From: a virus | UHGV virus genome: UHGV-0138535 | Reading direction: 5' to 3' (one strand) | Length of the DNA: 53,721 nucleotides | In this document: one piece after another, positions 1 through 53,721 of the stretch | How positions within the stretch are numbered: position 1 is the stretch's first letter | How the letters are laid out: each line of letters starts with the position of its first letter | Program-made: the position numbers and the translations under genes | Notes under the pieces: generated by a model | Told to the model about the DNA's origin: nothing | The model's database searches: none | Seen by the model: the letters and a program-made list of their open reading frames with translations, nothing else

Positions 1-441
1 ATCCGGTTTACGCCATAACGTTGACAGTGCGCCCACCGGATTTTCCACCATCCACGGCACGTTATGCATATTCGCCAGTTTTTCTACCAGTTTTGCGTTA
101 TGCGCCGCCTTCACCTGGAAGTCAGGGTCTTTTTTCCGTTTATCAGCGAACCAGCGAGCGCCTGAAACGGCGAGATTGTCGCATGGAGGAAAGCCCAAGA
201 TAATGTCAGGATCTGGATAAACAGACAATTCAGGGGAGAACATTACCAGGAAATGGCTGTCAATCCATACGTTAAGATATTCAATATTTGGATGAATTAT
301 TTTTACCCCGTCATAATCCCCGTGATTAGCGCCGTCATAGTTGAAGCAATAGCATTTATAACCAGCTTCCGCCCAATCTTTAACGGCGTACCCGCTTCCG
401 TCGTACAGCGACCAGATAACCCAATTTCTAAGCCCGCTCAT
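1..441 (-). CDS. C5-cytosine DNA methyltransferase-like protein, N-terminal part (open to left edge; in-frame continuation at 53398..53721 if circular)
   Basis: Minus-strand ATG at 441 overlapping upstream stop (ATGA); 147 codons open to position 1; SLYDGSGYAVKDW, GFPPCDNLAVSG and MVENPVG resemble C5-MTase motifs I, IV (PC) and VI (EN). Confidence 0.55.
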   Translation of the reverse strand, partial: MSGLRNWVIWSLYDGSGYAVKDWAEAGYKCYCFNYDGANHGDYDGVKIIHPNIEYLNVWIDSHFLVMFSPELSVYPDPDIILGFPPCDNLAVSGARWFADKRKKDPDFQVKAAHNAKLVEKLANMHNVPWMVENPVGALSTLWRKPD

Positions 442-941
442 TTTCTACCCTCAAACGTGAAATAGCGGCGCATGATGATAGTGATCACCGTTACCGCTGC
501 CATTTTTGAGATGAATTGCATAGCTGATATTTCCGGCATAAACGCCATAAACGATAGCGTAGGAAAAATTAACGCATCACCAATGGCGGACGCTATATTT
601 GCAGGCCAACGTTTAGAATCGAAATCACCAGGTAAAACCCGGTAAACGCCGCCAGAAATAAGCGCACCGGAAACAACCGCGACGAATGACGCGATCGCCA
701 CCATTCCGGCGTCGTAATTTATCAGCACCGTGATTGCGCCAGCGGCGGAGCATGTTGTAGCCGACCATTTAAGGCCGCCGCCATATAACAGAAAATCACG
801 AATCATCATATTGACACACACGGCGGCTACCGTGGTGATCGGAATTACCCACGGGCCACAGTGGTTAACAATAAGATTGATGATAACGAAAACGGCGACA
901 TAAACGCAGGCTAATAACCTGTCAATTGCCACCATCTTCAT
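438..941 (-). CDS. small integral membrane protein, tentatively VUT/YhhQ-like transporter family
   Basis: 167-aa track ORF, mostly hydrophobic with several predicted helices; weak recalled resemblance to YhhQ-type transporters; family assignment tentative. Confidence 0.4.
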   Translation of the reverse strand: MKMVAIDRLLACVYVAVFVIINLIVNHCGPWVIPITTVAAVCVNMMIRDFLLYGGGLKWSATTCSAAGAITVLINYDAGMVAIASFVAVVSGALISGGVYRVLPGDFDSKRWPANIASAIGDALIFPTLSFMAFMPEISAMQFISKMAAVTVITIIMRRYFTFEGRK

Positions 942-1260
942 TTAGCTCTCCCTCCCGATCCGCTAATATCTGTTCGGCCTTAAGCGCGTTATAAGCAATA
1001 AGGTCTATAAGAGTGTCGAGCGGATCAGTTCCATTAGCGAGAATAGCCCCTAAACGCGCTTCCTTGAGGCAAATCATTAGATCCCATACATCAAGTGGGG
1101 TTAAATTTGCATTCATCTTAGCGTTGAAAATAGCCGCTATTTTTGGCGCTGATTTTTCTTCTTTTCGATCGTATCCGTTTTGCTCCCCTCTTGCCTCGAT
1201 AGTTTCAGCCGCAAGTCTCAGCAATTCAGCCGCTTTATTCATTTTCTGCACCTCTTGCAT
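922..1260 (-). CDS. hypothetical protein
   Basis: 112-aa track ORF co-oriented in early-left operon; overlaps Dam 3' end by 26 nt. Confidence 0.45.
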   Translation of the reverse strand: MQEVQKMNKAAELLRLAAETIEARGEQNGYDRKEEKSAPKIAAIFNAKMNANLTPLDVWDLMICLKEARLGAILANGTDPLDTLIDLIAYNALKAEQILADREGELNEDGGN

Positions 1261-1774
1261 ATAGCTCTTTACGTGTTATCTGCGTGAAAATACATTCATG
1301 TCTGCATCGTGGATGCCAGATCAGGAACAAGCTCCCCTTATTGTTCCCGCTTACTGGTTTCCCTGTTGCAGCATTGATAAACGCCAGCCGCCCGCGCGTG
1401 ATTAATCGGCATTCGTTTGCCGTCTCCACGCCGTTCATAAACCAGCTAACAGAAATGTCAGCGGGCAATAACATTACGCATCCGATATGATTTCGGCGGT
1501 GTTCAAACGCCGCTTTATCAACGAATGGCCCCGGATTAGAATATGGCGGATTCATCCAGACATACTCACCAGGCATCGCCACCGCTCCCCACGGATAATG
1601 GAGCGTGTCCATTTCTTCGGTTATATATCGCGGTATTAATGCGTTTGCCTTGTTTGCCGCCACATCCGCGACGAACTCGAATTCTCGATCCATTCCTCTA
1701 AAAACGGGTTTTGGCGTTTGCCATAAGTCCTTTATTTCTTTCGGCGTATGGCTGCCGCCGTAATCATTTTTCAT
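1235..1774 (-). CDS. DNA N6-adenine methyltransferase (phage Dam-type)
   Basis: 179 aa; NPPY catalytic motif in WMNPPYSNPGPF typical of N6-adenine MTases. Confidence 0.8.
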   Translation of the reverse strand: MKNDYGGSHTPKEIKDLWQTPKPVFRGMDREFEFVADVAANKANALIPRYITEEMDTLHYPWGAVAMPGEYVWMNPPYSNPGPFVDKAAFEHRRNHIGCVMLLPADISVSWFMNGVETANECRLITRGRLAFINAATGKPVSGNNKGSLFLIWHPRCRHECIFTQITRKELYARGAENE

Positions 1775-1783
1775 TACGCCCCC

Positions 1784-2227
1784 TTAGAAATAATCCTGAT
1801 CTGTTCCCCAGCGGTTATTCAGATACCCCACCAACCACACAAAACGCTCAATACTGATTAGCGGGGCGACCTTGCGATAATGCTTATCTAATATCAGCCG
1901 CGTGGCTTTATCGCTGTAGCCGTTCTTCTCTACCTCCGCTTTGCAGGCCGAAAGCGCGGCGCGGGCGGCAGTCTTTACGGCGTTAAATTGCGGCTCTGAC
2001 ATATTGAATAAGGCCATAGGATCACCATGTGTCAGTCCAATCCGGCGCGGCAGTCCAGCAAAAACCAATGAATGCGCTAACAGCCAATAAAGCGCGGGCT
2101 GCAAAAAGAATATTCCCAATGTCGTTAAATTCAGGAAGCGACCACGTAATAAACATACCCCCCCAGCATAATAACACTGATAACAGTCAGGGCCGCCAGG
2201 AAAACAAAAAGCGTAGCCAAAAGCCAC
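1784..2227 (-). CDS. hypothetical protein (start uncertain)
   Basis: 147-aa track ORF in co-directional gene array; N-terminal third hydrophobic and Cys-rich, true start may be internal (MALFNMSEP). Confidence 0.4.
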   Translation of the reverse strand: MAFGYAFCFPGGPDCYQCYYAGGVCLLRGRFLNLTTLGIFFLQPALYWLLAHSLVFAGLPRRIGLTHGDPMALFNMSEPQFNAVKTAARAALSACKAEVEKNGYSDKATRLILDKHYRKVAPLISIERFVWLVGYLNNRWGTDQDYF

Positions 2228-2260
2228 GCCCCCAACCAGTTAAAAAAGCTCTTAAGCATT

Positions 2261-2464
2261 TTAAACGCCCTCAATTACCCCGCCTTTCACGCGCTCTTTA
2301 ATATCCCATACGTGAGGCTTGCATATTTCCTGATAATAGTGATCCGGCCTGCTGCCGAAATACCATTTGCCATCCATATAAAAATAAACGCCAGAATAAT
2401 TTCCTGGCGCTGCCTTTGTTGCTGCTTCTGGAATTTTCCATTCCATGTAATGTTTAAATTTCAT
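2261..2464 (-). CDS. hypothetical protein
   Basis: 67-aa track ORF, co-oriented, tight spacing. Confidence 0.4.
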   Translation of the reverse strand: MKFKHYMEWKIPEAATKAAPGNYSGVYFYMDGKWYFGSRPDHYYQEICKPHVWDIKERVKGGVIEGV

Positions 2465-2648
2465 GAGTTTTTAAATAACCCCTTCTGAATGCTTTGATGT
2501 AAATTCCTAGTCGCCTTATATGTTGAACGCCATCAATAAGACGTATTAAATAAATCGCTCCTTTTGCGTCAGATACAAATCTACACCCGAAACCAATGCC
2601 AACTAATTTTAGGTTATCAGGTATTCGATAATCAGTTTCTTGTTCCAT
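2454..2648 (-). CDS. hypothetical protein
   Basis: 64-aa track ORF overlapping neighbour by 11 nt. Confidence 0.35.
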   Translation of the reverse strand: MEQETDYRIPDNLKLVGIGFGCRFVSDAKGAIYLIRLIDGVQHIRRLGIYIKAFRRGYLKTHEI

Positions 2649-2746
2649 ACATTACCTCATATGGTATTCAATAAACCATCTGATAAACAGGCATAAGGCA
2701 ATAAAACCCCAGCAACAGCACATATAAAACAATGTGTCGTCCATAA

Positions 2747-3025
2747 TTAAGCCTCAATAACACCGTAATCAAACGTGCCTAAATACAGTTCGATACTTAC
2801 AACCTCAATACCATCAATGCACCGTTTCCACACAGACACCTGGCTTTCATTTTCTCTGAAGTGCATATTAGAAAGCACTTCATCGGCTGGGTAGCCTTTC
2901 CCGGCGACGTAGGCATCGTGACCTACGCCACCTTCTACACAGTAGAGCATCAATTCGCGTTCCATCTTGCTTCCTCCGCACCGTAAACCTTTTAATTTCG
3001 ACTTACAAAACGGATACGCAATCAC
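2747..3025 (-). CDS. hypothetical protein (start uncertain)
   Basis: 92-aa track ORF; internal Met (MERELMLYCVEGG) may be the true start. Confidence 0.35.
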   Translation of the reverse strand: MIAYPFCKSKLKGLRCGGSKMERELMLYCVEGGVGHDAYVAGKGYPADEVLSNMHFRENESQVSVWKRCIDGIEVVSIELYLGTFDYGVIEA

Positions 3026-3063
3026 AATACAAAGTGTATATTCATGTAATCGGAATCACTCGG

Positions 3064-3684
3064 TTAATGCAGTACACGTTTCCCCTGTTCAGGCATCGGC
3101 TGTGCGTTTTTCCGTGCGTCATTAAGCACAGCGATAGCCGCCTGTACACCGAAATCATTTGCACGCATATCATTGCCAACCATTTCACCGTAAAACAATG
3201 GCATGAGCGCTTTTACTTCTTCCTCTTTGTGGCCTTCCTCAATGAATTTCTGCAACATCTTAACCTCAAAGATATCTTTCATCAGGCCGCGCATAGAATG
3301 TAGTGAAACACTACCAAGCTGATCCTTGTTCAACGGAAAAATAACAGCACTTCCGAACGCGAGCGGTTCAACCTCTTCCGGCACTGGTACGCGTCCGAAT
3401 TCTTCCTCCATGCGCTTCACAAAAGTAAGAGAGAATACATAACGCGCCACCGATGTTTTTTCTTCCATACTTAAAGACACGTAATCGCGGATTGGCGCAC
3501 CCATCACAATATCAACAACCTGTAGCGCCAGATTCAAATCAGCGTCATACGCGCCAGCTTCCATATCTTTCAATACTTCGTGATAATCTTTAATTTCCAC
3601 TTCGTGAAAGTTTGCATCATCTGTATAGCGAGTGATCAACATACCTTCATTACCGAGAGAGTAAGCTGTTTTGATGTCGTTCAT
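3064..3684 (-). CDS. hypothetical early protein
   Basis: 206-aa track ORF in early-left operon. Confidence 0.5.
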   Translation of the reverse strand: MNDIKTAYSLGNEGMLITRYTDDANFHEVEIKDYHEVLKDMEAGAYDADLNLALQVVDIVMGAPIRDYVSLSMEEKTSVARYVFSLTFVKRMEEEFGRVPVPEEVEPLAFGSAVIFPLNKDQLGSVSLHSMRGLMKDIFEVKMLQKFIEEGHKEEEVKALMPLFYGEMVGNDMRANDFGVQAAIAVLNDARKNAQPMPEQGKRVLH

Positions 3685-3697
3685 GATATTTATCCTT

Positions 3698-4030
3698 TTA
3701 TAGTGGGTGATGCCATTTCATTTCTGTTTCTGAATTAAACGGGTTTCCTTCGCTTGAAAGGAATAAATCACGCTCCCGTTTCAGTTCTTCCGGGCTTATT
3801 TCTATTTCATCAATCTGACCGAACGATCCCGGCATCATTCGTTTTAAATCAGATAGCGGACGCATAAGGCCGCAGCCGCGTAACAGCATATCGACCGCGA
3901 ATTGTCTACGTCCGGCGGCGTCATTAAAGCGCCGTGCCCAGGGTACAACCACGATCCGGCGTTCGAATTCGATAAATAGTGATAGCTTATTTGTTTCGCT
4001 ATCATAGGCCTTATGTAATTTAATTTTCAT
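3698..4030 (-). CDS. hypothetical protein
   Basis: 110-aa track ORF; overlaps next gene by 11 nt. Confidence 0.45.
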   Translation of the reverse strand: MKIKLHKAYDSETNKLSLFIEFERRIVVVPWARRFNDAAGRRQFAVDMLLRGCGLMRPLSDLKRMMPGSFGQIDEIEISPEELKRERDLFLSSEGNPFNSETEMKWHHPL

Positions 4031-4211
4031 TTAACACCTCAACATATTGTTCAAGATGCCATTTACCCACCTCGTCGTCTTCTTCATCAAATAATGTTAC
4101 TTGACCCCCTGACCCGAAAGAAAAGGCAGCGACAATAAATTTATAGCCATACCACGTGCGGATCTTTTCTCCGCCTTTCAGGTCTTTAACTTTCACTAAT
4201 TTTATAGCCAT
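4020..4211 (-). CDS. hypothetical protein
   Basis: 63-aa track ORF, overlapping neighbours on both sides. Confidence 0.4.
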   Translation of the reverse strand: MAIKLVKVKDLKGGEKIRTWYGYKFIVAAFSFGSGGQVTLFDEEDDEVGKWHLEQYVEVLNEN

Positions 4212-4474
4212 ACGCCAAACATCCCATTCAGTCCGGCGAACAATTTCCGCCAGTGGTTTTCAACATAAGCACGGAACGGCTTAACGCGAACATTGTGGGC
4301 CTTTAGTTCAATCTCATCAAAGTAGCGCGGTTCTATGATTGTTCCGTCCAGGTATTTAACCACTAGCGGGCGCTCGAGATCGTTATATATCTTATTCAGT
4401 ACAACCAGGCCAGGGTCATCACGATATTCAGGCAACACAACAAGATCACCAGCCTTTGCATCCCATGTTTTCAT
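4202..4474 (-). CDS. hypothetical protein
   Basis: Track ORF 4202..4477 begins with GTG; first ATG at 4474 overlaps upstream micro-ORF stop (TGATGA). Confidence 0.45.
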   Translation of the reverse strand: MKTWDAKAGDLVVLPEYRDDPGLVVLNKIYNDLERPLVVKYLDGTIIEPRYFDEIELKAHNVRVKPFRAYVENHWRKLFAGLNGMFGVWL

Positions 4475-4593
4475 CACGGCAACCCTCTAAAAATAAAGCT
4501 AACCAACGCAGCAAATGCGCCACAAGAAACAACCACAAACAGGAAGCAAATAATGCAAAACGCGACAGTCACAATATCCTTACCGACTTTCAT
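4474..4593 (-). CDS. hydrophobic micro-protein (39 aa, single predicted TM helix)
   Basis: ATG preceded by GAGG; MKVGKDIVTVAFCIICFLFVVVSCGAFAALVSFIFRGLP; not in ORF track (<60 aa). Confidence 0.4.
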   Translation of the reverse strand: MKVGKDIVTVAFCIICFLFVVVSCGAFAALVSFIFRGLP

Positions 4594-4601
4594 GATTGGC
4601 C

Positions 4602-4715
4602 TCACATGTTAGTAATGAGTTTAATGATCGCTACCGTGATATAAAGAGATACACTGAGATACAGCACGGCGATAGATAAAGCCGCAAGCAATGCGGCAAT
4701 TTTTGCAAAGCTCAT
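4602..4715 (-). CDS. hydrophobic micro-protein (37 aa, single predicted TM helix)
   Basis: ATG overlaps upstream stop (ATGA), preceded by GGAGGGTGG; MSFAKIAALLAALSIAVLYLSVSLYITVAIIKLITNM. Confidence 0.4.
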   Translation of the reverse strand: MSFAKIAALLAALSIAVLYLSVSLYITVAIIKLITNM

Positions 4716-4936
4716 TTGCCACCCTCCGCAATTAACTTATCAAGCCATTTGTTATTAGCCAGCCGTTCGGCATCTTCGCCGAATGATTTACGGTCGCTTA
4801 ATTCCTGGCGAGTAGGCTTAGGCCATTTATCGTGCCACCCTGCAGACGTTTCGAACTCATACAGGCCGCCGTCAAAACAAATAAGCTCATCACAACCGTC
4901 AGGAATTTCCTTGTCTACTTCTTTTTCTTCAATCAT
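4712..4936 (-). CDS. hypothetical protein
   Basis: 74-aa track ORF. Confidence 0.45.
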   Translation of the reverse strand: MIEEKEVDKEIPDGCDELICFDGGLYEFETSAGWHDKWPKPTRQELSDRKSFGEDAERLANNKWLDKLIAEGGK

Positions 4937-4948
4937 GATAACACCTCA

Positions 4949-5227
4949 TTAATCGTTAATGACCTGGCCCATACGCCCGCGATATTTGCGCATACGTGGA
5001 TCGACATATTCAGGCCAGTGCATATCCGGTTTTCTTTGCAGCGGATAAAAACTTGCCTGCCAGTTGTCGAACCATATTTGTTTTGCGTACAGGTCACTAA
5101 ATCTTTTTGCCATCCGTTCCGCTGCCGTGCCGCATAAAAAAAGCCCGCGATCGATTTGATCACGGGCTTCTTTTAATACTTGCTCTTTTGTTCGTGGCGG
5201 TGGTGGCGGTTTTAGATAATCAACCAT
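4949..5227 (-). CDS. hypothetical protein
   Basis: 92-aa track ORF downstream of ssb. Confidence 0.45.
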   Translation of the reverse strand: MVDYLKPPPPPRTKEQVLKEARDQIDRGLFLCGTAAERMAKRFSDLYAKQIWFDNWQASFYPLQRKPDMHWPEYVDPRMRKYRGRMGQVIND

Positions 5228-5242
5228 CGCTAACCTATTGGA

Positions 5243-5647
5243 TCAAAACGGGATATCGTCATCAAAGTCCATCGGCGGATTATTCCCGTTATTATTCTGC
5301 TGCTGCGGAGGCGCTTTCTGCTGCTGGCCTTGTTGGTTAACGTTCATGAATTCAAATTCGTTAACCGCCACTTCTACCGCCGTTCCCTTCGTGCCGTCGT
5401 TCCGGTCATATTGCCGAACATCCAGGCGACCGCTTACCACTATTTTTCCACCCTTGCGGATATGTGGCGCTAATTTTTCCGCACGCTCACCAAATACCAG
5501 GCAAGTGACCCACATTGTCCGCTTATTATCGCCGTAGCCATTCGTTACAGCTAACGGAAAACTACCAATCGCTTTCCCGTTTTGTGTGTAGCGAACCTCC
5601 ATATCATTACCGATATTCCCGCCCAGCGTGATTGAATTTAAACTCAT
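5243..5647 (-). CDS. ssb: single-stranded DNA-binding protein
   Basis: 134 aa; OB-fold N-terminus (LGGNIGNDMEVRYTQNG), Gln/Pro-rich linker and acidic tail PPMDFDDDIPF typical of SSB. Confidence 0.85.
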   Translation of the reverse strand: MSLNSITLGGNIGNDMEVRYTQNGKAIGSFPLAVTNGYGDNKRTMWVTCLVFGERAEKLAPHIRKGGKIVVSGRLDVRQYDRNDGTKGTAVEVAVNEFEFMNVNQQGQQQKAPPQQQNNNGNNPPMDFDDDIPF

Positions 5648-6291
5648 TAACCCATCTCCCCGTTAAGCTCTGCTACCCGGATGTCATAAACATCTTTTGC
5701 CTTGATTCGATGTTCCGATCCTTCCGGTAGTAATTTCCAGCATTTGCCAAATATTTCACGCAGCTTGTTAGCGTCCTGCGCTTTCGCTGCTGCATCACAG
5801 AAACGTGCTAATACTTCATCAGGATTTGGCGGCGCTTTCTGCTGCTGTGGTTGTTGTTTTGGTGGGTTTTTCTGCTGGCGAGGCTGCTGGCCTGTCTGCT
5901 TAGCGTATGCGTCAGTATCAGGATCTCGCGCATCATCAATGCAGAATAAACCGTTCAAAGCATATTTTCGCGCGTAACTTGATGTCGCACCTGTTAGCTG
6001 GCTTGCGTCCATTCCCTTCTTGCTTTCTTCTTCCCTGGCGTAAGCCGTTACCGCTATTTCGTCTTCACCGTCGCTTAGCGTCGCCGTAGCTTTCACATAA
6101 TAGCGATTGCCGATCAGGACAATTTCATCGCTTACAGTCAGCGTAATACTTTGAAGCAGTGGTTTAACCGCCTCTAAAATATCCTCCGCCGACCTGTAAT
6201 TATATCCACCAAAATTATTACGCTGATTTTTCGGCGCGTTCAGCGTTTGCTGAATCGTCCATAGCTTTTTATGTAACTCTGTTTTCACCAT
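5647..6291 (-). CDS. erf: Erf-family single-strand annealing recombinase
   Basis: 214 aa; conserved block NAPKNQRNNFGGYNYRSAEDILEAVKPLL...DEIVLIGNRYYVKATATL...GATSSYARKYALNGLF matches P22 Erf family. Confidence 0.85.
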   Translation of the reverse strand: MVKTELHKKLWTIQQTLNAPKNQRNNFGGYNYRSAEDILEAVKPLLQSITLTVSDEIVLIGNRYYVKATATLSDGEDEIAVTAYAREEESKKGMDASQLTGATSSYARKYALNGLFCIDDARDPDTDAYAKQTGQQPRQQKNPPKQQPQQQKAPPNPDEVLARFCDAAAKAQDANKLREIFGKCWKLLPEGSEHRIKAKDVYDIRVAELNGEMG

Positions 6292-6407
6292 TTAATCTCC
6301 CGTGCTGTTAACACTATGTATAAGGCTTTATTCGCGGCGCTCCACATTTCGGCATCGTGAAGCATTTCCGCTACTGCCAGTTTGAATTGAAGCGCCTGAA
6401 TAACCAT
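6285..6407 (-). CDS. small hypothetical protein (40 aa)
   Basis: ATG preceded by GGAGAT; stop overlaps erf start; not in track. Confidence 0.35.
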   Translation of the reverse strand: MVIQALQFKLAVAEMLHDAEMWSAANKALYIVLTAREIKW

Positions 6408-6437
6408 AATGTCATCTCCGGATGTTTACATTTTGTA

Positions 6438-6728
6438 TTAATGGTAGCGGACTTTATCCAGGGGTTTTTCCCCTAAATGGCGTGGTTGCGTTGCGTGGTA
6501 GTAGCTGCCGCTTTCATTTTTCGTATACCATTTTACTGATCCTTTGCGACGTTCTTTAATGCTATTTGGTTTGCATCTTTCCTCGTTTGCAAATCGAATA
6601 GCTTTATCCACATTGTCTGTTTTATTGATTGCAGGTGATGATTTTCTTTCGTTTTCTCTTTTTATCCTTCTGCGTTCCCTGGCATTCATTTTGCTATCAC
6701 ATTTACCATATATAATTGTAACGCTCAT
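6438..6728 (-). CDS. putative N-like transcription antiterminator
   Basis: 96 aa; first gene downstream of cI; GGAG 7 nt before ATG; arginine-rich motif ARERRRIKRENERK near N-terminus like lambda/P22 N. Confidence 0.5.
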   Translation of the reverse strand: MSVTIIYGKCDSKMNARERRRIKRENERKSSPAINKTDNVDKAIRFANEERCKPNSIKERRKGSVKWYTKNESGSYYHATQPRHLGEKPLDKVRYH

Positions 6729-6788
6729 AATTTGATCTCCGTATATCCTTGATGATACTTAATAAAAAATCATCTTCGTTAATTGCCG

Positions 6789-6822
6789 CGCTTCCAGCGG
6801 CTGACCAGATTGTTAATGAGCG
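6789..6822 (-). promoter_or_regulatory. putative nutL (boxA-like CGCTCATTAACA plus boxB-like hairpin CGCTGGAAGCG)
   Basis: Minus-strand boxA-like element then small hairpin about 100 nt upstream of N-like gene; near-identical hairpin at nutR candidate. Confidence 0.3.
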
Positions 6823-7195
6823 GCTTAACATCTTTCAACTAATCCCGCAATCATCGCCGTTCCCGGCGTGACCTTGCTCACTCCAAGCAAGCTGACTCGT
6901 CGCCTTGCGTGCGGTTTCGTGGGGGATGTAACGCTTTAAACACCCCATGCGCCTTGTTATCAGTGCCGCTTTCGGTCCCCCATCGGGGAGTTACTCCACG
7001 GTTGACAAGGTGTTAAGCCTGATTTTTAAAGTGCCAGGAAGTTGCTTTTGTTACCTGCGCCCTTCCTTTGACTCGCAATATACGCCCCGTAAAACATCGA
7101 GTCAATCCATTTTGTATACTTTTTTTAAAATATTTTATATGCCATTGATATTTAAATAATAAATAACGTTTTCTGTTTACGTTTTGGTGTTTTCC

Positions 7196-7224
7196 AGGCA
7201 AAGAAAAGCCGCCATTCGGCGGCT
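7196..7224 (-). terminator. intrinsic terminator downstream of repressor gene
   Basis: Hairpin AGCCGCC-GAAT-GGCGGCT followed by TTTTCTTT on minus strand just after cI stop. Confidence 0.5.
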
Positions 7225-7229
7225 AATGT

Positions 7230-7877
7230 TTATGGCAGGTTTACGATCTTCGCATCAACCACCACGCCTATAATTTTTGATTCTGGATTCATAGGGATTG
7301 GCGGATACAGCGGATTGAGCGAACGTAAAAGCCTTTGACCTCCATCAATAATCAACTGTTTAAACGTCGGTATCTGCCCTTCCTCAAGCTGGGCTATAAC
7401 CAGTTTGCCGTCAATAGCTGGCGCGTGCGGGTCCACAAGTATCATCGTCCCCGCCGGGATGCTCAACCCCTGCGGCGCGTTCATTGATTCACCTTTGGCA
7501 ACCAGCCAGTAACTGTCATCTGAACAAATAACGCTAGTCGTAACGTGTCGTAATGCTGAACGCCTTGCGTCATCCATATTGTTTACTGTGTCCTTCCAGT
7601 CAATAACCGGGTAACTACCTAAATCACGCGGCGGCACGGCCTGAAGTGTATTAGAAACAGAATCATCAATGACCATGCCATCATGTGTAACAGTAAACTG
7701 CCGACGACCAAGCTCGCGCATAATCCGCGCAATATCTTCAAGATTTGGCTCTCGGCGACCGTTCAGCCAGTGTGACAGGCCGCCTTTAGTTATCCCCATA
7801 CGATCCGCGAGTGAATCCTGGCTCATGCCCTGCGCCCGCATGAGCTGCTTTGCTAAGTCATACCATTTTGTTTTCAT
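7230..7877 (-). CDS. CI-like prophage repressor (HTH plus S24 LexA-type peptidase domain)
   Basis: 215 aa; N-terminal HTH (SQDSLADRMGITKGGLSHWLNG), C-terminal peptidase with AKGESM serine motif. Confidence 0.85.
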   Translation of the reverse strand: MKTKWYDLAKQLMRAQGMSQDSLADRMGITKGGLSHWLNGRREPNLEDIARIMRELGRRQFTVTHDGMVIDDSVSNTLQAVPPRDLGSYPVIDWKDTVNNMDDARRSALRHVTTSVICSDDSYWLVAKGESMNAPQGLSIPAGTMILVDPHAPAIDGKLVIAQLEEGQIPTFKQLIIDGGQRLLRSLNPLYPPIPMNPESKIIGVVVDAKIVNLP

Positions 7878-8040
7878 GTCGCTACCCTATAACCTCAAAA
7901 AGTTTGATGCAAGTCACAAAACGTGTATTTTAAGCCTTGATCTTAAAATTCCATTTTGTAAACTTGCAGACAAGGTAAGGCCATACTTGCAAAGACGCAA
8001 GGAAAAAGATAACTGAAGGCACAAAAAGGCACTTACCTTA
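7878..8040. promoter_or_regulatory. immunity-region operator/promoter segment
   Basis: Divergent intergenic region with repeated TGCAAG/CTTGCA half-sites (CTTGCAAAGACGCAAG, CTTGCAGACAAG) and a CCATTTTGTAAACTT motif; no Cro-sized ORF found. Confidence 0.4.
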
Positions 8041-8073
8041 TGCTCTTTAAAAATCCGGTGTCGCTGCGAAGCG
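8041..8073 (+). promoter_or_regulatory. putative nutR (boxA-like TGCTCTTTAAAAA plus boxB-like hairpin CGCTGCGAAGCG)
   Basis: Plus-strand leader of right operon; hairpin nearly identical to nutL candidate. Confidence 0.3.
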
Positions 8074-8182
8074 AAAAACAAATATCACGCAACGGCGGGA
8101 TCTGTTGAGCGGTCAGTCACTGCTATCTAATGCTAATGGGATGCCCGCCCGCGCGTTCACTCTAACCATAGGAGAAAATGCG

Positions 8183-8440
8183 ATGAGTATGAACATGATT
8201 AGTAAAGCATGGAACGTAAAACTTAATAGCCCGATTCAAAAACTTGTCTTAATGGCTCTGGCTGAAAAGGCAGATAACAAAGGACGGGTACATGATGCAT
8301 CACGCAAAGAAGTAGCCGCAATGTGTGAACTTCCTGTTCATACGGTACATGATGCCTTCGCCGCGTTAATGGATAAAGGATTTGTTTGTCGTCTTGATGC
8401 ATTCAGTGATGTCTATGTAGTGATGTTGCCGGAGGGATGA
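8183..8440 (+). CDS. winged-helix DNA-binding protein (HTH_36-like)
   Basis: In-frame ATG at 8183 with GGAGAAAA RBS inside track ORF 8105..8440 (track start is TTG); LNSPIQKLVLMALAEKADNKGRV...VHTVHDAFAALMDKGFV. Confidence 0.6.
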   Translation: MSMNMISKAWNVKLNSPIQKLVLMALAEKADNKGRVHDASRKEVAAMCELPVHTVHDAFAALMDKGFVCRLDAFSDVYVVMLPEG

Positions 8441-8443
8441 TCT

Positions 8444-9496
8444 ATGAAGTGGTTTAAGCATGACAGCGATGCGAACCGCGATGAAAAACTTCAAAACGTT
8501 TTGTTAGATTATGGCCTGGAAGGGTACGGGCTTTATTGGTATTGCCTCGAACTAATAACTTATGACGTAGATCAGCACAATCTGAATTTTGACCTACGAC
8601 ATGACGCGAGAATCATTGCGCGAAACGTCGGATCTACTGAAAAACGTATAGAAGAAATGATGAAATACTTCATCGAAATTGGTTTGTTTGAATGTTCTCA
8701 AGGCCACATAACTTGTTTAAAGTTATTGAAAAGGCTGGACCAATCAATGACTTCTAAAAGCGCTTACAGGGCCGCCATAAACACAGCGAAGGAGCAATTA
8801 AAATTAGAAAAGTTAATCAATCCAACACAAAAAGGTCATGATAGGGTCATGACCGGGTCAGGAAAGGGTCATGAATTAGAATTAGAAGTAGAAAAAGAAA
8901 GAGAAAAAGATATATACACTTCGTGTATTGTCGAAAATGAACAAAAAATGGTCAATCAGGATGGCGTAAACGAAGCGGCATTGCGTTGCCTTGCCTTCTA
9001 CAACGACAAGGCAGGATGCAAATGTCGTGATGCTAAGCCATTCGTAGAACTACTGACAGAAACAAAAACACGTAAAGCGTATACGGAGAATGAGATCACG
9101 TTAGTAATTGAGTGGGCTTTAACCCAATGGCGTAGCCGTGGTGGAGTACCTAAGCCTATCAACATTTGCCGGGTAACTAAATTTGATGGGTATCTGACTG
9201 ATGCTGAACAATGGCGCAAACTGTCAGCCACTGTAAACGCTGCCGACGTGGTGGAAGCATTTAACAGCACGTTTGACGGCCTGTTACCACCTGCCGAACT
9301 GGATCGGGATCTTGAACGCAAGATCTATGCGTTCACTGACTACCTGAAAGACAAAAGCATTAACGGCTTTGTCGCCTACTTCGAAACGTTCAAAAACACG
9401 GCTTCAGATTTTTACTTCGGCGATGGCTTCACCGCGACACTTGATTTCCTGCTTAAACCAAAAACGCTACGTGATACGCGCGCTGGCGTTCTTTGA
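8444..9496 (+). CDS. replication initiation protein (DnaD-like N-terminal replisome organiser domain)
   Basis: 350 aa; N-terminus MKWFKHDSDANRDEKLQNVLLDYGLEGYGLYWYCLE typical of phage replisome organisers; precedes helicase. Confidence 0.7.
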   Translation: MKWFKHDSDANRDEKLQNVLLDYGLEGYGLYWYCLELITYDVDQHNLNFDLRHDARIIARNVGSTEKRIEEMMKYFIEIGLFECSQGHITCLKLLKRLDQSMTSKSAYRAAINTAKEQLKLEKLINPTQKGHDRVMTGSGKGHELELEVEKEREKDIYTSCIVENEQKMVNQDGVNEAALRCLAFYNDKAGCKCRDAKPFVELLTETKTRKAYTENEITLVIEWALTQWRSRGGVPKPINICRVTKFDGYLTDAEQWRKLSATVNAADVVEAFNSTFDGLLPPAELDRDLERKIYAFTDYLKDKSINGFVAYFETFKNTASDFYFGDGFTATLDFLLKPKTLRDTRAGVL

Positions 9497-9629
9497 CCAA
9501 TCACGATCCGCAAAAATCCAAAATTACCCACAAAACAACCTCACCAGCGAGCTAAATCGCATGTGGTGCTACACTTGCTTACCTTTTTGCGATTAGCTCG
9601 TTATAGAGCGTTACGGAGAGGATTTTAAA

Positions 9630-9731
9630 ATGGACGGTAAACACGTTTTCGCCCTGGCTTTTGCCATCGCTGCGGCAATCGCTGTTAACGTCGCCTTGTT
9701 CGGCGGTCTGTACCTGCTAATCAATCCATAA
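9630..9731 (+). CDS. hydrophobic micro-protein (33 aa, single predicted TM helix)
   Basis: ATG preceded by GGAGAGG; MDGKHVFALAFAIAAAIAVNVALFGGLYLLINP; not in track. Confidence 0.35.
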   Translation: MDGKHVFALAFAIAAAIAVNVALFGGLYLLINP

Positions 9732-9870
9732 CCTACCTACCATTCTGTAAATCGAAAATTAGCCACCTGATGGCGTCTCTGACGCAATAAGACACTGCAA
9801 CCTGTGCAAACGGGTGTCGCGGTGGGTTTTTGCGTTGTAGCGCGCATGATGTTCTTAAGGAGTTGGAGCG

Positions 9871-10407
9871 ATGCGCAAGTTAACACATGAAGAACAAGTT
9901 GCAGCTATCGCGAAAGTTAATCCTGATGTTGAAGTGCTGGTTGAAATAGTTAATAACAGTACAAAAGTATTATGCCGCTGCAAGGTTTGTGATCATGAGT
10001 GGTCGGCTAAACCTAGAGACATTAAGAGCGGGCGCGGTTGCCCGAAATGCGCTAAATACGGGTTTTTATCACACTACAACGGAAAACTTTACATCATGGT
10101 TGATGATCTTGAAGTGCCTACACAAATGAAAATTGGTGTAAGCGTAAAAGAGAACGAAAGGAGGAACAGAGTATTTAAAAGTGCTCGTAAGGCAGGTGTA
10201 AGGCTGACTGATTTACAGGTAGTTAAAACATGGAATGGGCCTACTGAGATTATGCAGGAAATAGAAAGCAAAATGCACGATGCTTTCAGTGACTATAAAA
10301 TAAACTTCCCTGTTAAGTTTGATGGTAGCACTGAATTTTTTTATTACAGGCCGGAAGTATTCGACATGGTAGAAGAAACATATAAAGAGATTGTTTGCTG
10401 TCAATAA
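9871..10407 (+). CDS. zinc-ribbon plus T5orf172/GIY-YIG-like domain protein
   Basis: 178 aa; CRCKVCDHEW...CPKCA zinc ribbon; GKLYIMVDD...KIGVS...ENERRNRV...HDAF...GSTEFFYY resembles T5orf172 motifs; AT-rich; own RBS AAGGAG. Confidence 0.55.
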   Translation: MRKLTHEEQVAAIAKVNPDVEVLVEIVNNSTKVLCRCKVCDHEWSAKPRDIKSGRGCPKCAKYGFLSHYNGKLYIMVDDLEVPTQMKIGVSVKENERRNRVFKSARKAGVRLTDLQVVKTWNGPTEIMQEIESKMHDAFSDYKINFPVKFDGSTEFFYYRPEVFDMVEETYKEIVCCQ

Positions 10408-10440
10408 ATATACAAAATGTAAACATGAGGAAATAACATT

Positions 10441-11559
10441 ATGTCGCAAAGAAAAATCAGCGATGAGCAATTGATCGCTGAATATAACAACGGTTTAACG
10501 TACAAGCAGATCGCTGAAAAATATGGCATGTCAAAACGCAACGTCGAGCGGCTGGGCGCAAAGCTGGCGAAACGCGGTTTATTATCAACGCGCCGCGCCC
10601 CTGGTTTTGGCGTTACTGGTGAGTCGGTTCTTGTCGATAAGGATGGGAATACAGTCATGCGCTGGATTAAAACAGCCCGTGATCGCGATGAAATGGAAAG
10701 GCTAATGGAAGCGGCCCGCGACGCTTTCACTGAAGAAATCCCACGCGCGGAGGCCGTGCCAGTGCCGGAAATTGATTTTCAAAAAAGCCTGGCCCTTTAT
10801 CCGGTATTTGATCTGCATATCGGGGCGCTTGCTCATAAAGCTGAATGCGGCGAGAGTTACGACACTGGGATCGCTGAGCGCGTATTGAATGAATTCTTTG
10901 ACTACGCTGTAGGCGCTGCGCCGATGTCTGAGAAAGCTGTTTTGCTTCTCGGTGGGGATGTTCTTCACACTGACGGGCTGTTGCCAGTTACGCCATCAAG
11001 CAATCACGTTCTTGATTGCGATTCGCGCTATGCAAAACTTGTCTATGTAGCGATCAGGTCGGTCCGGCGGGCTGTCGGGAAGATGTTGTTAAATCATAGG
11101 GATATTGAAATCCAGGTACTATCAGGCAATCACGACCAGTCTGGTATGATTTGGCTACGTGCTGCGCTGGCGGCTTTTTACGAAGACGAACCGCGCGTAA
11201 CTGTTGATGTGTCCCCTGCTATCGTCCACCACACACAGTACGGCAAAACATTCCTTGCTTACCACCACGGGCACACTATCAAAAAGCCGGAAAATTTATT
11301 GTCTGCTTGCGTAGCTGACTGGCGTGAGGATTTCGGCAAGTCTGCGGCGGTTTACGCTCATTGCGGGCACTGGCACCATCAACGGCTGATTGAATCATCG
11401 CTAGGCGTTGTTGAGTATCACGGCACATTAGCGGGCAAAGACGCTTATTCAACTAATGGCGGCTGGCGGTCGCGGCGTCTGGCAGCGGTGATTATTTACA
11501 GCCCGGATCATGGGGAGATCGGGCGCTTTGTTTATTACCCTGAACATTCCATTTTGTAA
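10441..11559 (+). CDS. HTH domain fused to calcineurin-like metallophosphoesterase
   Basis: 372 aa; N-terminal sigma-70 region 4-like HTH; phosphoesterase motifs FDLHIG, GGDVLHTDG, GNHD, HHGH, GHWHH. Confidence 0.6.
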   Translation: MSQRKISDEQLIAEYNNGLTYKQIAEKYGMSKRNVERLGAKLAKRGLLSTRRAPGFGVTGESVLVDKDGNTVMRWIKTARDRDEMERLMEAARDAFTEEIPRAEAVPVPEIDFQKSLALYPVFDLHIGALAHKAECGESYDTGIAERVLNEFFDYAVGAAPMSEKAVLLLGGDVLHTDGLLPVTPSSNHVLDCDSRYAKLVYVAIRSVRRAVGKMLLNHRDIEIQVLSGNHDQSGMIWLRAALAAFYEDEPRVTVDVSPAIVHHTQYGKTFLAYHHGHTIKKPENLLSACVADWREDFGKSAAVYAHCGHWHHQRLIESSLGVVEYHGTLAGKDAYSTNGGWRSRRLAAVIIYSPDHGEIGRFVYYPEHSIL

Positions 11560-11577
11560 ACAGGAGGCAATAACATA

Positions 11578-12999
11578 ATGGTAACTGAGCAAATAAACTC
11601 ACTACGGCAGGAACGTGAAGCGTCAGTTATCGGCGGGCTGCTGTTAGGTGGCCTTACTCCTAACGCTCAAGATGTTCTCGCCACACTTGATCCTGAAGTG
11701 TTCACGATCCCGCTTTATAAACGTGCGTTTGAAGTTATCCGGGCGCAAGCCAGAAACAGAAATCTTATCGACGCTTTATTGGTTGGCGATGAAATTGGCA
11801 ATGAAAACTTTGTACCACTGATGCAAACGGCGCGATCGTGTCCTTCTGCTGCCAACCTGAAGGGATACGCACAGCTACTACGTGAAGAGCACCAGCGGCG
11901 GCAGATGTTGGAACTCATCGACGATATGCGCTACAAACTGGAAACGGGGACGCTTGAAGTCGTCAGGGAGACGATGAAAGATTTTGATTCCCGGTATTCA
12001 AAATTAAAGGTAACAAAAGATCAAATTATCCCGGTGCTGTTGCGCGATGCGGTCCAGGAATACACGGAAGTGTTAAGTAAACGCATGGAGTGTGGCGTGA
12101 ACTCTGACAACATCAAAACAGGGATTGACCCACTCGACGAAATGTTAGGCGGCATTAACGCTACTGATCTGGTGCTTATCGCCGGACGCCCAGGGTCTGG
12201 TAAATCGGCGTTGGCGTTGGCAATTGCCCGCGCGGCGGCTGAACGTCCATACCCTGGAGGCGAAGGTCAGCGGGTCGGCGTTTTGCTGTTCACGCTTGAA
12301 ATGTCGCTCGATCAGATGACTGAACGCGCTATCGCTGGCGCGGGTAACTTATCAACGGATTGCCTACGTAATCCGGTAAAACTGGATGACGAAGGTTGGG
12401 CGCACGTAGCACAGGGAATGAGCGCCCTTGCCGATCTCGACGTGTGGATTGTTGACGCATCGCAGTTAACGGTCGAGGAAATACGCGCCACCGTCGAACG
12501 GATGAAACAGGACCATCCTAACCTGGGGATGGTAATGATTGACTACATCGGGTTAATGAAGCTGGCTAAGGCCGAGCGTCATGATCTCGCTGTAGGGCAA
12601 TTGTCGTGGTCATTGAAAATGATGGCGAAGGAGTTGCGCGTGCCAGTAGCGGCACTTGCGCAATTATCCCGCCGCGTTGAGGAACGACCGAACAAGCGCC
12701 CGAACAATTCTGATCTGCGTGATTCCGGTAATCTTGAACAAGACGCAGACCGGATCATCATGGTCTACCGCGACGGCTACTACAACGAACAATCTGTTGC
12801 CCGCGAATACATGGAGATTATCGTTTCAAAAAACCGTCACGGGAAAACGGGTACTGTTTACCAGCGGTTTGATGATAACGGCAACATTTTACCATGCGAC
12901 CAGGCCCGCGCGGCTTCGGCTTGCATTCAGTCTATGCAACAACGTCCGTCTGCAAGCCGATTCTCACCACGAAACAACCAGAATAACGCATCTTTTTAA
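11578..12999 (+). CDS. DnaB-family replicative helicase
   Basis: 473 aa; Walker A GRPGSGKS, DnaB-like N-terminal domain and RecA-like C-terminal motifs. Confidence 0.85.
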   Translation: MVTEQINSLRQEREASVIGGLLLGGLTPNAQDVLATLDPEVFTIPLYKRAFEVIRAQARNRNLIDALLVGDEIGNENFVPLMQTARSCPSAANLKGYAQLLREEHQRRQMLELIDDMRYKLETGTLEVVRETMKDFDSRYSKLKVTKDQIIPVLLRDAVQEYTEVLSKRMECGVNSDNIKTGIDPLDEMLGGINATDLVLIAGRPGSGKSALALAIARAAAERPYPGGEGQRVGVLLFTLEMSLDQMTERAIAGAGNLSTDCLRNPVKLDDEGWAHVAQGMSALADLDVWIVDASQLTVEEIRATVERMKQDHPNLGMVMIDYIGLMKLAKAERHDLAVGQLSWSLKMMAKELRVPVAALAQLSRRVEERPNKRPNNSDLRDSGNLEQDADRIIMVYRDGYYNEQSVAREYMEIIVSKNRHGKTGTVYQRFDDNGNILPCDQARAASACIQSMQQRPSASRFSPRNNQNNASF

Positions 13000-13077
13000 T
13001 TAACTTGAGAAACGGCTTACCGGAAAGTTTACCGCTTTCTGGTGGCTGTTTTCGCGCTTAAATCGAGGCTAGAAACA

Positions 13078-13605
13078 ATGAAAACCATTTATAAAACACA
13101 AATAGCGAAATTTTTACAGGATGCCACTGTTGCTGGTGAAGCAACAATTATTAAATCTATTCCAGGTCCTGAAATCGAGATCGTTAATAGTTTGCGTGAT
13201 ATGGTTTCTGACGGCGCTATTATTCCTGTGGAAATGGGAGGGCCGCGATTATCATATTGCTTGAAGTCAGTGCGCGAAATGGCAATAAAAAAAATCATGC
13301 CTTTATTTCTGAATAGTAGCAATTATTTTTCTGCTGAGGATGTTAAAAAAGAATTAAAACTCGAAATAAAACAGAGGAAAATTTGTCGGGTTTTAAAGAT
13401 GTTAGGCAGTGAAAATTTATTAACAGTTAATAAATTTGATGGGAAATACTTTTTTAGATCAGCTCGCTTCTATGGTTGTTCGAGTCCTATCGTATTTGAA
13501 TTTAACAACCGCCTGAATGAATACCGGAAAAATAACGGCCTGCTGCCGGATAAACCAGTATTTGAGATCGAAAAACTTAACGGTGAAACGGGGTTGGAAT
13601 TATGA
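13078..13605 (+). CDS. hypothetical protein (AT-rich moron)
   Basis: ATG at 13078 with GAGG RBS inside track ORF 13042..13605; markedly AT-rich versus flanks. Confidence 0.45.
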   Translation: MKTIYKTQIAKFLQDATVAGEATIIKSIPGPEIEIVNSLRDMVSDGAIIPVEMGGPRLSYCLKSVREMAIKKIMPLFLNSSNYFSAEDVKKELKLEIKQRKICRVLKMLGSENLLTVNKFDGKYFFRSARFYGCSSPIVFEFNNRLNEYRKNNGLLPDKPVFEIEKLNGETGLEL

Positions 13606-13808
13606 GACGGGTAATCTTTTATTCAGTTGAAACGTTTATTGACGATACGCGCGTTTATTATCCGTGGGAAGTATACGACGCAAAGGTGTATACACCGCCA
13701 CTGATGCGGAAATATAAACACGTAAAATTTAACCGGGTTTTTGTACCAATGCGTGATGCACTGCAGGCGCTGCGCGGTGAATTACGAAACACAATGCGTA
13801 TTGTGTGA
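13602..13808 (+). CDS. hypothetical protein
   Basis: 68-aa track ORF, start overlaps upstream stop. Confidence 0.4.
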   Translation: MRRVIFYSVETFIDDTRVYYPWEVYDAKVYTPPLMRKYKHVKFNRVFVPMRDALQALRGELRNTMRIV

Positions 13809-13817
13809 GGTGGCGTT

Positions 13818-14015
13818 ATGGATAAGGAATTAGATTTAACAGTTGAAGACCTGAGCACGATTGCGGAATACATGCGCGACGATGATCCTGATCGTCCTGT
13901 CGTCGTTGATATGAAAAAACTAAAAAACGACCATATGGCTAGTTCAAGGCTCATTTCTTTATGGGCGATCATGTATGCGCGGGCGCAATGGAAAAATAGC
14001 AACGGTGTATTATGA
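13818..14015 (+). CDS. hypothetical protein
   Basis: 65-aa track ORF; stop overlaps ninB start. Confidence 0.4.
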   Translation: MDKELDLTVEDLSTIAEYMRDDDPDRPVVVDMKKLKNDHMASSRLISLWAIMYARAQWKNSNGVL

Positions 14016-14443
14016 GGCAAATTAGATTTGAGATAGTCAACGACGCCGTGAAAGAAAATGCTATCAGGCAGATAAGGGAAATACAGCCTGATAGCAAAAG
14101 CCCGCTGATAATCACCATCCAGGAGAAAACCCGCTCGCTAAGCCAAAATAGCCTTCTATGGGCGTTGCTAACCGACATTAGTGATCAGGTTAATTGGTAC
14201 GGTAAGAGGCTGTCGCCGGAAGACTGGAAGGCGGTATTCACTGCCGGGCTTAAGAAATATGGCGTTGTCCCTAACCTGGACAAATCAGGCTTTGTTGTGC
14301 TGGGAACATCAACCAGCCGGATGAGTAAAGCGGAATTTAGCGAATTAATCGAACTGATCTACTCGTTCGGCGCTGAGCATGGCGTTCAGTGGTCAGGTGA
14401 TACGAAATTAAACGAGGAATTTATAAAACGCTGGGGGCAATAA
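14012..14443 (+). CDS. ninB: NinB recombination protein
   Basis: 143 aa; closely parallels lambda NinB (TIQEKTRSLSQNSLLWALLTDISDQVNWYGKRL...VVPNL...GFVVLGTSTSRMSKAEFSELIELI). Confidence 0.8.
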   Translation: MRQIRFEIVNDAVKENAIRQIREIQPDSKSPLIITIQEKTRSLSQNSLLWALLTDISDQVNWYGKRLSPEDWKAVFTAGLKKYGVVPNLDKSGFVVLGTSTSRMSKAEFSELIELIYSFGAEHGVQWSGDTKLNEEFIKRWGQ

Positions 14444-14619
14444 TGGTTGAGTATTTTAAAGCTAAACCGACCGGGATTTATTACAAGGTAGAAAATGGTA
14501 ATGTGTTTTATCTTAATCGCGCGGCTAATGAGTGGCGAGAGTGTCAGTGCTACTACCTGAGAGATATTAGAAATCATCCACATTATTTTATTAAAGTTGA
14601 CGATGTACCAGTGGCATAA
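14443..14619 (+). CDS. small hypothetical protein (58 aa)
   Basis: ATG overlapping ninB stop (TAATG); not in track. Confidence 0.35.
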   Translation: MVEYFKAKPTGIYYKVENGNVFYLNRAANEWRECQCYYLRDIRNHPHYFIKVDDVPVA

Positions 14620-14633
14620 TTGAGGATAAACAA

Positions 14634-15290
14634 ATGAGTAAATCAAAAGCAATCGGTGTGATTAGCCATCGCACTAACCCTGAATGCTACCCATCGTTTG
14701 AAGTATCGACATGCAGGGAAGAATATAATTTTGGATCATGTTATTTAGTTGGTGTTCGCGCTGATCGCGGCACTTATTCTGTTATGGCGGCAAGCTGGAA
14801 GTTTGATAAATATGCCAATTTATCTAATAAAGATGATGATGGCATGAACAAAGAAAGTGAAATCATTGACGAATTAATCGAAGATGAGCGGCATGATTGC
14901 GATACGCCAGAAGTTACGGAATGGATGGCAGGAGAAAAGCCTCCATGCGGAGTATGGCTTGAGCTTCTAGATCCTGTCGATGGTCGGAAATATGTTATTC
15001 TGAAATACAAGTATATAAGTGATCGCCTTGCTCTTTTTGTAGAAATGGATGCGCCTGATTTTGAACAAGCCGGGGAATGGAAGCATTTCGCTCATAAGTT
15101 GTATGTAGATCCGAAAGAAAAAATACTGGCTGAAATTGCGTTTGCACTTGCTACTAAGGTTATCGGTGAAGATGCTGCAAAAGAAATTGATTTTAACCGC
15201 GACAACGAATTTTCGTGCGATTATCGCAATATGGCGCAAGCTATTATAGACGGATGTATAGGACACGTTGAATACACGGGGGGTGAATAA
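14634..15290 (+). CDS. hypothetical protein (AT-rich)
   Basis: 218-aa track ORF; AT-rich. Confidence 0.5.
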   Translation: MSKSKAIGVISHRTNPECYPSFEVSTCREEYNFGSCYLVGVRADRGTYSVMAASWKFDKYANLSNKDDDGMNKESEIIDELIEDERHDCDTPEVTEWMAGEKPPCGVWLELLDPVDGRKYVILKYKYISDRLALFVEMDAPDFEQAGEWKHFAHKLYVDPKEKILAEIAFALATKVIGEDAAKEIDFNRDNEFSCDYRNMAQAIIDGCIGHVEYTGGE

Positions 15291-15520
15291 TGGATAAAAC
15301 GGCAACAATTCTTCTTAGTCGCCCTGCCATCTGCCGTATGCTGGGGGGAATTAGCAGGGGAACGTTTTACTTATGGCGTAAAAAGTGGGAACGGAACGGA
15401 ACTCCGTTCCCGGCCCCTGTTGATGTACTTGGTACCGGGCGTGGCGTTATGTACCGCTATCAGGACGTAATGCAGTTCTTTGATCAGATTGGTTTAACGT
15501 CAGCCAAAGATAATACATAA
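15290..15520 (+). CDS. AlpA-family HTH regulator / putative excisionase
   Basis: 76 aa; ICRMLGGISRGTFYLWRKKWERNGTPFPAPVDVLGTGRGVMYRYQDVMQFF matches AlpA/Xis-type HTH; overlaps integrase 3' end convergently by 37 nt. Confidence 0.65.
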   Translation: MDKTATILLSRPAICRMLGGISRGTFYLWRKKWERNGTPFPAPVDVLGTGRGVMYRYQDVMQFFDQIGLTSAKDNT

Positions 15521-16674
15521 TCCGCAAACTTATTTAGTGCCTCCTTTTGTTCATCAAGATAATCATATTTGTCGTACACCGCCAGTATCCCCCTTAATGA
15601 ATGGCCTAAGACCTTTTCTGCAATATGTACCGGAACACCTATAGCTGAAAGGTGTGTCCGGCACGTCCTGCGGAGGTCGTGACAGGACCATGATTTACCG
15701 CCCATCCTTTTACGCACGAATATTGCAGCTACTTTTATCACTGATGCGTTTACTGGCCTGTTGCCGCCGTTAATCACTGGCGGGAATACATAATCATACT
15801 CATGGGAGGTTAAAACCTCCCTGAGCATTTTTATCGACAAGTCAGATAATCCCCGCCTGATTTCACTTCTTGTCTTCGCCACCGCCGCCGGAACGGTCCA
15901 TACACCGTTGTCCAGGTCTAGGTGTTCCCTTCTCATTTTCTGCAATTCACCAACCCTACACCCGGTTAGCAATAATAGCTTTAAGGCTATTTTGTTCTGC
16001 GGATAGATCTGCGAACTGTCTACCGTGCGCCAGAAGTGGCCTATCTCCTCACATGAAAGGTAACGCTCCCCCACCGCATAATGCTCGCCAACGTCAGCTA
16101 CACGGATATTGTTTATCGCCGTGTTAGTCATTAGCCCGCGCCTGATTGCGCTGTTAACGATGATTTTCATTCGCTTCAATATCAAACCAGCCGTAACCGC
16201 GTGACCCGCCGCAGTGATCTCGCCAAATATATCCATCCACTGTTTTGTCGTTACGTCGTCAGCTATGTAGTCGCCGTACTTGTTGACAACATGGCGCATC
16301 AATGCGCTTTTGACTTCTTTATATGCCACCAGCTTAATGACGTTCGGCAGGGATAGATAGTCTTCCACTACGTCTGTTATCGATCTCTTGCCCTGTTCAA
16401 AGGCTATGGCCTGCTTTACGCACAGTGCCGGATTCTTCCCTTTCGTAAGCAACTCCCTGTATTCAGCCACCGCGTAGCGGGCGTCTTTCAGACTCATTTT
16501 CCCGTACTCGCCGATCTTCATTCGCACTGGCTTACCGTTGAATCTGTAACGGTACTGGAAAGTAATTTTTCCTTTTGGACTTATCCTGGCTGACAGGCCG
16601 TCACGATCAGCTATCTCGCTTGGGCCGTCGTATGGCTTGTTGGCGATGGTCCTTAACCTGGTATCCGTAAGCAT
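15484..16674 (-). CDS. int: tyrosine integrase (P4-like, with N-terminal arm-binding domain)
   Basis: Track ORF 15484..16776; likely start ATG 16674 (GGGGG upstream); N-terminal arm-binding-like region, C-terminal catalytic region with HDLRRT and VLGHS. Confidence 0.85.
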   Translation of the reverse strand: MLTDTRLRTIANKPYDGPSEIADRDGLSARISPKGKITFQYRYRFNGKPVRMKIGEYGKMSLKDARYAVAEYRELLTKGKNPALCVKQAIAFEQGKRSITDVVEDYLSLPNVIKLVAYKEVKSALMRHVVNKYGDYIADDVTTKQWMDIFGEITAAGHAVTAGLILKRMKIIVNSAIRRGLMTNTAINNIRVADVGEHYAVGERYLSCEEIGHFWRTVDSSQIYPQNKIALKLLLLTGCRVGELQKMRREHLDLDNGVWTVPAAVAKTRSEIRRGLSDLSIKMLREVLTSHEYDYVFPPVINGGNRPVNASVIKVAAIFVRKRMGGKSWSCHDLRRTCRTHLSAIGVPVHIAEKVLGHSLRGILAVYDKYDYLDEQKEALNKFADYVLSLADVKPI

Positions 16675-16685
16675 GTTGCCCCCAT

Positions 16686-16950
16686 TTTTGGTCACGTTTT
16701 GGTACACAGTTTTTGTTGTACGGATATTAACAGTATTGTACGGAATTAGAAACGTGATGCCGGATTTTGGTTGCAACCGAATGATTTTTAAGTGATTTTA
16801 GTGGCGTAATTGAACGGGGTTAAACACCTTTAAACATAGTGCGCAGGTCCTGTCTGGAATGATTAGTGTAACTAATAATCATTTATAAAACAGAATGTTA
16901 TGTTGTTTTTGATTTTGGTTTTTGATATTTGGTCACTATTTGGTACACAA
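16686..16950. other. candidate attP / integrase arm-site region
   Basis: AT-rich non-coding segment upstream of int flanked by near-identical 24-bp direct repeats (TTTTGGTCACGTTTTGGTACACAG / ATTTGGTCACTATTTGGTACACAA) plus TTGTACGGA and TTTTGGTT repeats. Confidence 0.35.
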
Positions 16951-16977
16951 AAAGAAACGAGGCGTTAGCCTCGTTTC
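16946..16977 (-). terminator. intrinsic terminator at end of tail-fibre operon
   Basis: Hairpin GAAACGAGGC-GTTA-GCCTCGTTTC followed by TTTTT on minus strand. Confidence 0.6.
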
Positions 16978-17020
16978 TCGGCGATGCTTTCAACATCACC
17001 ATGCTATCACTGCCGCATCA

Positions 17021-17305
17021 TTAAGCCCATGCGCGGACGCCTGGATCTGGAACGATGAAAGGCTCAAGCTGAGAAATATCAACATCGTCACCAGTTATAC
17101 GCACGTTGACGTAATAACCTTTTTTCCCAATAAGTACAGGTGTCTCGCTTTCTGGATCGTCGAATACAAGGACAAAACCGATATCATCAATAAACACGGT
17201 TGACCAATTGGCATCCAGCCAGCCGCTATTAATCACAATGTCGTTGTATTGCTGTTTGTCAGTAAATTGCAAGCTAACGTCTTTCATGTTAACCACCTTA
17301 AACAA
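17021..17305 (-). CDS. hypothetical protein downstream of tail fibre
   Basis: 94-aa track ORF overlapping fibre gene 3' end by 8 nt. Confidence 0.4.
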   Translation of the reverse strand: MFKVVNMKDVSLQFTDKQQYNDIVINSGWLDANWSTVFIDDIGFVLVFDDPESETPVLIGKKGYYVNVRITGDDVDISQLEPFIVPDPGVRAWA

Positions 17306-27291: not shown

Positions 27292-27546
27292 ATGAAACTG
27301 GTAGCGATTGACAGAAATCTGAAAGCACAGAAAAACGCACAGGACCGGATCATCAAGAAAGGTAAGGAATTACTTAAAGCCTTTCTGAGAAAAGAAGTTT
27401 ACCCCAAAAAGTTACGCGACGGTTACGGATACAAAATGGATATCAATCTTGATTGGAGGCTGTTTAGCGAAGATTTGAAGGTTTGGTTAATTGTTGAGCA
27501 CCATGCCTATAACAAGTTATGTGGCGTGAAAGGCACTCATAAGTGA
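27292..27546 (+). CDS. small hypothetical basic protein (84 aa; moron)
   Basis: Track ORF with AAGGA RBS; followed by terminator hairpin. Confidence 0.45.
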   Translation: MKLVAIDRNLKAQKNAQDRIIKKGKELLKAFLRKEVYPKKLRDGYGYKMDINLDWRLFSEDLKVWLIVEHHAYNKLCGVKGTHK

Positions 27547-27597
27547 GTCGAGATATTCGAAAGGGGATATATCGCGCGGAATGGTCGTTTATAAATA

Positions 27598-27638
27598 CGA
27601 AAAATAACCCCGGCATTGCACCGGGGTTTAGTTTATTT
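27598..27638. terminator. bidirectional intrinsic terminator
   Basis: Hairpin CCCCGG-CATTGCA-CCGGGG flanked by A-rich and T-rich runs; overlaps 3' end of tape-measure gene. Confidence 0.5.
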
Positions 27639-29975
27639 GCGGCGAGGTTGCAACATTCCGCCTGGTCTTTGAGATTCCCTTGTTATCATTTTCATGGCTA
27701 CACGTTCCATTGTTAATTCAAGTCTGCGGCTGTCTTCGTCGCTGAATCCGTTCGTGGTCTGAATGCTGATACTGACAGGCATACTAATACCGCCACCGCC
27801 GCCAATATCACGGCCCGGAATAACTCTGCCGTTCTCGCCAGGGATCATATATTGATTGCCGTTAGATGTCTGGAATAGCTCCGGCCTGTTGTGTTCCCCT
27901 ACGCGGTACATATTACCACCAATGACGCTACCACCATTAAAGCGACCGCCGCCGAAAATTGACGTAGCCAGCGACATGATCGCAGTGAGCGCCGCCGAAC
28001 CAGCCGCCGCCCAGCTACCGCCAGTTGACGCCGCAGTTGCCGCCGCTGCTGGGGCCGCCGCCGCAGCAATGCTTCCCTGAGCTGCTACCGCGCTTGCTGT
28101 TGTACTTGTTTGCGTGGCCTTGCTTTGTGTCTCCATCATGATCTGATCTGCTATCCAGTTTGCAGCTATGTCTGAGAGTCTGTTACCGATATTGCCGAGT
28201 ATATTGCTTCCTAAGTTAGCAAAAACATCACTCAATGATTGAGTGCCGTTTAACAGGCCAACAAGCGCATTACTCATTCCGCCTTTAAGGCCATTAACAC
28301 AATCACCGATAAGGCCGTTTGTGTCGCTTTGCGCCTGCCATTGTTCCCATTTCAGATCGCGGATCTGTTGCTCATAGGCTAACAATTCCTGTTTCTGTTG
28401 CGCTTCAGTAGCGCCCAGGTCTATAAGCATTTGCTTACGGATGGCCCATTCATTTTGCGCCTGCTGGATGGGGTCAACTTCGCCTTTTAGCTGATCCATC
28501 GGGCTTACTATTTGTGACCATTTATCACGCAATTCATCTACCGGAATTTGTGCTAATTCTTCTTTCAGTTCCTTGCCGATCCCTTTTTGCGCGGCGCGGT
28601 ACTCAAGGAGCGTGATTTTACCCTGGGCAAATGCAGCATCAATGGCCTTGCCGTTCTCCAACGCTTTGCGCATGGCGGCGGCGTCTTTGTTGTACTGATC
28701 AGAAACGCTTATACCTTTGTCACCAAGCCGATCAGCTTCCGATTTCTTCTCTTTTTTCTGTTTTTTCGGCTTGTCTACTGGCTTGTCGAATCCGGTAATC
28801 GCTCCGTCATTGGCAGCATTCTGTTCATTTTTCCTTGCTTCTTCTGTAGCCTGGATTGCTGCGGTCAGATCATCCTGTAGTTGCATGACCTTGCCAACGG
28901 TCTTCCCGTATTTCTTCTCGTAGTTGCTGTTATATTCGTCGGTTTGCTCTCCTACTACCTCCTTCATCCATTTATAGCCATCCATTAGCGCCTTGATTGG
29001 CGTCACCATTGCGATGATCTTCTCTGCCACCTCTCCAGCCTTAACAGCCACATCATCAAACATGTCGATAAATTCGCTACCAGCCGTTTTGAGTGTGTCG
29101 AAGCAGGTTTTAGCGAATTTAGCGCCATCGCCAAGCCCTTTAACGCCTTTCGTGATCAAGTCGATAGCTGAAACAACGCCATCTGACACGCCAAAAAGAT
29201 CATCCAACTGCTCAACAAGGCCCATAATTTCTACTTTAAGCTCATTGATAGCCATGCCGGATGTGCGCGGCAACTGAGCAAACTTATCGTTTGTTTCCTG
29301 CGTAGCCGCCTGTATTGCGTTAACCATCCTTTCAGCCGTGATCTTGCCGTCCAGCATTTCGGCGCGGAACTGGCCCATTGATAATCCCATATGGCGGGCC
29401 ATTGTTTGTACGATGGTCGGCGTATTTTCAAGCAGGCTGTTAAATTCTTCGGCACGAAGAACACCGCCGTCGATAGACTGACGGAATTGACGCATTGAGT
29501 TAGACATCTGTTCCGCTGACGCGCCGCCTAATGCACCCATTTTCTGAATAGTGCCAACCAGGTTAAGCAATTGCCCTTCCGTAGCGGAGGTGTTTTTTAG
29601 TGAGATAGCCAGGCCTTGCCATAATTCGCCAGTATCTTTCAGGCTCTGCCCCGTCTCCCTGGATATTGCTTTCAGGCCGTCGAAAACCCGTCCGGCGGAC
29701 TCCGCATCGCCCGTAAGCATTTTGATTTTTACGCGAAGCATTTTTGCTTGCTCCGCCATATCCATAAATTGGCGCACAGCCTCCGCAGCAATTAGCAGAT
29801 GGATAACCCTGGTCAGTGCCTTGATGGATGTTTTCAGGGTGTTTACCTGGCGGTCAGCCTGTTTTGCGCCGCGCTCTATACGATCAAAGGCCTGGTCTGC
29901 CTGTCGTTGTGCAACGAGAAGTTGACCAGTTTTCGCATCAACTTCGTAATAAATTGTACCTACACTGGTAGCCAT
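27633..29975 (-). CDS. tail tape measure protein
   Basis: 780 aa; largely alpha-helical, Ala/Gly/Gln-rich, upstream of M-L-K-I-J. Confidence 0.8.
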   Translation of the reverse strand: MATSVGTIYYEVDAKTGQLLVAQRQADQAFDRIERGAKQADRQVNTLKTSIKALTRVIHLLIAAEAVRQFMDMAEQAKMLRVKIKMLTGDAESAGRVFDGLKAISRETGQSLKDTGELWQGLAISLKNTSATEGQLLNLVGTIQKMGALGGASAEQMSNSMRQFRQSIDGGVLRAEEFNSLLENTPTIVQTMARHMGLSMGQFRAEMLDGKITAERMVNAIQAATQETNDKFAQLPRTSGMAINELKVEIMGLVEQLDDLFGVSDGVVSAIDLITKGVKGLGDGAKFAKTCFDTLKTAGSEFIDMFDDVAVKAGEVAEKIIAMVTPIKALMDGYKWMKEVVGEQTDEYNSNYEKKYGKTVGKVMQLQDDLTAAIQATEEARKNEQNAANDGAITGFDKPVDKPKKQKKEKKSEADRLGDKGISVSDQYNKDAAAMRKALENGKAIDAAFAQGKITLLEYRAAQKGIGKELKEELAQIPVDELRDKWSQIVSPMDQLKGEVDPIQQAQNEWAIRKQMLIDLGATEAQQKQELLAYEQQIRDLKWEQWQAQSDTNGLIGDCVNGLKGGMSNALVGLLNGTQSLSDVFANLGSNILGNIGNRLSDIAANWIADQIMMETQSKATQTSTTASAVAAQGSIAAAAAPAAAATAASTGGSWAAAGSAALTAIMSLATSIFGGGRFNGGSVIGGNMYRVGEHNRPELFQTSNGNQYMIPGENGRVIPGRDIGGGGGISMPVSISIQTTNGFSDEDSRRLELTMERVAMKMITRESQRPGGMLQPRRK

Positions 29976-30102
29976 GATTTAACCTCATGCAAAAATGTGA
30001 TCTGTGTATCTATTTTATACAAAATGGCTTTACTTCAACGACTCCATTTTGTATAAGGAAGCTAAAGGGAATGGTCAGTAAATCAAGTTAGCGTGGTGGG
30101 TT

Positions 30103-30762
30103 ATGAAACGGTTAGCAAAAGTGGCAATGATTGCGGCGGTATTGGGTCTGGTTGGTTGCAATGAGGATAATGAAAAAGCGCCTATAGTGACCAATCAAGA
30201 GCAACAAGCATTAGCAGAGAAAAATGCTAAATGGCTTGCAGAACAACAAGCAAAACAAGCCGCATACGATGCACAGTTAGAAAAAGAAAATGCTGGTAAA
30301 CAGTGGCTTGTAGTTGAAAGAAAAGATGATATGCAGGACGCAAAAAACGTATTCCTTTTTGTGAAAGCAGAACAATTCAGCGGAAGTCTTGATGCTTTCC
30401 CGACACTGAAGGCACAGGATAAGAATAAACCGGTATTAACAATCGCTTGCCAGGGTAATAAAACAAAAATGTTCGTAGCATGGTCACACCATGTAACTGA
30501 CGCCGGGGACACTACTTATATTAACTACCGGATCGGCGTTCACAAAGCTGTAGCTACTGAGTGGTGGCGGTCAACTAATTATAAAGCTCTTGGATTATGG
30601 GACGGCAAAAAAGCCATCCCAATGATTAAAAAACTGGTTAACGAAAAACAATTCATCATTGAAGTAGTGCCGGAAGCTGGCGACATTGAGAAAGCAGTGT
30701 TTAACATTGATGGTCTTTATAACCACATCGACAAAGTGAAAAACGCTTGCAACTGGAATTAA
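30103..30762 (+). CDS. lipoprotein (moron, opposite strand within tail operon)
   Basis: 219 aa; signal peptide with lipobox LVGC (MKRLAKVAMIAAVLGLVGC). Confidence 0.6.
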   Translation: MKRLAKVAMIAAVLGLVGCNEDNEKAPIVTNQEQQALAEKNAKWLAEQQAKQAAYDAQLEKENAGKQWLVVERKDDMQDAKNVFLFVKAEQFSGSLDAFPTLKAQDKNKPVLTIACQGNKTKMFVAWSHHVTDAGDTTYINYRIGVHKAVATEWWRSTNYKALGLWDGKKAIPMIKKLVNEKQFIIEVVPEAGDIEKAVFNIDGLYNHIDKVKNACNWN

Positions 30763-30772
30763 GGGGTAAATC

Positions 30773-31147
30773 ATGAAAAAAATAATCAAAGCGGTTCTCA
30801 TTGGTGTTATGGCTTTAGCTCTTACAGGGTGCGCAAGATCAACTGATTTCGTTAAGTTAGCTGATAAAAATTTGCAAGTTGGAATGACTTGTGAGCAAGT
30901 GAATAAAATAATGGGGGAACCACAAAGAATCGAGCATGACGGTAATTATAGTTATCACGTATGGTATTCAGTAACCAGCACGATAGGATTTACTTACATG
31001 GATGTTGAAGAATTATCCCCTTCAAGGGTTATCGCAAAGTTTGATAACTGCATCCTAAAAGAATGGAAAGATCGCAGTAAGGCAAAGTCTGTATACAATA
31101 CAATCACACACAGTTCACCAGGTACAGCAATTAAAGATTTCAATTAG
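30773..31147 (+). CDS. lipoprotein, BamE/SmpA-OmlA-like domain (moron)
   Basis: 124 aa; signal peptide with lipobox LTGC; GMTCEQVNKIMGEPQRIEHDGNYSYHVWY resembles BamE-like fold. Confidence 0.55.
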   Translation: MKKIIKAVLIGVMALALTGCARSTDFVKLADKNLQVGMTCEQVNKIMGEPQRIEHDGNYSYHVWYSVTSTIGFTYMDVEELSPSRVIAKFDNCILKEWKDRSKAKSVYNTITHSSPGTAIKDFN

Positions 31148-31847
31148 CAAAACGCCCGGATCTACCGGGCTTTTCTTGCTCACGATTTTTCATTCTTTCT
31201 AGTGCCTTTTTAGCGGCCTCCATTTGCTCGTCATAAGCACGTTTATTTATGTGAATGTTTGGCTTGCTTCTCTCGTTTCTTTCGTCTGGCGGCGTTTTAG
31301 CGCGTACAACGGCCCTATATCCGGTCATTGTCATATTCCATGCTTCTGATTCTGATAACCCCAGGTGAGCTACGGCAGAATAAACGAATTCCAGCACGTT
31401 AAAAGTCGGCTTATATTCCCCTTCCCGGCTCTCTCCGGCGTCTTCTTCTGGCCCGTCACCGATTAAACCGTGGTACATGCAATGTTGTGCCAGCGTGATA
31501 ACGTCACTGGTCGGCATCAGTCCGGGTTTTAGTCGTAACTTGCCGGAAGAAGTTAACCTACATTCACCCAATAACGGGGCTATTTCGTCGTCTGAGCAAC
31601 ATTTCAGGATGCGCATTGACGTTTGTACTATCTCACCATAACACCGCGCCATAATGCGATTGCGGAGGTCTGGATCTGTAGGCAATCGTGATGGGTATTT
31701 GCTGCCGTGGATAAGTGCGAAATATTCGACAAGCTCACTATCGTTGCCAATTTTAGCCATCGCAGCAAAGCAAGGATTAAACTCATAGCGCTTACCGTTC
31801 ACCACAGCCGCAAATTGTCCTGTACGAACATGGATCATAGTATTCAC
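31140..31847 (-). CDS. putative tail assembly chaperone
   Basis: 235-aa track ORF; only co-oriented gene between major tail and tape-measure genes; assignment by position. Confidence 0.4.
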   Translation of the reverse strand: MNTMIHVRTGQFAAVVNGKRYEFNPCFAAMAKIGNDSELVEYFALIHGSKYPSRLPTDPDLRNRIMARCYGEIVQTSMRILKCCSDDEIAPLLGECRLTSSGKLRLKPGLMPTSDVITLAQHCMYHGLIGDGPEEDAGESREGEYKPTFNVLEFVYSAVAHLGLSESEAWNMTMTGYRAVVRAKTPPDERNERSKPNIHINKRAYDEQMEAAKKALERMKNREQEKPGRSGRFAN

Positions 31848-31893
31848 CTTAAAAGAAAAGGGGCCAAATGGCCCCGATTGTTAATATTGGCTG

Positions 31894-32370
31894 TTATGCT
31901 GGCGGAACGTCGCCTACCGTTACCTTGCCAGCGCTTTCGCACTCAATGGACCAGGTGGAAACATTATCGTGTGGATCTTCTTCTTTAAAGGAAGTGCAAA
32001 GGAATGGGCCTTCAGTTACGTCTACAGGAGAAACGATCTTCAGCCATACATAAGGTTGTGATCCGGTGGTTTCACCTGGCGTAATTACGTGGCGTTTCAG
32101 CGCTTTCTGATTATGGATTTCTTCAGTGCGGGACACACCGTCGCCGGAGAAAGAAACGGATTTGTAAGTAACCATTGATTCTTTCGTGTAATCGGCTGAT
32201 TTATCGGCGGTGGCGTCAGCGGTTTCCCATTCAACGGAAAGTGTTTTACCACGCATCATGCCTAACGCTTTGTACGCTCCAGTTTCCGGCTTCGCATTTG
32301 GACAAGCGATAGCGAAGAATACAGCAACGTCACGGCCTGTAAACGTGCCTTTTTCGCAAGTCTGAGACAT
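31894..32370 (-). CDS. putative major tail protein
   Basis: 158 aa; position upstream of chaperone and TMP. Confidence 0.5.
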   Translation of the reverse strand: MSQTCEKGTFTGRDVAVFFAIACPNAKPETGAYKALGMMRGKTLSVEWETADATADKSADYTKESMVTYKSVSFSGDGVSRTEEIHNQKALKRHVITPGETTGSQPYVWLKIVSPVDVTEGPFLCTSFKEEDPHDNVSTWSIECESAGKVTVGDVPPA

Positions 32371-32383
32371 GTTAATTTACCTC

Positions 32384-32770
32384 TTATCTTGATATGATGG
32401 TTTGAAAAGCTACGGTAAAAATAAAGCGCCCTTCTCTTGTCTGCATTGCAGGGATAGCGCCAACTGGCTTCATGTGTGTAATTTTATCAGTTTTATATTC
32501 TGTTAACATACTTTGACGGATGGCATCGGCAAGGTCTTCCACTTCACTGATATTTGTATCATTACGCGTTGAAATAACCAGGATGCGGAAATAATCACGG
32601 GTTATTGCTTCCTCACCAGCCGCGCCGCCGTTTTGCTGGATCACGATGTATCTGTCATTATTCGAATTACTTCGCTCATTCCAGAAACGGGCCTGCAAAA
32701 TATAGCCTTCATCGTATCCGTGGGATTGAATCCAATCCCTTATTTCGTCGTAAACTTCGCTGCGTTTCAT
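32384..32770 (-). CDS. putative tail terminator / tail completion protein
   Basis: 128-aa track ORF; position between head-tail joining genes and major tail gene. Confidence 0.4.
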   Translation of the reverse strand: MKRSEVYDEIRDWIQSHGYDEGYILQARFWNERSNSNNDRYIVIQQNGGAAGEEAITRDYFRILVISTRNDTNISEVEDLADAIRQSMLTEYKTDKITHMKPVGAIPAMQTREGRFIFTVAFQTIISR

Positions 32771-33231
32771 ACTTTGTAACCTTCTACAATTTCTTTATAA
32801 ATATCATCGGCGTGGTTAGGATCTTCGAATGCCTTACGCAAGAATCCAGGCTCCGCATTTGGATCCCAGTAATTACCCTTTCCAGTACCACCACCAAAAC
32901 TAATTACCTGTTTCGGTCCGAAATCTGAAAGGTTATTCGTTTTGCCGAAATCTTCGCGCGGCTGGCCTTTTAATGTACCCGGCATATTGTGCACCCATTC
33001 AGCGTAGCGGGCCGTATATCCCAGGCGTAATTGCATACCGTCCGCCGTGTTCCCTATGTACTGGAACTGACTGTTAATTAAGAAGCCCGTATCGACTGGC
33101 GTCATATTAGCCGCGAAGCCACCAGCCAGCATACCGACGCGCCATAAAACTTCGTGCGTCTTTTTATCGGTGATTTCCTTTAGTTCCTGCTTTAATCTCT
33201 CACGGACGCGTTTAACCCCCTTGATAGGCAT
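32767..33231 (-). CDS. putative head-tail joining protein (HK97 gp10-like)
   Basis: 154-aa track ORF; synteny. Confidence 0.45.
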   Translation of the reverse strand: MPIKGVKRVRERLKQELKEITDKKTHEVLWRVGMLAGGFAANMTPVDTGFLINSQFQYIGNTADGMQLRLGYTARYAEWVHNMPGTLKGQPREDFGKTNNLSDFGPKQVISFGGGTGKGNYWDPNAEPGFLRKAFEDPNHADDIYKEIVEGYKV

Positions 33232-33233
33232 GA

Positions 33234-33602
33234 TTAACCCCCTGTCACGATCTTATAATCCGGCGTGTCGTTAAACATGCTCATATCCCATTCAACGATC
33301 CCGGTAATAACGTTGGCCCCAGCCACCAGCGGGTCGGAAATATTAGTGGTGTCGCCAGTGGCAATCATCCAGCCGTTTTTCGGGCGCTGCACTGGCTGCA
33401 TATTATGAAGCAGTTCGGTAAATACGGTTATTGTATTGCTAACCTCATTACCGTTTGTGTCTGTTGCAGTGCCGTCGGTGCGCTCCCATGCGCAGTTAAT
33501 CAGGTATGGTGCGCCGTATACGTCGGCGTTTGTCCAGTCGTCATGCGTTACGGGGTAGATAGTGGCTAATGCCTTGTAACTGAATCGCGCAATCTTACTC
33601 AT
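33234..33602 (-). CDS. putative head closure / head-tail adaptor protein
   Basis: 122-aa track ORF; synteny. Confidence 0.4.
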   Translation of the reverse strand: MSKIARFSYKALATIYPVTHDDWTNADVYGAPYLINCAWERTDGTATDTNGNEVSNTITVFTELLHNMQPVQRPKNGWMIATGDTTNISDPLVAGANVITGIVEWDMSMFNDTPDYKIVTGG

Positions 33603-33786
33603 AGCCGTAACTCCAGCTAATGACCTTTGGATGAGTTTTCGCCACGCGCGGGCAAAGAATTACCCATAAGCCAGCATCATTGAGGTAGGCCGCCACCTGG
33701 CGTCCGCTATCCGTTTTAACCCACACGCGGGTAAATGGTTTCGGCAATACTGGATTTGGTAATGTCAGGTCGTTCCACATTGTCAC
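33595..33786 (-). CDS. small hypothetical protein
   Basis: 63-aa track ORF overlapping both neighbours. Confidence 0.3.
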   Translation of the reverse strand: MTMWNDLTLPNPVLPKPFTRVWVKTDSGRQVAAYLNDAGLWVILCPRVAKTHPKVISWSYGYE

Positions 33787-34169
33787 ATCCTCCTGCTCTT
33801 ACCAATCCACAGCCCGGCGTGCGCGGTGTTTTCTGGATCTGGTGGAATTAGTTCGGCTGTACAATGGTGTTTGTCCAGTGAGTAAAGCAACGAATAGGCC
33901 GCCTTCCATCGCTTATTAAAATCGACATAGCGGTAAGACTGGCTTGCACCGTTCGGACCAGTCTGCGAGGAAACGTATTTATCAGCCTGGCTTAGTCCTA
34001 ACAGGCCAATCAGATAAAGCTGAATCAATGTTGCAGTGGAGGCCGGATAGTTGGCATCAAGGCATTCATTAACGCTATTTGCCTGCTCCACCAGCAAAGA
34101 TAAGATAACGTCTGGCAGGTCAATACCCTGGCTTTCAATATATTCCCGCGCCTGTTCTGTAGTGACCAT
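33783..34169 (-). CDS. putative head-tail connector protein (gp6-like)
   Basis: ATG at 34169 with GGAGAAAA RBS inside track ORF 33783..34229; MVTTEQAREYIES start. Confidence 0.45.
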   Translation of the reverse strand: MVTTEQAREYIESQGIDLPDVILSLLVEQANSVNECLDANYPASTATLIQLYLIGLLGLSQADKYVSSQTGPNGASQSYRYVDFNKRWKAAYSLLYSLDKHHCTAELIPPDPENTAHAGLWIGKSRRM

Positions 34170-34234
34170 TTTGTTTTCTCCACATACAAAAAAATCCCCG
34201 GCATCGCGCCGGGGAGTTACAGGAAACATATCAA

Positions 34235-35299
34235 TCAGGTATTGCTGCCGTAGACCACACCTGAACGACCTTTCATATCACAGGTGATCTGAAGACCCTC
34301 AGCAGACATAATACGGAAGTTGTAGTTATCGGTCGGCATCATGCGCGGTAACGGAACTACGCCAGTGGTCATGCCAATCAGCGGGGTGATGACGCTGCGA
34401 CTACGCTGATAAGCGATAAATTCGTTGTCAGTCAGCGCATAGGTCTGGCGAATATCATCAACCGGGACAAACGGCTTGATAACATCCAGTACACTACCAA
34501 CAATTACGCCATTAACGATGTGTGGGCGTGCCAGGTTAGCCATGATTTCTGGCGATACCCACATTACATCGTATTTAGCTACGAAGTTGGCGCGGGCCAG
34601 TTTCCCGAACTCACCAGTGGTAAAGAATTCAATAATCTTATCGAAAGTCGCGGTGGTCAGGTCGATTTTAGCGACAGTTTTCAGTTTAAGTTGCTGGGTG
34701 TTTTTGTGGTTTTTAAGACCCATTGCTTTATGACCATCAACCACGATGCGATCGTTACCATTCAGGTAGAACTGGACGCGTGCTTTGTTGAATTTTTTCA
34801 GTTTAAGGCGCTGGCTGTCTAATGCAAGGTCGATGCCTACAGTATTTAAGCCCTGAGCTAAACGCCAGTTAACACCGTAACCCGCTGCGAACATCGGGAT
34901 CGGGTCGCCATCGCTGCCGTATTCGGTGTGATCAAAGCCGTGTGGCGCTTGACCATCCATAGACATCACAACTTCATCATCGATGTCACCGGATACGTTG
35001 TACATTTTCAGCGTTTTACCGATTGGCAGTACGGTTTGCACACCCATCAGGTCGTTTACGATCTCAATACCGATTTCTTCGGTGTTCAGTTCGATAATCT
35101 GGTTATCGATTTCTTTCCAGAATTCTTTTGCGAAGCCGCCGACGGCGTTACAGGTCAACATTTCAGCGGTCATATTTGCCTGATTTGCAGCAATCATGGC
35201 GTTGTGCTGCTCGTTGAAGATATTGCGTTGCGCCCACAGTTCTTTCCAATGGCCCTGCATACGGGCGTTGGTGGCAAGGTTTTCTTTTGTAAAGTACAT
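34235..35299 (-). CDS. major capsid protein
   Basis: 354 aa; position after scaffold and decoration genes. Confidence 0.6.
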   Translation of the reverse strand: MYFTKENLATNARMQGHWKELWAQRNIFNEQHNAMIAANQANMTAEMLTCNAVGGFAKEFWKEIDNQIIELNTEEIGIEIVNDLMGVQTVLPIGKTLKMYNVSGDIDDEVVMSMDGQAPHGFDHTEYGSDGDPIPMFAAGYGVNWRLAQGLNTVGIDLALDSQRLKLKKFNKARVQFYLNGNDRIVVDGHKAMGLKNHKNTQQLKLKTVAKIDLTTATFDKIIEFFTTGEFGKLARANFVAKYDVMWVSPEIMANLARPHIVNGVIVGSVLDVIKPFVPVDDIRQTYALTDNEFIAYQRSRSVITPLIGMTTGVVPLPRMMPTDNYNFRIMSAEGLQITCDMKGRSGVVYGSNT

Positions 35300-35316
35300 G
35301 TTTTTCCCCTTTTAAA

Positions 35317-35745
35317 TTAAGCAACGCGAACGCGGATAAAATCTTCCGCCTCCAGGGTTACGTCTTCCTGGCAGTATGCGATGATCGGATCTGGCGCTGC
35401 CTGTTCACTTGGCGCAACAAACAGTTTCACCCCGTCGGCTGCGAGAGCAATAGCTGCACCCTTAACATAAGCGGCTGCAGGAACAAGGAGAGCAAACTCT
35501 CGGCCCTGTTCCACATAATCAGCAACAACAGTTTCATTTGCAGCGATTGCATCAGTAATGGTTTTGCCTTCGTGGAATGCCGGGTTGACGATGTACAACT
35601 GAGCTGCACCGACATCAGCACTGGTTGCTTTTGCAAACTTACCTCCGTCCAGTTTTACCAGTTCACCTGGTTTTACTGCGACCTTAGCAGTGTAGGTTTC
35701 GGTAATGGATTTACCATCAATATTTACACGACGAAAACGAGACAT
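35317..35745 (-). CDS. putative head decoration / capsid accessory protein
   Basis: 142 aa, Ala-rich; between scaffold-like and capsid genes. Confidence 0.4.
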   Translation of the reverse strand: MSRFRRVNIDGKSITETYTAKVAVKPGELVKLDGGKFAKATSADVGAAQLYIVNPAFHEGKTITDAIAANETVVADYVEQGREFALLVPAAAYVKGAAIALAADGVKLFVAPSEQAAPDPIIAYCQEDVTLEAEDFIRVRVA

Positions 35746-35759
35746 TGTATTCCCTCCAG

Positions 35760-37064
35760 TTAGAAATAAGTGTTAAAGTCAGGGACTTCGCCTTTTTTGT
35801 CTTCACTTGCTGTGTTGGCAGCTAGCGGAGTTGCTTTACCCAGGGATTTAAACATTGCCTCTAATGCTTCACCGCTTAATGCGTTAGCAACAATTTCGCC
35901 GTGAACTTTTGCTACTGCGGCGCGTTTTTCTGCTACTTCTTTATTTGCGTTTGCTGCAATTTCTTCTTTAATTGCTTTCTGGTTGGTCTGTAATTCTTCT
36001 TGGTTGGTCTGCAATTCTTCTACGCTTGCCTGTACTGGTTTTAATGCCTCTGCTACTGCATTAGCGATATTGGCGGCTAAGCCTTCGTTAATTTCTTTTA
36101 CCAGTTCGGCGCGTTCTTCTTTTGTCAAAGGCATGGGATCGTCCTCCGATTTATTGGCCTTAATTTTTTCATTCAGGGAGAAAAGATTAGAAAGGTGTTC
36201 AGCGAACTGAGCAAACCATGATTTACTTTCCTCGTTGGTTGCAAGCTCGCCATTATTGAGAATAATTTTATCAGCCTGTTTTTCGTAGTTGTATCTTTCC
36301 GCACAGTTTTCATTAGTGGCGATCGTCACCTCTCTATCAGTGAAGTCCACCACGTATACGTAATCAGCGTCAGGGAACATTTCCCGCGCGGCAGCGGTTA
36401 ACTGTTTTTCAAGTGTGCGATAGCTATTTTCTTTCATTGCCACCGCCATTAACGGCTTCGCCTGGTCGGTATTAACCATTAAGCCTACGCCCTGTTCCGG
36501 CGAAGCGGCTGGCGGCTCATGCAGCAAGATAGCATCATGGTCGATCGACATGATTTTCACTACATGGTCAGCACCCTGGGCTTTCATTTTTTCGGTGGCT
36601 GGCATACGCTGGCGATATACAGCGACGGACGACCAGATAGGATCTTTGCTTTCTCCTTTCTCCAGTGCTTCCAGTCGGGCTAATAATTCGCGGCCCTGGC
36701 TTGAATGGCTGGCGGTTTCCACATCCACCCATTTTTCCACATAAACACGGTTGCCGCGTAACTCAACGTTTCTGTTCCACGCACCACAAAAACCCGTGTT
36801 TAATCCTTCCGGGCTAAATGCTGAAACAAATTTACCGTCAACGGTAGGATGGCCCAGCGGGGCAAGCGTACCCTCCAGTGACTGGTAATTAGCGATAATT
36901 TCAGCTTCCGGGTAATATTCCCGGTTCATTACGATGTTAAAGGGTAACGTGTAGGACGGAACAACAATATGTTCCCGCCCGTTATACGTTTCCCGGCGTA
37001 TGGTATTAGCGGTTAATTTGGTATTAACCTGAATTAATTCTTTACTCACGGTTTTTACTCCCAA
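35760..37064 (-). CDS. putative prohead scaffolding protein (possibly with N-terminal protease domain)
   Basis: 434 aa; C-terminal coiled coil with repeated EELQTNQ; position between MuF-like and capsid genes. Confidence 0.45.
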   Translation of the reverse strand: MGVKTVSKELIQVNTKLTANTIRRETYNGREHIVVPSYTLPFNIVMNREYYPEAEIIANYQSLEGTLAPLGHPTVDGKFVSAFSPEGLNTGFCGAWNRNVELRGNRVYVEKWVDVETASHSSQGRELLARLEALEKGESKDPIWSSVAVYRQRMPATEKMKAQGADHVVKIMSIDHDAILLHEPPAASPEQGVGLMVNTDQAKPLMAVAMKENSYRTLEKQLTAAAREMFPDADYVYVVDFTDREVTIATNENCAERYNYEKQADKIILNNGELATNEESKSWFAQFAEHLSNLFSLNEKIKANKSEDDPMPLTKEERAELVKEINEGLAANIANAVAEALKPVQASVEELQTNQEELQTNQKAIKEEIAANANKEVAEKRAAVAKVHGEIVANALSGEALEAMFKSLGKATPLAANTASEDKKGEVPDFNTYF

Positions 37065-45200: not shown

Positions 45201-45507
45201 TTTCCCCCCCTCCGTTTTCGCCTTCAGTCACTTTGTATTCTGCCGCCAGTTCAGCGCCAAGCAATTCCACTTCCATATTAGCGATACCCTGGAACATCAG
45301 ATAGGCAAAAACTAGGCTTTTAATTCTATCCGGGTCTTCAAGATGGTCTGCATTAAAAGGCGGTTCCGATACGTGGAAGCATTTAACATGCGCATCGTCT
45401 TCAGTGGCTACACGGAAACATGCACTAGGTTGCCCGGCAAATTGTCCTAATCTTTCTTCGTTCGGTAAAGTGCCACGGAAAACTTTAACGCTGATAAATT
45501 TAGACAT
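45184..45507 (-). CDS. hypothetical protein
   Basis: 107-aa track ORF in accessory array. Confidence 0.45.
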   Translation of the reverse strand: MSKFISVKVFRGTLPNEERLGQFAGQPSACFRVATEDDAHVKCFHVSEPPFNADHLEDPDRIKSLVFAYLMFQGIANMEVELLGAELAAEYKVTEGENGGGEIERIK

Positions 45508-45510
45508 TGT

Positions 45511-45765
45511 CTATTCTCCTTCGTAAAAAATAGCTACCAGTTCAGGATTGTTTAATGGGTTAGGGCAAGAATAAAAACCACTTCGCAATAACCCCCTAAG
45601 CGCCTTTATTTTTCTGTGCACCGGGATTGACTCGCTTAAATAGAAATCATCTTTCCTTTTGTCATAAGGTAGCTCGTAAAACCTACCATAATTTACGAAT
45701 TGAACGACGCGGCAAAACTCACCGTCAGCCTTACTGTTGCCGCGCCATATTTTGATTATTTCCAT
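45511..45765 (-). CDS. hypothetical protein
   Basis: 84-aa track ORF. Confidence 0.45.
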   Translation of the reverse strand: MEIIKIWRGNSKADGEFCRVVQFVNYGRFYELPYDKRKDDFYLSESIPVHRKIKALRGLLRSGFYSCPNPLNNPELVAIFYEGE

Positions 45766-45768
45766 AAA

Positions 45769-46068
45769 TTAAAACTCCGCACCAGGTAAGCTACGCGCTT
45801 TGTTTACCGTATCGTGCTTTAACAATAAACCAGCGTGATAATTCATAATCCCCATATTACCTACTGGTATTTCATCATTTTCTGCCTTTATTATTAACAA
45901 CTGGTTTTTAGTGAAGATCCTGTCTCCATCAGTGATATATAACCAGTCGCCGCGCTTACCAACAACAACATGAGATCTGCCTAAGCTGTCTTTAAATTCA
46001 TAATTACAGAAAACATCATCGTTAGGAACTTCAACAAAACAGCAAGCAATAAATTTAGCGCTTTTCAT
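45769..46068 (-). CDS. hypothetical protein
   Basis: Start MKSAKF at 46068 with AAGGGTG RBS inside track ORF 45769..46098. Confidence 0.45.
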   Translation of the reverse strand: MKSAKFIACCFVEVPNDDVFCNYEFKDSLGRSHVVVGKRGDWLYITDGDRIFTKNQLLIIKAENDEIPVGNMGIMNYHAGLLLKHDTVNKARSLPGAEF

Positions 46069-46111
46069 GATTACACCCTTCTGATTTGATGGGGCCATCC
46101 GGTCCCGTGTT

Positions 46112-46252
46112 TTATGCTTCTTCGTCTCCTTTAAACCCTAAGCACTCCGCGTACTCGTCAATGCTTAATGCTTCTTCACCTTGTGCCAGTAATTCAAAGT
46201 ATCTTGCGTACAGTTCGAAAACCCAGGCCGGATATTTAGCGTTAGCGTTCAT
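46112..46252 (-). CDS. small hypothetical acidic protein (46 aa)
   Basis: ATG preceded by GGGGGAAACC; not in track. Confidence 0.3.
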   Translation of the reverse strand: MNANAKYPAWVFELYARYFELLAQGEEALSIDEYAECLGFKGDEEA

Positions 46253-46262
46253 GGTTTCCCCC

Positions 46263-46541
46263 TTATGCCATACGTGCGAATTCAAGTGATTTGCATTCGT
46301 AGTCTTCCTCTGCCTGTTCGATGACTGCCATCATCATTTCGTTTGCGTTGTTGAATGCGTTGCTTTGTGCGAACTTGTCGGCTCCACCTTCTTCTTCGAA
46401 CTCCGCGTTGTTTGCTGCAATGTAGTGATATTCGATGTTGTTCAGGTAAGGGCTTGCAGCGTGTGCTGGGTCTTCTTTCTCCACCATCTCCCAAAATGCG
46501 TTTAAGCGAGATTCGACTTCTTTGTTAATCCAGCGTTTCAT
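46263..46541 (-). CDS. hypothetical protein
   Basis: 92-aa track ORF. Confidence 0.45.
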   Translation of the reverse strand: MKRWINKEVESRLNAFWEMVEKEDPAHAASPYLNNIEYHYIAANNAEFEEEGGADKFAQSNAFNNANEMMMAVIEQAEEDYECKSLEFARMA

Positions 46542-46622
46542 TTTTCTACCCTCCGCATCGTTCTCTCTTCAGCTTCTTTATAACAAAATGGCACTGCCGA
46601 AACAATGCCATTTCGTAAACCT

Positions 46623-46638
46623 TGTGATACAGATCACA
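46623..46638. promoter_or_regulatory. near-consensus CRP-type palindrome TGTGATACAGATCACA
   Basis: Perfect TGTGA-N6-TCACA with flanks TTGTGATACAGATCACATTT in 98-bp intergenic gap, next to AAATGGCA...TGCCATTT hairpin. Confidence 0.4.
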
Positions 46639-46639
46639 T

Positions 46640-46864
46640 TTACGTTTCTTCCGTAAAAGTAACCTTCATCGCCCCATCCGAACTACGGACAACATAACGA
46701 CCAATACCGCCTAGCGGCCCTGCATACCATAAGTGACCGTAAGTGTCAGTCACGACGATAAACGGAAATTTAGGAGACAATCCCATCGGTTTTTCAGCCG
46801 TGTACTGTACGCCTTCCTCAAAACAGCCCAATTTCGATTCGTTACACGTTAAAATCATTTTCAT
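46640..46864 (-). CDS. small protein, member of FxxG..Y/TDxxGxLW paralog family
   Basis: Start MKMILT at 46864 with AGGGGT RBS; FEEGVQY...VTDTYGHLWYAG. Confidence 0.45.
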   Translation of the reverse strand: MKMILTCNESKLGCFEEGVQYTAEKPMGLSPKFPFIVVTDTYGHLWYAGPLGGIGRYVVRSSDGAMKVTFTEET

Positions 46865-47100
46865 ACCCCTACATACGAAAACGCAGCAAAAGCACCACCA
46901 CCAGCACGCGCATAAACAAGCGCCGTGCCACAACCCATCTTATAAAATCGCCATAACTGCCCCTGGTCGTCAGTAATGGCATGAATATATTCCTGATCCT
47001 TTGCGTCAACCAATGCCGCGTCAACCTCGTAGATCTTGCCATTCTTAAAAAACGCGCTGCATCGTGAGTATGTGCACTGGTATCTATGTTTCCGATTCAT
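46861..47100 (-). CDS. small protein, member of same paralog family
   Basis: 79 aa; FKNGKIYEV...AITDDQGQLW. Confidence 0.45.
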   Translation of the reverse strand: MNRKHRYQCTYSRCSAFFKNGKIYEVDAALVDAKDQEYIHAITDDQGQLWRFYKMGCGTALVYARAGGGAFAAFSYVGV

Positions 47101-47110
47101 AGCACCTCAC

Positions 47111-47368
47111 TTATTCCGGTTTACTGCCTTCGCGGGCGCAAAACTCCGCGATCTCACGGAAATCATGCACTATGCGATAAATATACAAACCAGCGGCGTT
47201 ATTGATATGGCTAACATAAGCGAAATAAACTTTATCATCATCGCCAGTTATCGCCATTGCACCATCACCGCCCGGTGCGCCGTGGAGTTGAACGCCGCAA
47301 TAGATCTTCCCTTCTTCAAAAATATTGCGGTCGCGCGTCTGCAATACCTCAAAATATAAATGTTTCAT
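47111..47368 (-). CDS. small protein, member of same paralog family
   Basis: Start MKHLYF at 47368 with AAAGGGG RBS; FEEGKIY...AITGDDDKVY. Confidence 0.45.
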   Translation of the reverse strand: MKHLYFEVLQTRDRNIFEEGKIYCGVQLHGAPGGDGAMAITGDDDKVYFAYVSHINNAAGLYIYRIVHDFREIAEFCAREGSKPE

Positions 47369-47378
47369 TGTTGCCCCT

Positions 47379-47591
47379 TTAATAACGTTCAAAGCTGGCA
47401 GCAAAACCTACACCGGATATTTCACCGCCTTCATAGCTCGGCCTGAATACCCATATTTCGTCATGATTATCAATCAAGGCAAGGCAATTACTCATTGTGT
47501 GTGCTTCATTGCCATAAACGATGTGAACGTCATAAATACTCCCAATCGTGAAAACACTGTCATTGCTTGAGTATGAGCATTTAACTTGCAT
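47379..47591 (-). CDS. small protein, member of same paralog family
   Basis: 70 aa; FTIGSIYDV...LIDNHDEIWVF. Confidence 0.45.
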   Translation of the reverse strand: MQVKCSYSSNDSVFTIGSIYDVHIVYGNEAHTMSNCLALIDNHDEIWVFRPSYEGGEISGVGFAASFERY

Positions 47592-47836
47592 CAGAAAACC
47601 CCTTTATAATCGACCGTGTATTTTGCTATCAGATTCCAGTCGCAGTAATTAAGCATGTCGCGAGGCTGCCAGCCTTTCATCCCGACCGCCCGCCGCGCAG
47701 CGTGACGGCGATAATCATCGTTATAGTCAGCTATGCACCACGTCTGGAGAACAAACATATAATTTGCTTCATTAACCAGGATAGCCACCCGCTTTCCTGT
47801 TGCCTTGTCTTTTGCCCTGAAATAATTCACTTTCAT
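47591..47836 (-). CDS. hypothetical protein
   Basis: 81-aa track ORF. Confidence 0.45.
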   Translation of the reverse strand: MKVNYFRAKDKATGKRVAILVNEANYMFVLQTWCIADYNDDYRRHAARRAVGMKGWQPRDMLNYCDWNLIAKYTVDYKGVF

Positions 47837-48048
47837 TTTAATACCTCGTCGATCAGCATTTCTTCTTCCAGGTTAGCCGGACGTTTACGGAATATCCCGG
47901 CAAAAACCAGGTCATCAAGTAGGTCTTTGCGTTTAAATAGCCACTCTTTCATTATTACCCCGTCATCGCTGCGATATACGACGCCGTTTTTCAAAAAATA
48001 AAAAGTGCTGGTATTTGTTTGAAGGTATAAATCTTCGTAAACGTCCAT
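47833..48048 (-). CDS. hypothetical protein
   Basis: 71-aa track ORF; FLKNGVVYRSDDG resembles paralog-family motif. Confidence 0.45.
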   Translation of the reverse strand: MDVYEDLYLQTNTSTFYFLKNGVVYRSDDGVIMKEWLFKRKDLLDDLVFAGIFRKRPANLEEEMLIDEVLK

Positions 48049-48052
48049 GATA

Positions 48053-48280
48053 TTAACCCTCGACTACTTGCAAGCCGCGCCCCTTATCGCCTACGAAGTC
48101 GCCCAGGCTAAACGTATATGACCACGCCGGGTTAATGTAGTAATCATCAGCACCGTGAGCGATAAGGTCTTTACCCAAAATGACGCAGGTCACATCATCA
48201 GAATGAACAACGTCTACCGTTTCCCCTACCACGCGTTTTAATGATGGGTAGCCGTGATCGTGCAAGAATTTAACTTTCAT
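48053..48280 (-). CDS. hypothetical protein
   Basis: 75-aa track ORF. Confidence 0.45.
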   Translation of the reverse strand: MKVKFLHDHGYPSLKRVVGETVDVVHSDDVTCVILGKDLIAHGADDYYINPAWSYTFSLGDFVGDKGRGLQVVEG

Positions 48281-48564
48281 ATTTCTTTCCCTTTATAAGT
48301 AACAGCATCAGCGATCAACAATACCGCCAGCAATTCACCGTCATGTAACGGGTCTGGAATAACAAAAAATATGTCGCTGTTTTTGTCCGGCACTACTACG
48401 CGCATATTTCCCTGTTTGTCTTCATGCACGAACCACGGCTTTTTGTGTGGCTCAAACATGCCGAAAAGTAATTTAAGATCTATTTCTTCACCCTTCGTGA
48501 ATAACGACACATCAGTTGTAGTGATAACTAACGCTTTCTGATCTGCTGTTTTCTTCGCTCTCAT
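48277..48564 (-). CDS. hypothetical protein
   Basis: 95-aa track ORF. Confidence 0.45.
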   Translation of the reverse strand: MRAKKTADQKALVITTTDVSLFTKGEEIDLKLLFGMFEPHKKPWFVHEDKQGNMRVVVPDKNSDIFFVIPDPLHDGELLAVLLIADAVTYKGKEI

Positions 48565-48794
48565 TCCTCTGTCTCCCAGCGGTCTATGCTGATTAAAAAG
48601 TCCCGGATAGCGTGTCGCTCGTCGCGCGTCGGTTTACGCTTCCGGTAAATTTTGAAATCGAACCATTCTTTTTCTTGTTCGAAGTCCAGATCGTAAGCAA
48701 GCGCCTCGATATATCCGCAGTCGTGATACTGGTAAGCCACGCCAGCACGAACAAAAAAGCGGGTTTTATCCCGCTTGTGTTCATAGATACACAT
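48561..48794 (-). CDS. hypothetical protein
   Basis: 77-aa track ORF. Confidence 0.45.
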   Translation of the reverse strand: MCIYEHKRDKTRFFVRAGVAYQYHDCGYIEALAYDLDFEQEKEWFDFKIYRKRKPTRDERHAIRDFLISIDRWETEE

Positions 48795-48804
48795 ATTTGC
48801 CCCG

Positions 48805-49035
48805 CTATGCAGTTGTGTAGCTGTCTACCAGCTTTTCATCCTTCATTCTGGCAAGCTGTGCGATGTTCATCGTGTAGCCGCCATCAGAGAAAAGCCACTC
48901 CGCAGCCTTGCGACGAAAAACAATATCATCATGGTTGTGCGTCCATGTAGCGATAACCACTCGCTTTCCGTCAGTGGCAAACATAGATAATTCATTATCA
49001 ACTACGTCGATAGCTTGCCAGATCTTTAACTCCAT
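48805..49035 (-). CDS. hypothetical protein
   Basis: 76-aa track ORF. Confidence 0.45.
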   Translation of the reverse strand: MELKIWQAIDVVDNELSMFATDGKRVVIATWTHNHDDIVFRRKAAEWLFSDGGYTMNIAQLARMKDEKLVDSYTTA

Positions 49036-49391
49036 TGTTTACCCCCGTAAATTTTGGATAGCTCCCGCGCTTCCTGATCTTCAAATATATTTATATGCAG
49101 GTTATGCAGGCGGCGCATTGTGCGGAAGCGTGGTCGGAATTCTTGACCCCTTTTAATGTATTTATCGCCAATTGAATAAATATGACCGTATGAATACCAT
49201 CTATTCCCGACCCAAATTAGATAAATTTCACCCTCATAATTAAATTTGATTGTAAACTTGTCAACCTCCATTATTAATCCTTTGTCGAGGATGTCATTTA
49301 GCATTTCATCCCATTCTTTCAGGAATGGTTGTTGATAAAAACCAAAAAGCGTATTTGCAGCATGGCAAAGATAATCAATGATTATTTGCAT
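49026..49391 (-). CDS. hypothetical protein
   Basis: 121-aa track ORF. Confidence 0.45.
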   Translation of the reverse strand: MQIIIDYLCHAANTLFGFYQQPFLKEWDEMLNDILDKGLIMEVDKFTIKFNYEGEIYLIWVGNRWYSYGHIYSIGDKYIKRGQEFRPRFRTMRRLHNLHINIFEDQEARELSKIYGGKQWS

Positions 49392-49395
49392 ATTA

Positions 49396-49596
49396 TCACC
49401 ACATCATATAGTAAACGTTATCATCTGCTAATTCGTCTGCGTCTCTTTGACAGTCGATTGTCGCATCATCTTCGTGCCATTCTTTAGCAAATAAACGCGC
49501 CCATTTACGACGCTCACGTTTATTGTGCTGCAGGTCACTAAAAACCATTAAAGCCTTGTCGTAAGCTCTTACCAGGCGTTTCATTCTACTTTTCAT
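49396..49596 (-). CDS. hypothetical basic protein
   Basis: 66-aa track ORF. Confidence 0.4.
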   Translation of the reverse strand: MKSRMKRLVRAYDKALMVFSDLQHNKRERRKWARLFAKEWHEDDATIDCQRDADELADDNVYYMMW

Positions 49597-49802
49597 TTTT
49601 CACCCTTCCTTAATTCCTTAATTTCAATATTGCGTAACCGGACGTTGCACGGCGTTTCAGATTTACCAGTAAGCGCCAGCGTCAGGTTTTCAGGTGTCGT
49701 GTAAAGAATTATCTCTTTACCAGTGCTAAATTTAATTTCTATGCGGATCTCGTTTTCATCACCGCACAATACGCGGCTAATTGACAGGCCAGCTTTTTTC
49801 AT
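49593..49802 (-). CDS. hypothetical protein
   Basis: 69-aa track ORF. Confidence 0.4.
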   Translation of the reverse strand: MKKAGLSISRVLCGDENEIRIEIKFSTGKEIILYTTPENLTLALTGKSETPCNVRLRNIEIKELRKGEK

Positions 49803-49830
49803 TGCTCAACAAACCTTAAAATCTGTATTG

Positions 49831-50115
49831 CTAGTAAATATCACACTTTATTGCGAATACCTTCACCGGATCAGGGCCGAATAGTGGATGTTGAATCAAC
49901 TTGATTTCGTACCCCATGTAAGGCAATACGATAATCCGGTCTTTCTCATCATCCGATGGATAACCCCATTTAATGATTAATCTTGTGTACTCCCGCCCCT
50001 CCAGGCGTTTACGCCAGTATTCATTGTAAAGCCGGTATTCCTCAACCTTCTTCCCCGCCCGGATAGCGTGGAAGTATTCTCCTTTTAAATTCAAATGCAG
50101 GTGTTTATTTGCCAT
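49831..50115 (-). CDS. ASCH/DUF3850-like small protein
   Basis: Start MANKHLHLNLKGEYFHAIRAGKKVEEYRL with AAGGGTGA RBS inside track ORF 49831..50148; pattern resembles DUF3850/ASCH N-termini. Confidence 0.45.
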   Translation of the reverse strand: MANKHLHLNLKGEYFHAIRAGKKVEEYRLYNEYWRKRLEGREYTRLIIKWGYPSDDEKDRIIVLPYMGYEIKLIQHPLFGPDPVKVFAIKCDIY

Positions 50116-50452
50116 CACTATCACCCTTAAAATATTGCTCAAGCGCACGTTTGACGTTCATTTCACGCTGATAATTATTATCTGCATAGATTGCTGCTGC
50201 CGATATGTGATCGATAATTTGCTGCAATAAATCAGGATGAATTTTTATTTTTTCGTCAAGAACAATGCGCTCCGGCTCTGGTGCTGTAGCACTATCTTCA
50301 ATAATTTCTATCTCACCATGACCACCGCATCGCGGACAAACAAACTTATCGCCTTGATACAAAAAGAAGCCGCAACCTTTTTCAGTCTTAACAACCATGC
50401 CGTCGTCGTCGCAGTTTTCGCAATATAACCACCCGATATTAATTATTTTCAT
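50105..50452 (-). CDS. zinc-ribbon protein
   Basis: Start MKIINIGW at 50452 with GGGAGG RBS (track start is TTG at 50488); CENC...CPRC Cys pairs. Confidence 0.45.
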   Translation of the reverse strand: MKIINIGWLYCENCDDDGMVVKTEKGCGFFLYQGDKFVCPRCGGHGEIEIIEDSATAPEPERIVLDEKIKIHPDLLQQIIDHISAAAIYADNNYQREMNVKRALEQYFKGDSDGK

Positions 50453-50642
50453 CTTCTCTATTCCTCCCGTAAATGTGAACTGGCTCAATAGGTACGGCTG
50501 GCAATTCGCCTTCGTTTAATGCGCTTGCCATACCCAATATCAATCGCGCTTCTGCACCAGTTACTTTCTTACACCACGCGCCGCCCGTTTTATCTTCGAA
50601 CAAGATAACGGCAAACTGATCGTTTATTTCTAACTTGTCCAT
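50439..50642 (-). CDS. hypothetical protein
   Basis: 67-aa track ORF immediately downstream of Q-like gene. Confidence 0.4.
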   Translation of the reverse strand: MDKLEINDQFAVILFEDKTGGAWCKKVTGAEARLILGMASALNEGELPAVPIEPVHIYGRNREDENN

Positions 50643-51364
50643 TATTCACCCCGTGTCACTCGTTTAATTTCGCTTTCCGCGCGGGCCTCTTCTTTGAATA
50701 GCTCCGCTATGGCGTCTTCATAGAAAACCCGGTATTTCTTCCACCATGTTGATCTGCTTACCGGGAAAACAAGCTGGTTAACGGCCTGCCGGACGAGATC
50801 TACCGGGAAACGCGAGTACCCGCGCCCGCCGCAATGCTGGCACGTTTTGAATACTGGCATTTCCGCCGCTTCGCTGGCTGTTTTATCCGGTATCTCGCCA
50901 CGCCCCTTGCATTGTTTACAATGATTGCGAACCTTTCCATGCCCCTTGCATTTTTTGCAAAGATGTTTTTCTCCGTAGTCGTCAAACGTAAATTTATATC
51001 CGCCGCACTCCATACAAGTTTTTTCCGTCGCGGCGCTTTGGCAATAATCCCGAAACGCGAAAACGGCAACAAGAATAATAAGATCATTGCGTTGTTCTTC
51101 ATTTAATTCCATCACATATTCGTAATCTTTCGCCATAGCTCTTAAACGCTCTGTAAGCAATACTACAGCCCTGTGTTTTTCGGCTTGCGATAGCTCCATC
51201 TTCCCTAAAAAAGCACTATAGCCAAGCTCTACGCGCGATTGCGCCATACCCGCAGCGGTTAGCGCATCAGTCGTATTAAGCGCATCCGGGGATGTGCCCC
51301 GGCTTTCGTCTGATAATCGCGGTGATTTGGGAAAGTGGAATTTCAGAATGGATTCTAAATTCAT
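50642..51364 (-). CDS. putative late-gene antitermination protein Q-like (zinc-finger)
   Basis: 240 aa; follows NinG-RusA as Q does in lambdoid nin regions; multiple CxxC pairs. Confidence 0.6.
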   Translation of the reverse strand: MNLESILKFHFPKSPRLSDESRGTSPDALNTTDALTAAGMAQSRVELGYSAFLGKMELSQAEKHRAVVLLTERLRAMAKDYEYVMELNEEQRNDLIILVAVFAFRDYCQSAATEKTCMECGGYKFTFDDYGEKHLCKKCKGHGKVRNHCKQCKGRGEIPDKTASEAAEMPVFKTCQHCGGRGYSRFPVDLVRQAVNQLVFPVSRSTWWKKYRVFYEDAIAELFKEEARAESEIKRVTRGE

Positions 51365-51546
51365 TATTTCCCCCCGTAACGAGCAATAAGTTGTTTACGA
51401 TCAGAAATAGACTGGACTAACTTTTTCTCAAGCTCTTTCAATGCAAGCAATTCGCGCATATGAAAAGCCTGGATTTGTCGGACTGTAGCTAAATCATGCT
51501 CATCGCGCTGAATATCTATTTGCAGATCTTTAACTTCATTTTTCAT
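51364..51546 (-). CDS. small hypothetical coiled-coil protein
   Basis: ATG at 51546 with GGGAGGTG RBS inside track ORF 51364..51561. Confidence 0.4.
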   Translation of the reverse strand: MKNEVKDLQIDIQRDEHDLATVRQIQAFHMRELLALKELEKKLVQSISDRKQLIARYGGK

Positions 51547-51548
51547 TG

Positions 51549-51956
51549 TCACACCTCCCAATAATTCTGAATATATTCGTTAATATCAGGTAACACCCCT
51601 GAATGTTCTTTCACTTTTACGAATATCTGGCCGTTTTTTATTTTATGGCACTTTACAACCTTAAGACTAAAAACCTGCCTATCATCAACCCAAAAATGAG
51701 CGTAAGTAAGACTATCGAATATTGCTTTTAAGCAATTATCAATATCGTGTGGGCGTAGTGTAGGTGGCGCTACATATATATAAACGGAAACATTAAAATC
51801 AATATTAAGATCAAGTTTTAGTGATTCTATTATTTCTTTGACTTTTTTTTGGAAATCCTTGCCTTTGTTTGTTACATACTTACTACCCCTTTTATTGTTG
51901 CCGTAATAAGAATTAACCGATGGTGCCCAGGGTAACGTGAATTCAAATTCACGCAT
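51549..51956 (-). CDS. rusA: RusA-family Holliday junction resolvase
   Basis: Internal ATG at 51956 with AAGGAG RBS; LPWAPSVNSYY...RPHDIDNCLKAIFDSLTYAHFWVDDRQV matches RusA motifs. Confidence 0.75.
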   Translation of the reverse strand: MREFEFTLPWAPSVNSYYGNNKRGSKYVTNKGKDFQKKVKEIIESLKLDLNIDFNVSVYIYVAPPTLRPHDIDNCLKAIFDSLTYAHFWVDDRQVFSLKVVKCHKIKNGQIFVKVKEHSGVLPDINEYIQNYWEV

Positions 51957-52445
51957 CAAAATCTCCTTGCTTACACCATTGTTTTCATGGAAACAATATT
52001 TTTTTTCTCCTTTTTTTCTGACATCCACTGCATCTTCAAAATTATCAAACTGACCAAGATACACATTTTTACCATTAACACATATTTCCGCTCTATAGTA
52101 TCCGTTAGAAAGTTTATGAACCCCAGGCTGCCCACTTTTATTATTTTTTGGTTTTGCCTGATTTCTTCCGTTTTGCTTATGAGTAACAAGGCGTAAATTT
52201 TCTATCCTGTTATCATTTCTGTTGTGCCAAATATGATCTATCTCGCATCCTTTCGGAATTGGTCCGTTATGCATTTCCCATATAATTCTATGTACTTTAT
52301 GTAATTTATCGTTAACACGAACAACCCAATAACCACTATTTTTATGGATGCAACCAGCCAAATCACCAGCGTTACACTTTCCTTTCTTTCCCTTCCAATA
52401 TAAAAAACCGTTGTCGTATTCAAATATATCATGCCAATTATTCAT
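51957..52445 (-). CDS. HNH homing endonuclease with AP2-like DNA-binding domain (no own stop; in frame with rusA)
   Basis: N-terminal 163 codons of track ORF 51549..52445; HNH motif CEIDHIWHNRNDNRIENLRLVTHKQN and AP2-like GVHKLSNGYYRAEI; AT-rich. Confidence 0.65.
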
Positions 52446-53047
52446 GCTACCTTTCTCCTTAAGGCGTCCAATTTCGCCTGATAGATGTTTATTAGCTCCT
52501 TACATTCTGCAATCGTCCATTTATGCGTATCGTTGTTGTTCTCCAGAGCTACCACCCTGGCGAGGCCAATTTTTCGAATTAGCGCCGGGCGATACCCTCC
52601 TATGTTTCCGTCTAATGTCTGGTTGCAGTGCCTGCATTGTTTATGGCAATTCTCCTCGTTAAAGCGAAGGTGTCCTGCGGCGGCAACCGTCCTGTAATGG
52701 CCCGCATCCCACCCGCATTGCTCACCGTAGTAAGTCCCGCAGGATATACACGGCAAGCGCGCGTCACGTTCGCGGATATAGGCGTTGAATACGTTTTGAA
52801 CTTGCTTGATCCAGTAGCTGCGCGGATTTAACTGTTTCCGCTTCCGGTTGCGTTCTTCCCGCTGGCTATCGCGGCGTTTCTTCCGTTCCATAGCCTTCAT
52901 AGCCTTTTCACGGTCGCGGCATAGCTGGTCAAACTTCAGTTCTTCCAGACATTCATCGCTGCACCACGTTTGATTATGATATTTAGGCTCAAAAAAAACG
53001 CCGCAGCACTTGCAACGGCGTCTTATGGGTTTTTTAGGGTTTTGCAT
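52442..53047 (-). CDS. ninG: NinG recombination protein
   Basis: Start MQNPKK at 53047 inside track ORF 52442..53137; closely parallels lambda NinG (PRSYWIKQ...RERD..LPCISCGT...WDAGHYRT.AAA..LRFNE.N.HKQC..CNQ). Confidence 0.8.
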   Translation of the reverse strand: MQNPKKPIRRRCKCCGVFFEPKYHNQTWCSDECLEELKFDQLCRDREKAMKAMERKKRRDSQREERNRKRKQLNPRSYWIKQVQNVFNAYIRERDARLPCISCGTYYGEQCGWDAGHYRTVAAAGHLRFNEENCHKQCRHCNQTLDGNIGGYRPALIRKIGLARVVALENNNDTHKWTIAECKELINIYQAKLDALRRKVA

Positions 53048-53061
53048 AAAAACCACCCCGA

Positions 53062-53238
53062 TTATTTTTGATTCTCTGTTTCGTTCAGCCTTTCGGCGTG
53101 TCCGGCCCTTAGCCAATGTTCTAAGCATTCGTTGCACTCGTTACAGCCTCCTTTCTTCGTGCTGCATACATTGCACATTGCACGCATAACGCTTTCTCGT
53201 TCATAGTCGTCATGCCATTGGTAATTATCAAAAGGCAT
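53062..53238 (-). CDS. ninF: NinF-like small zinc-binding protein (58 aa)
   Basis: ATG with GGAGAG RBS; YERESVMRAMCNVC...CNECNEC resembles lambda NinF; not in track. Confidence 0.55.
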   Translation of the reverse strand: MPFDNYQWHDDYERESVMRAMCNVCSTKKGGCNECNECLEHWLRAGHAERLNETENQK

Positions 53239-53358
53239 AATGCTCTCTCCTTTTCAGGTGATTTCTACGCATTTCAGCGCTGCCGGATTTTTAAAGAGCA
53301 TTTTGTTTGCTTGAAGTATACAAAATGGATACGTGCTAACAAGGTGCAAAGCGCCATT

Positions 53359-53374
53359 ATGTGACATTCATCAC
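53359..53374. promoter_or_regulatory. CRP-type palindrome TGTGACATTCATCACA
   Basis: Perfect TGTGA-N6-TCACA flanked by inverted CCATTTTGT / ACAAAATGG motifs. Confidence 0.35.

Positions 53375-53721: not shown

Follow-up and report, generated by a model that had tools for sequence, protein, structure and literature searches.

A mini-QPTR/YhhQ-family membrane protein retained without DpdA in the DNA methyltransferase cassette of an mEp021-like coliphage

The window analyzed here, i.e., the whole 53,721-nucleotide stretch of virus genome UHGV-0138535, contains a cassette of four overlapping minus-strand early genes encoding, in this order, a Dam methyltransferase, a DUF6378 protein, a membrane protein, and a Dcm-like methyltransferase (Table 1). 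Profile matches place the membrane protein in the YhhQ/QPTR (VUT) family, as a divergent mini-member. As the best overall explanation of the cassette, to which we assign a probability of roughly 50%, we propose that two methyltransferases are combined with a 7-deazaguanine importer that feeds the queuosine pathway of host tRNA.

The phage is an mEp021-like (mEpimmI) temperate coliphage, and the window is its circularly permuted whole genome. Because the permutation opened inside the Dcm-like gene, this gene is split between the two window ends; the joined reading frame is continuous (...WRKPD/FIFNPC..., with the slash at the junction) and matches the 254-aa protein of phage MagusPhagus. A sequence-only reading that had placed the module at positions 1-1774 consequently captured the Dam and membrane-protein genes whole but only codons 1-147 of the C5-methyltransferase-like gene. 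It also described the two methyltransferase genes as flanking the membrane-protein gene, which is correct on the C5-methyltransferase side and not on the Dam side, where the overlapping DUF6378 gene had been missed. Gene order is unchanged with respect to MagusPhagus (94% identity to the window region) and to six mEp phages (85-88%). The same four-gene order recurs in another relative (L004), whose proteins share only 51-64% identity with the window proteins, and prophage copies of the cassette are found in 35 of 5426 complete E. coli genomes.

The cassette (53398..53721 plus 1..1774, minus strand) constitutes the distal end of the N-antiterminated early operon. A non-coding spacer lies at its end; the corresponding position in mEp021 bears an annotated predicted terminator (t4), and nutR2 has been placed downstream of the methyltransferase gene (PMC11893012). 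A simple scan detected no minus-strand terminator after the cassette. An Rfam scan matched neither a preQ1 riboswitch nor any other family, and tRNAs are also absent.

Table 1. Coordinates of the cassette genes, their motifs, and the adjoining spacer in the window.
Feature	Coordinates	Strand	Basis
dam, phage orphan N6-adenine DNA methyltransferase, 179 aa	1235..1774	-	PF05869, TIGR01712, phrog_111
NPPY catalytic motif (motif IV) of Dam, aa 75-78	1541..1552	-	read from translation
DUF6378 small helical protein, 106 aa from ATG at 1242	922..1242	-	PF19905
Mini-QPTR/YhhQ/VUT-family membrane protein, 167 aa, six predicted transmembrane helices	438..941	-	profiles, AF2
ATGA stop/start overlap, transporter gene/Dcm-like gene	438..441	-	read from sequence
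Dcm-like short C5-cytosine DNA methyltransferase, codons 1-147	1..441	-	phrog_757, family alignment, AF2, Foldseek
YDGSG motif, Dcm-like	391..405	-	translation
FPPC motif with catalytic Cys87, Dcm-like	181..192	-	translation
ENPV motif with Glu133, Dcm-like	34..45	-	translation
Dcm-like methyltransferase, codons 148-254 plus stop	53398..53721	-	joined ORF reads through window ends
TKKTC (K180/K181), Dcm-like	53614..53628	-	translation
RSLTPRGFARAV, Dcm-like	53458..53493	-	translation
Non-coding spacer, Dcm-like gene to NinF-like gene (end of cassette)	53239..53397	-	sequence

The membrane protein had been described as a multi-helix protein that weakly resembles VUT/YhhQ-type transporters and is translationally coupled to the methyltransferase-like gene, and this description holds. 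The predicted protein is all-helical. The TGA stop codon of its gene and the ATG start codon of the Dcm-like gene together form ATGA, an overlap of 4 nt that the annotations of mEp021 and MagusPhagus also show. Compared directly with the Pfam Vut_1 profile (PF02592), the protein gives a near full-length alignment (residues 13-157 to profile positions 6-149 of 152) that is weak (E 0.17; 12.7 bits) and falls below the gathering score of 27.2; it matches phrog_4899 with an E-value of 3.8e-45. A word-indexed homology search recovered only 12 close relatives, so that we turned to an exhaustive search with a profile of the protein itself. This returned 262 relatives; of the 125 that were tested, 121 match PF02592 (best E 1.9e-16) and one is fused to QueF. 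The broad family profile aligns with the experimentally characterized E. coli YhhQ in hhalign at 94.5% probability (E 8.4e-8; 144 columns); a narrow 7-sequence profile gave an insignificant result (E 0.1).

An AF2 model of the protein shows six long helices at moderate confidence (pLDDT 67.6), and six transmembrane segments are annotated in the mEp021 orthologue (TMHMM, Phobius). A BFVD fold search with this model returned nothing significant, the best entry being a "putative vitamin uptake transporter" at E 1.0. A PDB profile search yielded nothing beyond chance matches to Tim22. With QPTR/YhhQ (COG1738, PF02592; the E. coli queuosine-precursor transporter) the window protein shares near full-length homology, a polytopic helical architecture, and the motifs ...RD..., ...AS..., and ...D(S/A)LxFP..AF.... 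It differs in being phage-encoded and about 55 aa shorter (167 versus 221 aa), and its substrate is putative. The near-invariant polar residues of the family are all retained (N22, R48, D49, N115, D122, Q142, and K146), and a dN/dS of 0.029, the lowest in the cassette, indicates strong purifying selection. Characterized QPTR substrates are preQ0 and preQ1 in E. coli and queuine in C. trachomatis, and transporter substrates are notoriously difficult to predict from sequence (PMC11130926).

At the level of the family, a link between mini-VUT transporters and modified-base DNA chemistry is strongly supported. In a search of viral loci seeded with an 11-sequence alignment, the mini-VUT gene has a DpdA/TGT-type gene as its direct neighbor in all 78 evaluable IMG/VR loci (phrog_887 in 75, TGT plus DUF6884 in 3). 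The linkage extends to six cultured phages, with T1-like phages, PEAT2, and Tbat1_6 among those linked, and to P0136; the compact cassette of mini-QPTR and DpdA is present in 447 IMG/VR contigs and also in T1-like coliphages. In cassettes of this kind (T1-like Drexlerviridae such as LHE71, Opt-719, and Phc; Pectobacterium phage PEAT2) the transporter belongs to the same subfamily as that of the window (30-37% identity) and its gene has a 4-nt overlap of the same type with a next gene of similar length. This neighbor is DpdA in those phages, whereas in the window phage it is the Dcm-like methyltransferase.

The window phage itself has no DpdA, as the earlier reading had noticed, and is thus without the defining enzyme of DpdA-based 7-deazaguanine DNA modification. 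An HMM built from 73 DpdA-like neighbors and run with filters off against the six-frame translation of the window found no remnant (best E 0.49), PF01702 (TGT) matched none of the 10 larger non-structural ORFs of the window, and neither DpdA nor TGT is annotated in MagusPhagus or mEp021. Genes for preQ0 synthesis (FolE, QueD, QueE, and QueC) were found neither in the scanned ORFs nor in the annotations of the relatives; the E. coli host produces preQ0 and preQ1. The window transporter falls within a DpdA-less clade (bootstrap 98) that is sister to the DpdA-linked transporters of T1-like phages. This clade comprises the window phage group and three further relatives (L004, P0133, and P0138) on at least three unrelated phage backbones, and no neighbor gene is common to the DpdA-less relatives. 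Given the absence of DpdA and membership of this clade, 7-deazaguanine DNA modification is therefore not predicted here. The earlier suggestion that the module imports a modified-base precursor for DNA thus fits the family, with its 78 loci, but not the window phage, which has no DpdA/TGT and, in the ORFs scanned, no preQ0 genes.

The methyltransferase gene that overlaps the transporter gene had been called atypical. Its C5 motifs (YDGSG, FPPC, and ENPV) are present, including the catalytic Pro-Cys of motif IV and the Glu-Asn-x of motif VI, but there is nothing exotic about the enzyme, which is a member of a very common phage Dcm-like family in which one protein is known to form 5mC. This identity derives from PHROGs, structure prediction, and the literature. 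The 254-aa protein matches no Pfam profile, PF00145 included, even at E<=10, NCBIfam and PDB-sequence searches likewise returned nothing, and a precomputed PF00145 match exists for only 2 of 120 listed homologues. It matches phrog_757 at E 5.2e-49, and its AF2 model (pLDDT 88.1) has a C5-methyltransferase fold: the top 50 Foldseek matches in the PDB are the catalytic domains of DNMT3A/3B/3C and MET1, with DNMT3B/3A best (E down to 7.8e-7, probability 1.0, TM 0.4-0.5). FPPC with C87 and ENP with E133 are invariant across 47 family members, and KKTC is a further family-invariant motif. No GNAVP-like motif (motif X) is visible in the alignment, and only about 80 aa separate ENP from RSLTPRGFA (motif IX-like); the enzyme would have a small, DNMT3-like target-recognition region.

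The Dcm-like family comprises 1516 phage records, and the window protein is 47-60% identical to T1-like (roughly 50-55%), Jersey-like, rV5-like, and Webervirus members. For the Dcm of phage K42, formation of 5mC was measured by LC-MS, and a CCWGG site mutant of msDNA implies the target; mutating C82, E128, K175, and K176 abolishes its activity (10.1101/2023.08.16.553469). These residues correspond to C87, E133, K180, and K181 of the window protein within the same FPPC/ENP/KKTC motifs, and the LeonhardEuler Dcm-like protein has them at exactly positions 82, 128, 175, and 176. We presume that the window enzyme also targets CCWGG. With the other phage Dcm-like proteins (phrog_757; K42 Dcm, the trigger of retron Ec86; "Dcm-like C5 cytosine methyltransferase" of BASEL) it shares the DNMT3-like fold, while its C-terminal tail is slightly longer (254 versus about 230 aa) and its motif IV reads PPCDN instead of the majority PPCTD. 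It further differs in being encoded by a temperate phage, next to a transporter, and its specificity is a prediction.

The proposal of a Dam-type adenine methyltransferase with an NPPY motif proved correct. The protein matches PF05869 over its full length (E 8e-52; 175.8 bits, cut-off 28.1), TIGR01712 (E 1e-41; 142.2 bits, curated cut-off 97.05), and phrog_111 (E 9.6e-65), and carries the (D/N)PPY catalytic motif as NPPY. It is an ordinary member of the phage orphan Dam group (PF05869/TIGR01712) with no notable difference, its gene has a dN/dS of 0.05 (versus mEp021), and its target is presumed to be GATC. Both GATC (245 versus 173±12) and CCWGG (121 versus 59±8.5) are over-represented, which would fit self-methylation without proving it.

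The remaining cassette protein matches PF19905 (DUF6378; E 3.4e-9, 37.3 bits, cut-off 27.1). Its reading frame reaches an upstream ATG at 1260, which would give 112 aa; the start at 1242 is preceded by a ribosome-binding-like sequence (AGAGGTG) and agrees with the annotated starts in mEp021 and MagusPhagus. From this start, the gene overlaps dam by 8 nt (26 nt from the ATG at 1260), and it overlaps the transporter gene by 20 nt. The MagusPhagus and mEp021 counterparts carry a further 64-aa segment at the C-terminus that is missing from the shorter window protein. A PDB sequence search returned no match. Near the transporter in the IMG/VR loci, there was no match to Dam and a single weak match to DUF6378 (L029).

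Following from these observations, we propose that Dam and the Dcm-like enzyme might mark replicating phage DNA with m6A and m5C and so counter restriction, as phage orphan methylases usually do. The transporter, by homology, would import a 7-deazaguanine base (preQ0, preQ1, or queuine). In most phages the mini-transporter probably feeds the adjacent DpdA, which would exchange the base into DNA; the clade of the window phage appears to have lost this partner while keeping the transporter under selection. Because the phage encodes no enzyme that would use the base, the imported molecule would most likely be passed to host Tgt and could thereby alter the queuosine status of tRNA in the infected host. 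Phages that carry Q-precursor genes but no DpdA have been proposed to raise host Q (Hutinet et al. 2019; PMC6884629). E. coli already produces preQ1 and owns YhhQ, so the advantage that a further importer would bring for host tRNA is not evident.

The DpdA-less clade could also have switched substrate. A possible, if tentative, alternative is that after the loss of DpdA these proteins came to transport some other small molecule, for example a different nucleobase or a compound similar to a vitamin, in a new role connected neither to 7-deazaguanines nor to the methyltransferases. Their separate position in the tree, their occurrence in three unrelated backbones with no neighbors in common, and the variation of specificity within QPTR (PMC11130926) would all agree with such a shift. 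Clade-specific changes would fit as well, one example being Asn44, which replaces the majority Asp (D in 89 of 125 relatives, N in 14); however, N, T, and V are also found at residue 44 elsewhere in the family, and we rejected it as a marker of the DpdA-less state. The remaining near-invariant polar residues are unchanged, and all experimentally defined QPTR substrates are 7-deazaguanines (PMC11130926), both of which argue for an unaltered substrate class. Under a more novel reading, which we regard as unlikely, the DpdA-less mini-QPTR clade represents an unrecognized phage use of an imported 7-deazapurine or related base that does not involve DpdA; this may consist of host tRNA queuosine reprogramming, or of DNA or RNA modification by a non-TGT enzyme, possibly the DUF6378 protein. 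Small early-expressed phage membrane proteins often act in superinfection exclusion, lysis timing, or membrane perturbation, and the phage encodes no partner enzyme that would use a substrate; if the window protein acted in this way, its VUT likeness would be only ancestral. Such a non-transport role is quite improbable in our estimation: the invariant polar and charged intramembrane residues are kept and the gene evolves under the low dN/dS given above, as expected of a working transporter, and it sits in the early lytic operon instead of a lysogeny-expressed moron position.

DNA hypermodification through an unrecognized non-DpdA enzyme has been considered as well, and we judge it very unlikely. 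Here the transporter would import a modified-base precursor that is placed into phage DNA by the DUF6378 protein, by another hypothetical protein, or by host Tgt acting on DNA. The almost constant position of the transporter family beside a DNA transglycosylase in other phages favors this reading, as do the translational overlap with DNA-modifying enzyme genes, the strong conservation of the transporter despite the missing DpdA, and the presence of several cassette and genome ORFs with no assigned function. On the other hand, a TGT-superfamily protein is encoded nowhere in the genome, DpdA is encoded by every virus known to carry 7-deazaguanine DNA (PMC10516641), and the other members of the DpdA-less clade have no neighbor gene in common. 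In routine RFLP, NdeI cuts mEp phage DNA (PMC11893012), which is weak evidence against hypermodification. It is less credible still that the Dcm-like enzyme receives a cofactor or a different group donor through the transporter and makes a cytosine modification other than 5mC. The ATGA overlap joins the two genes, the pair persists where protein identity has fallen to 51-64%, and motifs IV and VI read FPPC(D/T) and ENP where PCQ and ENV are canonical, but a family member with the same motifs forms ordinary 5mC, and almost all of the 1516 phage records of the methyltransferase family come without a transporter. Conversely, a Dcm-like gene adjoins the transporter in 0 of 80 IMG/VR loci, the single weak match (L015) being encoded on the other strand at a distance of about 3 kb. 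The adjacency is confined to one phage lineage, and functional coupling is therefore not supported.

While the two methyltransferases are routine, the transporter is the result that matters. The combination of mini-QPTR and DpdA, two genes that are mostly annotated as hypothetical, provides a cheap marker for phages that probably place salvaged 7-deazaguanines in their DNA without a biosynthetic pathway. Retron Ec86 is triggered by the family to which the Dcm-like gene belongs and may therefore sense these temperate phages. Retention of the transporter after the loss of DpdA suggests that phages have uses for Q precursors other than DNA modification, and the long-standing idea that phages manipulate host queuosine becomes directly testable in tractable K-12 phages such as mEp021 and MagusPhagus.

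The DNA studied here represents an entire phage genome, about 53.7 kb long, circularly permuted and opened within the Dcm-like methyltransferase gene. The reading frame that leaves base 1 resumes at the far end: 53398..53721 joined to 1..441 forms an uninterrupted ORF of 254 codons, interrupted by the window ends between codons 147 and 148 (between WRKPD and FIFNPC), and it matches the 254-aa "DNA methyltransferase" of Escherichia phage MagusPhagus. Over its first 4 kb the window is 94% identical to MagusPhagus, and 85-88% identical to mEp021, mEp010, mEp013, mEp044, mEp515 and mEp554. Phages of the mEp021 type are Nus-dependent, non-lambdoid temperate "mEpimmI" coliphages (PMC11893012).

All genes in 1..4000 lie on the minus strand, among them a cassette of four overlapping genes (see table). 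The sequence-only reading had largely described its content, but missed the DUF6378 gene and was in no position to tell that the window ends split the last gene. The three overlaps between consecutive genes measure 8 nt (or 26 nt), 20 nt and 4 nt; the shortest is the ATGA junction already recognized between the membrane-protein gene and the methyltransferase-like gene. The ATG of the DUF6378 gene at 1242 is preceded by AGAGGTG and equals the start used in relatives. Beyond the spacer lie the NinF/NinG/RusA/Q genes. The mEp021 annotation places a predicted terminator (t4) within this spacer, and nutR2 has been located downstream of the methyltransferase gene (PMC11893012); a simple scan of the spacer found no minus-strand terminator. 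The spacer also holds a boxB-like hairpin candidate, GCGCTGAAATGCG.

Minus-strand features of the cassette region
Feature	Coordinates	Strand	Description
dam	1235..1774	-	179 aa; first in transcription direction
DUF6378 gene	922..1242 (ORF reaches 1260)	-	second gene
Membrane-protein (transporter) gene	438..941	-	167 aa; third gene
Methyltransferase-like (Dcm-like) gene	441..1 then 53721..53398	-	254 aa; fourth gene
Spacer after Dcm-like gene	53239..53397	-	159 nt, non-coding

The gene order is retained in a diverged relative (L004) whose four proteins share just 51-64% identity with their counterparts in the window. Among complete E. coli genomes, 35 of 5426 carry the cassette, and PGAP labels the transporter "hypothetical protein". 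The DUF6378 protein of the window is a 106-aa short form similar to the 99-aa L004 form; it lacks a poorly conserved C-terminal segment of 64 aa present in mEp021 and MagusPhagus (L001 5946..6443, L002 5922..6434). PHROGs calls related DUF6378 profiles "phosphofructokinase", a label that looks like an annotation artefact.

The first gene product matches Dam families end to end and far above cut-off (PF05869, 8e-52; NCBIfam equivalog TIGR01712, 1e-41), with the anticipated NPPY at residues 75-78; it is an ordinary phage orphan Dam of an already-known kind. Searches with the full-length Dcm-like protein against Pfam, NCBIfam and PDB sequences gave no match. In PHROGs, the protein matches phrog_757 ("DNA methyltransferase", 5e-49); it has more than 2300 homologues, with the invariant motifs FDGSG, DHGxY, FPPC(T/D), ENP, WRKPD, RDAYxKKTC and LGGKSxRTKxIRSLTPRGFA. 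An AlphaFold model built from 47 sequences is confident (pLDDT 88.1, pTM 0.87), and its top PDB matches are all catalytic domains of C5-cytosine DNA methyltransferases with small recognition regions (DNMT3B, DNMT3A, DNMT3C and MET1; E down to 7.8e-7, probability 1.0, TM 0.4-0.5). The family occurs in 1516 of 50,697 phage records by tblastn, including T1-like, Jersey-like, rV5-like and Webervirus phages; its label in the BASEL collection is "Dcm-like C5 cytosine methyltransferase". A member has been studied experimentally: the 711-bp dcm of T1-like phage K42 methylates msDNA (5mC by LC-MS) and triggers retron Ec86, with a CCWGG target implied by an msDNA site mutant (10.1101/2023.08.16.553469, preprint). 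The predicted structure of K42 Dcm was superposed on DNMT3A, and the dead mutant was C82A/E128A/K175A/K176A (same preprint). These four residues occupy identical positions in BASEL phage LeonhardEuler, within FPPC, ENP and PKKTC, and correspond by motif to C87, E133, K180 and K181 in the window protein. The phrog_757 match, the DNMT3-like model and the K42 data together therefore place the gene in a common phage family with experimental support, again of an already-known kind. Its motifs do differ from the classical PCQ and ENV, as had been remarked, yet FPPC and ENP are standard for this family rather than atypical. We infer the specificity of the window enzyme from these relatives. Neither presumed methylation site is avoided across the whole window: CCWGG occurs 121 times against 59±8.5 expected from dinucleotide-preserving shuffles (about twofold over-represented), and GATC 245 times against 173±12 (about 1.4-fold).

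The membrane protein had been said to resemble VUT/YhhQ transporters weakly. On its own it scores below the Pfam cut-off against Vut_1 (E 0.17; 12.7 bits against 27.2), though end to end, and it also matches one PHROG without annotation. A word-indexed search yielded no more than 12 close relatives; when 1.84 billion representatives were searched exhaustively by profile, 262 proteins, mostly of 155-180 aa, scored at E<=1e-3. PF02592 matched 121 of the 125 relatives scanned (best 1.9e-16), one of the 125 being fused to a QueF-like domain. A profile of the family, taking the window protein as master, aligned with E. coli YhhQ/QPTR over 144 columns and window residues 7-153 (94.5% probability, E 8.4e-8). 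The near-invariant residues of the family (N22, G29, R48, D49, A82, S85, N115, D122, F126, F131, Q142 and K146) are all present. Six long helices appear in the AF2 model (pLDDT 67.6), and six TM segments are annotated for the mEp021 orthologue; fold searches added no support. Transitive and profile-profile homology thus support the protein as a divergent, unannotated member of the known VUT/YhhQ family, falling short of strict Pfam membership. Characterized QPTR substrates are all 7-deazaguanines, preQ0/preQ1 in E. coli and queuine in C. trachomatis (PMC11130926).

In other phages, this mini-transporter travels with transglycosylase genes. An IMG/VR scan identified 447 viral contigs encoding a relative, and neighbourhoods were counted in the best 80 loci. 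In 75 of these, a same-strand protein of about 246 aa typically ends less than 60 nt from the transporter start or overlaps it; it has no Pfam match and hits phrog_887 ("queuine tRNA-ribosyltransferase") at 6.9e-68. Three others (L036, L037 and L039; for example L039 1739..3016) instead encode a 425-aa fusion of TGT (PF01702, 1e-5) and DUF6884 that ends exactly at the transporter start, which gives this transporter family two types of transglycosylase partner. With the remaining two loci cut at the contig edge and left out, all 78 evaluable loci therefore have the mini-transporter next to a gene of the TGT superfamily. Cultured phages outside the mEp group contributed 14 records with a relative at 28-37% identity; in all six checked (T1-like Opt-719, LHE71 and Phc, RCIP0319, bat-faeces phage Tbat1_6 and Pectobacterium PEAT2), a DpdA-like gene lies next downstream (HMM E 1e-55 to 3e-68), mostly with an overlap of a few bases. 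One metagenomic relative (P0136) has the same arrangement. At about 3986..5290 in each of L090, L092, L093 and L094 (the T1-like Drexlerviridae and related coliphages Opt-719, LHE71, Phc and RCIP0319), the transporter gene overlaps or lies just upstream of the phrog_887 DpdA-like gene, and both are mostly labelled hypothetical. Hutinet et al. (2019) noted YhhQ homologues in some phages and suggested that DpdA-only phages might use host or exogenous precursors, an idea that the tight two-gene cassette fits. Coliphages with this cassette are predicted to carry salvage-dependent 7-deazaguanine DNA modification; no report of it in T1-like phages turned up in the literature searched.

No DpdA was found in the six-frame translation of the circularized window with an HMM from 73 DpdA-like neighbours and all filters off (best E 0.49), bearing out the sequence-only reading. 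TGT, QueC, QueE and FolE domains were absent from the ten larger non-structural ORFs, and the MagusPhagus and mEp021 annotations list no DpdA/TGT or Q-precursor genes. Since every virus so far shown to have 7-deazaguanine DNA encodes DpdA (PMC10516641), that modification is not predicted for this phage. The earlier proposal that the transporter serves modified-base DNA chemistry thus holds for the family, but the key enzyme is missing here; hypermodification through an unrecognized enzyme appears improbable.

The transporter is not a relic: its dN/dS, measured between the window and mEp021, is 0.029 at dS 0.45, below Dam (0.05), the Dcm-like gene (0.10) and DUF6378 (0.12). In a neighbour-joining tree, four transporters without adjacent DpdA form one clade (98% bootstrap) whose sister group is the DpdA-linked T1-like transporters (89%): those of the window, L004, P0133 (a different temperate-phage contig) and P0138 (a 128-kb phage contig). 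A change of substrate in this clade is the most credible alternative, at a fairly low probability. No neighbour gene common to the three backbones was found, and no shared neighbour accounts for a DpdA-independent role in the P0133 and P0138 contexts. These two contexts are unrelated backbones: in the temperate phage of P0133 (L085-L088), the second gene downstream of the transporter encodes an N6_N4 methyltransferase, and in P0138 (L096) the transporter is found in the midst of genes for RNA ligase, SIR2 and DNA ligase. Biochemical coupling to the Dcm-like enzyme, to which the 4-nt overlap might point, seems the least likely reading. The Dcm-like family adjoins the transporter in 0 of the 80 environmental loci, its sole match being weak, about 3 kb off and on the opposite strand (L015); the pairing therefore arose in one lineage alone and says little for functional coupling. 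A non-transport membrane role is unlikely too, if slightly less so than hypermodification.

Three other ORFs deserve mention. That at 51549..52445 (-), of 298 aa, combines HNH_3 endonuclease (8e-21) and RusA Holliday-junction resolvase (6e-12) domains and looks as if an HNH homing-endonuclease module had been joined to rusA; the mEp021 resolvase is stand-alone, at about 135 aa. A 219-aa ORF on the opposite strand within the tail-gene region (30103..30762, +) has a match to VasI, a family of type VI secretion proteins (PF11319, 1.2e-15), and is possibly a moron. In the replication region, a 178-aa ORF (9871..10407, +) with treble-clef zinc finger (DUF4379) and T5orf172/MUG113 (GIY-YIG-like) domains, absent at the corresponding place in the MagusPhagus annotation, is likely a mobile nuclease.

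We propose that two orphan DNA methyltransferases are made together from the cassette early in infection and would place m6A and m5C on phage DNA as it replicates, and that the mini-QPTR would bring in a 7-deazaguanine base. Because no phage enzyme can use this base, its likeliest consumer would be the host tRNA-guanine transglycosylase, and during infection the phage may thereby increase or sustain the queuosine content of host tRNA, an effect already proposed for phages with Q-precursor genes but no DpdA (Hutinet et al. 2019). This selectively kept, DpdA-less transporter clade, here within a methyltransferase cassette, varies a kind already known and is not a new system. Its main value is the testable question of why a phage retains a Q-precursor importer without DpdA, and the mini-transporter can also serve to flag salvage-dependent DpdA cassettes among T1-like phages.

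Follow-up and report, generated by a model that had tools for sequence, protein, structure and literature searches.

Conserved micro-genes for predicted single-helix membrane proteins in the early operons of an mEpimmI-group coliphage

The early operons of a temperate coliphage contain three very small open reading frames, here called A, B and C, which are with high probability genuine protein-coding genes that each specify one membrane helix. They are located in the UHGV virus genome UHGV-0138535, and the complete stretch of 53,721 nucleotides constitutes the window analyzed here. The initial annotation had described two adjacent ORFs of 39 and 37 codons in the early-left operon and a third one of 33 codons behind the replication initiator, and all three were found in place, each with an ATG and a Shine-Dalgarno site. 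Their reading frames are constrained like those of the neighboring genes, and they represent defined candidates for expression and toxicity screens. With regard to function, we lean slightly towards the view that A, B and C are unrelated bitopic micro-proteins of 33-39 residues, which a temperate coliphage would direct against specific membrane partners.

The window is an E. coli prophage of the mEpimmI group (mEp021-like). Around the micro-ORFs, the DNA is 87-90% identical to the coliphages mEp010, mEp013, mEp044, mEp515, mEp554, mEp021 and MagusPhagus, and E. coli MS 21-1 harbors a prophage with 100% identity to it. Phages of this group are Nus-dependent, non-lambdoid and temperate, and antitermination via Gp17 has been reported for them (PMC11893012). 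The minus strand carries, in this order, a CI-like repressor gene (7230..7877), an N-like antiterminator gene (6441..6728; phrog_271, named Gp17 in PMC11893012), erf, ssb, the anti-RecBCD gene abc2, a gene for 74 aa, A, B and a gene for 90 aa, downstream of which follows a series of small genes without known function. Since A and B share their strand with the repressor gene, the N-like gene, erf, ssb and abc2 and lie downstream of all of them, the earlier label of an early-left operon fits in the lambda sense. The opposite early operon on the plus strand carries the replication genes, among them the replication initiator (8444..9496), and also C, which is located between the initiator and a conserved terminator-like hairpin. 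Neither the 74-aa nor the 90-aa neighbor of A and B matched an entry in a PDB sequence search. For the 90-aa gene, the PGAP label 'toxin-antitoxin system toxin subunit' is without support from any NCBIfam model, and a scan with this neighbor across one genome per bacterial species returned no relative.

Conservation of the frames in related phages had been named by the initial annotation as a way to check the three ORFs, and it is what we observe, together with purifying selection in frame. For A and B we used 62 loci that cover the slot, namely the window, 7 GenBank phages, 14 RefSeq prophages (74-100% DNA identity) and 40 IMG/VR contigs; dN/dS was determined by the Nei-Gojobori method over all pairs, with the same alignments read 1 or 2 bases out of frame serving as control. 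A is intact in 62/62 loci, at a length of 35-39 aa in 61 of them and read from an upstream ATG in the remaining one, and its copies represent 34 different DNA sequences and 26 different peptides. B, with a length of 38-40 aa, is likewise intact in 62/62 loci, and its copies represent 39 different DNA sequences and 33 different peptides. In frame, dN/dS amounts to 0.19 for A and 0.27 for B; out of frame, A gives 0.85 and 1.53 and B gives 0.86 and 1.14, so that the shifted-frame values for both genes range from 0.85 to 1.53; the flanking 74-aa and 90-aa genes have a dN/dS of 0.18 each. Variable alignment columns accumulate at the third codon position, with a distribution over the three positions of 24/19/35 in A and 21/22/35 in B, and indels across the loci occur in multiples of three only. 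Synonymous divergence between the remotest A/B lineages is saturated, which indicates that the open frames are not merely young. Rare variants in which A or B is frameshifted or fused (P0080, P0081 and P0103) were each found on one contig. C is intact in 41/46 informative loci, with a dN/dS of 0.15 and the same third-position excess of variable columns (10/9/24).

The arrangement of A and B with respect to their neighbors is equally constant. A (4602..4715, minus strand; 37 codons from ATG; MSFAKIAALLAALSIAVLYLSVSLYITVAIIKLITNM) is preceded by a Shine-Dalgarno site GGAGG at 4723..4727 on the same strand, 7 nt before the ATG and inside the 3' end of the 74-aa gene; its ribosome-binding region reads GGAGGGTGG, and GGAGG precedes the ATG of A in every listed variant. 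The start of A and the TGA with which the 74-aa gene upstream ends share the sequence ATGA, an overlap found in 61/62 loci. B (4474..4593, minus strand; 39 codons from ATG; MKVGKDIVTVAFCIICFLFVVVSCGAFAALVSFIFRGLP) has its Shine-Dalgarno site GAGG at 4600..4603 on the same strand, 6 nt before the ATG, where it overlaps the TGA stop of A (TGAGG); most listed variants have this TGAGG, and one lineage of five loci has GGGGTGAG in its place. The stop of B and the ATG with which the 90-aa gene downstream begins overlap in turn as TGATG, and this overlap is kept in all 62 loci. A mechanical ORF list gives B as a GTG-started version of 43 codons, while in the output of gene callers and in relatives it begins at the ATG. 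C (9630..9731, plus strand; 33 codons from ATG; MDGKHVFALAFAIAAAIAVNVALFGGLYLLINP) is preceded by GGAGAGG at 9615..9621 on the plus strand, 8 nt before its ATG, and relatives keep the core AGAGAGG/GGAGAGG ahead of it. The ribosome-binding sites GAGG and GGAGAGG and the start/stop overlaps that had been claimed for these ORFs are therefore present as described. The ATGA and TGATG overlaps, in combination with the genes' own Shine-Dalgarno sites, show A and B to be translationally coupled to their neighbors.

Further evidence for gene status comes from the distribution of the loci and from a natural insertion. A and B are found in syntenic position across the mEpimmI group, in 62/62 loci as well as in each of the 35 E. 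coli genomes with the replication module of the group; among 5,426 complete E. coli genomes, the A/B region and the replication/C region occur together in these same 35. A KilA-N gene of 714 nt is inserted in the three strains STEC306-308 exactly in the 8-nt spacer between A and B, and the precision of this insertion indicates that A and B are each a separate gene module. Insertions that respect gene boundaries in this way are typical of mosaic phage genomes.

One could also imagine that the peptide sequences are irrelevant, with translation serving only for coupling or for the avoidance of Rho-dependent polarity, or with the DNA acting as a regulatory element. The tight coupling by stop/start overlaps is in line with this idea, and so is a terminator-like hairpin inside A at 4681-4697 (GCCGCA-N5-TGCGGC followed by TTTAT), which the mEp021 record MH706966 lists as TERM_2. 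Among relatives, however, the U-tract of this hairpin is often lost, and one lineage is devoid of the hairpin and retains an intact ORF, on which grounds we rejected a terminator inside A as a conserved element. The hairpin is a by-product of the codons for Ala-Ala-Leu, in which Ala is encoded by GCN-GCN. Moreover, the in-frame dN/dS of 0.15-0.27 for the three genes, compared to values of about 1 in the other frames, implies that the amino acid sequence is selected. An antisense ORF of 62 codons that runs across B (4456..4644, plus strand) was rejected as the conserved feature as well, being open in only 69% of the unique sequences and interrupted in 31%. Taken together, we consider it extremely improbable that the peptide sequences are irrelevant and that only coupling or a DNA element matters.

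The pattern of conservation within the three peptides shows that purifying selection acts on specific residues and not on hydrophobicity alone. In A, the N-terminal half is variable and hydrophobic throughout the family, and residues 19-37, the C-terminal half (YLSVSLYITVAIIKLITNM), are nearly invariant; dS in this half is 0.88 compared to a dN of 0.14, which means that it is the protein, rather than the DNA, that is constrained. Conserved residues of A are S23, Y25, T27 and K32-I34, among which the polar or small residues S23, Y25 and K32 are invariant. The conserved half is spread beyond one helical face, a distribution that would equally suit homo-oligomerization or pore formation. B displays the reverse arrangement, with a conserved N-terminal half (MKVGKDIVTVAFCIICFLF), in which the segment MKVGKDIV..AFC..CF stands out, and a variable C-terminal tail. 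A VVSC sequence in B resembles a lipobox ([LVI][ASTVI][GAS]C), and B was therefore considered as a lipoprotein; this reading fails because Phe or Leu occupies the -1 position in most relatives (VVFC/VVLC), and one lineage is without the Cys. In C, Asn20 in the middle of the helix and Gly25 are invariant and Gly26 is nearly so. An Asn in the middle of the membrane and a Gly-Gly motif promote association, including self-association, of transmembrane helices.

A and B belong to the core gene set of the group, and C behaves as an accessory cassette that can be exchanged. About 10% of the relatives have lost C or carry a replacement, which marks it as dispensable: in one lineage (3 contigs/loci) its start codon is changed from ATG to ATT along with a Leu to Gln substitution, and in 3 loci the slot between the same conserved non-coding flanks holds a gene for a MarR-like winged-helix protein of 77 aa. 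No dispersed repeat was found at the cassette flanks in this window.

All three families appear to occur only in the mEpimmI phage group. Searches in a collection of 5.8 billion proteins, for which A and C were padded with in-frame upstream residues and B was used in its GTG-extended version, returned 55 protein clusters for A (68-100% identity, 35-39 aa), 26 for B, two of which are frameshifted singletons, and 20 for C, all of them with the 33-aa core; the identical C peptide is present on 456 contigs. Every named source of these clusters is either E. coli or a metagenome bin of Caudoviricetes. When run against 1.84 billion representatives, a profile of A gave four matches, all of its own family, and one of these is an A-B fusion created by a deletion. 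None of the three peptides matched a family in Pfam, PHROG, NCBIfam or PADLOC. We rejected a common origin of A, B and C because the profile-profile probabilities are below 2%.

In GenBank, the three genes had already been called by PHANOTATE or Pharokka, as mEp010_29, mEp010_30 and mEp010_14 and as the equivalents of these in mEp013, mEp044, mEp515, mEp554 and MagusPhagus, with 73-97% identity and in each case under the name 'hypothetical protein'. The original mEp021 record is without all three, PGAP left A and B unannotated in 14/15 inspected RefSeq prophages, and the genomic paper on the mEpimmI group and its supplements do not mention these ORFs (PMC11893012). Ipe, the haemolysis-inducing protein of mEp021, was considered as a possible identity of A, B or C and discarded, as it comprises 72-83 aa. 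Small single-helix proteins in the early regions of phages are a known and common kind of protein, and they make up the least annotated portion of phage genomes. PGAP misses A and B in nearly all prophages in which they occur, and a terminator is annotated in mEp021 where A is located; even if the peptides were to prove ordinary, the annotation is corrected. What makes these genes noteworthy is the core status of A and B, the strong constraint and the unusual number of such genes in the mEpimmI group.

The physical properties of the peptides agree with the earlier proposal of one hydrophobic helix each. The best 19-residue Kyte-Doolittle windows are 2.39 for A, 2.85 for B and 2.55 for C, and across all family members these means are between 2.4 and 3.0, well above the transmembrane threshold; the GRAVY of the whole peptides is 1.5-1.8. 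AlphaFold2 predicts one continuous helix for A (residues 3-36, pLDDT 95.3) and for B (residues 3-37, pLDDT 88.1). The flanks C-terminal to the helix comprise 0-6 residues with at most one basic residue. Both B and C are predicted to adopt an N-in/C-out topology, and for A the distribution of basic residues according to the positive-inside rule is ambiguous. A holin or antiholin identity was considered for the three and rejected: A and B are located between abc2 and early genes of unknown function and C after the replication initiator, and not in a late lysis cassette next to endolysin and spanin genes, and all three lack a charged hydrophilic C-terminal domain.

We propose that A, B and C are made upon infection or induction from Gp17-antiterminated transcripts, that the peptides would insert into the inner membrane, and that they might there contact a larger membrane protein of host or phage by sequence-specific packing of the helices, and not cause bulk membrane damage. 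Specific contacts are preferred here because selection keeps particular residues in A, B and C and not just hydrophobicity. In view of the fact that there is no homologue with known function and that the profile of A finds its own group only, this step draws on the pattern of conservation and on analogy, and we put it forward as a tentative suggestion, somewhat short of an even chance. The analogies are provided by MgrB, AcrZ and KdpF, which are small themselves and bind to larger proteins of the membrane (PMC12648545), and by Gp11 of the Staphylococcus phage PhiNM1, an early small membrane protein that acts on MurG and DivIC (PMC11237401). It is plausible that host membrane processes are a target of the putative micro-peptides early in infection, as the initial annotation had supposed. 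If the peptides bind specific membrane proteins of the host, they could serve as compact probes or inhibitors of those targets.

The comparison with known small modulators of membrane proteins is instructive in both directions. MgrB (47 aa, acting on PhoQ), AcrZ (49 aa, AcrB), KdpF (29 aa, part of KdpABC) and UgtS (34 aa) share with A, B and C a length below 50 residues, one transmembrane helix and the lack of a catalytic domain, and they also share a narrow taxonomic range and the conservation of specific residues in or beside the helix (PMC12648545). Unlike these modulators, to which they have no sequence similarity, A, B and C are encoded by a phage and belong to early lytic operons and not to stress regulons. 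Gp11 of PhiNM1 resembles them in being small, membrane-anchored (a prediction in the case of A, B and C) and the product of an early gene of a temperate phage; it acts on membrane-associated machinery of the host, where it binds MurG and DivIC, and blocks cell division (PMC11237401). It differs in that its host belongs to another phylum and homology is not detectable, and toxicity and target have been demonstrated for Gp11, whereas A, B and C are known from their sequences. A third comparison concerns the Kil proteins of lambda and P22, which are small host-killing proteins of the PL operon and originate from the same neighborhood as A and B, next to recombination/anti-RecBCD genes and downstream of N. 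Lambda Kil, however, is a soluble FtsZ inhibitor of 47 aa without a transmembrane helix, as opposed to the predicted transmembrane nature of A, B and C, none of which showed similarity to Kil in the form of a Pfam or PHROG match; a separate 'Kil-like' protein is listed for the mEpimmI group (PMC11893012).

A different function would follow if the peptides were non-specific membrane toxins that work like type I toxins or holins; they would then oligomerize in the inner membrane, collapse the proton-motive force and thereby shut down host metabolism early in the lytic cycle. Hok, TisB, LdrD, IbsC, ShoB and Fst are hydrophobic single-helix proteins of 19-50 residues that are often borne by prophages or plasmids, and A, B and C are alike in their helix. 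Size, single helix and high hydrophobicity are indeed as in Hok, TisB, Ldr and Ibs, some of which reside in prophages (PMC12648545, PMC8309996). The mid-membrane Asn and the GG motif of C favor self-association, and the extension of conservation in A past a single helical face points in the same direction. In contrast to type I toxins, A, B and C are embedded in long operons and coupled to their neighbors, and not set apart as a stand-alone locus with a structured leader, and they match neither a type I toxin family of Pfam nor, beyond noise, any family of NCBIfam or PADLOC at E <= 1. The opposite strand is devoid of a promoter-like site for an antisense RNA at 4400-4800, around A and B, and at 9500-9800, around C, and the whole window gave no Rfam match. 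Both this lack of an opposite-strand promoter and the embedding in operons speak against a type I toxin-antitoxin locus. In addition, depolarization at the onset of a lytic cycle that requires energy would be costly for the phage, and the purifying selection matches that of the neighboring globular genes and exceeds what bulk hydrophobicity would need. We therefore regard non-specific toxicity as unlikely.

The peptides might also be superinfection-exclusion or anti-defense factors that block the DNA entry of other phages at the inner membrane or neutralize a membrane-bound defense of the host. Many exclusion proteins are small inner-membrane proteins (reviewed in PMC11436027, PMC10883804), the adjacent abc2 is an anti-RecBCD and thus a counter-defense gene, and the slot of C resembles that of a moron, with exchangeable content and conserved non-coding DNA on either side. 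A and B, however, lie far inside an operon that is kept repressed in the lysogen, and no sigma-70-like promoter that would allow expression from the prophage adjoins A, B or C. PADLOC offered no match in support of a defense-related role, and the exclusion function that has been demonstrated for this group resides in a lipoprotein and not in A, B or C (PMC11893012). On balance, a role in exclusion or anti-defense seems quite improbable to us, and binding of a specific membrane partner continues to be our preferred, if tentative, reading.

A, B and C are not the only genes of this kind in the phage. The initial annotation had counted at least twelve membrane micro-peptides, made up of these three and a nine-gene array, and this number can be upheld and extended. 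The array is present at 41593..42331 on the minus strand, between a gene for a 180-aa protein of unknown function (phrog_1365) and the small terminase subunit, and consists of nine ORFs of 20-34 codons with one hydrophobic helix each; in 46 relatives the same slot holds 3-12 such ORFs, most often 9. A further single-helix micro-gene of 30 codons (2652..2744, minus strand; MDDTLFYMCCCWGFIALCLFIRWFIEYHMR), annotated as mEp515_38, belongs to the early-left operon and brings the total to thirteen, so that the presence of at least thirteen single-helix micro-genes in the window is supported. Three families, or four if the 30-codon gene is included, are thereby added to the core or accessory set of a phage group that is prevalent in the human gut.

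At a far more speculative level, these at least thirteen micro-proteins could form a coordinated modular toolkit of 'plugs', in which each peptide would insert into the transmembrane domain of a different inner-membrane machine of the host, such as the divisome, DNA-entry transporters or membrane-bound defense, and in which A and B would act as an obligate heteromeric pair. We hold this to be very doubtful. If true, it would amount to a new strategy of host takeover or counter-defense via transmembrane 'plug' peptides.

The load itself is unusually high, as had been claimed, and exceeds chance expectation. With a fixed filter (ATG, Shine-Dalgarno core, 30-45 codons and a hydrophobic window >=2.0), the window yields 6 ORFs, compared to 0.22 +/- 0.46 in 100 dinucleotide-preserving shuffles, which sets the pattern of micro-ORFs above chance. 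A strict filter retains 8 ORFs in the window and 1 in lambda, and it finds 3 in 35 loci (about 115 kb, one strand) of unrelated phages that share the replication-protein family. A candidate of 42 codons at 2131..2259 was discarded because it is not conserved. The 30-codon gene at 2652..2744, by comparison, is present in 39/40 IMG/VR loci with a dN/dS of 0.08.

The early-left operon carries, beyond the single-helix micro-genes A (4602..4715, minus strand, 37 codons) and B (4474..4593, minus strand, 39 codons), a fourth conserved micro-gene of 30 codons at 2652..2744 on the minus strand. Its product is a single hydrophobic helix rich in Cys and Trp, MDDTLFYMCCCWGFIALCLFIRWFIEYHMR. This gene is found in 39 of the 40 IMG/VR relatives, and its dN/dS of 0.08 indicates a tighter constraint than for A, B or the 33-codon micro-gene C (9630..9731, plus strand) located after the replication initiator. 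Also in the operon is a 42-codon hydrophobic ORF preceded by a GAGG site (2131..2259, minus strand), the coding status of which is doubtful because a similar ORF occurs in only one of the 40 relatives.

In Escherichia coli STEC306, STEC307 and STEC308, a KilA-N domain gene (589..1302 of the STEC308 locus, L014) sits exactly between A and B; this placement shows the 8-nt spacer separating the two genes to be a mosaic junction. Rare disrupted forms exist as well, comprising two frameshifted variants of B and one A-B deletion fusion (database proteins P0080, P0081 and P0103). Each is represented by one Logan-assembled contig, and these forms may be assembly errors or cases of occasional gene loss. 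Inside gene A lies a terminator-like hairpin that reads in both directions (4681..4697, both strands) and carries the terminator label TERM_2 in the mEp021 GenBank record. It was rejected as a conserved terminator, as it is not kept as such in relatives.

Exchange also takes place at the slot of gene C, which in a minority of relatives holds a 77-aa gene of the MarR family encoding a winged-helix protein (475..708 in locus L026 and 2201..2434 in locus L106). This gene is bounded by the same conserved non-coding sequences, both upstream and downstream. On the upstream side, the 134-nt spacer that leads from the replication initiator to gene C contains a conserved inverted repeat (9547..9601, plus strand) with the arms GCGAGCTAAATCGCA and TGCGATTAGCTCGT, a loop of about 26 nt and an RNA folding z-score of -3.3, the flanking sequence of which is retained even where the MarR-like gene replaces C. 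The repeat might act as an origin or operator, or else as a processing element. Downstream of C, a highly conserved non-coding stretch of about 80 nt (9752..9832, plus strand) comprises the small hairpins GCCACCTGATGGC and GCGTCTCTGACGC and a longer hairpin at 9793-9824 followed by GGTTTTTG; among relatives, a U.G pair in the inner stem is changed to C-G. This stretch looks like a terminator and is possibly a nut-like site as well.

A further assembly of micro-ORFs is the tandem array of nine single-helix ORFs of 20-34 codons at 41593..42331 (minus strand), with a phrog_1365 gene on one side and the small terminase subunit on the other. Across 46 relatives, between 3 and 12 such ORFs occupy this slot, nine being the commonest count, and the array thus grows and shrinks among them.

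Elsewhere in the window, the tail-fibre (J-like) region contains seven copies of a 59-nt unit (20679..21523), spaced 108 nt apart with one gap of 246 nt, a pattern that fits the variable repeats described for J of the mEpimmI phage group (PMC11893012). In phage lambda, the comparator scan additionally revealed a hydrophobic ORF of 26 codons, MTIYITELITGLLVIAGLFIWGRGKS, which is absent from the annotation and has a Shine-Dalgarno site; it is located between ren and ninB (40567..40647, plus strand).

Follow-up and report, generated by a model that had tools for sequence, protein, structure and literature searches.

The locus analysed here lies in a stretch of viral DNA of 53,721 nucleotides (UHGV virus genome UHGV-0138535; referred to throughout as the window) and comprises, on the minus strand, a gene for a CI-type repressor and a gene for an N-like protein of 96 residues, together with a divergent, plus-strand set of genes that begins with those for a small winged-helix protein and a replication protein. 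To judge from sequence comparison, the window is a mEpimmI (mEp021-group) coliphage or prophage: its DNA is 89.6–92.8% identical to that of mEp515, mEp010 and mEp021, and it comes closest to the prophages carried by E. coli M1/5 and its related strains (99.8% identity to that of M1/5), E. coli prophages at this identity being present in 35 of 5426 genomes. The mEp021 record runs in the opposite direction to the window, so that what the initial annotation called leftward is rightward for the mEp021 authors. Repressor, terminator, leader, N-like gene, kil-like gene, Erf and SSB follow one another in the same order in mEp021/mEpimmI and in the window, and only allelic differences from mEp021 were found, the winged-helix/replication module being of another type (33% identity). 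The mEpimmI group was originally isolated as Nus-dependent (PMC11893012) and its N/nut system is already published; the window adds one more member of the family.

The repressor gene (7230–7877, minus strand) encodes a homologue of Rep021 with HTH_3 and Peptidase_S24 domains (Pfam, E=1.5e-12 and 5.8e-19, respectively), which is 95% identical to mEp021 Rep021 and 90–98% identical across the relatives; repressor function has been shown for Rep021 (PMC11893012). After it, also on the minus strand, comes an intrinsic terminator (7207–7224), a 7-bp GC-rich stem and then a T run, which is TERM_1 in the mEp021 annotation; terminator t1 is listed as experimentally shown (PMC11893012). The putative early promoter of the N operon (TTGACT-17-TATATT; 7077–7105, minus strand) is the best promoter-like site of the region, with 10 of 12 matches; its hexamers are conserved, with an unrelated spacer in the relatives L021 and L022. 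Hexamer conservation likewise points to a promoter of the divergent (replication) operon (TTGATC-16-TAAACT; 7937–7964, plus strand), where both hexamers are kept and the spacer varies in relatives, the score being below the scan threshold. A further candidate (TTGTTA-16-TATACT; 53315–53342, minus strand; 9 of 12 matches) lies directly upstream of the third nut site described below. The exact positions of these promoters are predictions. The 13-mer CCATTTTGTAWAC is common to all three early promoter regions; it is dispersed at promoter-like sites, and a plus-strand copy (7107–7119) is directed at the 3' end of cI. Terminator-like hairpins downstream in the N operon (4697–4681, 2411–2387 and 53017–52999) would, by position, correspond to those annotated in mEp021 as TERM_2 to TERM_4; no terminator having a distinct U-tract was seen just downstream of the nut site of the divergent leader. 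Between that nut site and the first divergent gene, conservation of the intergenic DNA is at its highest (8074–8182), and this part contains a GC-rich long hairpin (8087–8156, plus strand; inverted repeat 8087–8099/8144–8156) whose fold is no better than that of shuffled sequences (z=−0.01). The initial annotation had drawn attention to repeated CTTGCA/TGCAAG half-sites in the divergent region, and these are indeed present: an operator-like cluster of ACTTGCA/TGCAAGT repeats, recognized by its clustering and its conservation in relatives, occupies 7908–8001 and includes a dyad, CTTGCA-N4-CGCAAG, at 7986–8001. Three of the nine copies in the window fall within 84 bp (7908–7991), although over the full length of the window the repeat shows no enrichment (nine copies against 8.4 expected). 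This dyad and the 13-mer are rival candidates for the CI operator: at the rightward promoter the CTTGCA dyad is kept in relatives, and the corresponding TGCAAG beside pL has disappeared from divergent relatives with the same CI.

The 96-residue protein is encoded at 6438–6728 (minus strand) and contains ARERRRIKRENERK, as expected for the arginine-rich protein noticed at the outset. A profile search matched it to phrog_271, ‘anti-termination protein N-like’ (E=2e-13), and it is 92% identical to mEp021 Gp17; with the Pfam family N_peptide (PF25694) it gave E=0.022 and 15.7 bits, below the cut-off of 27.9. Residue conservation in relatives places the arginine-rich motif (ARM), NARERRRIKRENERK, at residues 15–29 (6642–6686, minus strand): down to 60% identity, N15, A16, R17, R20, K23 and R24 are invariant and R19 and R21 nearly so. 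R17, R19, R20, R21 and R24 are all present in the window's protein, as in Gp17, and R17, R19, R20 and R24 have been reported to be conserved across 48 phages (PMC11893012). The true start of the gene is the first ATG, which has GGAG 8 nt upstream, and the ARM therefore lies at residues 15–29 and not at the extreme N-terminus; the internal Met14 was rejected as a start because most relatives have Leu at this position and the ribosome-binding site precedes the first ATG. Homologues are few: tblastn against 50,697 phage records found just seven family members, and a search of 5.8 billion proteins gave 31 clusters, all from the same phage family and none of them named. Among solved structures, a sequence search of the PDB with this protein as query retrieved neither an N chain nor a Nun chain. 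According to the summary in a later paper (PMC11893012, citing Valencia-Toxqui 2023), Gp17 is an experimentally characterized N-lambda-like antiterminator acting at nutR1, nutR2 and nutL, this activity having been demonstrated for mEp021 and not for the phage of the window.

Three nut sites were located in the window, at 6785–6821 (minus strand), 8041–8074 (plus strand) and 53267–53300 (minus strand), each with an rrn-like boxA, about 7 nt and then a 4–5 bp hairpin capped by a U-GNRA-W loop. They lie in the same positions as those of the mEp021 Gp17/nut system (Valencia-Toxqui 2023; Negrete-Mendez 2025, PMC11893012), with which the window also shares the type of repressor (Rep021) and the ARM arginines, and all three agree with the description in that paper and with the mEp021 annotation. 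In the authors' naming they are nutR1, upstream of gp17; nutL, in the divergent leader, upstream of the repressor gene and on the other strand; and nutR2, downstream of a cytosine methyltransferase gene as in mEp021, a third site that was absent from the initial annotation. The boxA of nutR1 is GCTCATTAACAA (6810–6821, minus strand), an exact motif match; relatives have GCTCTTTAACAA at this position, which we take to be an rrn-type boxA. Sequence and covariation together define its boxB as GCCGC-UGGAAGC-GCGGC (6785–6801), the conserved pairing being GCCGC/GCGGC; in relatives it reads GCUAC-UGAAAU-GUAGC, GCAC-UGAAAA-GUGC or UCGC-UGAAAU-GCGA. At nutL, an exact boxA, TGCTCTTTAAAAA (8041–8053, plus strand), precedes the boxB UCGC-UGCGAA-GCGA (8061–8074), supported in the same way, whose stem is kept with the loop variants UGCGAU (mEp515) and UGUGAA (UMNK88). 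The nutR2 site has the same boxA, TGCTCTTTAAAAA (53288–53300), and the boxB GCGC-UGAAAU-GCGU (53267–53280), one stem pair of which varies among G-U, C-G and A-U in relatives; boxA and spacer, TGCTCTTTAAAAATCCGG, are identical at nutL and nutR2. A boxA-like sequence followed by nearly identical hairpins had been described in both early leaders. The boxA matches and both hairpins are there, but the likeness of the hairpins is partly due to base 6790 in the nutR1 boxB loop, which is C in the window only and U in all 39 other family copies. The nutR1 boxB of the window departs from the hexaloop consensus because its loop has 7 nt and allows two registers.

Elements as short as these might resemble boxA and boxB by chance in AT-rich intergenic DNA. 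Indeed, boxA by itself is no proof, since the 11-mer GCTCWTTAAMA is not enriched at up to one mismatch (nine in the window against 5.6 expected). However, its exact matches (6811–6821, minus strand; 8042–8052, plus strand; 53289–53299, minus strand) have, in three cases out of three, a hairpin at the same distance downstream, and the hairpin core CGCTG(N0-1)GAAGCG occurs exactly twice in the window (6789–6799, minus strand; 8062–8073, plus strand), where about 0.04 would be expected by chance. More directly, the stems stay paired through compensatory changes in relatives, and this covariation contradicts the chance reading, to which we give next to no weight. In a set of hairpins from the three sites and several relatives, picked by eye, the 11 distinct boxB hairpins had 100% of cells paired, with three of four pairs changed on both sides; the score was reached by none of 500 shuffles and slid controls were all poor. 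The stems seen were GCCGC, GCUAC, GCAC, UCGC, GCGC, CCGC and ACGC, and every loop was U-G-N-R-A-W. The covariation is thus an independent, sequence-only confirmation of nut sites experimentally defined in one phage, and it refines the description of boxB to a 4–5 bp stem with a U-GNRA-W loop. If the hairpins are genuine, the protein that reads them could still act in the opposite sense. HK022 Nun is an ARM protein that binds the boxB RNA of competing phages and terminates their transcription, and ARM proteins of similar size are known to act in this way, so that a Nun-like exclusion factor might be envisaged. The phage's own three leaders, however, carry matching, co-varying boxB elements ahead of the replication, recombination and Q genes, which would make Nun-like action self-destructive; moreover, the N-like gene lies in an early lytic operon downstream of a repressed promoter and not in a lysogen-expressed unit, and antitermination is what the published summary reports (PMC11893012). 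An exclusion factor is therefore highly improbable.

The reading that we prefer, with a probability of about 0.9, is that a temperate mEpimmI coliphage has its immunity and early-control module here, with N-type antitermination at nut sites and no Cro. Our working model is that cI (7230–7877, minus strand) would be followed on the same strand by the terminator and then by the early promoter (7105–7077) that starts the N operon, while a second early promoter, divergent from the start of cI, would drive the replication genes. Each early transcript would carry a nut site, as would a third transcription unit, located before the nin/Q genes. The 96-residue protein would bind boxB RNA through its ARM (residues 15–29), probably by direct contact with the loop, and host Nus factors would be held at boxA; together with the protein they would make RNA polymerase resistant to termination, so that it could pass the terminators before the recombination, Q and replication genes. 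The model is built on sequence features, their conservation and boxB stem covariation that are directly observed, and antitermination activity and Nus dependence of the mEp021 protein, which is 92% identical, have been reported by others, as summarized in PMC11893012. The N-type antitermination proposed in the initial annotation thus finds support in the phrog_271 match, the identity to Gp17, that report and the covariation of boxB.

The arrangement invites comparison with lambda at several levels. Lambda N is a small basic ARM protein that is Nus-dependent and acts with boxA and a short boxB hairpin, found in each of the two early leaders, its gene being the first in an operon downstream of a repressor-controlled promoter. 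The window has in common with this system a small basic protein (96 residues) with an ARM near its N-terminus, as in lambda N-type antiterminators, boxA followed by boxB in the early leaders, an N gene that is first in its operon and a Q-type late regulator further on. Yet there is no detectable pairwise sequence similarity between lambda N and the window's protein, the Pfam match being sub-threshold, and, unlike in lambda N, a conserved extension of 14 residues precedes the ARM, which begins at residue 15. The window has three nut sites instead of two, and its boxB has a U-GNRA-W hexaloop (7 nt at nutR1) with a GNRA core, as against the GAAGA/GAAAA pentaloop of lambda, which folds like a GNRA tetraloop. 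Also unlike in lambda, the N, recombination, nin, Q, lysis and structural genes all run in one direction and only the replication genes are divergent; neither Cro nor CII or CIII was recognized in the window. In the N proteins of P22 (gene 24) and phage 21, as presumably in that of the window, specificity goes together with the loop of boxB. By visual comparison, the ARM of the window's protein begins N-A-(K/R)-x-R-R, as does that of P22 gene 24, which we take to be GNAKTRRHERRRK; on the same visual basis, loop sequence and size differ from those of P22 and phage 21, with no measurable homology outside the ARM. Relatives that lack the RNA block described below have the boxA TGCTCTTTAACAA, presumably the E. 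coli rrn consensus, the window having TGCTCTTTAAAAA or GCTCATTAACAA; compared with rrn boxA, the phage sites add a downstream boxB hairpin and probably need a phage protein.

That no ORF in the divergent interval resembles Cro was a further claim of the initial annotation, and the conclusion that the module appears to have no Cro gene stands. Comparison with relatives revealed no conserved ORF between the start of cI and the first rightward gene, and the window's 433 ORFs include neither a second HTH_3 protein nor, in what is a weak test, any match to the Cro proteins of lambda, P22 or 434. A check for very short or non-ATG-initiated candidates gave just unconserved small ORFs and a TTG-started N-terminal extension of the winged-helix ORF (8105–8440, 111 residues), the plus-strand ORFs touching 7878–8182 being, besides this extension, of 63 (7825–8016), 27, 22, 13 and 11 residues. 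The 63-residue ORF was rejected as a hidden Cro since its start lies within cI, in antisense orientation and before the promoter, and stop codons interrupt it in 8 of 14 relatives, and the 22-residue ORF over nutL since its ATG is AAG in most relatives.

The first rightward gene, after the nut site, does encode the expected 85-residue winged-helix protein (8183–8440, plus strand). It matches phrog_4617, ‘replication initiation protein’, at profile positions 1–89 of 223 (E=4e-23), and is followed by a gene for a replication protein with Lin1244_N and C-terminal domains, assigned by profile matches (8444–9496, plus strand), which contains four GGTCAKGA iterons at 11-bp spacing (8834–8874). In the lambdoid CI/Cro switch, Cro is the first gene divergent from cI; here that place, after the promoter and nut site, is taken by a variable winged-helix gene, and a small protein with a DNA-binding fold might be a functional Cro that binds the operators and shuts off cI. 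Its pattern of conservation argues strongly otherwise. Whereas CI is 90–98% identical and the intergenic DNA is conserved, the 85-residue protein is only 33–79% identical among relatives with the same immunity region (33–35% for mEp021, mEp010 and mEp044), an unrelated 134-residue protein takes its place in L022, and in E. coli PAR its counterpart exists only as an N-terminal domain fused to the replication initiator. The homology break among relatives falls exactly at its start codon, and the protein families that match it best do so through the N-terminal domains of replication initiators. By all these comparisons the protein is a member of the replication module, not the immunity module, and not Cro, and we consider a Cro function for it very unlikely. 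It could also be argued that a Cro-like function is provided by other means, namely a micro-ORF, an antisense RNA or a variable antirepressor encoded in the slot (Ant/Rha/BRO) that follows the replication gene. In relatives the genes downstream of the replication gene do include Ant, Rha or BRO, the promoter-like 13-mer on the plus strand at 7107–7119 is aimed at the 3' end of cI, and it has been reported that lysogens are not UV-inducible and that Rep021 has no Ala-Gly cleavage site (PMC11893012). In the window, however, the product of the variable slot is an endonuclease-like zinc-ribbon protein and not an antirepressor, the search of the 433 ORFs, weak as it is, gave no candidate, and the present data contain no indication that a Cro-like function is needed; we regard such a substitute as rather unlikely. 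On the preferred reading of a module without Cro, a common gut coliphage family seems to run a lambda-like repressor switch in the absence of this protein, and would be a natural test case for the necessity of Cro.

The leader of the N operon contains, between pL and nutR1, a block of about 198 nt (6822–7019, minus strand) that appears, from its fold (z-score −2.45) and from compensatory changes (one helix with three such changes and one G-U change), to be a structured, non-coding and family-specific RNA. The block is carried by most members of the group and absent from mEp044, mEp013 and mEp554. In mEp021 the region is annotated as the 37-residue gp16, which we reject as a protein because the block is missing in these three phages, because the substitutions in L003/L004 are non-conservative for the peptide and compensatory for the RNA helix, and because there is no PGAP gene call there. 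Rfam searches of 5500–9500 and, with laxer filters, of 6760–7110 gave no credible match for the leaders or the block, and scans of metagenomes and IMG/VR added almost no sequence variation to it. We tentatively speculate, with some doubt, that mEpimmI phages have a CI-N-Q cascade without a Cro-type or recognizable CII-type protein in which, in most members, this N-leader RNA, of a class absent from Rfam, tunes N expression or yields a small RNA, replacing part of the protein decision logic of lambda. A structured RNA in the N leader that is highly conserved yet dispensable could matter for phage regulation. It is present as a single copy per genome and restricted to the mEpimmI prophage family, a distribution that led us to reject the idea that it is a dispersed repeat (MITE).

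The region analysed here belongs to an already known group of phages. The 2.3 kb around it shares 89.6–92.8% identity, over 86–100% of its length, with mEp515, mEp010 and mEp021, Mexican phages of E. coli described as the 'mEpimmI' group in PMC11893012, and 99.8% identity with prophages of E. coli M1/5 and strains related to it; of 5426 complete E. coli genomes, 35 contain a relative. In the phage records it is the minus strand that matches the window, so that the operon termed leftward in the initial annotation is the authors' rightward operon. On the minus strand lie a CI-type repressor gene (HTH_3 plus Peptidase_S24; 7230–7877), its terminator (7224–7207), a strong promoter-like site, TTGACT-17-TATATT (7105–7077; pL), and genes for a 96-aa protein with an arginine-rich motif (ARM; 6438–6728), a 40-aa Kil-like ORF (6285–6407), Erf (5647–6291) and SSB (5243–5647); on the plus strand, an 85-aa winged-helix protein (8183–8440) precedes a 350-aa replication protein (8444–9496). 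The 40-aa ORF, directly 3' of the ARM gene, weakly matches lambda Kil (Pfam E=2.2e-4, below the cut-off; phrog_2055 E=1.4e-3).

Both nut sites proposed in the initial annotation are confirmed. The hairpin core CGCTG(N0-1)GAAGCG has just two occurrences, at 6789–6799 (minus strand) and 8062–8073 (plus strand), compared with 0.04 expected by chance, and each hairpin is preceded by an exact boxA. A third exact boxA was found at 53289–53299 (minus strand); the sequence at this place is TGCTCTTTAAAAATCCGG, identical to the plus-strand site, followed by GCGC-UGAAAU-GCGU, and it lies downstream of a cytosine methyltransferase gene, the place given for nutR2 in PMC11893012. In aligned relatives, boxB takes the forms GCCGC-UGGAAGY-GCGGC, GCUAC-UGAAAU-GUAGC, GCAC-UGAAAA-GUGC and UCGC-UGAAAU-GCGA at nutR1 and UCGC-UGCGAA-GCGA (loop variants UGCGAU and UGUGAA) at nutL, and at nutR2 a stem base pair is G-U, C-G or A-U. 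Among 11 distinct hairpins all 44 of 44 cells were paired, with both-side changes in three of the four pairs, a score reached in none of 500 shuffles, and all slid controls failed. From these forms and their covariation, boxB can be defined as a 4–5 bp stem with a U-GNRA-W hexaloop. The nutR1 of the window is the exception, with a 7-nt loop containing a C at 6790 that is unique among 40 family copies; this C partly accounts for the two hairpins having been described as nearly identical. Downstream, the N operon contains terminator-like hairpins, at positions comparable to those of terminators annotated in mEp021. The nutR2 boxA is preceded, at a distance of about 15 nt, by a promoter-like site, TTGTTA-16-TATACT (53315–53342, minus strand), so transcription into the third nut site may start here as a separate unit instead of coming solely from the N operon.

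The proposed N-type antitermination is supported by the protein as well as by boxB covariation. The 96-aa protein matched the PHROG family 'anti-termination protein N-like' (E=2e-13) and is 92% identical to Gp17 of mEp021; its Pfam N_peptide match fell under the cut-off and it matched none of the solved N structures. Homologues group into 31 clusters, a small closed family whose members, down to 60% identity, all retain N15, A16, R17, R20, K23 and R24, in agreement with the conserved R17/R19/R20/R24 of PMC11893012. A GGAG Shine–Dalgarno sequence precedes the first ATG and most relatives have Leu in place of Met14, which puts the ARM at an internal position (residues 15–29). According to PMC11893012, early antitermination by Gp17 at nutR1, nutR2 and nutL was shown experimentally, and the mEpimmI group is Nus-dependent. 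The initial observation is confirmed and its interpretation supported, the window system being a member of the published Gp17 system. Its mode of action would be like that of lambda N/nut, from which it differs in its internal ARM, boxB hexaloop, three nut sites, operon layout and absence of Cro.

The absence of a Cro gene, also claimed initially, was upheld. Few plus-strand ORFs lie in the interval from the cI start (7877) to the first rightward gene (8183): four short ones (27, 22, 13 and 11 aa), a TTG-started extension of the winged-helix ORF, and a 63-aa ORF that begins antisense inside cI and was rejected, since 8 of 14 relatives have it interrupted by stop codons. In a weak test, 433 ORFs included no second HTH_3 ORF and none resembling Cro. 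Ten further early proteins included no regulator of the Cro kind, the mEp021 annotation has no cro, and PMC11893012 (2025) does not discuss Cro.

The winged-helix protein is itself unlikely to be Cro. The intergenic DNA shows good conservation as far as the first rightward gene, homology ending exactly at the start codon, and CI is 90–98% identical across relatives in which this gene encodes a type-A winged helix (58–79% identical), a type-B winged helix (mEp021, mEp010 and mEp044; 33–35%), an unrelated 134-aa protein (one metagenomic relative) or a 332-aa initiator (E. coli PAR). A protein binding shared operators could not vary so, and the 85-aa protein is therefore assigned to the replication module. 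Among protein families it best matches the N-terminal domains of replication initiators (E=4e-23); residues 3–92 of the PAR initiator match it (E=4e-13), and residues 143–332 share 87% identity with the C-terminus of the window replication protein. Four GGTCAKGA iterons with 11-bp spacing (8834–8874), flanked by AT-rich repeats, likely mark an origin inside the 350-aa gene. Domains of the replication module (8183–9496, plus strand; 3566–4564 in L006; relatives L021 and L022) are shuffled among phages with the same immunity region: as a free-standing protein the winged helix comes in two sequence types, in PAR it is joined to the C-terminal domain of the initiator, replacing the Lin1244_N domain, and in the relative L021 the two forms stand in tandem.

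There are two candidates for the repressor site. Three of the nine window copies of ACTTGCA/TGCAAGT cluster at 7908–7991, and the dyad CTTGCA-N4-CGCAAG (7986–8001) is kept in relatives; the TGCAAG adjoining pL is lost in divergent relatives with the same CI. The other candidate, the 13-mer CCATTTTGTAWAC, occurs at pL, the rightward promoter and the promoter-like site preceding nutR2. Matches to the 13-mer CCATTTTGTWWAC exceed expectation (26 with up to two mismatches versus 7.5 ± 2.7 expected; 0 of 100 shuffles reach 26), and all three early promoter regions have it at or adjoining them. Copies lie at 7107–7119, 7951–7963, 11549–11561 and 53384–53396 (plus strand), at 27036–27048 and 53316–53328 (minus strand) and, as two inverted pairs 16 bp apart between divergent genes, at 30015–30027 (minus)/30044–30056 (plus) and 46579–46591 (minus)/46608–46620 (plus). 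The best copies are intergenic, in promoter-like places, with the TAWAMN part at the -10 hexamer position; the 13-mer may be a promoter core common to several sites, or it may be bound by a phage regulator, perhaps the repressor. The leader from nutL to the first rightward gene (8074–8182, plus strand) is the best-conserved intergenic part, retained even before an unrelated downstream gene; it contains a long GC-rich hairpin (8087–8099/8144–8156) without a U-tract, of predicted stability no better than shuffles (z=-0.01).

Only the Cro-less architecture and a structured RNA in the N leader may be new. The latter is a block of about 198 nt (6822–7019, minus strand) between pL and the nutR1 boxA, closed by an imperfect terminal inverted repeat of about 18 nt and starting just past a second, degenerate boxA-like copy (GCACTTTAAAAATCAGG, 7034–7018). 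The block is missing in mEp044, mEp013, mEp554 and a number of prophages; there, pL leads to a perfect TGCTCTTTAACAA boxA, and relative to them the indel spans about 6822–7037. In our searches it was found only in E. coli prophages of this family, once per genome in 31 of 35, and 22 of the 31 copies are 100% identical despite diverging flanks. The block has a predicted fold of -74.8 kcal/mol (z=-2.45) and no Rfam match; in the prophages of E. coli STEC308 and RM9245, a helix at about 6873–6891 carries three compensatory changes and a single G-U change. The 37-aa gp16 annotated here in mEp021 was rejected, as substitutions fit an RNA and not a peptide. The STEC308 and RM9245 prophages also encode a diverged N-like protein (70% identical; ARM NAR(A/K)RRRMKRAAEQ), and their homology to the window stops between boxA and boxB, nutR1 being rebuilt as GCUAC-UGAAAU-GUAGC with nutL unchanged, a natural module swap usable for specificity mapping.

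Follow-up and report, generated by a model that had tools for sequence, protein, structure and literature searches.

The unusual gene order of virus genome UHGV-0138535 is conserved throughout the mEp021-like group of temperate coliphages

The mEp021-like phages were described in 2025 as "mEpimmI", a group of Nus-dependent, non-lambdoid temperate coliphages whose traits include a shared repressor, the N-like protein Gp17, and three nut sites (PMC11893012). The functions of Gp17, the nut sites, and the terminators, the immunity conferred by the repressor, and integration at ydaM are all taken here from the mEp021 literature (PMC11893012). The stretch of DNA analyzed in this study (the window; 53,721 bp of UHGV-0138535) carries the repressor, a homologue of Gp17, and all three nut sites. 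It is very probably a circularly permuted but complete genome (53.7 kb) of an E. coli siphophage of this group, with a gene order that is the fixed architecture of the lineage. The label "lambdoid" given in the initial annotation is therefore at odds with the published classification.

Whole-genome alignment, which the initial annotation had proposed as a check, places the window in end-to-end collinearity with mEp021 and MagusPhagus. Across the seven sequenced phages (these two and mEp010, mEp013, mEp044, mEp515, and mEp554), nucleotide identity to the window is 84-95% with collinearity, and the annotations of mEp021 and MagusPhagus list the same gene order. The two ends of the window are joined in both of these phages and in the prophage of E. 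coli M1/5. Furthermore, a 254-aa ORF runs across the ends, where the joined translation (441->1 / 53721->53398) is one open frame. Because this ORF and both alignments cross the ends, the window represents the entire genome, circularly permuted, as the initial annotation had supposed. A Pfam search of the 254-aa ORF gave no match, and of the methylases originally proposed only Dam is verified.

The unusual gene order is real, ordinary, and already known, and it is conserved throughout the mEp021-like group. This phage type, inserted in dgcM (ydaM) and split at a 12-13-bp core, is present in approximately 35 of 5,426 complete E. coli genomes, in each case on one strand and without internal inversion. 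Among IMG/VR loci, all 41 have the order Erf< N< cI< / Rep> Exo> DnaB> NinB> g218> HTH> Int< (J<), and NinG or Q follows NinB in none of them. One layout is therefore found in 7/7 phages, 41/41 IMG/VR loci, and 25/25 of the E. coli prophages among those listed. Gene families were assigned from Pfam and PHROG matches (Table 1).

Table 1. Features of the window by position. Promoters and terminators were called solely by match to a consensus.
Feature	Position	Strand	Basis or remark
254-aa ORF, 5′ part	1..441	-	mEp021 gp33 homologue, annotated cytosine methyltransferase in mEp021
Dam-type N6-adenine methyltransferase	1235..1774	-	PF05869, E=8e-52
Abc2-like anti-RecBCD	4949..5227	-	phrog_656, E=2e-32
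SSB	5243..5647	-	PF00436, E=1.5e-23
Erf recombinase (ERF)	5647..6291	-	PF04404, E=7e-42
N-like antiterminator (Gp17 homologue)	6438..6728	-	phrog_271 "anti-termination protein N-like"
boxA of nutR1 (GCACTTTAAAAATC)	7021..7034	-	between PL-like promoter and Gp17 gene
PL-like promoter candidate, TTGACT-17-TATATT	7077..7105	-	abuts element GTATACAAAATGG
Hairpin terminator directly after cI	7207..7224	-	equivalent of mEp021 t1
CI-type repressor, immunity-I type	7230..7877	-	HTH_3 + Peptidase_S24 (Pfam)
boxA of nutL (GCTCTTTAAAAATC)	8042..8055	+	start of replication operon
Small winged-helix protein, first gene of plus operon	8186..8440	+	phrog_4617; matches replication-initiator N-terminus
Replication initiator	8444..9496	+	Lin1244_N (Pfam, PHROG)
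Zinc-ribbon + T5orf172/MUG113-type endonuclease ORF	9871..10407	+	Pfam, PHROG
Exonuclease-like protein	10441..11559	+	phrog_704
DnaB-type replicative helicase	11578..12999	+	PF03796, E=1e-75
NinB/Orf	14012..14443	+	PF05772, E=1e-46
218-aa ORF	14634-15290	+	
76-aa HTH protein	15290..15520	+	HTH_23; candidate excisionase/RDF
Tyrosine integrase (int)	15484..16776	-	PF00589 + Arm-DNA-bind_3; longest ORF, likely start ATG at 16674, matching RefSeq homologues
attP arms	16684-16708, 16925-16949		25-nt direct repeat flanking core; arm-site candidates
attP core (GGTCCTGTCTGGA)	16846..16858		between tail fibre gene and int
Strong hairpin terminator	16952..16979	-	separates tail-fibre genes from attP/int
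Small ORF downstream of tail fibre	17021-17305	-	
Tail fibre	17298-19094	-	
Small plus-strand islands, tail-module region	19235-19537, 27292-27546, 30103-31147	+	
Morphogenesis block, tail part	19577..41426	-	J, I, K, L, M, tape measure, tail tube, connectors
Morphogenesis block, head/packaging part	19577..41426	-	capsid, decoration protein, Mu-F-like protein, portal, TerL, Sf6-type TerS
Lysis cassette	43156..44306	-	holin, lysozyme, Rz/Rz1
Lysozyme	43614-44105	-	
Holin	44106-44306	-	
GC-rich terminator just upstream of holin	44331..44349	-	equivalent of mEp021 t5
Q-type antiterminator	50642..51364	-	PF03589, E=2e-29
HNH-RusA, single 298-aa ORF	51549..52445	-	HNH_3 (residues 50-94) + RusA (residues 173-278), Pfam
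NinG/Rap	52442..53137	-	PF05766, E=4e-66
NinF-like 58-aa ORF	53062..53238	-	tentative
boxA of nutR2 (GCTCTTTAAAAATC)	53286..53299	-	48 nt upstream of NinF-like ATG
Conserved region upstream of nutR2	53315..53398	-	putative control region
Promoter-like TTGTTA-16-TATACT	53342-53315	-	in nutR2 control region
Perfect CRP-like palindrome TGTGA-N6-TCACA	53360-53375		in nutR2 control region
Two inverted copies of TACAAAATGG	53319-53328, 53384-53393		in nutR2 control region
254-aa ORF, 3′ part	53398..53721	-	joined open frame across window ends

As first noted, the order departs from that of lambda: about 83% of the window is co-oriented (cI, recombination, nin, Q, lysis, morphogenesis, and int), and the replication block is divergent. 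However, it is not the only divergent segment, because three small plus-strand islands lie in the tail-module region, the first of them just outside the morphogenesis block. The boxA elements occupy exactly the three places given for mEp021, and the placement of the nutR1 boxA agrees with the published description (PMC11893012). The Gp17 homologue retains the conserved arginine-rich motif (R17, R19, R20, R21, and R24). Terminators are predicted after cI, upstream of the holin gene, downstream of int, and in the gap that separates the tail fibre gene from attP. A promoter scan returned fewer sites in the real sequence than in shuffles.

No Cro homologue was recognized in the window. The product of the first gene of the plus-strand operon, for which a Pfam search gave no match, bears the RefSeq label "MarR family". 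The endonuclease ORF is variably present among relatives and is lacking in MagusPhagus. NinB, which had been placed at the end of this operon, is indeed on the plus strand and near its end, but it is third from last, followed by the 218-aa and HTH ORFs. The HTH ORF converges on int, and their 3′ ends overlap. The identity of the HTH protein co-varies with that of Int (27 loci), whereas the adjacent 218-aa ORF varies independently; the HTH protein is probably an excisionase (Xis).

The third boxA, that of nutR2, falls exactly on the methylase/NinF junction. NinG, RusA, and Q do lie on the minus strand with the late genes, as originally stated, although RusA is part of a single ORF with an N-terminal HNH domain, which has no counterpart in mEp021, MagusPhagus, or the MS 21-1 prophage. 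The call of NinF is less secure: the ORF does not match the Pfam NinF profile, and its local match to lambda NinF is weak (10/18 identities, pairwise E=0.003), yet size and position fit.

The integrase gene is on the same strand as the tail fibre gene, but it is not the immediate neighbor that had been described, because a terminator and attP intervene. The attP core recurs at each of the two prophage junctions in E. coli dgcM. Since attP is split upon integration, int comes to lie at one end of the prophage, apart from the late genes. The tail-fibre region (17021-19094) is 99.5% identical to the end of the E. coli M1/5 prophage. No confident position could be assigned to a Q-dependent late promoter in the window; the candidate lies only ~12 nt before the terminator upstream of the holin gene.

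It seems reasonable to propose how such a layout might be expressed. The immunity region is lambda-like, with cI followed by a terminator and a PL-like promoter with nutR1 and the N-like gene, and with the divergent nutL operon opposite. The contents of the two early operons are exchanged relative to lambda. The cro-side operon holds only the replication genes, NinB, the 218-aa ORF, and the probable excisionase, and converges on int. The N-side operon carries Erf, SSB, Abc2, and Dam, and continues past nutR2 into the NinF-like gene, NinG, HNH-RusA, and Q. The genes for lysis, packaging, head, tail, and the tail fibre come next on the same strand, and then the terminator, attP, and int. The initial annotation envisaged one long leftward transcription unit. 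The predicted terminators, one or more strong promoter-like sites after cI, the three boxA/nut sites, and the Q gene instead suggest an N-type and then Q-type antitermination cascade along one strand rather than one constitutive transcript. From sequence we infer the promoter positions and the read-through into int. The published account gives the architecture in its figures, and its text uses the words "orientation" and "inversion" 0 times (PMC11893012). This functional interpretation is therefore our own.

The layout is the product of neither a recent inversion, a misassembly, nor two joined prophages. Its deeper origin is a separate matter, compatible with the assignment to the mEp021-like group. 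It is possible, though we would rate it as somewhat short of probable, that a single ancient inversion of the early region (recombination, N, cI, replication, and NinB) occurred in a canonical lambdoid ancestor, with the int/xis/attP cassette placed or replaced separately. In lambda and in Cronobacter phage ENT47670, cI/N are antiparallel, and DnaB/O-P/NinB parallel, to Q and the late genes. Both relations are reversed here, which formally amounts to flipping the early region as a whole. A single inversion that broke the genome after NinB and ahead of NinF would account for both. Moreover, ENT47670 has the canonical order yet has TerL (71%), NinB (57%), and HNH-RusA (39%) in common with the window, along with portal, Mu-F-like, scaffold, and decoration proteins, connectors, and tape measure. 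The predicted breakpoint falls exactly on nutR2, which has 19 nt in common with nutL; these two are reported to be the most alike of the nut sites (PMC11893012). Perhaps nutR2 arose by copying of the cro-side nut site and so restored antiterminated transcription into nin-Q. The int and HTH genes have also been swapped as a unit within the group. However, no repeat scars are present at any candidate breakpoint, including the two required here, and an inversion with no further change would leave int flanked by the recombination genes and NinF, contrary to the observed order. With protein identities of 29-57%, the event, if there was one, can be neither polarized nor dated. Other phages have NinB in still different contexts (loci L049, L050, and L052), such that independent modular assembly is equally possible.

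The initial annotation favored an inversion of the replication segment or a mosaic origin. That the segment alone (~8.1-15.5 kb) was recently inverted with scars, or is a programmed invertible element, is very unlikely. No other long stretch is on the plus strand and the GC skew changes sign across the block, but the skew merely tracks the coding strand. At 8100-8200 and 15500-16700, where scars had been predicted, inverted and direct repeats do not exceed chance; the best inverted repeat linking the edges (15 nt, 87% complementarity) is equaled or exceeded in length by shuffles. The window has no invertase gene, a single orientation is found in all the phages, IMG/VR loci, and listed prophages, and inversion of this block alone in lambda would not make cI/N parallel to the late genes. 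As for recent mosaicism, NinB and NinG reach at least 87-98% identity only inside the group. Elsewhere among 50,697 phage records they stay below 57%. Identity to lambdoid versions is about 50-57%, with no versions of intermediate identity; any rearrangement must therefore be old. Finally, the reading of the window as an assembly artifact, or as pieced together from phage fragments or from two independent prophages, the last of which the initial annotation had raised, has nothing in its favor except the unusual order and is scarcely credible, given end-to-end collinearity with independently sequenced phage isolates and prophages in finished chromosomes that cover every part, the absence of chromosomal genes, a single integrase, repressor, and att site (the phage's own attP), a single set of genes for each of packaging, head, tail, and lysis, and a length that matches the 53-54.7 kb of the group.

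Of the known systems, the mEpimmI phages (archetype Enterobacteria phage mEp021, MH706966) are closest. Beyond the collinearity at ~84-95% nucleotide identity, they match the window in the repressor (94% identical to Rep021), Gp17 (92%), the location of all three boxA/nut sites, the order and strands of the replication, nin, Q, lysis, and morphogenesis genes, and a type-I integrase with attachment in ydaM/dgcM. Only allelic and cassette-level differences are seen. These involve the tail fibre (16744-18766), a plus-strand moron island (30074-31151), the HNH domain joined to RusA (51595-52440), unlike in mEp021 and MagusPhagus, the endonuclease ORF (9844-10403) that MagusPhagus lacks, and an N4/N6 methyltransferase that mEp021, but not the window, has between NinB and the upstream small ORFs.

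Lambda and the canonical lambdoids (HK97, HK022, P22, and Stx phages) likewise have a CI-type repressor followed by a PL-like promoter, nut site, and N-like gene, with recombination on the N operon and a divergent replication operon. Lambda homologues in the window include cI (34%), NinB (53%), NinG (53%), Q (33%), Rz/Rz1, and the tail-tip proteins M, L, K, I, and J (27-48%), whereas the head and packaging genes are unrelated. In contrast to lambda, nin(F,G)-RusA-Q and the late genes follow the N/recombination operon rather than the cro/replication operon, cI runs in the same direction as the late genes, NinB stands apart from NinF/NinG, a third nut site is present, and int follows the tail fibre, reading inward from attP and converging on the replication operon. 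The mEpimmI group is reported to show neither hybridization nor recombination with lambda (PMC11893012).

ENT47670 (NC_019927) has a packaging/head/tail module homologous to that of the window and arranged internally in the same way, where portal (32%), Mu-F-like (31%), and scaffold-like (36%) proteins can be aligned, as can DnaB (29%) outside it; its HNH gene lies next to RusA. It differs in that one strand reads int-xis-exo-recT-N-cI and the opposite strand replication-DnaB-NinB-HNH-RusA-Q-lysis-head-tail. This canonical lambdoid order makes ENT47670 the "unflipped" comparison for the layout of the window.

The window is one complete, circularly permuted phage genome, because its final and first bases are neighbors in Escherichia phage MagusPhagus (46971 and 46972), in Enterobacteria phage mEp021 (19780 and 19779) and in the completed E. 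coli M1/5 chromosome, where window 28723-53721 corresponds to 2695782-2720511 and window 1-16858 to 2720512-2737980, and because a 254-aa ORF spans the two ends. The initial annotation had made its reading of the operons depend on circularity, which is borne out. MagusPhagus, mEp021 and mEp010, mEp013, mEp044, mEp515 and mEp554 match most of the window at ~85-89% identity (megablast, 50,697 phage records), and their genomes measure 53.0-54.7 kb compared with 53,721 bp here. Full blastn gives a single collinear chain with mEp021 (reverse strand, 82-93% identity) and another with MagusPhagus (same strand, 77-99%). The small terminase, of Sf6 type, is compatible with headful packaging, and a siphovirus morphology would agree with the predicted homologues of tail tube, tape measure and J. 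Window 1-25000 matches 39 phage records, including Bacteroides, Campylobacter, Listeria and Klebsiella phages; one match at ≥99% identity, outside the best 20 of the 39, probably reflects a short shared stretch.

The 'mEpimmI' phages were defined from six isolates and 42 prophage or metagenome genomes as Nus-dependent, non-lambdoid phages with a 'conserved genome architecture' (PMC11893012, Front Microbiol 2025). The group shares a CI-like repressor (~96% similar, immunity-I type), a Q-like protein, integrases of four types with attachment mostly at ydaM (type I), and conserved arginines R17, R19, R20 and R24 in the N-like protein Gp17 as a group criterion (PMC11893012). As summarized in that paper, Gp17 acts on three nut sites: nutL (repressor/replication operon), nutR1 (5′ of gp17) and nutR2 (methyltransferase/nin-Q). 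The repressor encoded in the window is 94% identical to the mEp021 repressor Rep021 (96% positives over 198 aa), and the Gp17 homologue is 92% identical, with ...NARERRRIKRE... supplying R17, R19, R20, R21 and R24. The boxA element GCTCTTTAAAAATC matches the published nut places, twice exactly and once with one mismatch, and a fourth match carries two mismatches (four in total versus 0.95 expected by chance). The integrase and attachment site are of the ydaM type. Judged by sequence, the window agrees with mEpimmI in every respect that sequence can address. Because its architecture is that of a group with genome sequences from 2018 and a published description from 2025, the finding as originally stated is already known. 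The text of PMC11893012 makes no mention of orientation or inversion, and the unusual strand arrangement is therefore visible in its figures rather than discussed.

A common lineage of gut coliphages is normally arranged in this order. Both mEp021 and MagusPhagus, as annotated, have the same order and relative strands, as do all 41 IMG/VR contigs compared (40 with NinB at least 94% identical, and one with a 54% NinB allele in that slot): Erf, N and cI on one strand; the replication initiator, exonuclease, DnaB, NinB, the 218-aa ORF and the HTH ORF on the other; then the integrase on the first strand again, followed by J where the contig extends. NinG or Q follows NinB in 0 of the 41. The phage is present in about 35 of 5,426 complete E. 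coli genomes. For each of the 25 E. coli matches listed, the stretch from window position 1 to at least 14.5 kb aligns to a single place and a single strand, and there is therefore no inverted replication block, which would have split the match; at least 80% of window 28.7-53.7 kb is covered by a single place in 23 E. coli genomes. A misassembly, a recent inversion and a programmed invertible segment are ruled out by the identical order in phages, IMG/VR contigs and prophages. A junction of two independent prophages also fails, because the only att site is the phage's own and the window contains no chromosomal genes; nor does it contain tRNA genes that could serve as integration targets or chromosomal markers. 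The observed order is real and statistically trivial to confirm. The chief value of this result is to avert a false lead, since neither an inversion within this genome nor chimerism accounts for the odd order.

Features of the window, with gene identities taken from Pfam and PHROG scans
Feature	Position	Strand	Remarks
N-like protein	6438-6728	-	phrog_271
Leader, PL-like promoter to N-like gene	6729-7076	-
PL-like promoter	7105-7077		TTGACT-17-TATATT
cI	7230-7877	-	HTH_3 and Peptidase_S24
Erf, SSB, Abc2, Dam	early genes	-
Small winged-helix protein	8186-8440	+
Lin1244-type replication initiator	8444-9496	+
Zinc-ribbon/T5orf172 endonuclease	9871-10407	+	ORF also placed at 9844-10407
Exonuclease-like protein	10441-11559	+
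DnaB	11578-12999	+
MarR-like protein	13042-13605	+
NinB	14012-14443	+	PF05772, 158.3 bits (Pfam gathering 23.8)
218-aa ORF	after NinB	+
76-aa HTH ORF	15290-15520	+
Terminator-like hairpin of int	15411-15387
Integrase	15484-16776	-
25-nt direct repeats	16684-16708, 16925-16949
attP core	16846-16858		GGTCCTGTCTGGA
Hairpin terminator beside attP	16952-16979
Plus-strand islands in tail module	19235-19537, 27292-27546, 30103-31147	+
Portal	37941-39332	-	Phage_portal_3
GC-rich terminator just 5′ of holin	44349-44331
Late-promoter candidate	~44396-44368		TTGTAG-17-TAAAAT
Small ORFs (~25, ~6 kb)	44350-50640	-	between Q and terminator/holin
Holin, lysozyme, Rz, TerS, TerL, portal, head, tail, J, tail fiber	after small ORFs	-
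Q	50642-51364	-	PF03589
HNH-RusA ORF	51549-52445	-	RusA PF05866, 46.7 bits (Pfam gathering 22.8)
NinG	52442-53137	-	PF05766, 223 bits (Pfam gathering 25.4)
NinF-like ORF	53062-53238	-	tentative
Promoter-like site	53342-53315		TTGTTA-16-TATACT
ORF across window ends (254 aa)	441->1, 53721->53398
Terminator-like hairpins, minus operon	4697-4681, 2411-2387, 2233-2207
boxA GCTCTTTAAAAATC, exact	8042	+
boxA GCTCTTTAAAAATC, exact	53286	-
boxA GCTCTTTAAAAATC, one mismatch	7021	-
boxA GCTCTTTAAAAATC, two mismatches	6808
CRP-type palindromes, perfect	53360-53375, 46623-46638
CRP-type palindromes, one mismatch	7903, 19140, 26491, 40930
TACAAAATGG copies	7107, 7951, 11549, 27039, 27430, 30018, 30044, 38117, 53319, 53384

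These assignments confirm that the replication block lies on the opposite strand. NinB is indeed on the plus strand, but it does not end its operon as had been proposed, given that the 218-aa and HTH ORFs come after it. NinG, RusA and Q likewise lie on the minus strand ahead of the lysis, head and tail genes, as claimed. The NinF assignment is more tentative: the ORF lacks a Pfam match at E≤0.01, and BLASTP gives a short local match to lambda NinF (10/18 identities, E=0.003); its length (58 aa, compared with 56 for lambda NinF), its overlap with NinG and its position agree with NinF. No Pfam support was found for a second 'methyltransferase'. For a cI/Cro switch with divergent early promoters, cI is encoded; the opening gene of the divergent operon is similar to a replication-initiator winged helix and is not recognizable as Cro. 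Replication is the sole long divergent block, although not the sole divergent one as first described, because three small plus-strand islands interrupt the tail module.

Several genes in this layout differ among relatives. The HNH-RusA ORF (298 aa) has an HNH_3 domain at its N-terminus, and this ~840-bp part is missing from mEp021, MagusPhagus and the prophage of E. coli MS 21-1, whose RusA proteins are 135 aa. HNH and RusA are separate neighboring genes in the Cronobacter phage ENT47670, and the fused ORF looks like a homing-endonuclease insertion joined in frame to RusA. The zinc-ribbon (DUF4379) and T5orf172/MUG113 endonuclease ORF, located between the replication initiator and exonuclease genes, is missing from MagusPhagus; in mEp021, its zinc-ribbon unit (~180 bp) has five tandem matches within gp12 and two others in the moron region of the tail module. 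The largest plus-strand island is a moron that lies between the tape-measure and tail genes and codes for two proteins, one VasI/TagO-like (type VI secretion-associated; 219 aa, PF11319, E=1e-15) and one DUF7738/BamE-like (124 aa). This slot holds other cargo in mEp021 and MagusPhagus, and the same gene pair in the MS 21-1 prophage. RefSeq/PGAP labels the prophage homologue of the portal gene 'anti-CBASS protein Acb1 family protein'; position and Pfam identify a portal, and the label is probably a naming artifact that is spreading in E. coli genomes, rather than a defense finding.

The integrase does follow the tail-fiber genes in the same orientation, as first described, yet not immediately, because attP and a strong hairpin terminator separate them. 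In prophages, the match to window 16300-17400 splits at a 12-13-bp overlap. The int-side half adjoins dgcM (= ydaM), and the tail-fiber half lies ~55 kb off, beside zntB/ynaN, such that int and the tail-fiber genes occupy opposite prophage ends in a lysogen. Alignment of both prophage junctions with the window places the attP core at GGTCCTGTCTGGA, and the 25-nt direct repeat flanking it looks like a pair of arm-type sites. Among 27 IMG/VR loci, the integrase and the 76-aa HTH protein switch types together (both ~89-99% or both ~44-58% identical to the window), and the adjacent 218-aa ORF varies independently. Because it is exchanged jointly with int, the HTH protein is likely the cognate excisionase, which would be expressed from the distal part of the replication operon. 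Its ORF overlaps the int 3′ end convergently, and the terminator-like hairpin of int lies inside it.

The most likely mode of expression is a cascade, in which the roles given to Gp17, to the nut sites and to terminators t1, t2 and t5 come from the mEp021 literature as relayed in PMC11893012. Early transcription would proceed from both sides of cI. The plus operon, with nutL, would supply NinB and the replication proteins, with the putative excisionase at its distal end, before converging on the int 3′ end. The minus operon, with nutR1 and Gp17, would pass three terminator-like hairpins to express Erf, SSB, Abc2 and Dam and then reach nutR2 and NinF-NinG-RusA-Q. Q would then permit read-through of the GC-rich terminator preceding holin, whose mEp021 equivalent, t5, is reported in that paper to have been shown experimentally, and so open the late block of 27 kb. 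When the genome is circular, transcription modified by Q could perhaps cross both the terminator at 16979-16952 and attP to enter int, which is impossible in a prophage.

The lambda late promoter directly follows Q. Here, ~25 small ORFs lie between Q and the terminator, and the sole late-promoter candidate found sits ~12 nt from that terminator. PR- and PRM-like promoters were sought by conservation among 26-27 distinct sequences, and hexamers were not singled out because the intergenic regions are almost invariant. Among 27 distinct relatives, the ~350 nt separating the PL-like promoter from the N-like gene hardly vary and are conserved above flanking coding DNA, which hints at a structured or multi-signal leader RNA beyond boxA.

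The remaining interest concerns how regulation is arranged at nutR2. When 37 distinct sequences from the region 5′ of NinF are aligned, invariant elements appear in the order TTACAAAATGG, TGTGA-N6-TCACA, TTGTTA-16-TATACT, boxA and a boxB-like CGCTGAAATGCG. The center of the TGTGA-N6-TCACA palindrome varies among the 37; the palindrome is perfect in the window, where it coincides with the predicted terminator t4 of the published mEp021 annotation. The promoter-like site lies ~15 nt 5′ of nutR2, and the palindrome center falls ~60 nt 5′ of the predicted start, which would be close to a class-I CRP position. Six CRP-type sites at ≤1 mismatch occur in the window versus 1.6 expected, two of them perfect and one located just 5′ of the cI start.

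The 10-mer TACAAAATGG occurs 10 times in the window versus 0.2 expected. Its copies are mostly regulatory or intergenic, found beside the PL-like -35, in the cI/replication gap and around the plus-strand islands of the tail module. Two inverted core copies bracket the promoter-like site 5′ of nutR2, whose -10 overlaps one of them. Three places, namely the intergenic region between cI and the replication genes, the PL-like promoter and the site 5′ of nutR2, share extended versions of 15-17 nt. Both mEp021 and MagusPhagus carry the 10-mer at homologous places, whereas lambda and ENT47670 lack it. It has no dyad symmetry, and neither a promoter hexamer nor a dyad operator fits every copy. Taken together, the junction elements suggest a regulated promoter and nut site belonging to nin-Q. 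That the block truly has its own regulated early promoter at the old recombination/methylase junction, and is not just the tail of the N operon, we nevertheless consider rather doubtful. If it does, the phage would have re-created a 'PR-nutR' function for Q after a flip of its early region, and might couple lytic commitment to cAMP-CRP and a common regulator.

The extent of that flip emerges by comparison with canonical lambdoid phages. A tblastn search with all window ORFs recovers lambda homologues of cI (34%), NinB (53%), NinG (53%), Q (33%), Rz/Rz1 and M/L/K/I/J (27-48%). Relative to NinG, Q and the late genes, lambda has NinB on the same strand and cI on the opposite one; in the window it is cI that shares their strand and NinB that opposes it. 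ENT47670, which has the canonical lambdoid order, has cI and NinB reversed relative to the window just as lambda does, and it shares with the window TerL (71%), portal (32%), Mu-F-like (31%), scaffold-like (36%) and tape-measure proteins, as well as NinB (57%), HNH-RusA (39%) and DnaB (29%). Because cI is reversed as well, the proposal that the replication segment alone was inverted does not hold. On gene order, the difference is formally a flip of the whole early region (recombination, N, cI, replication and NinB) relative to nin(F,G)-RusA-Q-late. Such a flip would have its breakpoints after the NinB end (~15.5-16.9 kb) and just 5′ of NinF (~53.24-53.4 kb), not at 8.1-8.2 kb.

Any such rearrangement must be old, as judged from the lack of both intermediates and scars, and it is not polarizable from these data. 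NinB is 96-98% identical among the seven relatives and ≤57% identical in the other 511 phage records with a match; NinG is 87-98% identical in the relatives and <57% in other phages. With no matches at 60-85% identity for either protein among 50,697 phage records, recent acquisition of the nin genes from lambdoid phages is ruled out. The inverted-repeat scars that the initial annotation proposed looking for did not materialize, as a search of 7.0-17.5 kb gave 11-15-nt matches no better than shuffles, and inverted or direct repeats between the whole-early-region breakpoints (14.4-17.3 kb versus 52.9 kb-1.3 kb) were also only 11-15 nt, at shuffle level. Independent modular assembly and a single ancestral inversion of the early region are equally plausible origins. 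Modular assembly would fit viral contigs that hold NinB in yet other contexts, adjacent to NinG in three (L058, L060 and L061) and ~10 kb upstream of DnaB in three more (L049, L050 and L052). A pure inversion would leave int between the recombination genes and NinF, and thus the int cassette must have been placed separately.

Regardless of origin, the window departs from the lambda order int-xis-recombination-N-cI followed by cro-replication-nin-Q-lysis-head-tail. As the initial annotation recognized, NinG, RusA, Q and the late genes instead follow the N/recombination operon, with replication and NinB on the opposite strand. Other aspects are lambda-like. The immunity region comprises cI, a terminator, a PL-like promoter, a nut site, an N-like gene and recombination genes, the divergent operon combines a nut site with replication genes, and the lambdoid trait of N- plus Q-type antitermination is predicted from phrog_271, PF03589 and boxA. 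The reversal of the whole early region relative to canonical lambdoids, on which the published text is silent, is made explicit here. Because the early region is reversed, Q and the late genes would depend on the N/recombination operon, and this dependence offers a rationale for the third nut site of the lineage. For specialists in phage regulation, this is a modest, testable refinement, unsurprising in kind, of how antitermination circuits tolerate genome rearrangement.

Follow-up and report, generated by a model that had tools for sequence, protein, structure and literature searches.

A putative zinc-finger T5orf172 homing endonuclease gene in a variable slot of the replication module of mEp021-like temperate coliphages

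The window, that is, the whole stretch of DNA analysed here (UHGV virus genome UHGV-0138535, 53,721 nucleotides), is a temperate coliphage, about 54 kb long, of the mEp021-like ('mEpimmI') group, which has been described previously (PMC11893012). The region under study is 87-91% identical to MagusPhagus, mEp515, mEp013, mEp554, mEp044, mEp010, and mEp021; among 5426 complete E. coli genomes, 35 contain prophages that match it. An earlier note, made from the letters of the window, had singled out an open reading frame of 178 amino acids, ORF178, as a zinc-ribbon plus T5orf172-like protein inserted in the replication module. The reading frame is present on the plus strand with an ATG start, and its translation holds every motif that was quoted. 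The predicted gene and its two modules are as follows.

9871 to 10407, plus strand: ORF178, predicted one-finger ZnF-T5orf172 endonuclease gene; the exact protein is P0118 / HHU7458932.1.
9871 to 10068, plus strand: predicted N-terminal DNA-binding module, aa 1-66, with one DUF4379/CapR-type treble-clef zinc finger (C37/C40...C57/C60 and the conserved C35 and H42).
10069 to 10404, plus strand: predicted C-terminal T5orf172/MUG113 nuclease domain of the GIY-YIG superfamily, aa 67-178, with the motifs GKLY74IM, K87-I-G89, R97, E132..H136, and E155-FF.

The claimed ribosome-binding site of its own, AAGGAG, is found at 9857-9862, 8 nt 5' of the ATG. The AT-rich composition holds as well, but only to a moderate degree: ORF178 has 39.1% GC versus 45.7% for the window, which places it at the 7th percentile among 537-nt windows, and the two genes downstream have about 51% GC. 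Upstream lie a cI/LexA-like repressor gene (7230-7877, minus strand) and a Lin1244-type replication initiator gene (8444-9496). The gene had been placed between the replication initiator and the helicase. The initiator side of that description is correct, whereas the helicase is not the next gene: a 372-aa HTH and metallophosphoesterase-type gene (10441-11559; PHROG 704, E 9e-138), the ortholog of which is named metallophosphoesterase family protein by PGAP, intervenes before the DnaB helicase gene (11578-12999). No paralogs of ORF178 were found within the window by tblastn, and the '11 places' of match in mEp021 were ruled out as paralogs, being accounted for by the multi-finger gene of that phage. 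An Rfam search of 9400-10500 gave no match.

The description of ORF178 as a moron is not supported in the strict sense. Crude consensus scans found no sigma-70-like promoter on the plus strand between 9497 and 9870, and therefore ORF178 is not a strict moron; the only strong promoter match near it is on the minus strand, and no terminator-like site was found 3' of it. The gene is co-directional within the early operon, 3' of a hairpin and T-run, and the next gene begins after 33 nt. By these crude scans, ORF178 looks like an early-operon member rather than an autonomous moron.

Other variable or small features accompany this module. The conserved intergenic region 5' of ORF178 contains a strongly hydrophobic small ORF of 33 aa (9630-9731, plus strand; MDGKHVFALAFAIAAAIAVNVALFGGLYLLINP), which is kept in relatives with mostly conservative changes, is annotated 'hypothetical' in MagusPhagus, mEp515, and mEp013, and may encode a small membrane peptide. 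Directly 3' of the helicase gene lies another variable slot (13042-13605, plus strand, 36.5% GC), encoding a 187-aa MarR-like protein (PHROG 1687, weak); relatives carry other genes there (MarR, Lrp/AsnC, HTH, or hypothetical), and several close relatives have no alignment at 13150-13450. Between the metallophosphoesterase gene and the helicase gene, mEp021 and mEp515 have an HNH/'homing endonuclease' gene (L004:4181-4684; L002:4287-4841), which overlaps the 3' end of the metallophosphoesterase gene. The window is empty at this second nuclease slot of the same module (11559-11578, an 18-nt gap). For mEp010, too, a 'homing endonuclease' is listed within the region of match.

The domain assignment draws on profile searches, a structure model, and residue conservation. 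Pfam DUF4379 matched aa 28-62 with 32.7 bits, over the cutoff of 24.5, and the Pfam CapR homology domain reached 22.3 bits, just under its cutoff of 24.2. The claimed C4 zinc ribbon is borne out by the former match and by the conservation of the Cys ligands in 26 homologs. For the nuclease domain, PHROG 681 'endonuclease' matched aa 22-172 with an E-value of 6.7e-31, while Pfam MUG113 (PF13455; 21.2 bits, gathering cutoff 22.3) and T5orf172 (PF10544; 18.7 bits, gathering cutoff 20) both stayed just under their cutoffs. In the HMM search that the earlier note had suggested as a check, ORF178 itself is under the Pfam T5orf172/MUG113 cutoffs, whereas PHROG 681 matched it and orthologs exceed the T5orf172 cutoff. 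The mEp021 ortholog, a protein of 495 aa that is 74% identical and has five finger repeats, is over both nuclease cutoffs (22.3 and 23.2), and the CapR score in multi-finger orthologs rises to 55-97 bits. A per-protein Pfam scan of 26 homologs detected DUF4379 in all 26, CapR in 22, T5orf172 in 20 (E <= 0.001), and MUG113 in 14. No NCBIfam model matched ORF178, and PADLOC gave no significant defence match, with PDC-S57 as the sole hit (E 0.0041, 14.7 bits). Sequence searches of the PDB with the single protein and then with a profile retrieved no nuclease relative; only the finger of a DUF4379 protein was matched, by the profile.

Structure prediction, another of the suggested checks, gave a confident AF2 model (pLDDT 91) with the GIY-YIG fold, a three-stranded beta-sheet with flanking helices, and the model matches the GIY-YIG nucleases Slx1 and I-TevI. 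The Foldseek comparison against the PDB was weak. In the alignment of the 26 homologs, T84, K87, G89, R97, L115, E132, G152, and E155 of the nuclease domain and G56, C57, C60, and A61 of the zinc-finger module are invariant; C35/C37/C40, C57/C60, and H42 are invariant or nearly so, and Y74 and H136 are nearly invariant. When ICP1 Odn, ICP1 gp121, and bridging homologs were aligned with ORF178, Y74, K87, G89, R97, G123, E132, and E155 were invariant. The second motif reads K87-I-G89, with Lys for the Tyr of the canonical YIG, in all aligned T5orf172 proteins including Odn. Pairwise BLAST of ORF178 to Odn and to gp121 was not significant, so the link to them rests on the multiple alignment and HMMs. 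Odn cuts dsDNA in vitro, and its E180A exchange abolishes cutting; its authors equate E180 with the catalytic Glu needed in I-TevI (PMC8263062). Odn E180 aligns to E132 of ORF178, and the invariant R97 and E132 provide the helix-1 Arg and the Glu expected of a GIY-YIG active site. The HMMs, the model, and the conserved catalytic residues together support the proposed T5orf172/GIY-YIG-like nuclease domain, and the current label 'zinc-ribbon domain-containing protein' would be better replaced by 'putative T5orf172/GIY-YIG homing endonuclease'.

Among known systems, ORF178 is closest in kind to the T5orf172 homing endonucleases with CapR/DUF723-type fingers, represented by ICP1 Gp174, Gp165, Gp121, Gp53, Gp130, and their relatives (Netter et al., 2021; Barth et al., 2023, PMC10448857). 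Barth et al. described zinc-finger DNA-binding repeats, in-frame repeat deletions, and positions at genetic-exchange boundaries for these proteins (PMC10448857). They name one finger family 'DUF4397 (PF14344)' (PMC10448857); the finger matches here are to DUF4379 (PF14311) and, in homologs, also to DUF723 (PF05265). Like the ICP1 proteins, ORF178 has its zinc-finger module at the N-terminus and its T5orf172 domain at the C-terminus, and repeat number in its family varies by in-frame recombination, as between gp174 and gp174* (PMC10448857). Both also sit at genetic-exchange boundaries beside essential genes. The ORF178 family thus shows the traits listed by Barth et al., namely finger repeats with a terminal T5orf172 domain, variable repeat number, presence/absence polymorphism in syntenic genomes, and location at exchange boundaries. 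The known T5orf172 homing endonucleases come mainly from lytic phages (ICP1, T5-like phages, and others), whereas ORF178 is found in a temperate mEp021-like coliphage and in its prophages, within the replication operon, and, unlike the ICP1-type genes, it shares its slot with Bro-N/Rha/KilAC and DUF559 cassettes.

Among close analogues, cleavage of dsDNA has been demonstrated only for Odn (ICP1 Gp88), which has the same catalytic domain. Odn differs in that its RepA_N DNA-binding domain was captured from the satellite that it attacks, and in being a domesticated, non-homing protein. The Cys4 zinc-finger DNA-binding domain of CapR, a protein of the V. cholerae PLE satellite, is homologous to that of ORF178, but CapR lacks a nuclease domain and represses transcription. 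In the canonical GIY-YIG homing endonucleases, I-TevI and the T4 Seg proteins, the domain order is the reverse of that in ORF178, in which the nuclease is C-terminal and the second motif is K-I-G rather than Y-I-G; no sequence similarity between them and ORF178 was detectable. Slx1 and At-HIGLE are eukaryotic structure-specific repair nucleases with a C-terminal RING finger; at 7-12% identity, they are unrelated to ORF178 in sequence and biology.

Homologs with 60-66% identity occur in rV5-like Vequintavirus, inside or beside fragmented nrdD, and one of them is annotated 'putative homing endonuclease'. More distant homologs (about 36% identical) directly adjoin nrdD in T5-like phages. These nrdD sites are classic homing-endonuclease niches. 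In Vequintavirus, the anaerobic ribonucleotide reductase gene is in several pieces (L095, phage navn, 1-4200; L096, WalterGehring, 303-4040), interspersed with at least two different endonuclease-type ORFs, one of which is the ORF178 homolog of 310-330 aa.

Comparison with insert-free relatives, which the earlier note had also called for, delimited the insertion. The site is empty in related phages and prophages, for instance in MagusPhagus and E. coli 09-00049, and the cassette, by alignment about 9845-10404, stands in place of 10 nt (TTTTACGGAA) of the empty allele, so that the insertion boundaries lie at about 9845 and about 10404. The flanks are organised as follows.

9791 to 9844, plus strand: conserved left boundary of the slot, a hairpin (GACACTGCAACCTGTGCAAACGGGTGTC) followed by GCGGTGGGTTTTTGCGTTGTAGCGCG, with a terminator-like look, present in all relatives whatever the occupant.
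9845 to 9870, plus strand: cassette-specific leader of 26 nt, CATGATGTTCTTAAGGAGTTGGAGCG, including AAGGAG at 9857-9862; it replaces the TTTTACGGAG... leader of all non-nuclease and empty alleles.
10408 to 10440, plus strand: conserved right boundary, ATATACAAAATGTAAACATGAGGAAATAACATT, containing the inverted repeat TACA-AAA-TGTA and the ribosome-binding site of the next gene.

The RNA fold of the left-boundary hairpin is no better than that of shuffles (z -0.93); hence we do not claim a terminator, and such a function is suggested only by the shape and the T-run. All relatives have in common ...GCGGTGGGTTTTTGCGTTGTAGCGCG on the left and (A/G)TATACAAAATGTAAAC..GGAGGAAATAACATTATG, the start of the next gene, on the right, and the empty allele reads GTAGCGCG-TTTTACGGAAAATAA-ATATACA.... 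Variant forms of the inverted repeat (ATATACAAAATGTAAAC, 10408-10424) follow every occupant and are present in empty alleles; the repeat could be a protein-binding or recombination site.

The slot is either empty or filled with a ZnF-T5orf172 gene of various lengths, with Bro-N plus KilAC, Rha plus KilAC, or Rha, or with a 351-aa DUF559 (endonuclease-like) gene. Among 39 mEp021-group genomes in IMG/VR, 14 have ZnF-T5orf172 (eleven 3-finger, one 2-finger, and two frameshifted 1-finger alleles), 14 have Bro/Rha/KilAC types, 5 have DUF559, and 6 are empty. TTTTACGG directly follows the left element in 27 of the 27 nuclease-free alleles examined, and both nuclease-type cassettes carry TCTGAGGCGTT or CATGATGTTC in its place. 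The DUF559 cassette has the same 11-nt leader, TCTGAGGCGTT, as most ZnF-T5orf172 cassettes, and in the DUF559 loci and the LP-26 locus the cassette is separated from the next gene by an additional AT-rich insert of about 143 nt (L011:2477-3532 and L006:3391-3566). ICP1 odn (gp88) adjoins a Bro-N/KilAC 'anti-repressor Ant' gene (L098, 2828-4415), which echoes the alternation of T5orf172 and Bro-N/KilAC genes in the coliphage slot.

Two zones of exchange and two features within the gene bear on the history of the allele.

9755 to 9870, no strand assigned: 5' exchange zone; one locus (L015) is divergent up to 9754/9841 and identical from 9842.
10401 to 10553, no strand assigned: 3' exchange zone, inside which loci with an identical nuclease allele switch to a divergent haplotype.
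9928 to 9936, plus strand: deletion junction, a crossover between repeat 1 and repeat 3 of a three-finger parent (387 bp lost, in frame), with the breakpoint at ORF nt 58-66.
10336 to 10342, plus strand: T7 homopolymer in the E155-F-F-Y-Y codons, where alleles of relatives are frameshifted both ways (L020, L035; P0076, P0087).

Between 9616 and 10553, five loci with the same nuclease allele (L008, L018, L022, and the 1-finger L099 and L100) are nearly indistinguishable from the window; dense divergence sets in at 10554. L015, after its divergent part, is identical to the window through 11186, and L101 has a divergent patch at 10401-10584 beside the same protein. Over 6.5 kb, another one-finger contig (L102) shows no difference from the window. 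The exchange breakpoints are at most about 150 bp from either gene end.

A three-finger gene encoding 307 aa, present in E. coli FAH and other prophages, matches the DNA of ORF178 with 0 mismatches in 537 positions and one 387-bp in-frame gap. The ORF178 allele thus derives from a three-finger gene by a very recent deletion that left one finger and fused the start of repeat 1 to repeat 3. The exact 178-aa protein was found in 9 contigs from independent samples, and the three-finger form in 176 contigs. A single 90% protein cluster holds 178-, 240/244-, 307-, and 374-aa forms, corresponding to 1 to 4 fingers. One-finger alleles are scattered among 2- and 3-finger ones on the nuclease-domain tree, which indicates that finger loss is recurrent; for the same reason, we rejected an old, separately maintained one-finger lineage. 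The identity run common to both repeats at the crossover is 8 nt (nt 59-66), and a 26-nt run was also available. The one-finger allele is present in at least three downstream haplotypes, and the use of the shorter run makes a single origin followed by spread or exchange likelier than repeated deletion; recurrent identical deletions were accordingly judged the less likely source of the allele in several backgrounds. Other one-finger alleles are 5-10% diverged and still intact. Relative to the mEp013 ortholog, dN/dS is 0.13 overall, 0.18 in the finger region, and 0.10 in the nuclease domain, values that reflect the history before the deletion and come with a dS of about 1.05, near saturation. 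Decayed alleles include 103-aa N-terminally truncated forms in addition to the frameshifted ones; the independent +1 and -1 frameshifts at the T7 tract could be real decay at a mutational hotspot or homopolymer assembly error.

These data together make it probable that ORF178 is a selfish gene of the homing-endonuclease type, free-standing and belonging to the T5orf172 branch of the GIY-YIG superfamily. The earlier note had offered a selfish endonuclease as one of its options, and that option gained support from the HMMs, the structure model, the conserved catalytic residues, the presence/absence polymorphism, the breakpoints at the gene ends, and the homologs in homing niches. ORF178 is a further example of the kind that Netter et al. 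(2021) and Barth et al. (2023) have reported. What the analysis shows is its domain architecture, fold, conserved catalytic residues, insertion polymorphism, breakpoints, and repeat deletion, from which we infer nuclease activity, a target site, and homing. The N-terminal treble-clef zinc finger would bind DNA, and the C-terminal domain would cut it by means of Y74, K87, R97, E132, and E155. The gene is probably co-transcribed with the replication genes in lytic growth. When a phage with the cassette meets a related genome without it, in co-infection or as a resident prophage, the nuclease would cut near the slot, and recombinational repair would copy the cassette with short flanks into the cut genome. 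Such repair would explain why the exchange breakpoints hug ORF178. A computational search for the target site of ORF178 derived none. The dN/dS of about 0.13, combined with frameshifted and truncated alleles elsewhere, fits the life cycle of a homing endonuclease.

Possible, though rather doubtful, is that this particular allele is a dead or dying remnant, in which the loss of two fingers ended target recognition and the ORF is intact only through the recency of the deletion. Loss of two of the three fingers may have changed or abolished specificity or activity, and the one-finger form, being rare (9 versus 176 contigs) and very young, may be non-functional. The absence of any substitution in the 537 positions since the deletion, the far commoner three-finger form, the position of one-finger alleles as scattered tips among multi-finger relatives, and the existence of frameshifted one-finger alleles are all in keeping with such a remnant. 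Against this stand the occurrence of the deletion allele in at least three downstream haplotypes, with a crossover in the 8-nt rather than the 26-nt run, which favours one origin and later spread or exchange, and the intactness of other one-finger alleles despite 5-10% divergence. A dying allele overlaps with, and at the family level is compatible with, the homing-endonuclease interpretation.

Because Bro-N/Rha/KilAC genes swap between the same flanks, ordinary homologous recombination could give the same mosaic without a nuclease. ORF178 might then be a passive accessory cassette in a slot that is a recombination hotspot through its conserved flanks, with a protein that acts mainly in regulation by binding specific DNA sequences, as CapR does and as I-TevI does when it represses itself. 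Seven kinds of occupants are found within these flanks, most of them DNA-binding or antirepressor-type, and CapR, to which the finger domain is related, functions as a repressor (bioRxiv 10.1101/2020.11.28.402263). However, CapR has no T5orf172 domain, while in the ORF178 family the catalytic residues are invariant and dN/dS of the nuclease domain is about 0.10. Moreover, relatives of ORF178 occupy classic homing niches, and both nuclease-type cassettes replace TTTTACGG, which all 27 nuclease-free alleles keep. We therefore regard a passive cassette as improbable.

Quite improbable, too, is a domesticated nuclease of benefit to the phage, like Odn, serving in exclusion or as an anti-satellite or anti-competitor weapon against rival phage, prophage, or satellite DNA: Odn and the proposed odn-like E. 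coli phage genes provide a precedent (PMC8263062, PMC10448857), the site beside the replication initiator is suggestive, and the cassette is common (14 of 39 related genomes), but the known cases took the DNA-binding domain (RepA_N) of their target whereas ORF178 keeps homing-type zinc fingers, PADLOC returned no significant match (E 0.004, 14.7 bits), and the frequency of empty and decayed alleles shows that the gene can be dispensed with. The findings speak neither for nor against the exclusion or anti-defence nuclease that the earlier note had offered as its other options.

Returning to ORF178 as a homing-type gene, the slot as a whole might be an arena of allelic competition, in which two unrelated nuclease cassettes displace Bro-N/Rha/KilAC genes and empty sites and in which fast turnover of fingers (1 to 4 or more) re-targets the nuclease. 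The one-finger allele would then be functional, with re-specified or relaxed recognition, and would have spread into at least three backgrounds. We consider this extension speculative and hold its likelihood to be low.

Work on T5orf172 homing endonucleases has so far dealt mostly with lytic phages, and ORF178 puts this kind of gene in the replication operon of common gut temperate coliphages. The mEpimmI/mEp021-like phages offer a natural allelic series of empty, 1- to 4-finger, and frameshifted alleles and of alternative occupants, with mEp013, mEp021, and MagusPhagus available as isolates. The series is well suited to asking whether these genes home, how finger number relates to specificity, and how such genes shape the mosaic boundaries of temperate phages.

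Follow-up and report, generated by a model that had tools for sequence, protein, structure and literature searches.

[quoted passage not shown] The question arises from virus genome UHGV-0138535, of which we analysed a stretch of 53,721 nt, referred to here as the window. The initial annotation, made from the sequence of the window, held that a helicase loader would be expected in this position, and proposed that the fusion is either a DNA-targeted phosphoesterase or an anti-defence phosphodiesterase acting on signalling nucleotides. The gene does lie directly upstream of a DnaB-type helicase, in a region that contains the following features.

8105..9496, plus strand: replication initiator in two ORFs, of which 8105..8440 resembles the winged-HTH N-terminus of an initiator and 8444..9496 is Lin1244_N/O-like.
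9871..10407, plus strand: homing-endonuclease-like ORF with a DUF4379 zinc finger and a T5orf172/MUG113 domain (phrog_681).
10441..11559, plus strand: HTH-MPE gene, a PHROG 704 member of 372 aa (phrog_704, E 8.9e-138, aa 4-368; 97% amino acid identity to gene 10 of Escherichia phage mEp044).
11578..12999, plus strand: DnaB-type replicative helicase, 18 nt downstream of the HTH-MPE gene (DnaB_C, E 1.1e-75; phrog_19, E 9e-110).

The closest match of the protein, mEp044 gene 10, is annotated as 'hypothetical protein'. Phage mEp044 is one of the mEpimmI phages, a group of temperate, Nus-dependent coliphages described as 'non-lambdoid' (PMC11893012), and the early region of the window matches the mEp044 arrangement. 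The cI gene is located at 7230..7877, an N-like antiterminator, an Erf-like annealing protein and an SSB are encoded on the minus strand (the latter two at 5243-6291), and the region also includes a MarR-like ORF, NinB/Orf (14012-14443, plus strand), a small DNA-binding protein and an integrase. The initiator is split into two adjacent ORFs of 111 and 350 aa, as it is in mEp044. Iterons of the GGTCATGA type are found at 8834-8874 with 11 bp spacing, within the O-like initiator gene, and probably mark the replication origin. No dedicated recombination exonuclease was identified among the scanned ORFs, a set that leaves aside several ORFs of the leftward operon, which makes HTH-MPE the sole nuclease-like candidate in that set besides the homing-endonuclease-like ORF. 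The gene is carried in a prophage by 35 of 5,426 complete E. coli genomes, always under the annotation 'hypothetical protein'.

The ORF begins with ATG and has the Shine-Dalgarno sequence GAGGAAA. All of the peptides on which the proposed fusion had been based are present in the 372-aa protein and in the same order, where the HTH segment spans aa 19-38 and the five MPE motifs lie at aa 123-128, 171-179, 229-232, 275-278 and 309-313. We divided the protein into three parts.

10462..10572, plus strand: N-terminal three-helix HTH of the sigma-70 region 4/LuxR-GerE-like type (aa 8-44).
10606..10731, plus strand: linker module of a beta-hairpin (aa 56-80) and a helix (aa 82-97), defined by AF2 secondary structure and conservation.
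10777..11556, plus strand: metallophosphoesterase domain with motifs I-V and three family-specific loops (aa 113-372).

An alignment of 120 relatives with 29-58% identity to the query supports the proposed architecture. The five ordered motifs of the MPE superfamily (DxH, GD, GNH[DE], H and GHxH) are all present, and D124, H126, G172, D173, T184, N230, H231, H276, G309 and H312 are invariant, while H176, D178, H310, D192, D194 and R196 reach at least 93% conservation. The metal-binding residues are therefore conserved: each of the binuclear-metal ligands (D124/H126, D173, N230/H231, H276 and H310/H312) is present and is invariant or nearly so, and the binuclear-metal active site is intact. The most highly conserved segments are three clade-specific loops (aa 127-143, 174-197 and 327-349), the linker residues G69 and W75 are nearly invariant, and the HTH is the most variable segment of the family. 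The pairing of a variable HTH with a conserved enzyme suggests phage-specific targeting.

AF2 modelling from close homologues alone left the three clade-specific loops disordered (pLDDT 75), and modelling from a diverse alignment gave a pLDDT of 94.4 and a pTM of 0.81. The model consists of a three-helix HTH, a long beta-hairpin plus helix (together aa 56-97) and a compact MPE domain with the beta-sandwich fold of the superfamily; its nearest folds are DNA nucleases. A capping domain, sought C-terminal to motif V in the model, is absent, and the approximately 60 aa that remain there form core strands.

The initial annotation had implied that the fusion was novel, which did not hold. The protein aligns with positions 2-387 of the 390-position profile of PHROG 704, 'DNA repair exonuclease', and the same family takes in T1 ORF16 and the HTH-less Campylobacter phage PC14 gp119. 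Relatives were found by tblastn in 2,043 of 50,697 phage records (approximately 4%), 1,957 of them covering at least 80% of the query, and their carriers include T1 and other Drexlerviridae, Jerseyvirus/Guernseyvirinae, Vibrio phages, an N4-like phage, a T7-like Ralstonia phage and a T4-like Campylobacter phage. Identity to the phage homologues listed ranges from 97% down to about 26-30%. An exhaustive HMMER scan of 1.84 billion cluster representatives returned 4,338 matches at E <= 0.001 (916 at E <= 1e-30); the family comprises at least 4,338 clusters at 50% identity. Among the 150 matches listed, almost all are 360-430 aa long, with a LuxR/sigma-70 region 4-like N-terminal extension preceding motif I at approximately residue 125-170. 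Pfam matches among 120 members were to HTH_1 (27), Sigma70_r4_2 (12, best 1.5e-9) and GerE (5) for the HTH, and to Metallophos (26) and Metallophos_2 (19) for the enzyme; the family profile also matched GerE in the PDB (E 0.018). Because this architecture is kept across thousands of phages, and PHROG 704 already exists, the HTH-MPE fusion is old, conserved and already catalogued, not a local invention.

The family and a tentative annotation are thus already in public resources, in PHROG 704 and in many GenBank records. The record of T1 ORF16 (AAP49983), which is 57.9% identical to the window protein, calls the product an 'exonuclease' and adds 'HHPred 99% to E. coli SbcD 4LTY' as a note; the name 'DNA repair exonuclease' derives from remote homology alone. 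The labels on close homologues (P0004, P0054, OK108609) are inconsistent, and include 'Rrf2 family transcriptional regulator', 'DNA polymerase II small subunit', 'oxidoreductase', 'winged helix-turn-helix domain-containing protein' and 'hypothetical protein'. No publication on the PHROG 704 family, and no assay or knockout of any member, came up in our literature searches, which covered T1, Drexlerviridae, SbcD, escape mutants and host DNA degradation.

Within the family, T1 ORF16 and the proteins of Salmonella phage slyngel and Jerseyvirus (the latter named 'calcineurin-like phosphoesterase') share the HTH, the hairpin-helix and the MPE domain with the window protein from end to end, and all catalytic residues are common to the PHROG 704 relatives and the window protein. 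T1 and the window differ only in the genomic seat of the gene; in the window, which is from a temperate phage, the gene has an O-like initiator on one side and a DnaB-type helicase on the other. Outside the family, the similarities are more distant. Mre11 and SbcD have a capping domain, whereas the window protein has none and ends approximately 60 aa after motif V; three conserved loops and the N-terminal HTH further set the window family apart from Mre11/SbcD. A profile scan of the flanking ORFs in 8105-15520, a span that leaves out large ORFs elsewhere such as 19577..24547 (1656 aa), found no Rad50/SbcC-type SMC ATPase, and the annotation of the examined T1 region includes no such partner. 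E. coli SbcD maps to phrog_100, not to phrog_704; the family profile matched Mre11/SbcD in the PDB at an insignificant E of 0.37-1, and hhalign against E. coli SbcD aligned motif III only. Single-sequence phmmer against the PDB yielded nothing beyond noise, namely an SDR oxidoreductase (E 0.05) and the IscR HTH. The small subunit DP1 of archaeal PolD, a 3'-5' proofreading exonuclease, shares 14% sequence identity with the window protein and, unlike the window model, has an OB-fold domain; no DP2 polymerase partner was found among the examined ORFs near the gene.

Two phage-encoded groups of MPE proteins offered further points of reference. Lambda NinI, a Ser/Thr protein phosphatase of the PPP family, also belongs to the MPE superfamily. 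PPP phosphatases carry motif II in the form GDxVDRG. The window protein did not show the sequence and fold similarity to lambda-type PPP phosphatases, this form of motif II included, that membership would call for, and the initial view that it is distinct from NinI was well founded. The mycobacteriophage cluster A MPEs (the Bxb1 recombination directionality factor gp47 and A10ZJ24 gp48) are likewise encoded in a replication module. They form a separate family of approximately 255 aa that has motif I at residue 10 and lacks an HTH; Bxb1 gp47 maps to phrog_221, not to phrog_704, and a profile-profile comparison of the two families by hhalign was insignificant (probability 4%). Hhalign comparisons with E. 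coli SbcD, lambda NinI, Bxb1 gp47 and a 25-sequence gp47 profile gave probabilities of at most 7%, in a set-up too weak to place the clade. Profile searches revealed no clear orthology to a characterized replication factor. On present comparisons, the family is best described as a clade of its own in the nuclease-like part of the MPE superfamily, with no characterized orthologue.

The position of the gene raises the possibility that HTH-MPE is a helicase loader or replisome adaptor, recruiting or loading the downstream DnaB-type helicase at the origin as lambda P does. To survey its neighbourhoods, we found 80 IMG/VR loci (36-95% identity) with a 12-sequence alignment, called their ORFs and clustered the products. 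A DnaB cluster follows the HTH-MPE gene only in mEpimmI-type loci (13 loci and the window), and adjacency to a DnaB-type helicase is accordingly confined to one lineage among the 80 loci. None of the T1, Jerseyvirus, Vibrio, N4-like and T7-like carriers has a DnaB gene beside HTH-MPE, and some carriers, among them T1, Jerseyvirus and Vibrio phages, lack DnaB altogether; the helicase of T1 is of the SF2 type. Outside the mEpimmI group, the closest relatives of the window helicase (54-58% amino acid identity) are found in Salmonella phages 34 and MG40, CUS-3 and phage 2851, which are P22-like, lambdoid and Stx phages. In the annotated relatives the tblastn match spans 'replicative helicase' and 'replication protein O', and no third gene is annotated between them. 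As far as these annotations reach, the relatives sit in initiator-helicase modules in which the helicase follows the initiator directly, without a loader gene, and on that account no loader is 'missing' from the window; the expectation of a loader in this position is not supported.

The protein itself also argues against a loading function. Profiles of loader families (lambda P, DnaC/IstB AAA+ and SPP1 G39P) and of AAA+ P-loops in Pfam, PHROG and NCBIfam had no match in HTH-MPE, and the one PHROG loader match of the region, weak and due to a P-loop, belongs to the helicase itself. Adaptor B-subunits have inactivated catalytic sites, unlike the strictly conserved site of HTH-MPE. We therefore consider a loader or adaptor most unlikely. 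The position upstream of dnaB is a lineage-specific insertion and not a sign of loader function: in the mEpimmI lineage, an initiator-helicase module of the P22 type has received HTH-MPE together with a variable slot upstream of it. The slot holds the homing-endonuclease-like ORF in the window, a Rha/KilAC antirepressor in mEp044 and nothing in locus L015. Longer versions of the homing-endonuclease-like ORF, with duplicated zinc-finger modules, also occur among sister phages.

The boundary between the two genes contains a further element.

11546..11561, plus strand: exact copy of the 16-mer ATTCCATTTTGTAAAC, overlapping the last HTH-MPE codons just upstream of the dnaB ribosome-binding site.

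A second exact copy lies in the cI-cro intergenic region (7948-7963), and the window contains 10 matches at <=3 mismatches against 1.16 expected, at 7104, 7948, 11546, 27036(-), 30041, 30351, 41892, 46605, 53316(-) and 53381. The other copies are mostly intergenic, and some have an inverted half, AAAATGG, upstream of them. The core CCATTTTGTA[AT]AC is found just upstream of dnaB in 12 of 12 mEpimmI-type loci checked. ATTCCATTTTGTAAAC is probably an operator or promoter element.

This motif flanking the gene, together with the sigma-70 region 4/LuxR type of the HTH and the Rrf2 label that NCBI has given to one close homologue, could be taken to mean that HTH-MPE is a transcription regulator, in which the HTH controls phage promoters and the MPE domain is a sensor or accessory. 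However, the 16-mer tracks dnaB and the immunity region, not the MPE gene. In L014, two small ORFs separate the HTH-MPE gene from dnaB and the 16-mer stays with dnaB, an arrangement that also speaks against a loader. As the enzyme and not the HTH is the conserved part of the family, and a member without the HTH exists in PC14, we regard a regulator as very unlikely.

The neighbourhoods of the gene in other phages point towards DNA metabolism. In about 20 of the 80 loci, drawn from at least three unrelated genome types, a HAD_PNKP polynucleotide 3'-phosphatase (PF25109, E 8.5e-21) directly follows HTH-MPE, and is itself followed by a P-loop kinase of a dNMP-kinase PHROG. The loci with a neighbourhood of this type are L025-L032, L038, L041-L043, L046-L047, L052-L055, L066 and L072, together with L092 (Reminis) and L086 (PC14); across them the neighbours vary between HAD_PNKP, the dNMP-kinase-like kinase, ATP-dependent DNA ligase, endonuclease VII and a FEN-like exonuclease. 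L066 and L072 have an ATP-dependent DNA ligase downstream and a FEN-like exonuclease and endonuclease VII upstream. The order in Ralstonia phage Reminis is endonuclease VII, HTH-MPE, PNK and ligase, while Campylobacter phage PC14 has a DNA ligase immediately upstream and RusA nearby, and the N4-like phage SBP1 a phosphatase upstream. In T1-like phages the gene is the last of an operon that also encodes an SF2 helicase, a resolvase and a Dam methylase, and the lysis genes come next; in Jerseyvirus it occupies a small island between tail genes. By guilt by association, HTH-MPE looks like part of a recurring neighbourhood of DNA end-processing, junction resolution and sealing. HNH or other homing endonucleases often adjoin the gene (in T1, LDW16, Vibrio 95E33-1, SBP1 and the window), which is consistent with a conserved gene, because homing endonucleases would tend to settle beside such genes.

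The recurrence of a HAD_PNKP phosphatase, a P-loop kinase and a DNA ligase beside the gene in several unrelated lineages also fits an end-healing phosphoesterase, a 3'-phosphatase or 2',3'-cyclic phosphodiesterase that would act with a PNK-type kinase/phosphatase and ligase in the repair of nucleic acid that has been nicked or cleaved. There is a precedent in the MPE domain of Clostridium thermocellum Pnkp, which is described as a 2',3'-cyclic phosphodiesterase/monoesterase (PMC2190708, PMC3675462). We give this role a small but appreciable chance.

The same neighbourhoods bear on the proposal that the enzyme is an anti-defence phosphodiesterase that destroys signalling nucleotides, such as the messengers of CBASS, Pycsar, Thoeris or type III CRISPR systems. 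The gene is found in DNA-metabolism modules with PNKP, ligase and endonuclease VII, not in early accessory islands, and the best fold matches of its product are DNA nucleases. Known nucleotide-degrading anti-defence enzymes have other folds, the 2H phosphoesterase fold in Acb1 and the MBL fold in Apyc1, whereas the model has the MPE fold. An anti-defence role would also leave the conserved HTH unexplained. PADLOC returned no match, which is weak evidence, as its library covers defence rather than anti-defence systems. We consider this role very improbable; of the two original proposals, the signalling phosphodiesterase is not supported and the DNA-targeted phosphoesterase survives as the best reading. 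A loader, a NinI-like phosphatase, a signalling-nucleotide phosphodiesterase and a transcription factor were all rejected as main explanations.

If the substrate is DNA, the target could be that of the host. Bxb1 gp47 is described as necessary for phage replication. A10ZJ24 gp48 is a DNA nuclease; it breaks down DNA both in vitro and in vivo, and replication of the phage DNA in M. tuberculosis depends on it (PMC12287305). By analogy with gp48, HTH-MPE might degrade the bacterial chromosome to supply nucleotides, to silence defence genes, or both. Many carriers are virulent, for example the T1-like group, and the dNMP-kinase-like gene is a frequent neighbour. However, gp48 and Bxb1 gp47 belong to the other family and lack the HTH, and a variable, probably sequence-specific HTH is a poor fit for bulk degradation. 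The copy in the window is part of the early rightward operon, and the phage is temperate, with cI, integrase, Erf and NinB; indiscriminate destruction of host DNA would there conflict with lysogeny. A host-directed nuclease is in our view improbable, and given this early position in a temperate phage we think that the enzyme more likely processes phage DNA in a controlled way than destroys host DNA in bulk.

Taken together, we consider it reasonably probable that HTH-MPE is a metal-dependent DNA phosphodiesterase or nuclease that is tethered by its HTH and acts in phage replication, recombination or repair. Under this model, the MPE domain would be a DNA phosphodiesterase (nuclease) of the Mre11/SbcD/PolD-DP1-like branch, and the N-terminal HTH would tether it to DNA. 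The enzyme would trim or open DNA ends, nicks or branched intermediates, and the processed DNA could then be extended, annealed or ligated. The gene is, on this predicted activity, an ordinary replication/recombination accessory.

A more specific version of the proposed nuclease function can be formulated, and we see only a slight chance that it is correct. The HTH might direct a DP1/Mre11-like nuclease to a specific site or structure in the phage DNA, where it would make or trim an end that serves as a replication entry point. Such an end might provide a free ssDNA tail onto which the loader-less DnaB-type ring could thread, or a 3' end used, together with Erf, SSB and NinB, in recombination-dependent replication. 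If true, nuclease-assisted helicase loading and replication restart would be common to a huge set of phages.

The gene in the window is an ordinary family member in a lineage-specific position. The family to which it belongs, PHROG 704, is one of the more widespread phage DNA-metabolism families and includes the classic phage T1. The substrate of the enzyme and the target of its HTH, once defined, would annotate thousands of genomes, and such work would reveal whether phage helicase modules without a loader depend on a nuclease.

Follow-up and report, generated by a model that had tools for sequence, protein, structure and literature searches.

Conserved early-operon genes with exchanged alleles as a probable account of the AT-rich region around ninB in a mEp021-like coliphage

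The small open reading frames that surround ninB in the DNA analysed here, a window of 53,721 nt, are best explained as conserved distal genes of the early replication-recombination-excision operon of a mEpimmI phage, a reading to which we assign a probability of about 0.7. It holds that ORFs A to E sit in fixed slots, each of which would contain several old alleles swapped via recombination at conserved flanks, and that they are not optional, independently transcribed morons. The direct observations are the universal presence of the genes, their synteny, coupling and purifying selection, sharp mosaic breakpoints, allele reassortment, the fold of A and the build of E. The window is the complete genome of a mEp021-like (mEpimmI) temperate coliphage. 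Its nucleotide identity is 83-89% to mEp021, mEp554, mEp515, mEp044, mEp010, mEp013 and MagusPhagus, and it has the similarity to mEp021, the gene order, the CI-like repressor, the Q-like antiterminator and the tyrosine integrase that mark the group. The mEpimmI phages, which include the mEp021 relatives, are non-lambdoid (PMC11893012); the lambdoid setting from which an earlier, sequence-only reading had argued is not supported. Phages of the mEp021 type are frequent in the human gut.

The early operon would run from a cro-like gene through initiator, exonuclease, DnaB, A, B, C, NinB, D and E to Xis, convergent with int. Four of the ORFs (A, B, C and E) are present where they had first been placed, and a fifth, ORF D, had been missed. 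The features of the region are the following.

13009..13052, + strand: strong intercistronic RNA hairpin in the gap between dnaB and ORF A, found by folding; a scan lists it as terminator-like
13078..13605, + strand: ORF A, 175 aa, basic, pI 9.2, homologue (allele class 1a) of mEp021 gp08
13082..13494, + strand: AT-rich allelic cassette, the winged-helix module of A (residues 2-139), without nucleotide homology to allele-2 phages
13495..13602, + strand: conserved 3' end of A, encoding the tail ...LNEYRKNNGLLPDKPVFEIEKLNGETGLEL, almost invariant
13602..13808, + strand: ORF B, 68 aa, basic, pI 10.0, homologue of mEp021 gp07
13818..14015, + strand: ORF C, 65 aa, acidic, pI 4.9, homologue of mEp021 gp06
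14012..14443, + strand: NinB/Orf recombination mediator (PF05772, E 1.1e-46; phrog_72)
14443..14619, + strand: ORF D, 58 aa (58 codons), conserved throughout the relatives (in mEp021 as a copy without annotation)
14634..15290, + strand: ORF E, 218 aa, acidic, pI 4.7, 7 Cys, homologue of mEp021 gp03
15290..15520, + strand: ORF F, 76 aa HTH protein (PF13384 HTH_23, E 1.8e-6; phrog_4745)
15484..16776, - strand: tyrosine integrase, convergent with the operon (PF00589, PF13356, phrog_1)

The comparison covered 49 related loci, made up of seven sequenced relatives, two E. coli prophages and 40 IMG/VR loci (41 were found); five of the seven phages were inspected as loci and all seven by tblastn. The order DnaB-A-B-C-NinB-D-E-Xis-Int is kept in all 49, and A, B, C, D and E were found in each of them wherever the locus sequence extends far enough. 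A search of 50,697 phage records placed A, B, C and D in the seven mEpimmI phages and in no others, and the ORF E profile found only its own family among 1.84 billion representatives. The ORF starts either overlap the preceding stops or stand 9-14 nt away from them. Within alleles, dN/dS was 0.08 in both A and D, 0.17 in both B and C, and 0.30 in E, next to 0.05 for DnaB and 0.04 for NinB; judged by these ratios, ORFs A to E evolve under purifying selection. A search for positive selection gave nothing, the pooled within-allele dN/dS being below 0.35 in every gene and sub-domain and pN exceeding pS in almost no pair. Between alleles, dS is above 1 for A, D and the whole of E (where the central domain is saturated), compared with 0.2-0.7 for DnaB and NinB.

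The D and E alleles of the window are also found paired with A allele 2 in three loci (L026, L030 and L032), and the A allele showed no association with the integrase type or with the B, D or E alleles; in these sequence comparisons the alleles of different slots reassort freely. Presence/absence variation in the region is limited to methyltransferase genes that mEp021 and locus L019 carry between C and NinB. True optional cargo is located elsewhere in the genome. Across the loci compared, it is the allele that varies between phages and not the presence of the gene.

The mEp021 genes gp08, gp07, gp06 and gp03, together with their counterparts in mEp554, mEp515, mEp044, mEp010, mEp013 and MagusPhagus, are direct positional homologues with the same helicase-to-integrase order. 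Protein identity to these counterparts is 51-97% for B, C and E, whereas A carries a different AT-rich winged-helix cassette and has only its C-terminal tail in common with them, at an overall identity of about 32%; D and E belong to other alleles than those of the counterparts. A more distant likeness, which the sequence-only reading had recognised correctly, is that of the position after the helicase and around NinB to the lambda ren/nin region. As in lambda and P22, small packed delayed-early ORFs that include NinB follow the replication genes, with a hairpin upstream, in an operon of the N-type antiterminator kind. However, the phage of the window is non-lambdoid, the cluster ends in xis/int, NinG, RusA and Q are placed in another operon and not in the ninB cluster, and no ORF other than NinB resembles Ren or NinA-NinH.

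The region had been described as compositionally atypical, and it is: the span 13078-15290 has a GC content of 41.1%, within the lowest 0.8% of equal-length windows, in a genome of 45.7% GC (sd of 4.1% among 500-bp windows) and beside neighbours of 51.4% (DnaB) and 46.8% (NinB). The statement that four ORFs are markedly AT-rich applies to A, and weakly to E through GC3 only, but B (43.5%) and C (42.4%) both lie less than 1 sd from the mean. ORF A has 35.8% GC (z -2.0) and a GC3 of 32.4% (z -1.6), the fourth lowest among 93 ORFs, and ORF D has 37.3%. In ORF E, at 41.1% GC (z -0.8) with the seventh lowest GC3 of the 93 (32.9%), the AT-richness sits chiefly at third codon positions. The AT-rich part of A is confined to 13082-13494 (GC 34.6%), and the other A allele class (mEp021, mEp554, mEp044, mEp013 and MagusPhagus) has 43-46% GC; the AT-richness of ORF A is a property of one allele class only. 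We infer that AT-richness is patchy because alleles have been exchanged by recombination at conserved flanks. Low GC beside conserved genes is thus insufficient for a moron label, and here it would reflect allelic cassette exchange within kept genes. A, D and E do share a GC lower than that of neighbouring genes with the classical morons, for which lambda bor and lom and HK97 gp15 are the examples reportedly given by Juhala et al. in 2000. Unlike such morons, the ORFs have no presence/absence polymorphism and no predicted promoter or terminator of their own, and they lie on the same strand with coupled translation.

The sequence-only reading had taken the ORFs for morons and for candidates for horizontally acquired defence or anti-defence functions; that they are acquired morons encoding defence, exclusion or anti-defence functions we consider unlikely. 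One form of this idea is that host immunity would be inhibited by E, and perhaps also by the small ORFs B, C and D, and that an arms race would drive the diversity of alleles. In its favour, GC and GC3 are low in A, D and E, these orphans are restricted to one lineage, E has a hypervariable domain and an acidic, possibly DNA-mimicking linker, and the position in the early operon is typical of phage anti-defence genes. However, the ORFs occur in every relative, are tightly coupled and have no predicted promoter of their own, their dN/dS is 0.08-0.30 with pN > pS in almost no pair, and the real optional insertions found here, the methyltransferase genes between C and NinB, look unlike A to E. 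The label of moron is not supported, in view of universal presence, operon coupling and purifying selection. That of defence or anti-defence candidate fares poorly as well: none of ORFs A to F matched a defence model of PADLOC-DB 2.0 at E <= 0.1, and NCBIfam gave no match for the ORFs. The exclusion gene of the mEpimmI family sits elsewhere, experiment having shown it to be a lipoprotein gene between tail-fibre genes (PMC11893012, section 3.7). Horizontal acquisition is borne out for parts of genes, which have been exchanged (breakpoints at 13081/13495 in A, at least six domain types in E), but the gene slots themselves are fixed.

Homology of A to its relatives ends at base 13081 and restarts at 13495, and the 413-bp cassette between stands in place of a tandem winged-helix module. 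At the protein level it shares about 25-33% identity with allele 2 and 71% with allele 1b. In 17 sequences from both allele classes, the stretch from L146 to N168 varies at one position only, the last 30 residues are near-invariant in both, and the tail has a dN of 0.05-0.09 against a dS of 0.14-0.84. The predicted model of A is laid out as a tandem winged-helix module followed by a helix and the invariant tail, and the fold of its two winged-helix domains resembles MarR, ArsR and Fur. From this model, A is probably a nucleic-acid-binding adaptor or regulator. Its target would be set by the swappable winged-helix module, and a conserved partner would be engaged through the C-terminal helix and tail, which do not vary.

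The ORFs had been said to have no recognisable domains. This is right for Pfam at curated thresholds, but A has the tandem winged-helix model and matches phrog_1687 ('MarR family') over nearly its full length (E 6e-5), and C matches phrog_21123, a family without assigned function (E 2.6e-9). We rejected A as a MarR member, because neither A nor its alleles match the MarR Pfam families (PF01047, PF12802) above the gathering threshold and because A has two tandem winged helices, not one flanked by dimerisation helices. In some genomes PGAP labels the allele-2 protein a regulator of the Lrp/AsnC family; this assignment was also rejected, HTH_24 being matched only below threshold (best E 0.015, allele-2 proteins) and the RAM domain (AsnC_trans_reg) being absent. 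Identity to winged-helix regulators of the MarR, ArsR, Fur and MecI types and to the tandem winged-helix domains of SelB is 7-19%, with no Pfam family above threshold, and A differs from MarR/Lrp regulators in having neither the MarR dimerisation helices nor the Lrp/AsnC ligand domain, and in its extra invariant disordered tail. Profiles of A and E against PDB sequences returned nothing below E 0.4.

It seems quite unlikely that A is a classical transcription factor for int/xis or for the lysis-lysogeny decision, acting via a phage operator. The MarR-, ArsR- and Fur-like fold, the PGAP name given to some allele-2 proteins and the operon shared with a putative Xis would suit such a role. However, A matches no Pfam regulator family above threshold, and its allele 1b goes together with a type I integrase in MIN12 and with a type II integrase in strain 127. 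When whole genomes of two allele-1b and two allele-2 phages were compared in 150-bp tiles, only 8101-8475 co-varied with A; this segment was rejected as an A-linked target, being 100% identical in the allele-2 strains M1/5, FAH and MS 21-1, and its linkage is an effect of the small sample. Since no phage segment co-varies with the A allele, a target of A on the phage genome is not supported. The palindrome at 13413-13437 was likewise rejected as an operator, its half-site not being enriched in the genome and its outer arms being lost by synonymous changes in allele 1b.

Very unlikely, in our judgement, is that A is a replication specificity factor of the lambda O kind, whose variable N-terminal module would bind an origin within its own AT-rich gene while the C-terminus contacts DnaB. 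Lambdoid O/ori cassettes are AT-rich and combine a variable N-terminus with an invariant C-terminus, and A, directly after dnaB, is similar in all three respects; like the mosaic O-type proteins, in which a variable N-terminus binds DNA and a conserved C-terminus binds a partner, it has a swapped N-terminal nucleic-acid-binding module and breakpoints within the gene. But A has a different fold, no sequence similarity to them and no iterons or other origin features. An origin inside A was rejected, because repeat and iteron searches in the three A alleles gave motifs no commoner than in shuffled sequence, and the only palindrome, that at 13413-13437, reflects LLTVNK codons. Moreover, the allele-2 gene is not AT-rich, and a separate initiator with a Lin1244_N domain exists at 8444-9496.

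The conserved-operon reading extends to the short ORFs B, C and D. That some of these are not real genes is extremely unlikely, even though they are short and inconsistently annotated in RefSeq/GenBank (MIN12 and strain 127 lack an annotation of B, and mEp021 lacks one of D). Their frames are intact in 46-49 of the 49 loci with conserved length, their dN/dS is 0.08-0.17 at a dS of about 0.24-0.31, and their starts are coupled to neighbouring stops. The start of B overlaps the stop of A (ATGA), and C overlaps the ninB start by 4 nt. ORF B is present in all relatives with 73-97% amino acid identity and matched no family in Pfam, PHROG, PADLOC or NCBIfam; for D, identity between alleles is 37-53%.

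ORF E is built of four parts: residues 8-59 form a beta domain, 64-92 an acidic disordered linker that is invariant, 108-157 a hypervariable beta domain of the SH3/Tudor-like kind, and 160-205 a helical end that is conserved. The model is of medium confidence (pLDDT 71, pTM 0.44), and nothing consistent emerged when all 45 members of the E family were scanned against Pfam at E <= 1. The central domain of about 50 residues, between the invariant linker and the helical end, comes in at least six types. We infer that E is a protein-binding factor, in which recognition of a variable target, from the host or a competitor, would fall to the hypervariable SH3-like domain, and the invariant acidic linker and helical end would carry a constant activity. 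E may have an anti-defence role. No gene-wide positive selection is seen in E, which weakens an arms-race reading, and the deep allelic diversity could also be neutral mosaicism. A speculative idea, and one we rate as improbable, is that E and possibly A are modular phage effectors with a constant core and a plug-in recognition domain exchanged between phages, so that the same activity is retargeted to host or rival-phage molecules, for example in anti-defence or host takeover. The core may then be the acidic linker and helical end of E and the C-terminal tail of A, and the plug-ins the at least six SH3-like types of E and at least two winged-helix cassettes of A. The region offers two defined, testable orphans: one is a tandem winged-helix protein ending in an invariant tail, putatively for docking, and the other is an acidic protein of four parts whose putative recognition domain is shuffled.

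The hairpin between dnaB and A lies within a block conserved in all relatives. Folding of 13000-13077 yields -26.6 kcal/mol as the MFE, with a z of -3.55 relative to 200 shuffles. The hairpin has a poor U-tract, and the ARNold annotations of mEp044, mEp554 and mEp013 show no terminator at the equivalent site. The hairpin may serve for termination, processing or stabilisation, and it may make expression from A to Xis dependent on the N-like antiterminator of the family, Gp17. A consensus promoter scan found none upstream of any of these ORFs; the only promoter-like site on the + strand of the span (13196-13223) is weak and inside A, and promoter-like matches were fewer than expected (5 against 9.8 in shuffled sequence). 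An Rfam scan of the whole window found no RNA family.

NinB itself matches PF05772 over its full length (158 bits against a cut-off of 23.8 bits) and is 93-97% identical in relatives. At the end of the operon, ORF F probably acts as excisionase or recombination directionality factor. It shares 37 nt at its 3' end with int, and its allele follows the integrase type, with 93% identity to mEp021, which has a type I integrase, and 44-46% to type II phages.

The window is the complete 53.7-kb genome of a temperate coliphage of the mEp021-like 'mEpimmI' group, a family that is Nus-dependent yet non-lambdoid (PMC11893012), and it appears to be circularly permuted relative to the mEp021 record. Over 12900-15600 we found 83-89% identity to mEp021, mEp554, mEp515, mEp044, mEp010, mEp013 and MagusPhagus. 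The early operon and the integrase gene that converges on it are laid out as follows; NinG, an HNH-RusA fusion and a Q-type antiterminator are encoded in the other operon.

8105-8440, + strand, cro-like winged-helix gene
8444-9496, + strand, initiator with a Lin1244_N domain
9871-10407, + strand, variable slot
10441-11559, + strand, exonuclease
11578-12999, + strand, DnaB
13078-13605, + strand, ORF A
13602-13808, + strand, ORF B
13818-14015, + strand, ORF C
14012-14443, + strand, NinB
14443-14619, + strand, ORF D
14634-15290, + strand, ORF E
15290-15520, + strand, ORF F, an HTH protein
15484-16776, - strand, tyrosine integrase

The sequence-only reading took ORFs A, B, C and E for AT-rich morons and candidate defence or anti-defence genes. 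Its ORF coordinates are correct, and its list lacks D, a fifth ORF of 58 codons. The moron label is not borne out, since synteny, translational coupling, purifying selection, family restriction and rarity in E. coli all argue against it. Wherever the contig reaches, the order DnaB-A-B-C-NinB-D-E-F-Int is kept in five sequenced relatives whose loci were inspected, in two E. coli prophages studied closely and in 40 of the 41 IMG/VR loci found, which were the ones analysed; tblastn detected the same ORFs in mEp010 and mEp515. The only presence/absence polymorphism of the region is a DNA methyltransferase gene between C and NinB in mEp021 and in L019, a related locus. ORFs A to F are packed into one translationally coupled unit, with an ATGA junction at A/B, a 4-nt overlap at C/NinB, and 1-nt overlaps at NinB/D and E/F; the remaining gaps measure 9 and 14 nt. 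Sites resembling promoters occur less often than in shuffled sequence. All five ORFs A to E are under purifying selection within allele classes, with dN/dS of 0.08 in both A and D, 0.17 in both B and C, and 0.30 in E, compared with 0.05 for DnaB and 0.04 for NinB. When A, B, C and D were searched by tblastn against 50,697 phage records, the matches were confined to the seven mEpimmI phages, while an E profile run against 1.84 billion representative proteins recovered its own family only (9 clusters). The locus is carried by just 35 of 5,426 complete E. coli genomes. ORFs A to E are thus family-specific early genes with mosaic alleles, a familiar pattern in temperate phages whose significance is modest as it stands and would be higher if A or E turned out to be effectors with swappable specificity.

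The marked AT-richness claimed for these ORFs was only partly confirmed, because several genes elsewhere in the genome (GC 45.7%) are more extreme in composition. It holds for A (GC 35.8%; GC3 32.4%, the 4th lowest among 93 ORFs) but not for B (43.5%) and C (42.4%), which are ordinary; E has a GC of 41.1%, yet its GC3 of 32.9% is the 7th lowest, and D stands at 37.3%. The GC of the whole 13078-15290 span falls within the lowest 0.8% of equal-length windows. As a separate observation, the lowest GC3 of the genome (0.20) belongs to a 64-codon ORF at 2454-2648 (- strand; GC 34%) that has no family match.

Horizontal acquisition, the other part of that reading, is real as an exchange of cassettes. 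At the protein level the window shares 94-97% identity with relatives in DnaB and 93-97% in NinB; the figures drop to 32-33% (A), 73-97% (B), 56-84% (C), 37-51% (D) and 51-70% (E). Synonymous divergence between alleles exceeds 1 in A and D and is saturated in the central domain of E, compared with 0.2-0.7 in DnaB and NinB. Such high values relative to the flanks argue that the variation in A to E consists of old alleles brought together by recombination, rather than of fast local evolution. The alleles of A, D and E reassort freely: the D and E alleles of the window are paired with the other A allele in three related loci (L026, L030 and L032), and L014 to L016 combine its A allele with different alleles of D and E.

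In ORF A, nucleotide homology to the phages carrying the other class of the gene (allele 2) stops at 13081, directly after the start codon, and is back from 13495. The 413-bp cassette between these breakpoints has a GC of 34.6%, against 43-46% for the allele-2 gene. Of the 35 locus-bearing E. coli genomes, 3 carry the A allele of the window, 7 a subtype 77% identical to it and visibly A+T-rich too in the alignment, and the remainder allele 2. The last 30 residues of A (LNEYRKNNGLLPDKPVFEIEKLNGETGLEL) are practically the same in allele classes whose identity elsewhere is only about 25%, and synonymous changes are present in this stretch. A is probably an adaptor or regulator, with an exchangeable module for nucleic-acid binding and a constant tail for docking. 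The search for a target of A on the phage genome came out negative: no iterons were found in gene A, and the A allele does not track integrase type. A 25-nt palindrome at 13413-13437 was rejected as a target site, being a by-product of coding sequence, as was 8101-8475, the one segment whose variation seemed to follow the A allele; this segment is unchanged in allele-2 prophages.

ORF E encodes an acidic protein (pI 4.7) with 422 homologues, every source-named one an E. coli hypothetical protein. It has four parts. A beta-rich N-domain, which comes in two types, is followed by an acidic linker of invariant sequence and predicted disorder (DDDGMNKESEIIDELIEDERHDC); then come a central beta domain (about 50 residues, at least six types, identity down to 16%) and a conserved helical end.

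Between dnaB and A lies a conserved and very stable hairpin (13009-13052, + strand; -26.6 kcal/mol, z -3.55) whose U-tract is poor. The relatives annotated with ARNold (mEp044, mEp554 and mEp013) have no terminator marked at the equivalent position. It could be a terminator, a processing site or a stabiliser, and may make A to F delayed-early and dependent on the N-like antiterminator of the family. ORF F is probably an excisionase, because its allele follows integrase type. At their 3′ ends, the gene for this putative excisionase (+) and that for the integrase (-) share 37 nt (15484-15520), and convergent transcription could couple or antagonize their expression.

The defence reading is largely unsupported: no PADLOC model matched any of the ORFs, and the exclusion function shown by experiment in the mEpimmI family belongs to a lipoprotein encoded between tail-fibre genes (PMC11893012 section 3.7). 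Genes that do resemble morons lie elsewhere in this genome. An AT-rich ORF at 19235-19537 (+; GC 35%, GC3 21%), on the opposite strand between the tail-fibre gene and the J-like gene, fills the slot of the experimentally shown Lpp superinfection-exclusion lipoproteins (PMC11893012) and contains an internal start, after which comes a stretch resembling a signal peptide or lipobox (MKKLIVACILSALSFGAFA). Two further AT-rich ORFs, 30103-30762 and 30773-31147 (+), have a classical moron layout, on the opposite strand within the minus-strand tail operon; one is of the VasI family (type VI secretion; PF11319, E 1.2e-15) and the other small and BamE/DUF7738-like.

The methyltransferases between C and NinB are N6/N4 DNA methyltransferases, found in 2 of 49 loci (mEp021, 4151-4888 of L001; L019, about 4949-5660) and only 54% identical to one another, which marks the C/NinB junction as a hot spot where optional cargo inserts. 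In L040, an IMG/VR relative, NinB is just 54% identical and about 430 additional bases precede D (4719-5589), pointing to another NinB allele or a further gene in the NinB-D slot. The slot between initiator and exonuclease is truly variable, with a KilAC antirepressor in the MIN12 prophage, a BRO protein in that of strain 127 and two other ORFs in mEp044; mEp021 has instead an HNH endonuclease between the exonuclease-like gp11 and the helicase. In the window, 9871-10407 (+) encodes 178 aa with a DUF4379 treble-clef zinc finger and a T5orf172/MUG113 (GIY-YIG-like) domain (GC 39%; weak PADLOC match to PDC-S57, E 0.004), and resembles genuine optional cargo or a gene of homing-endonuclease type. 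The 298-aa fusion at 51549-52445 (-), which combines RusA (E 6e-12) with an HNH_3 endonuclease domain (E 8e-21), is among the most AT-rich genes of the genome (GC 34%) and may reflect the insertion or fusion of a homing endonuclease. MIN12 and strain 127 encode RusA by itself, as a protein of 133 aa. RefSeq calls the portal-position gene of these two prophages (L008 24367-25737 and L009 24182-25552) 'anti-CBASS protein Acb1 family protein', a label that probably stems from an artefact of naming or from a fused domain. Its positional equivalent among the head genes of MagusPhagus is annotated as portal protein, and by synteny the window counterpart lies at about 37941-39332.
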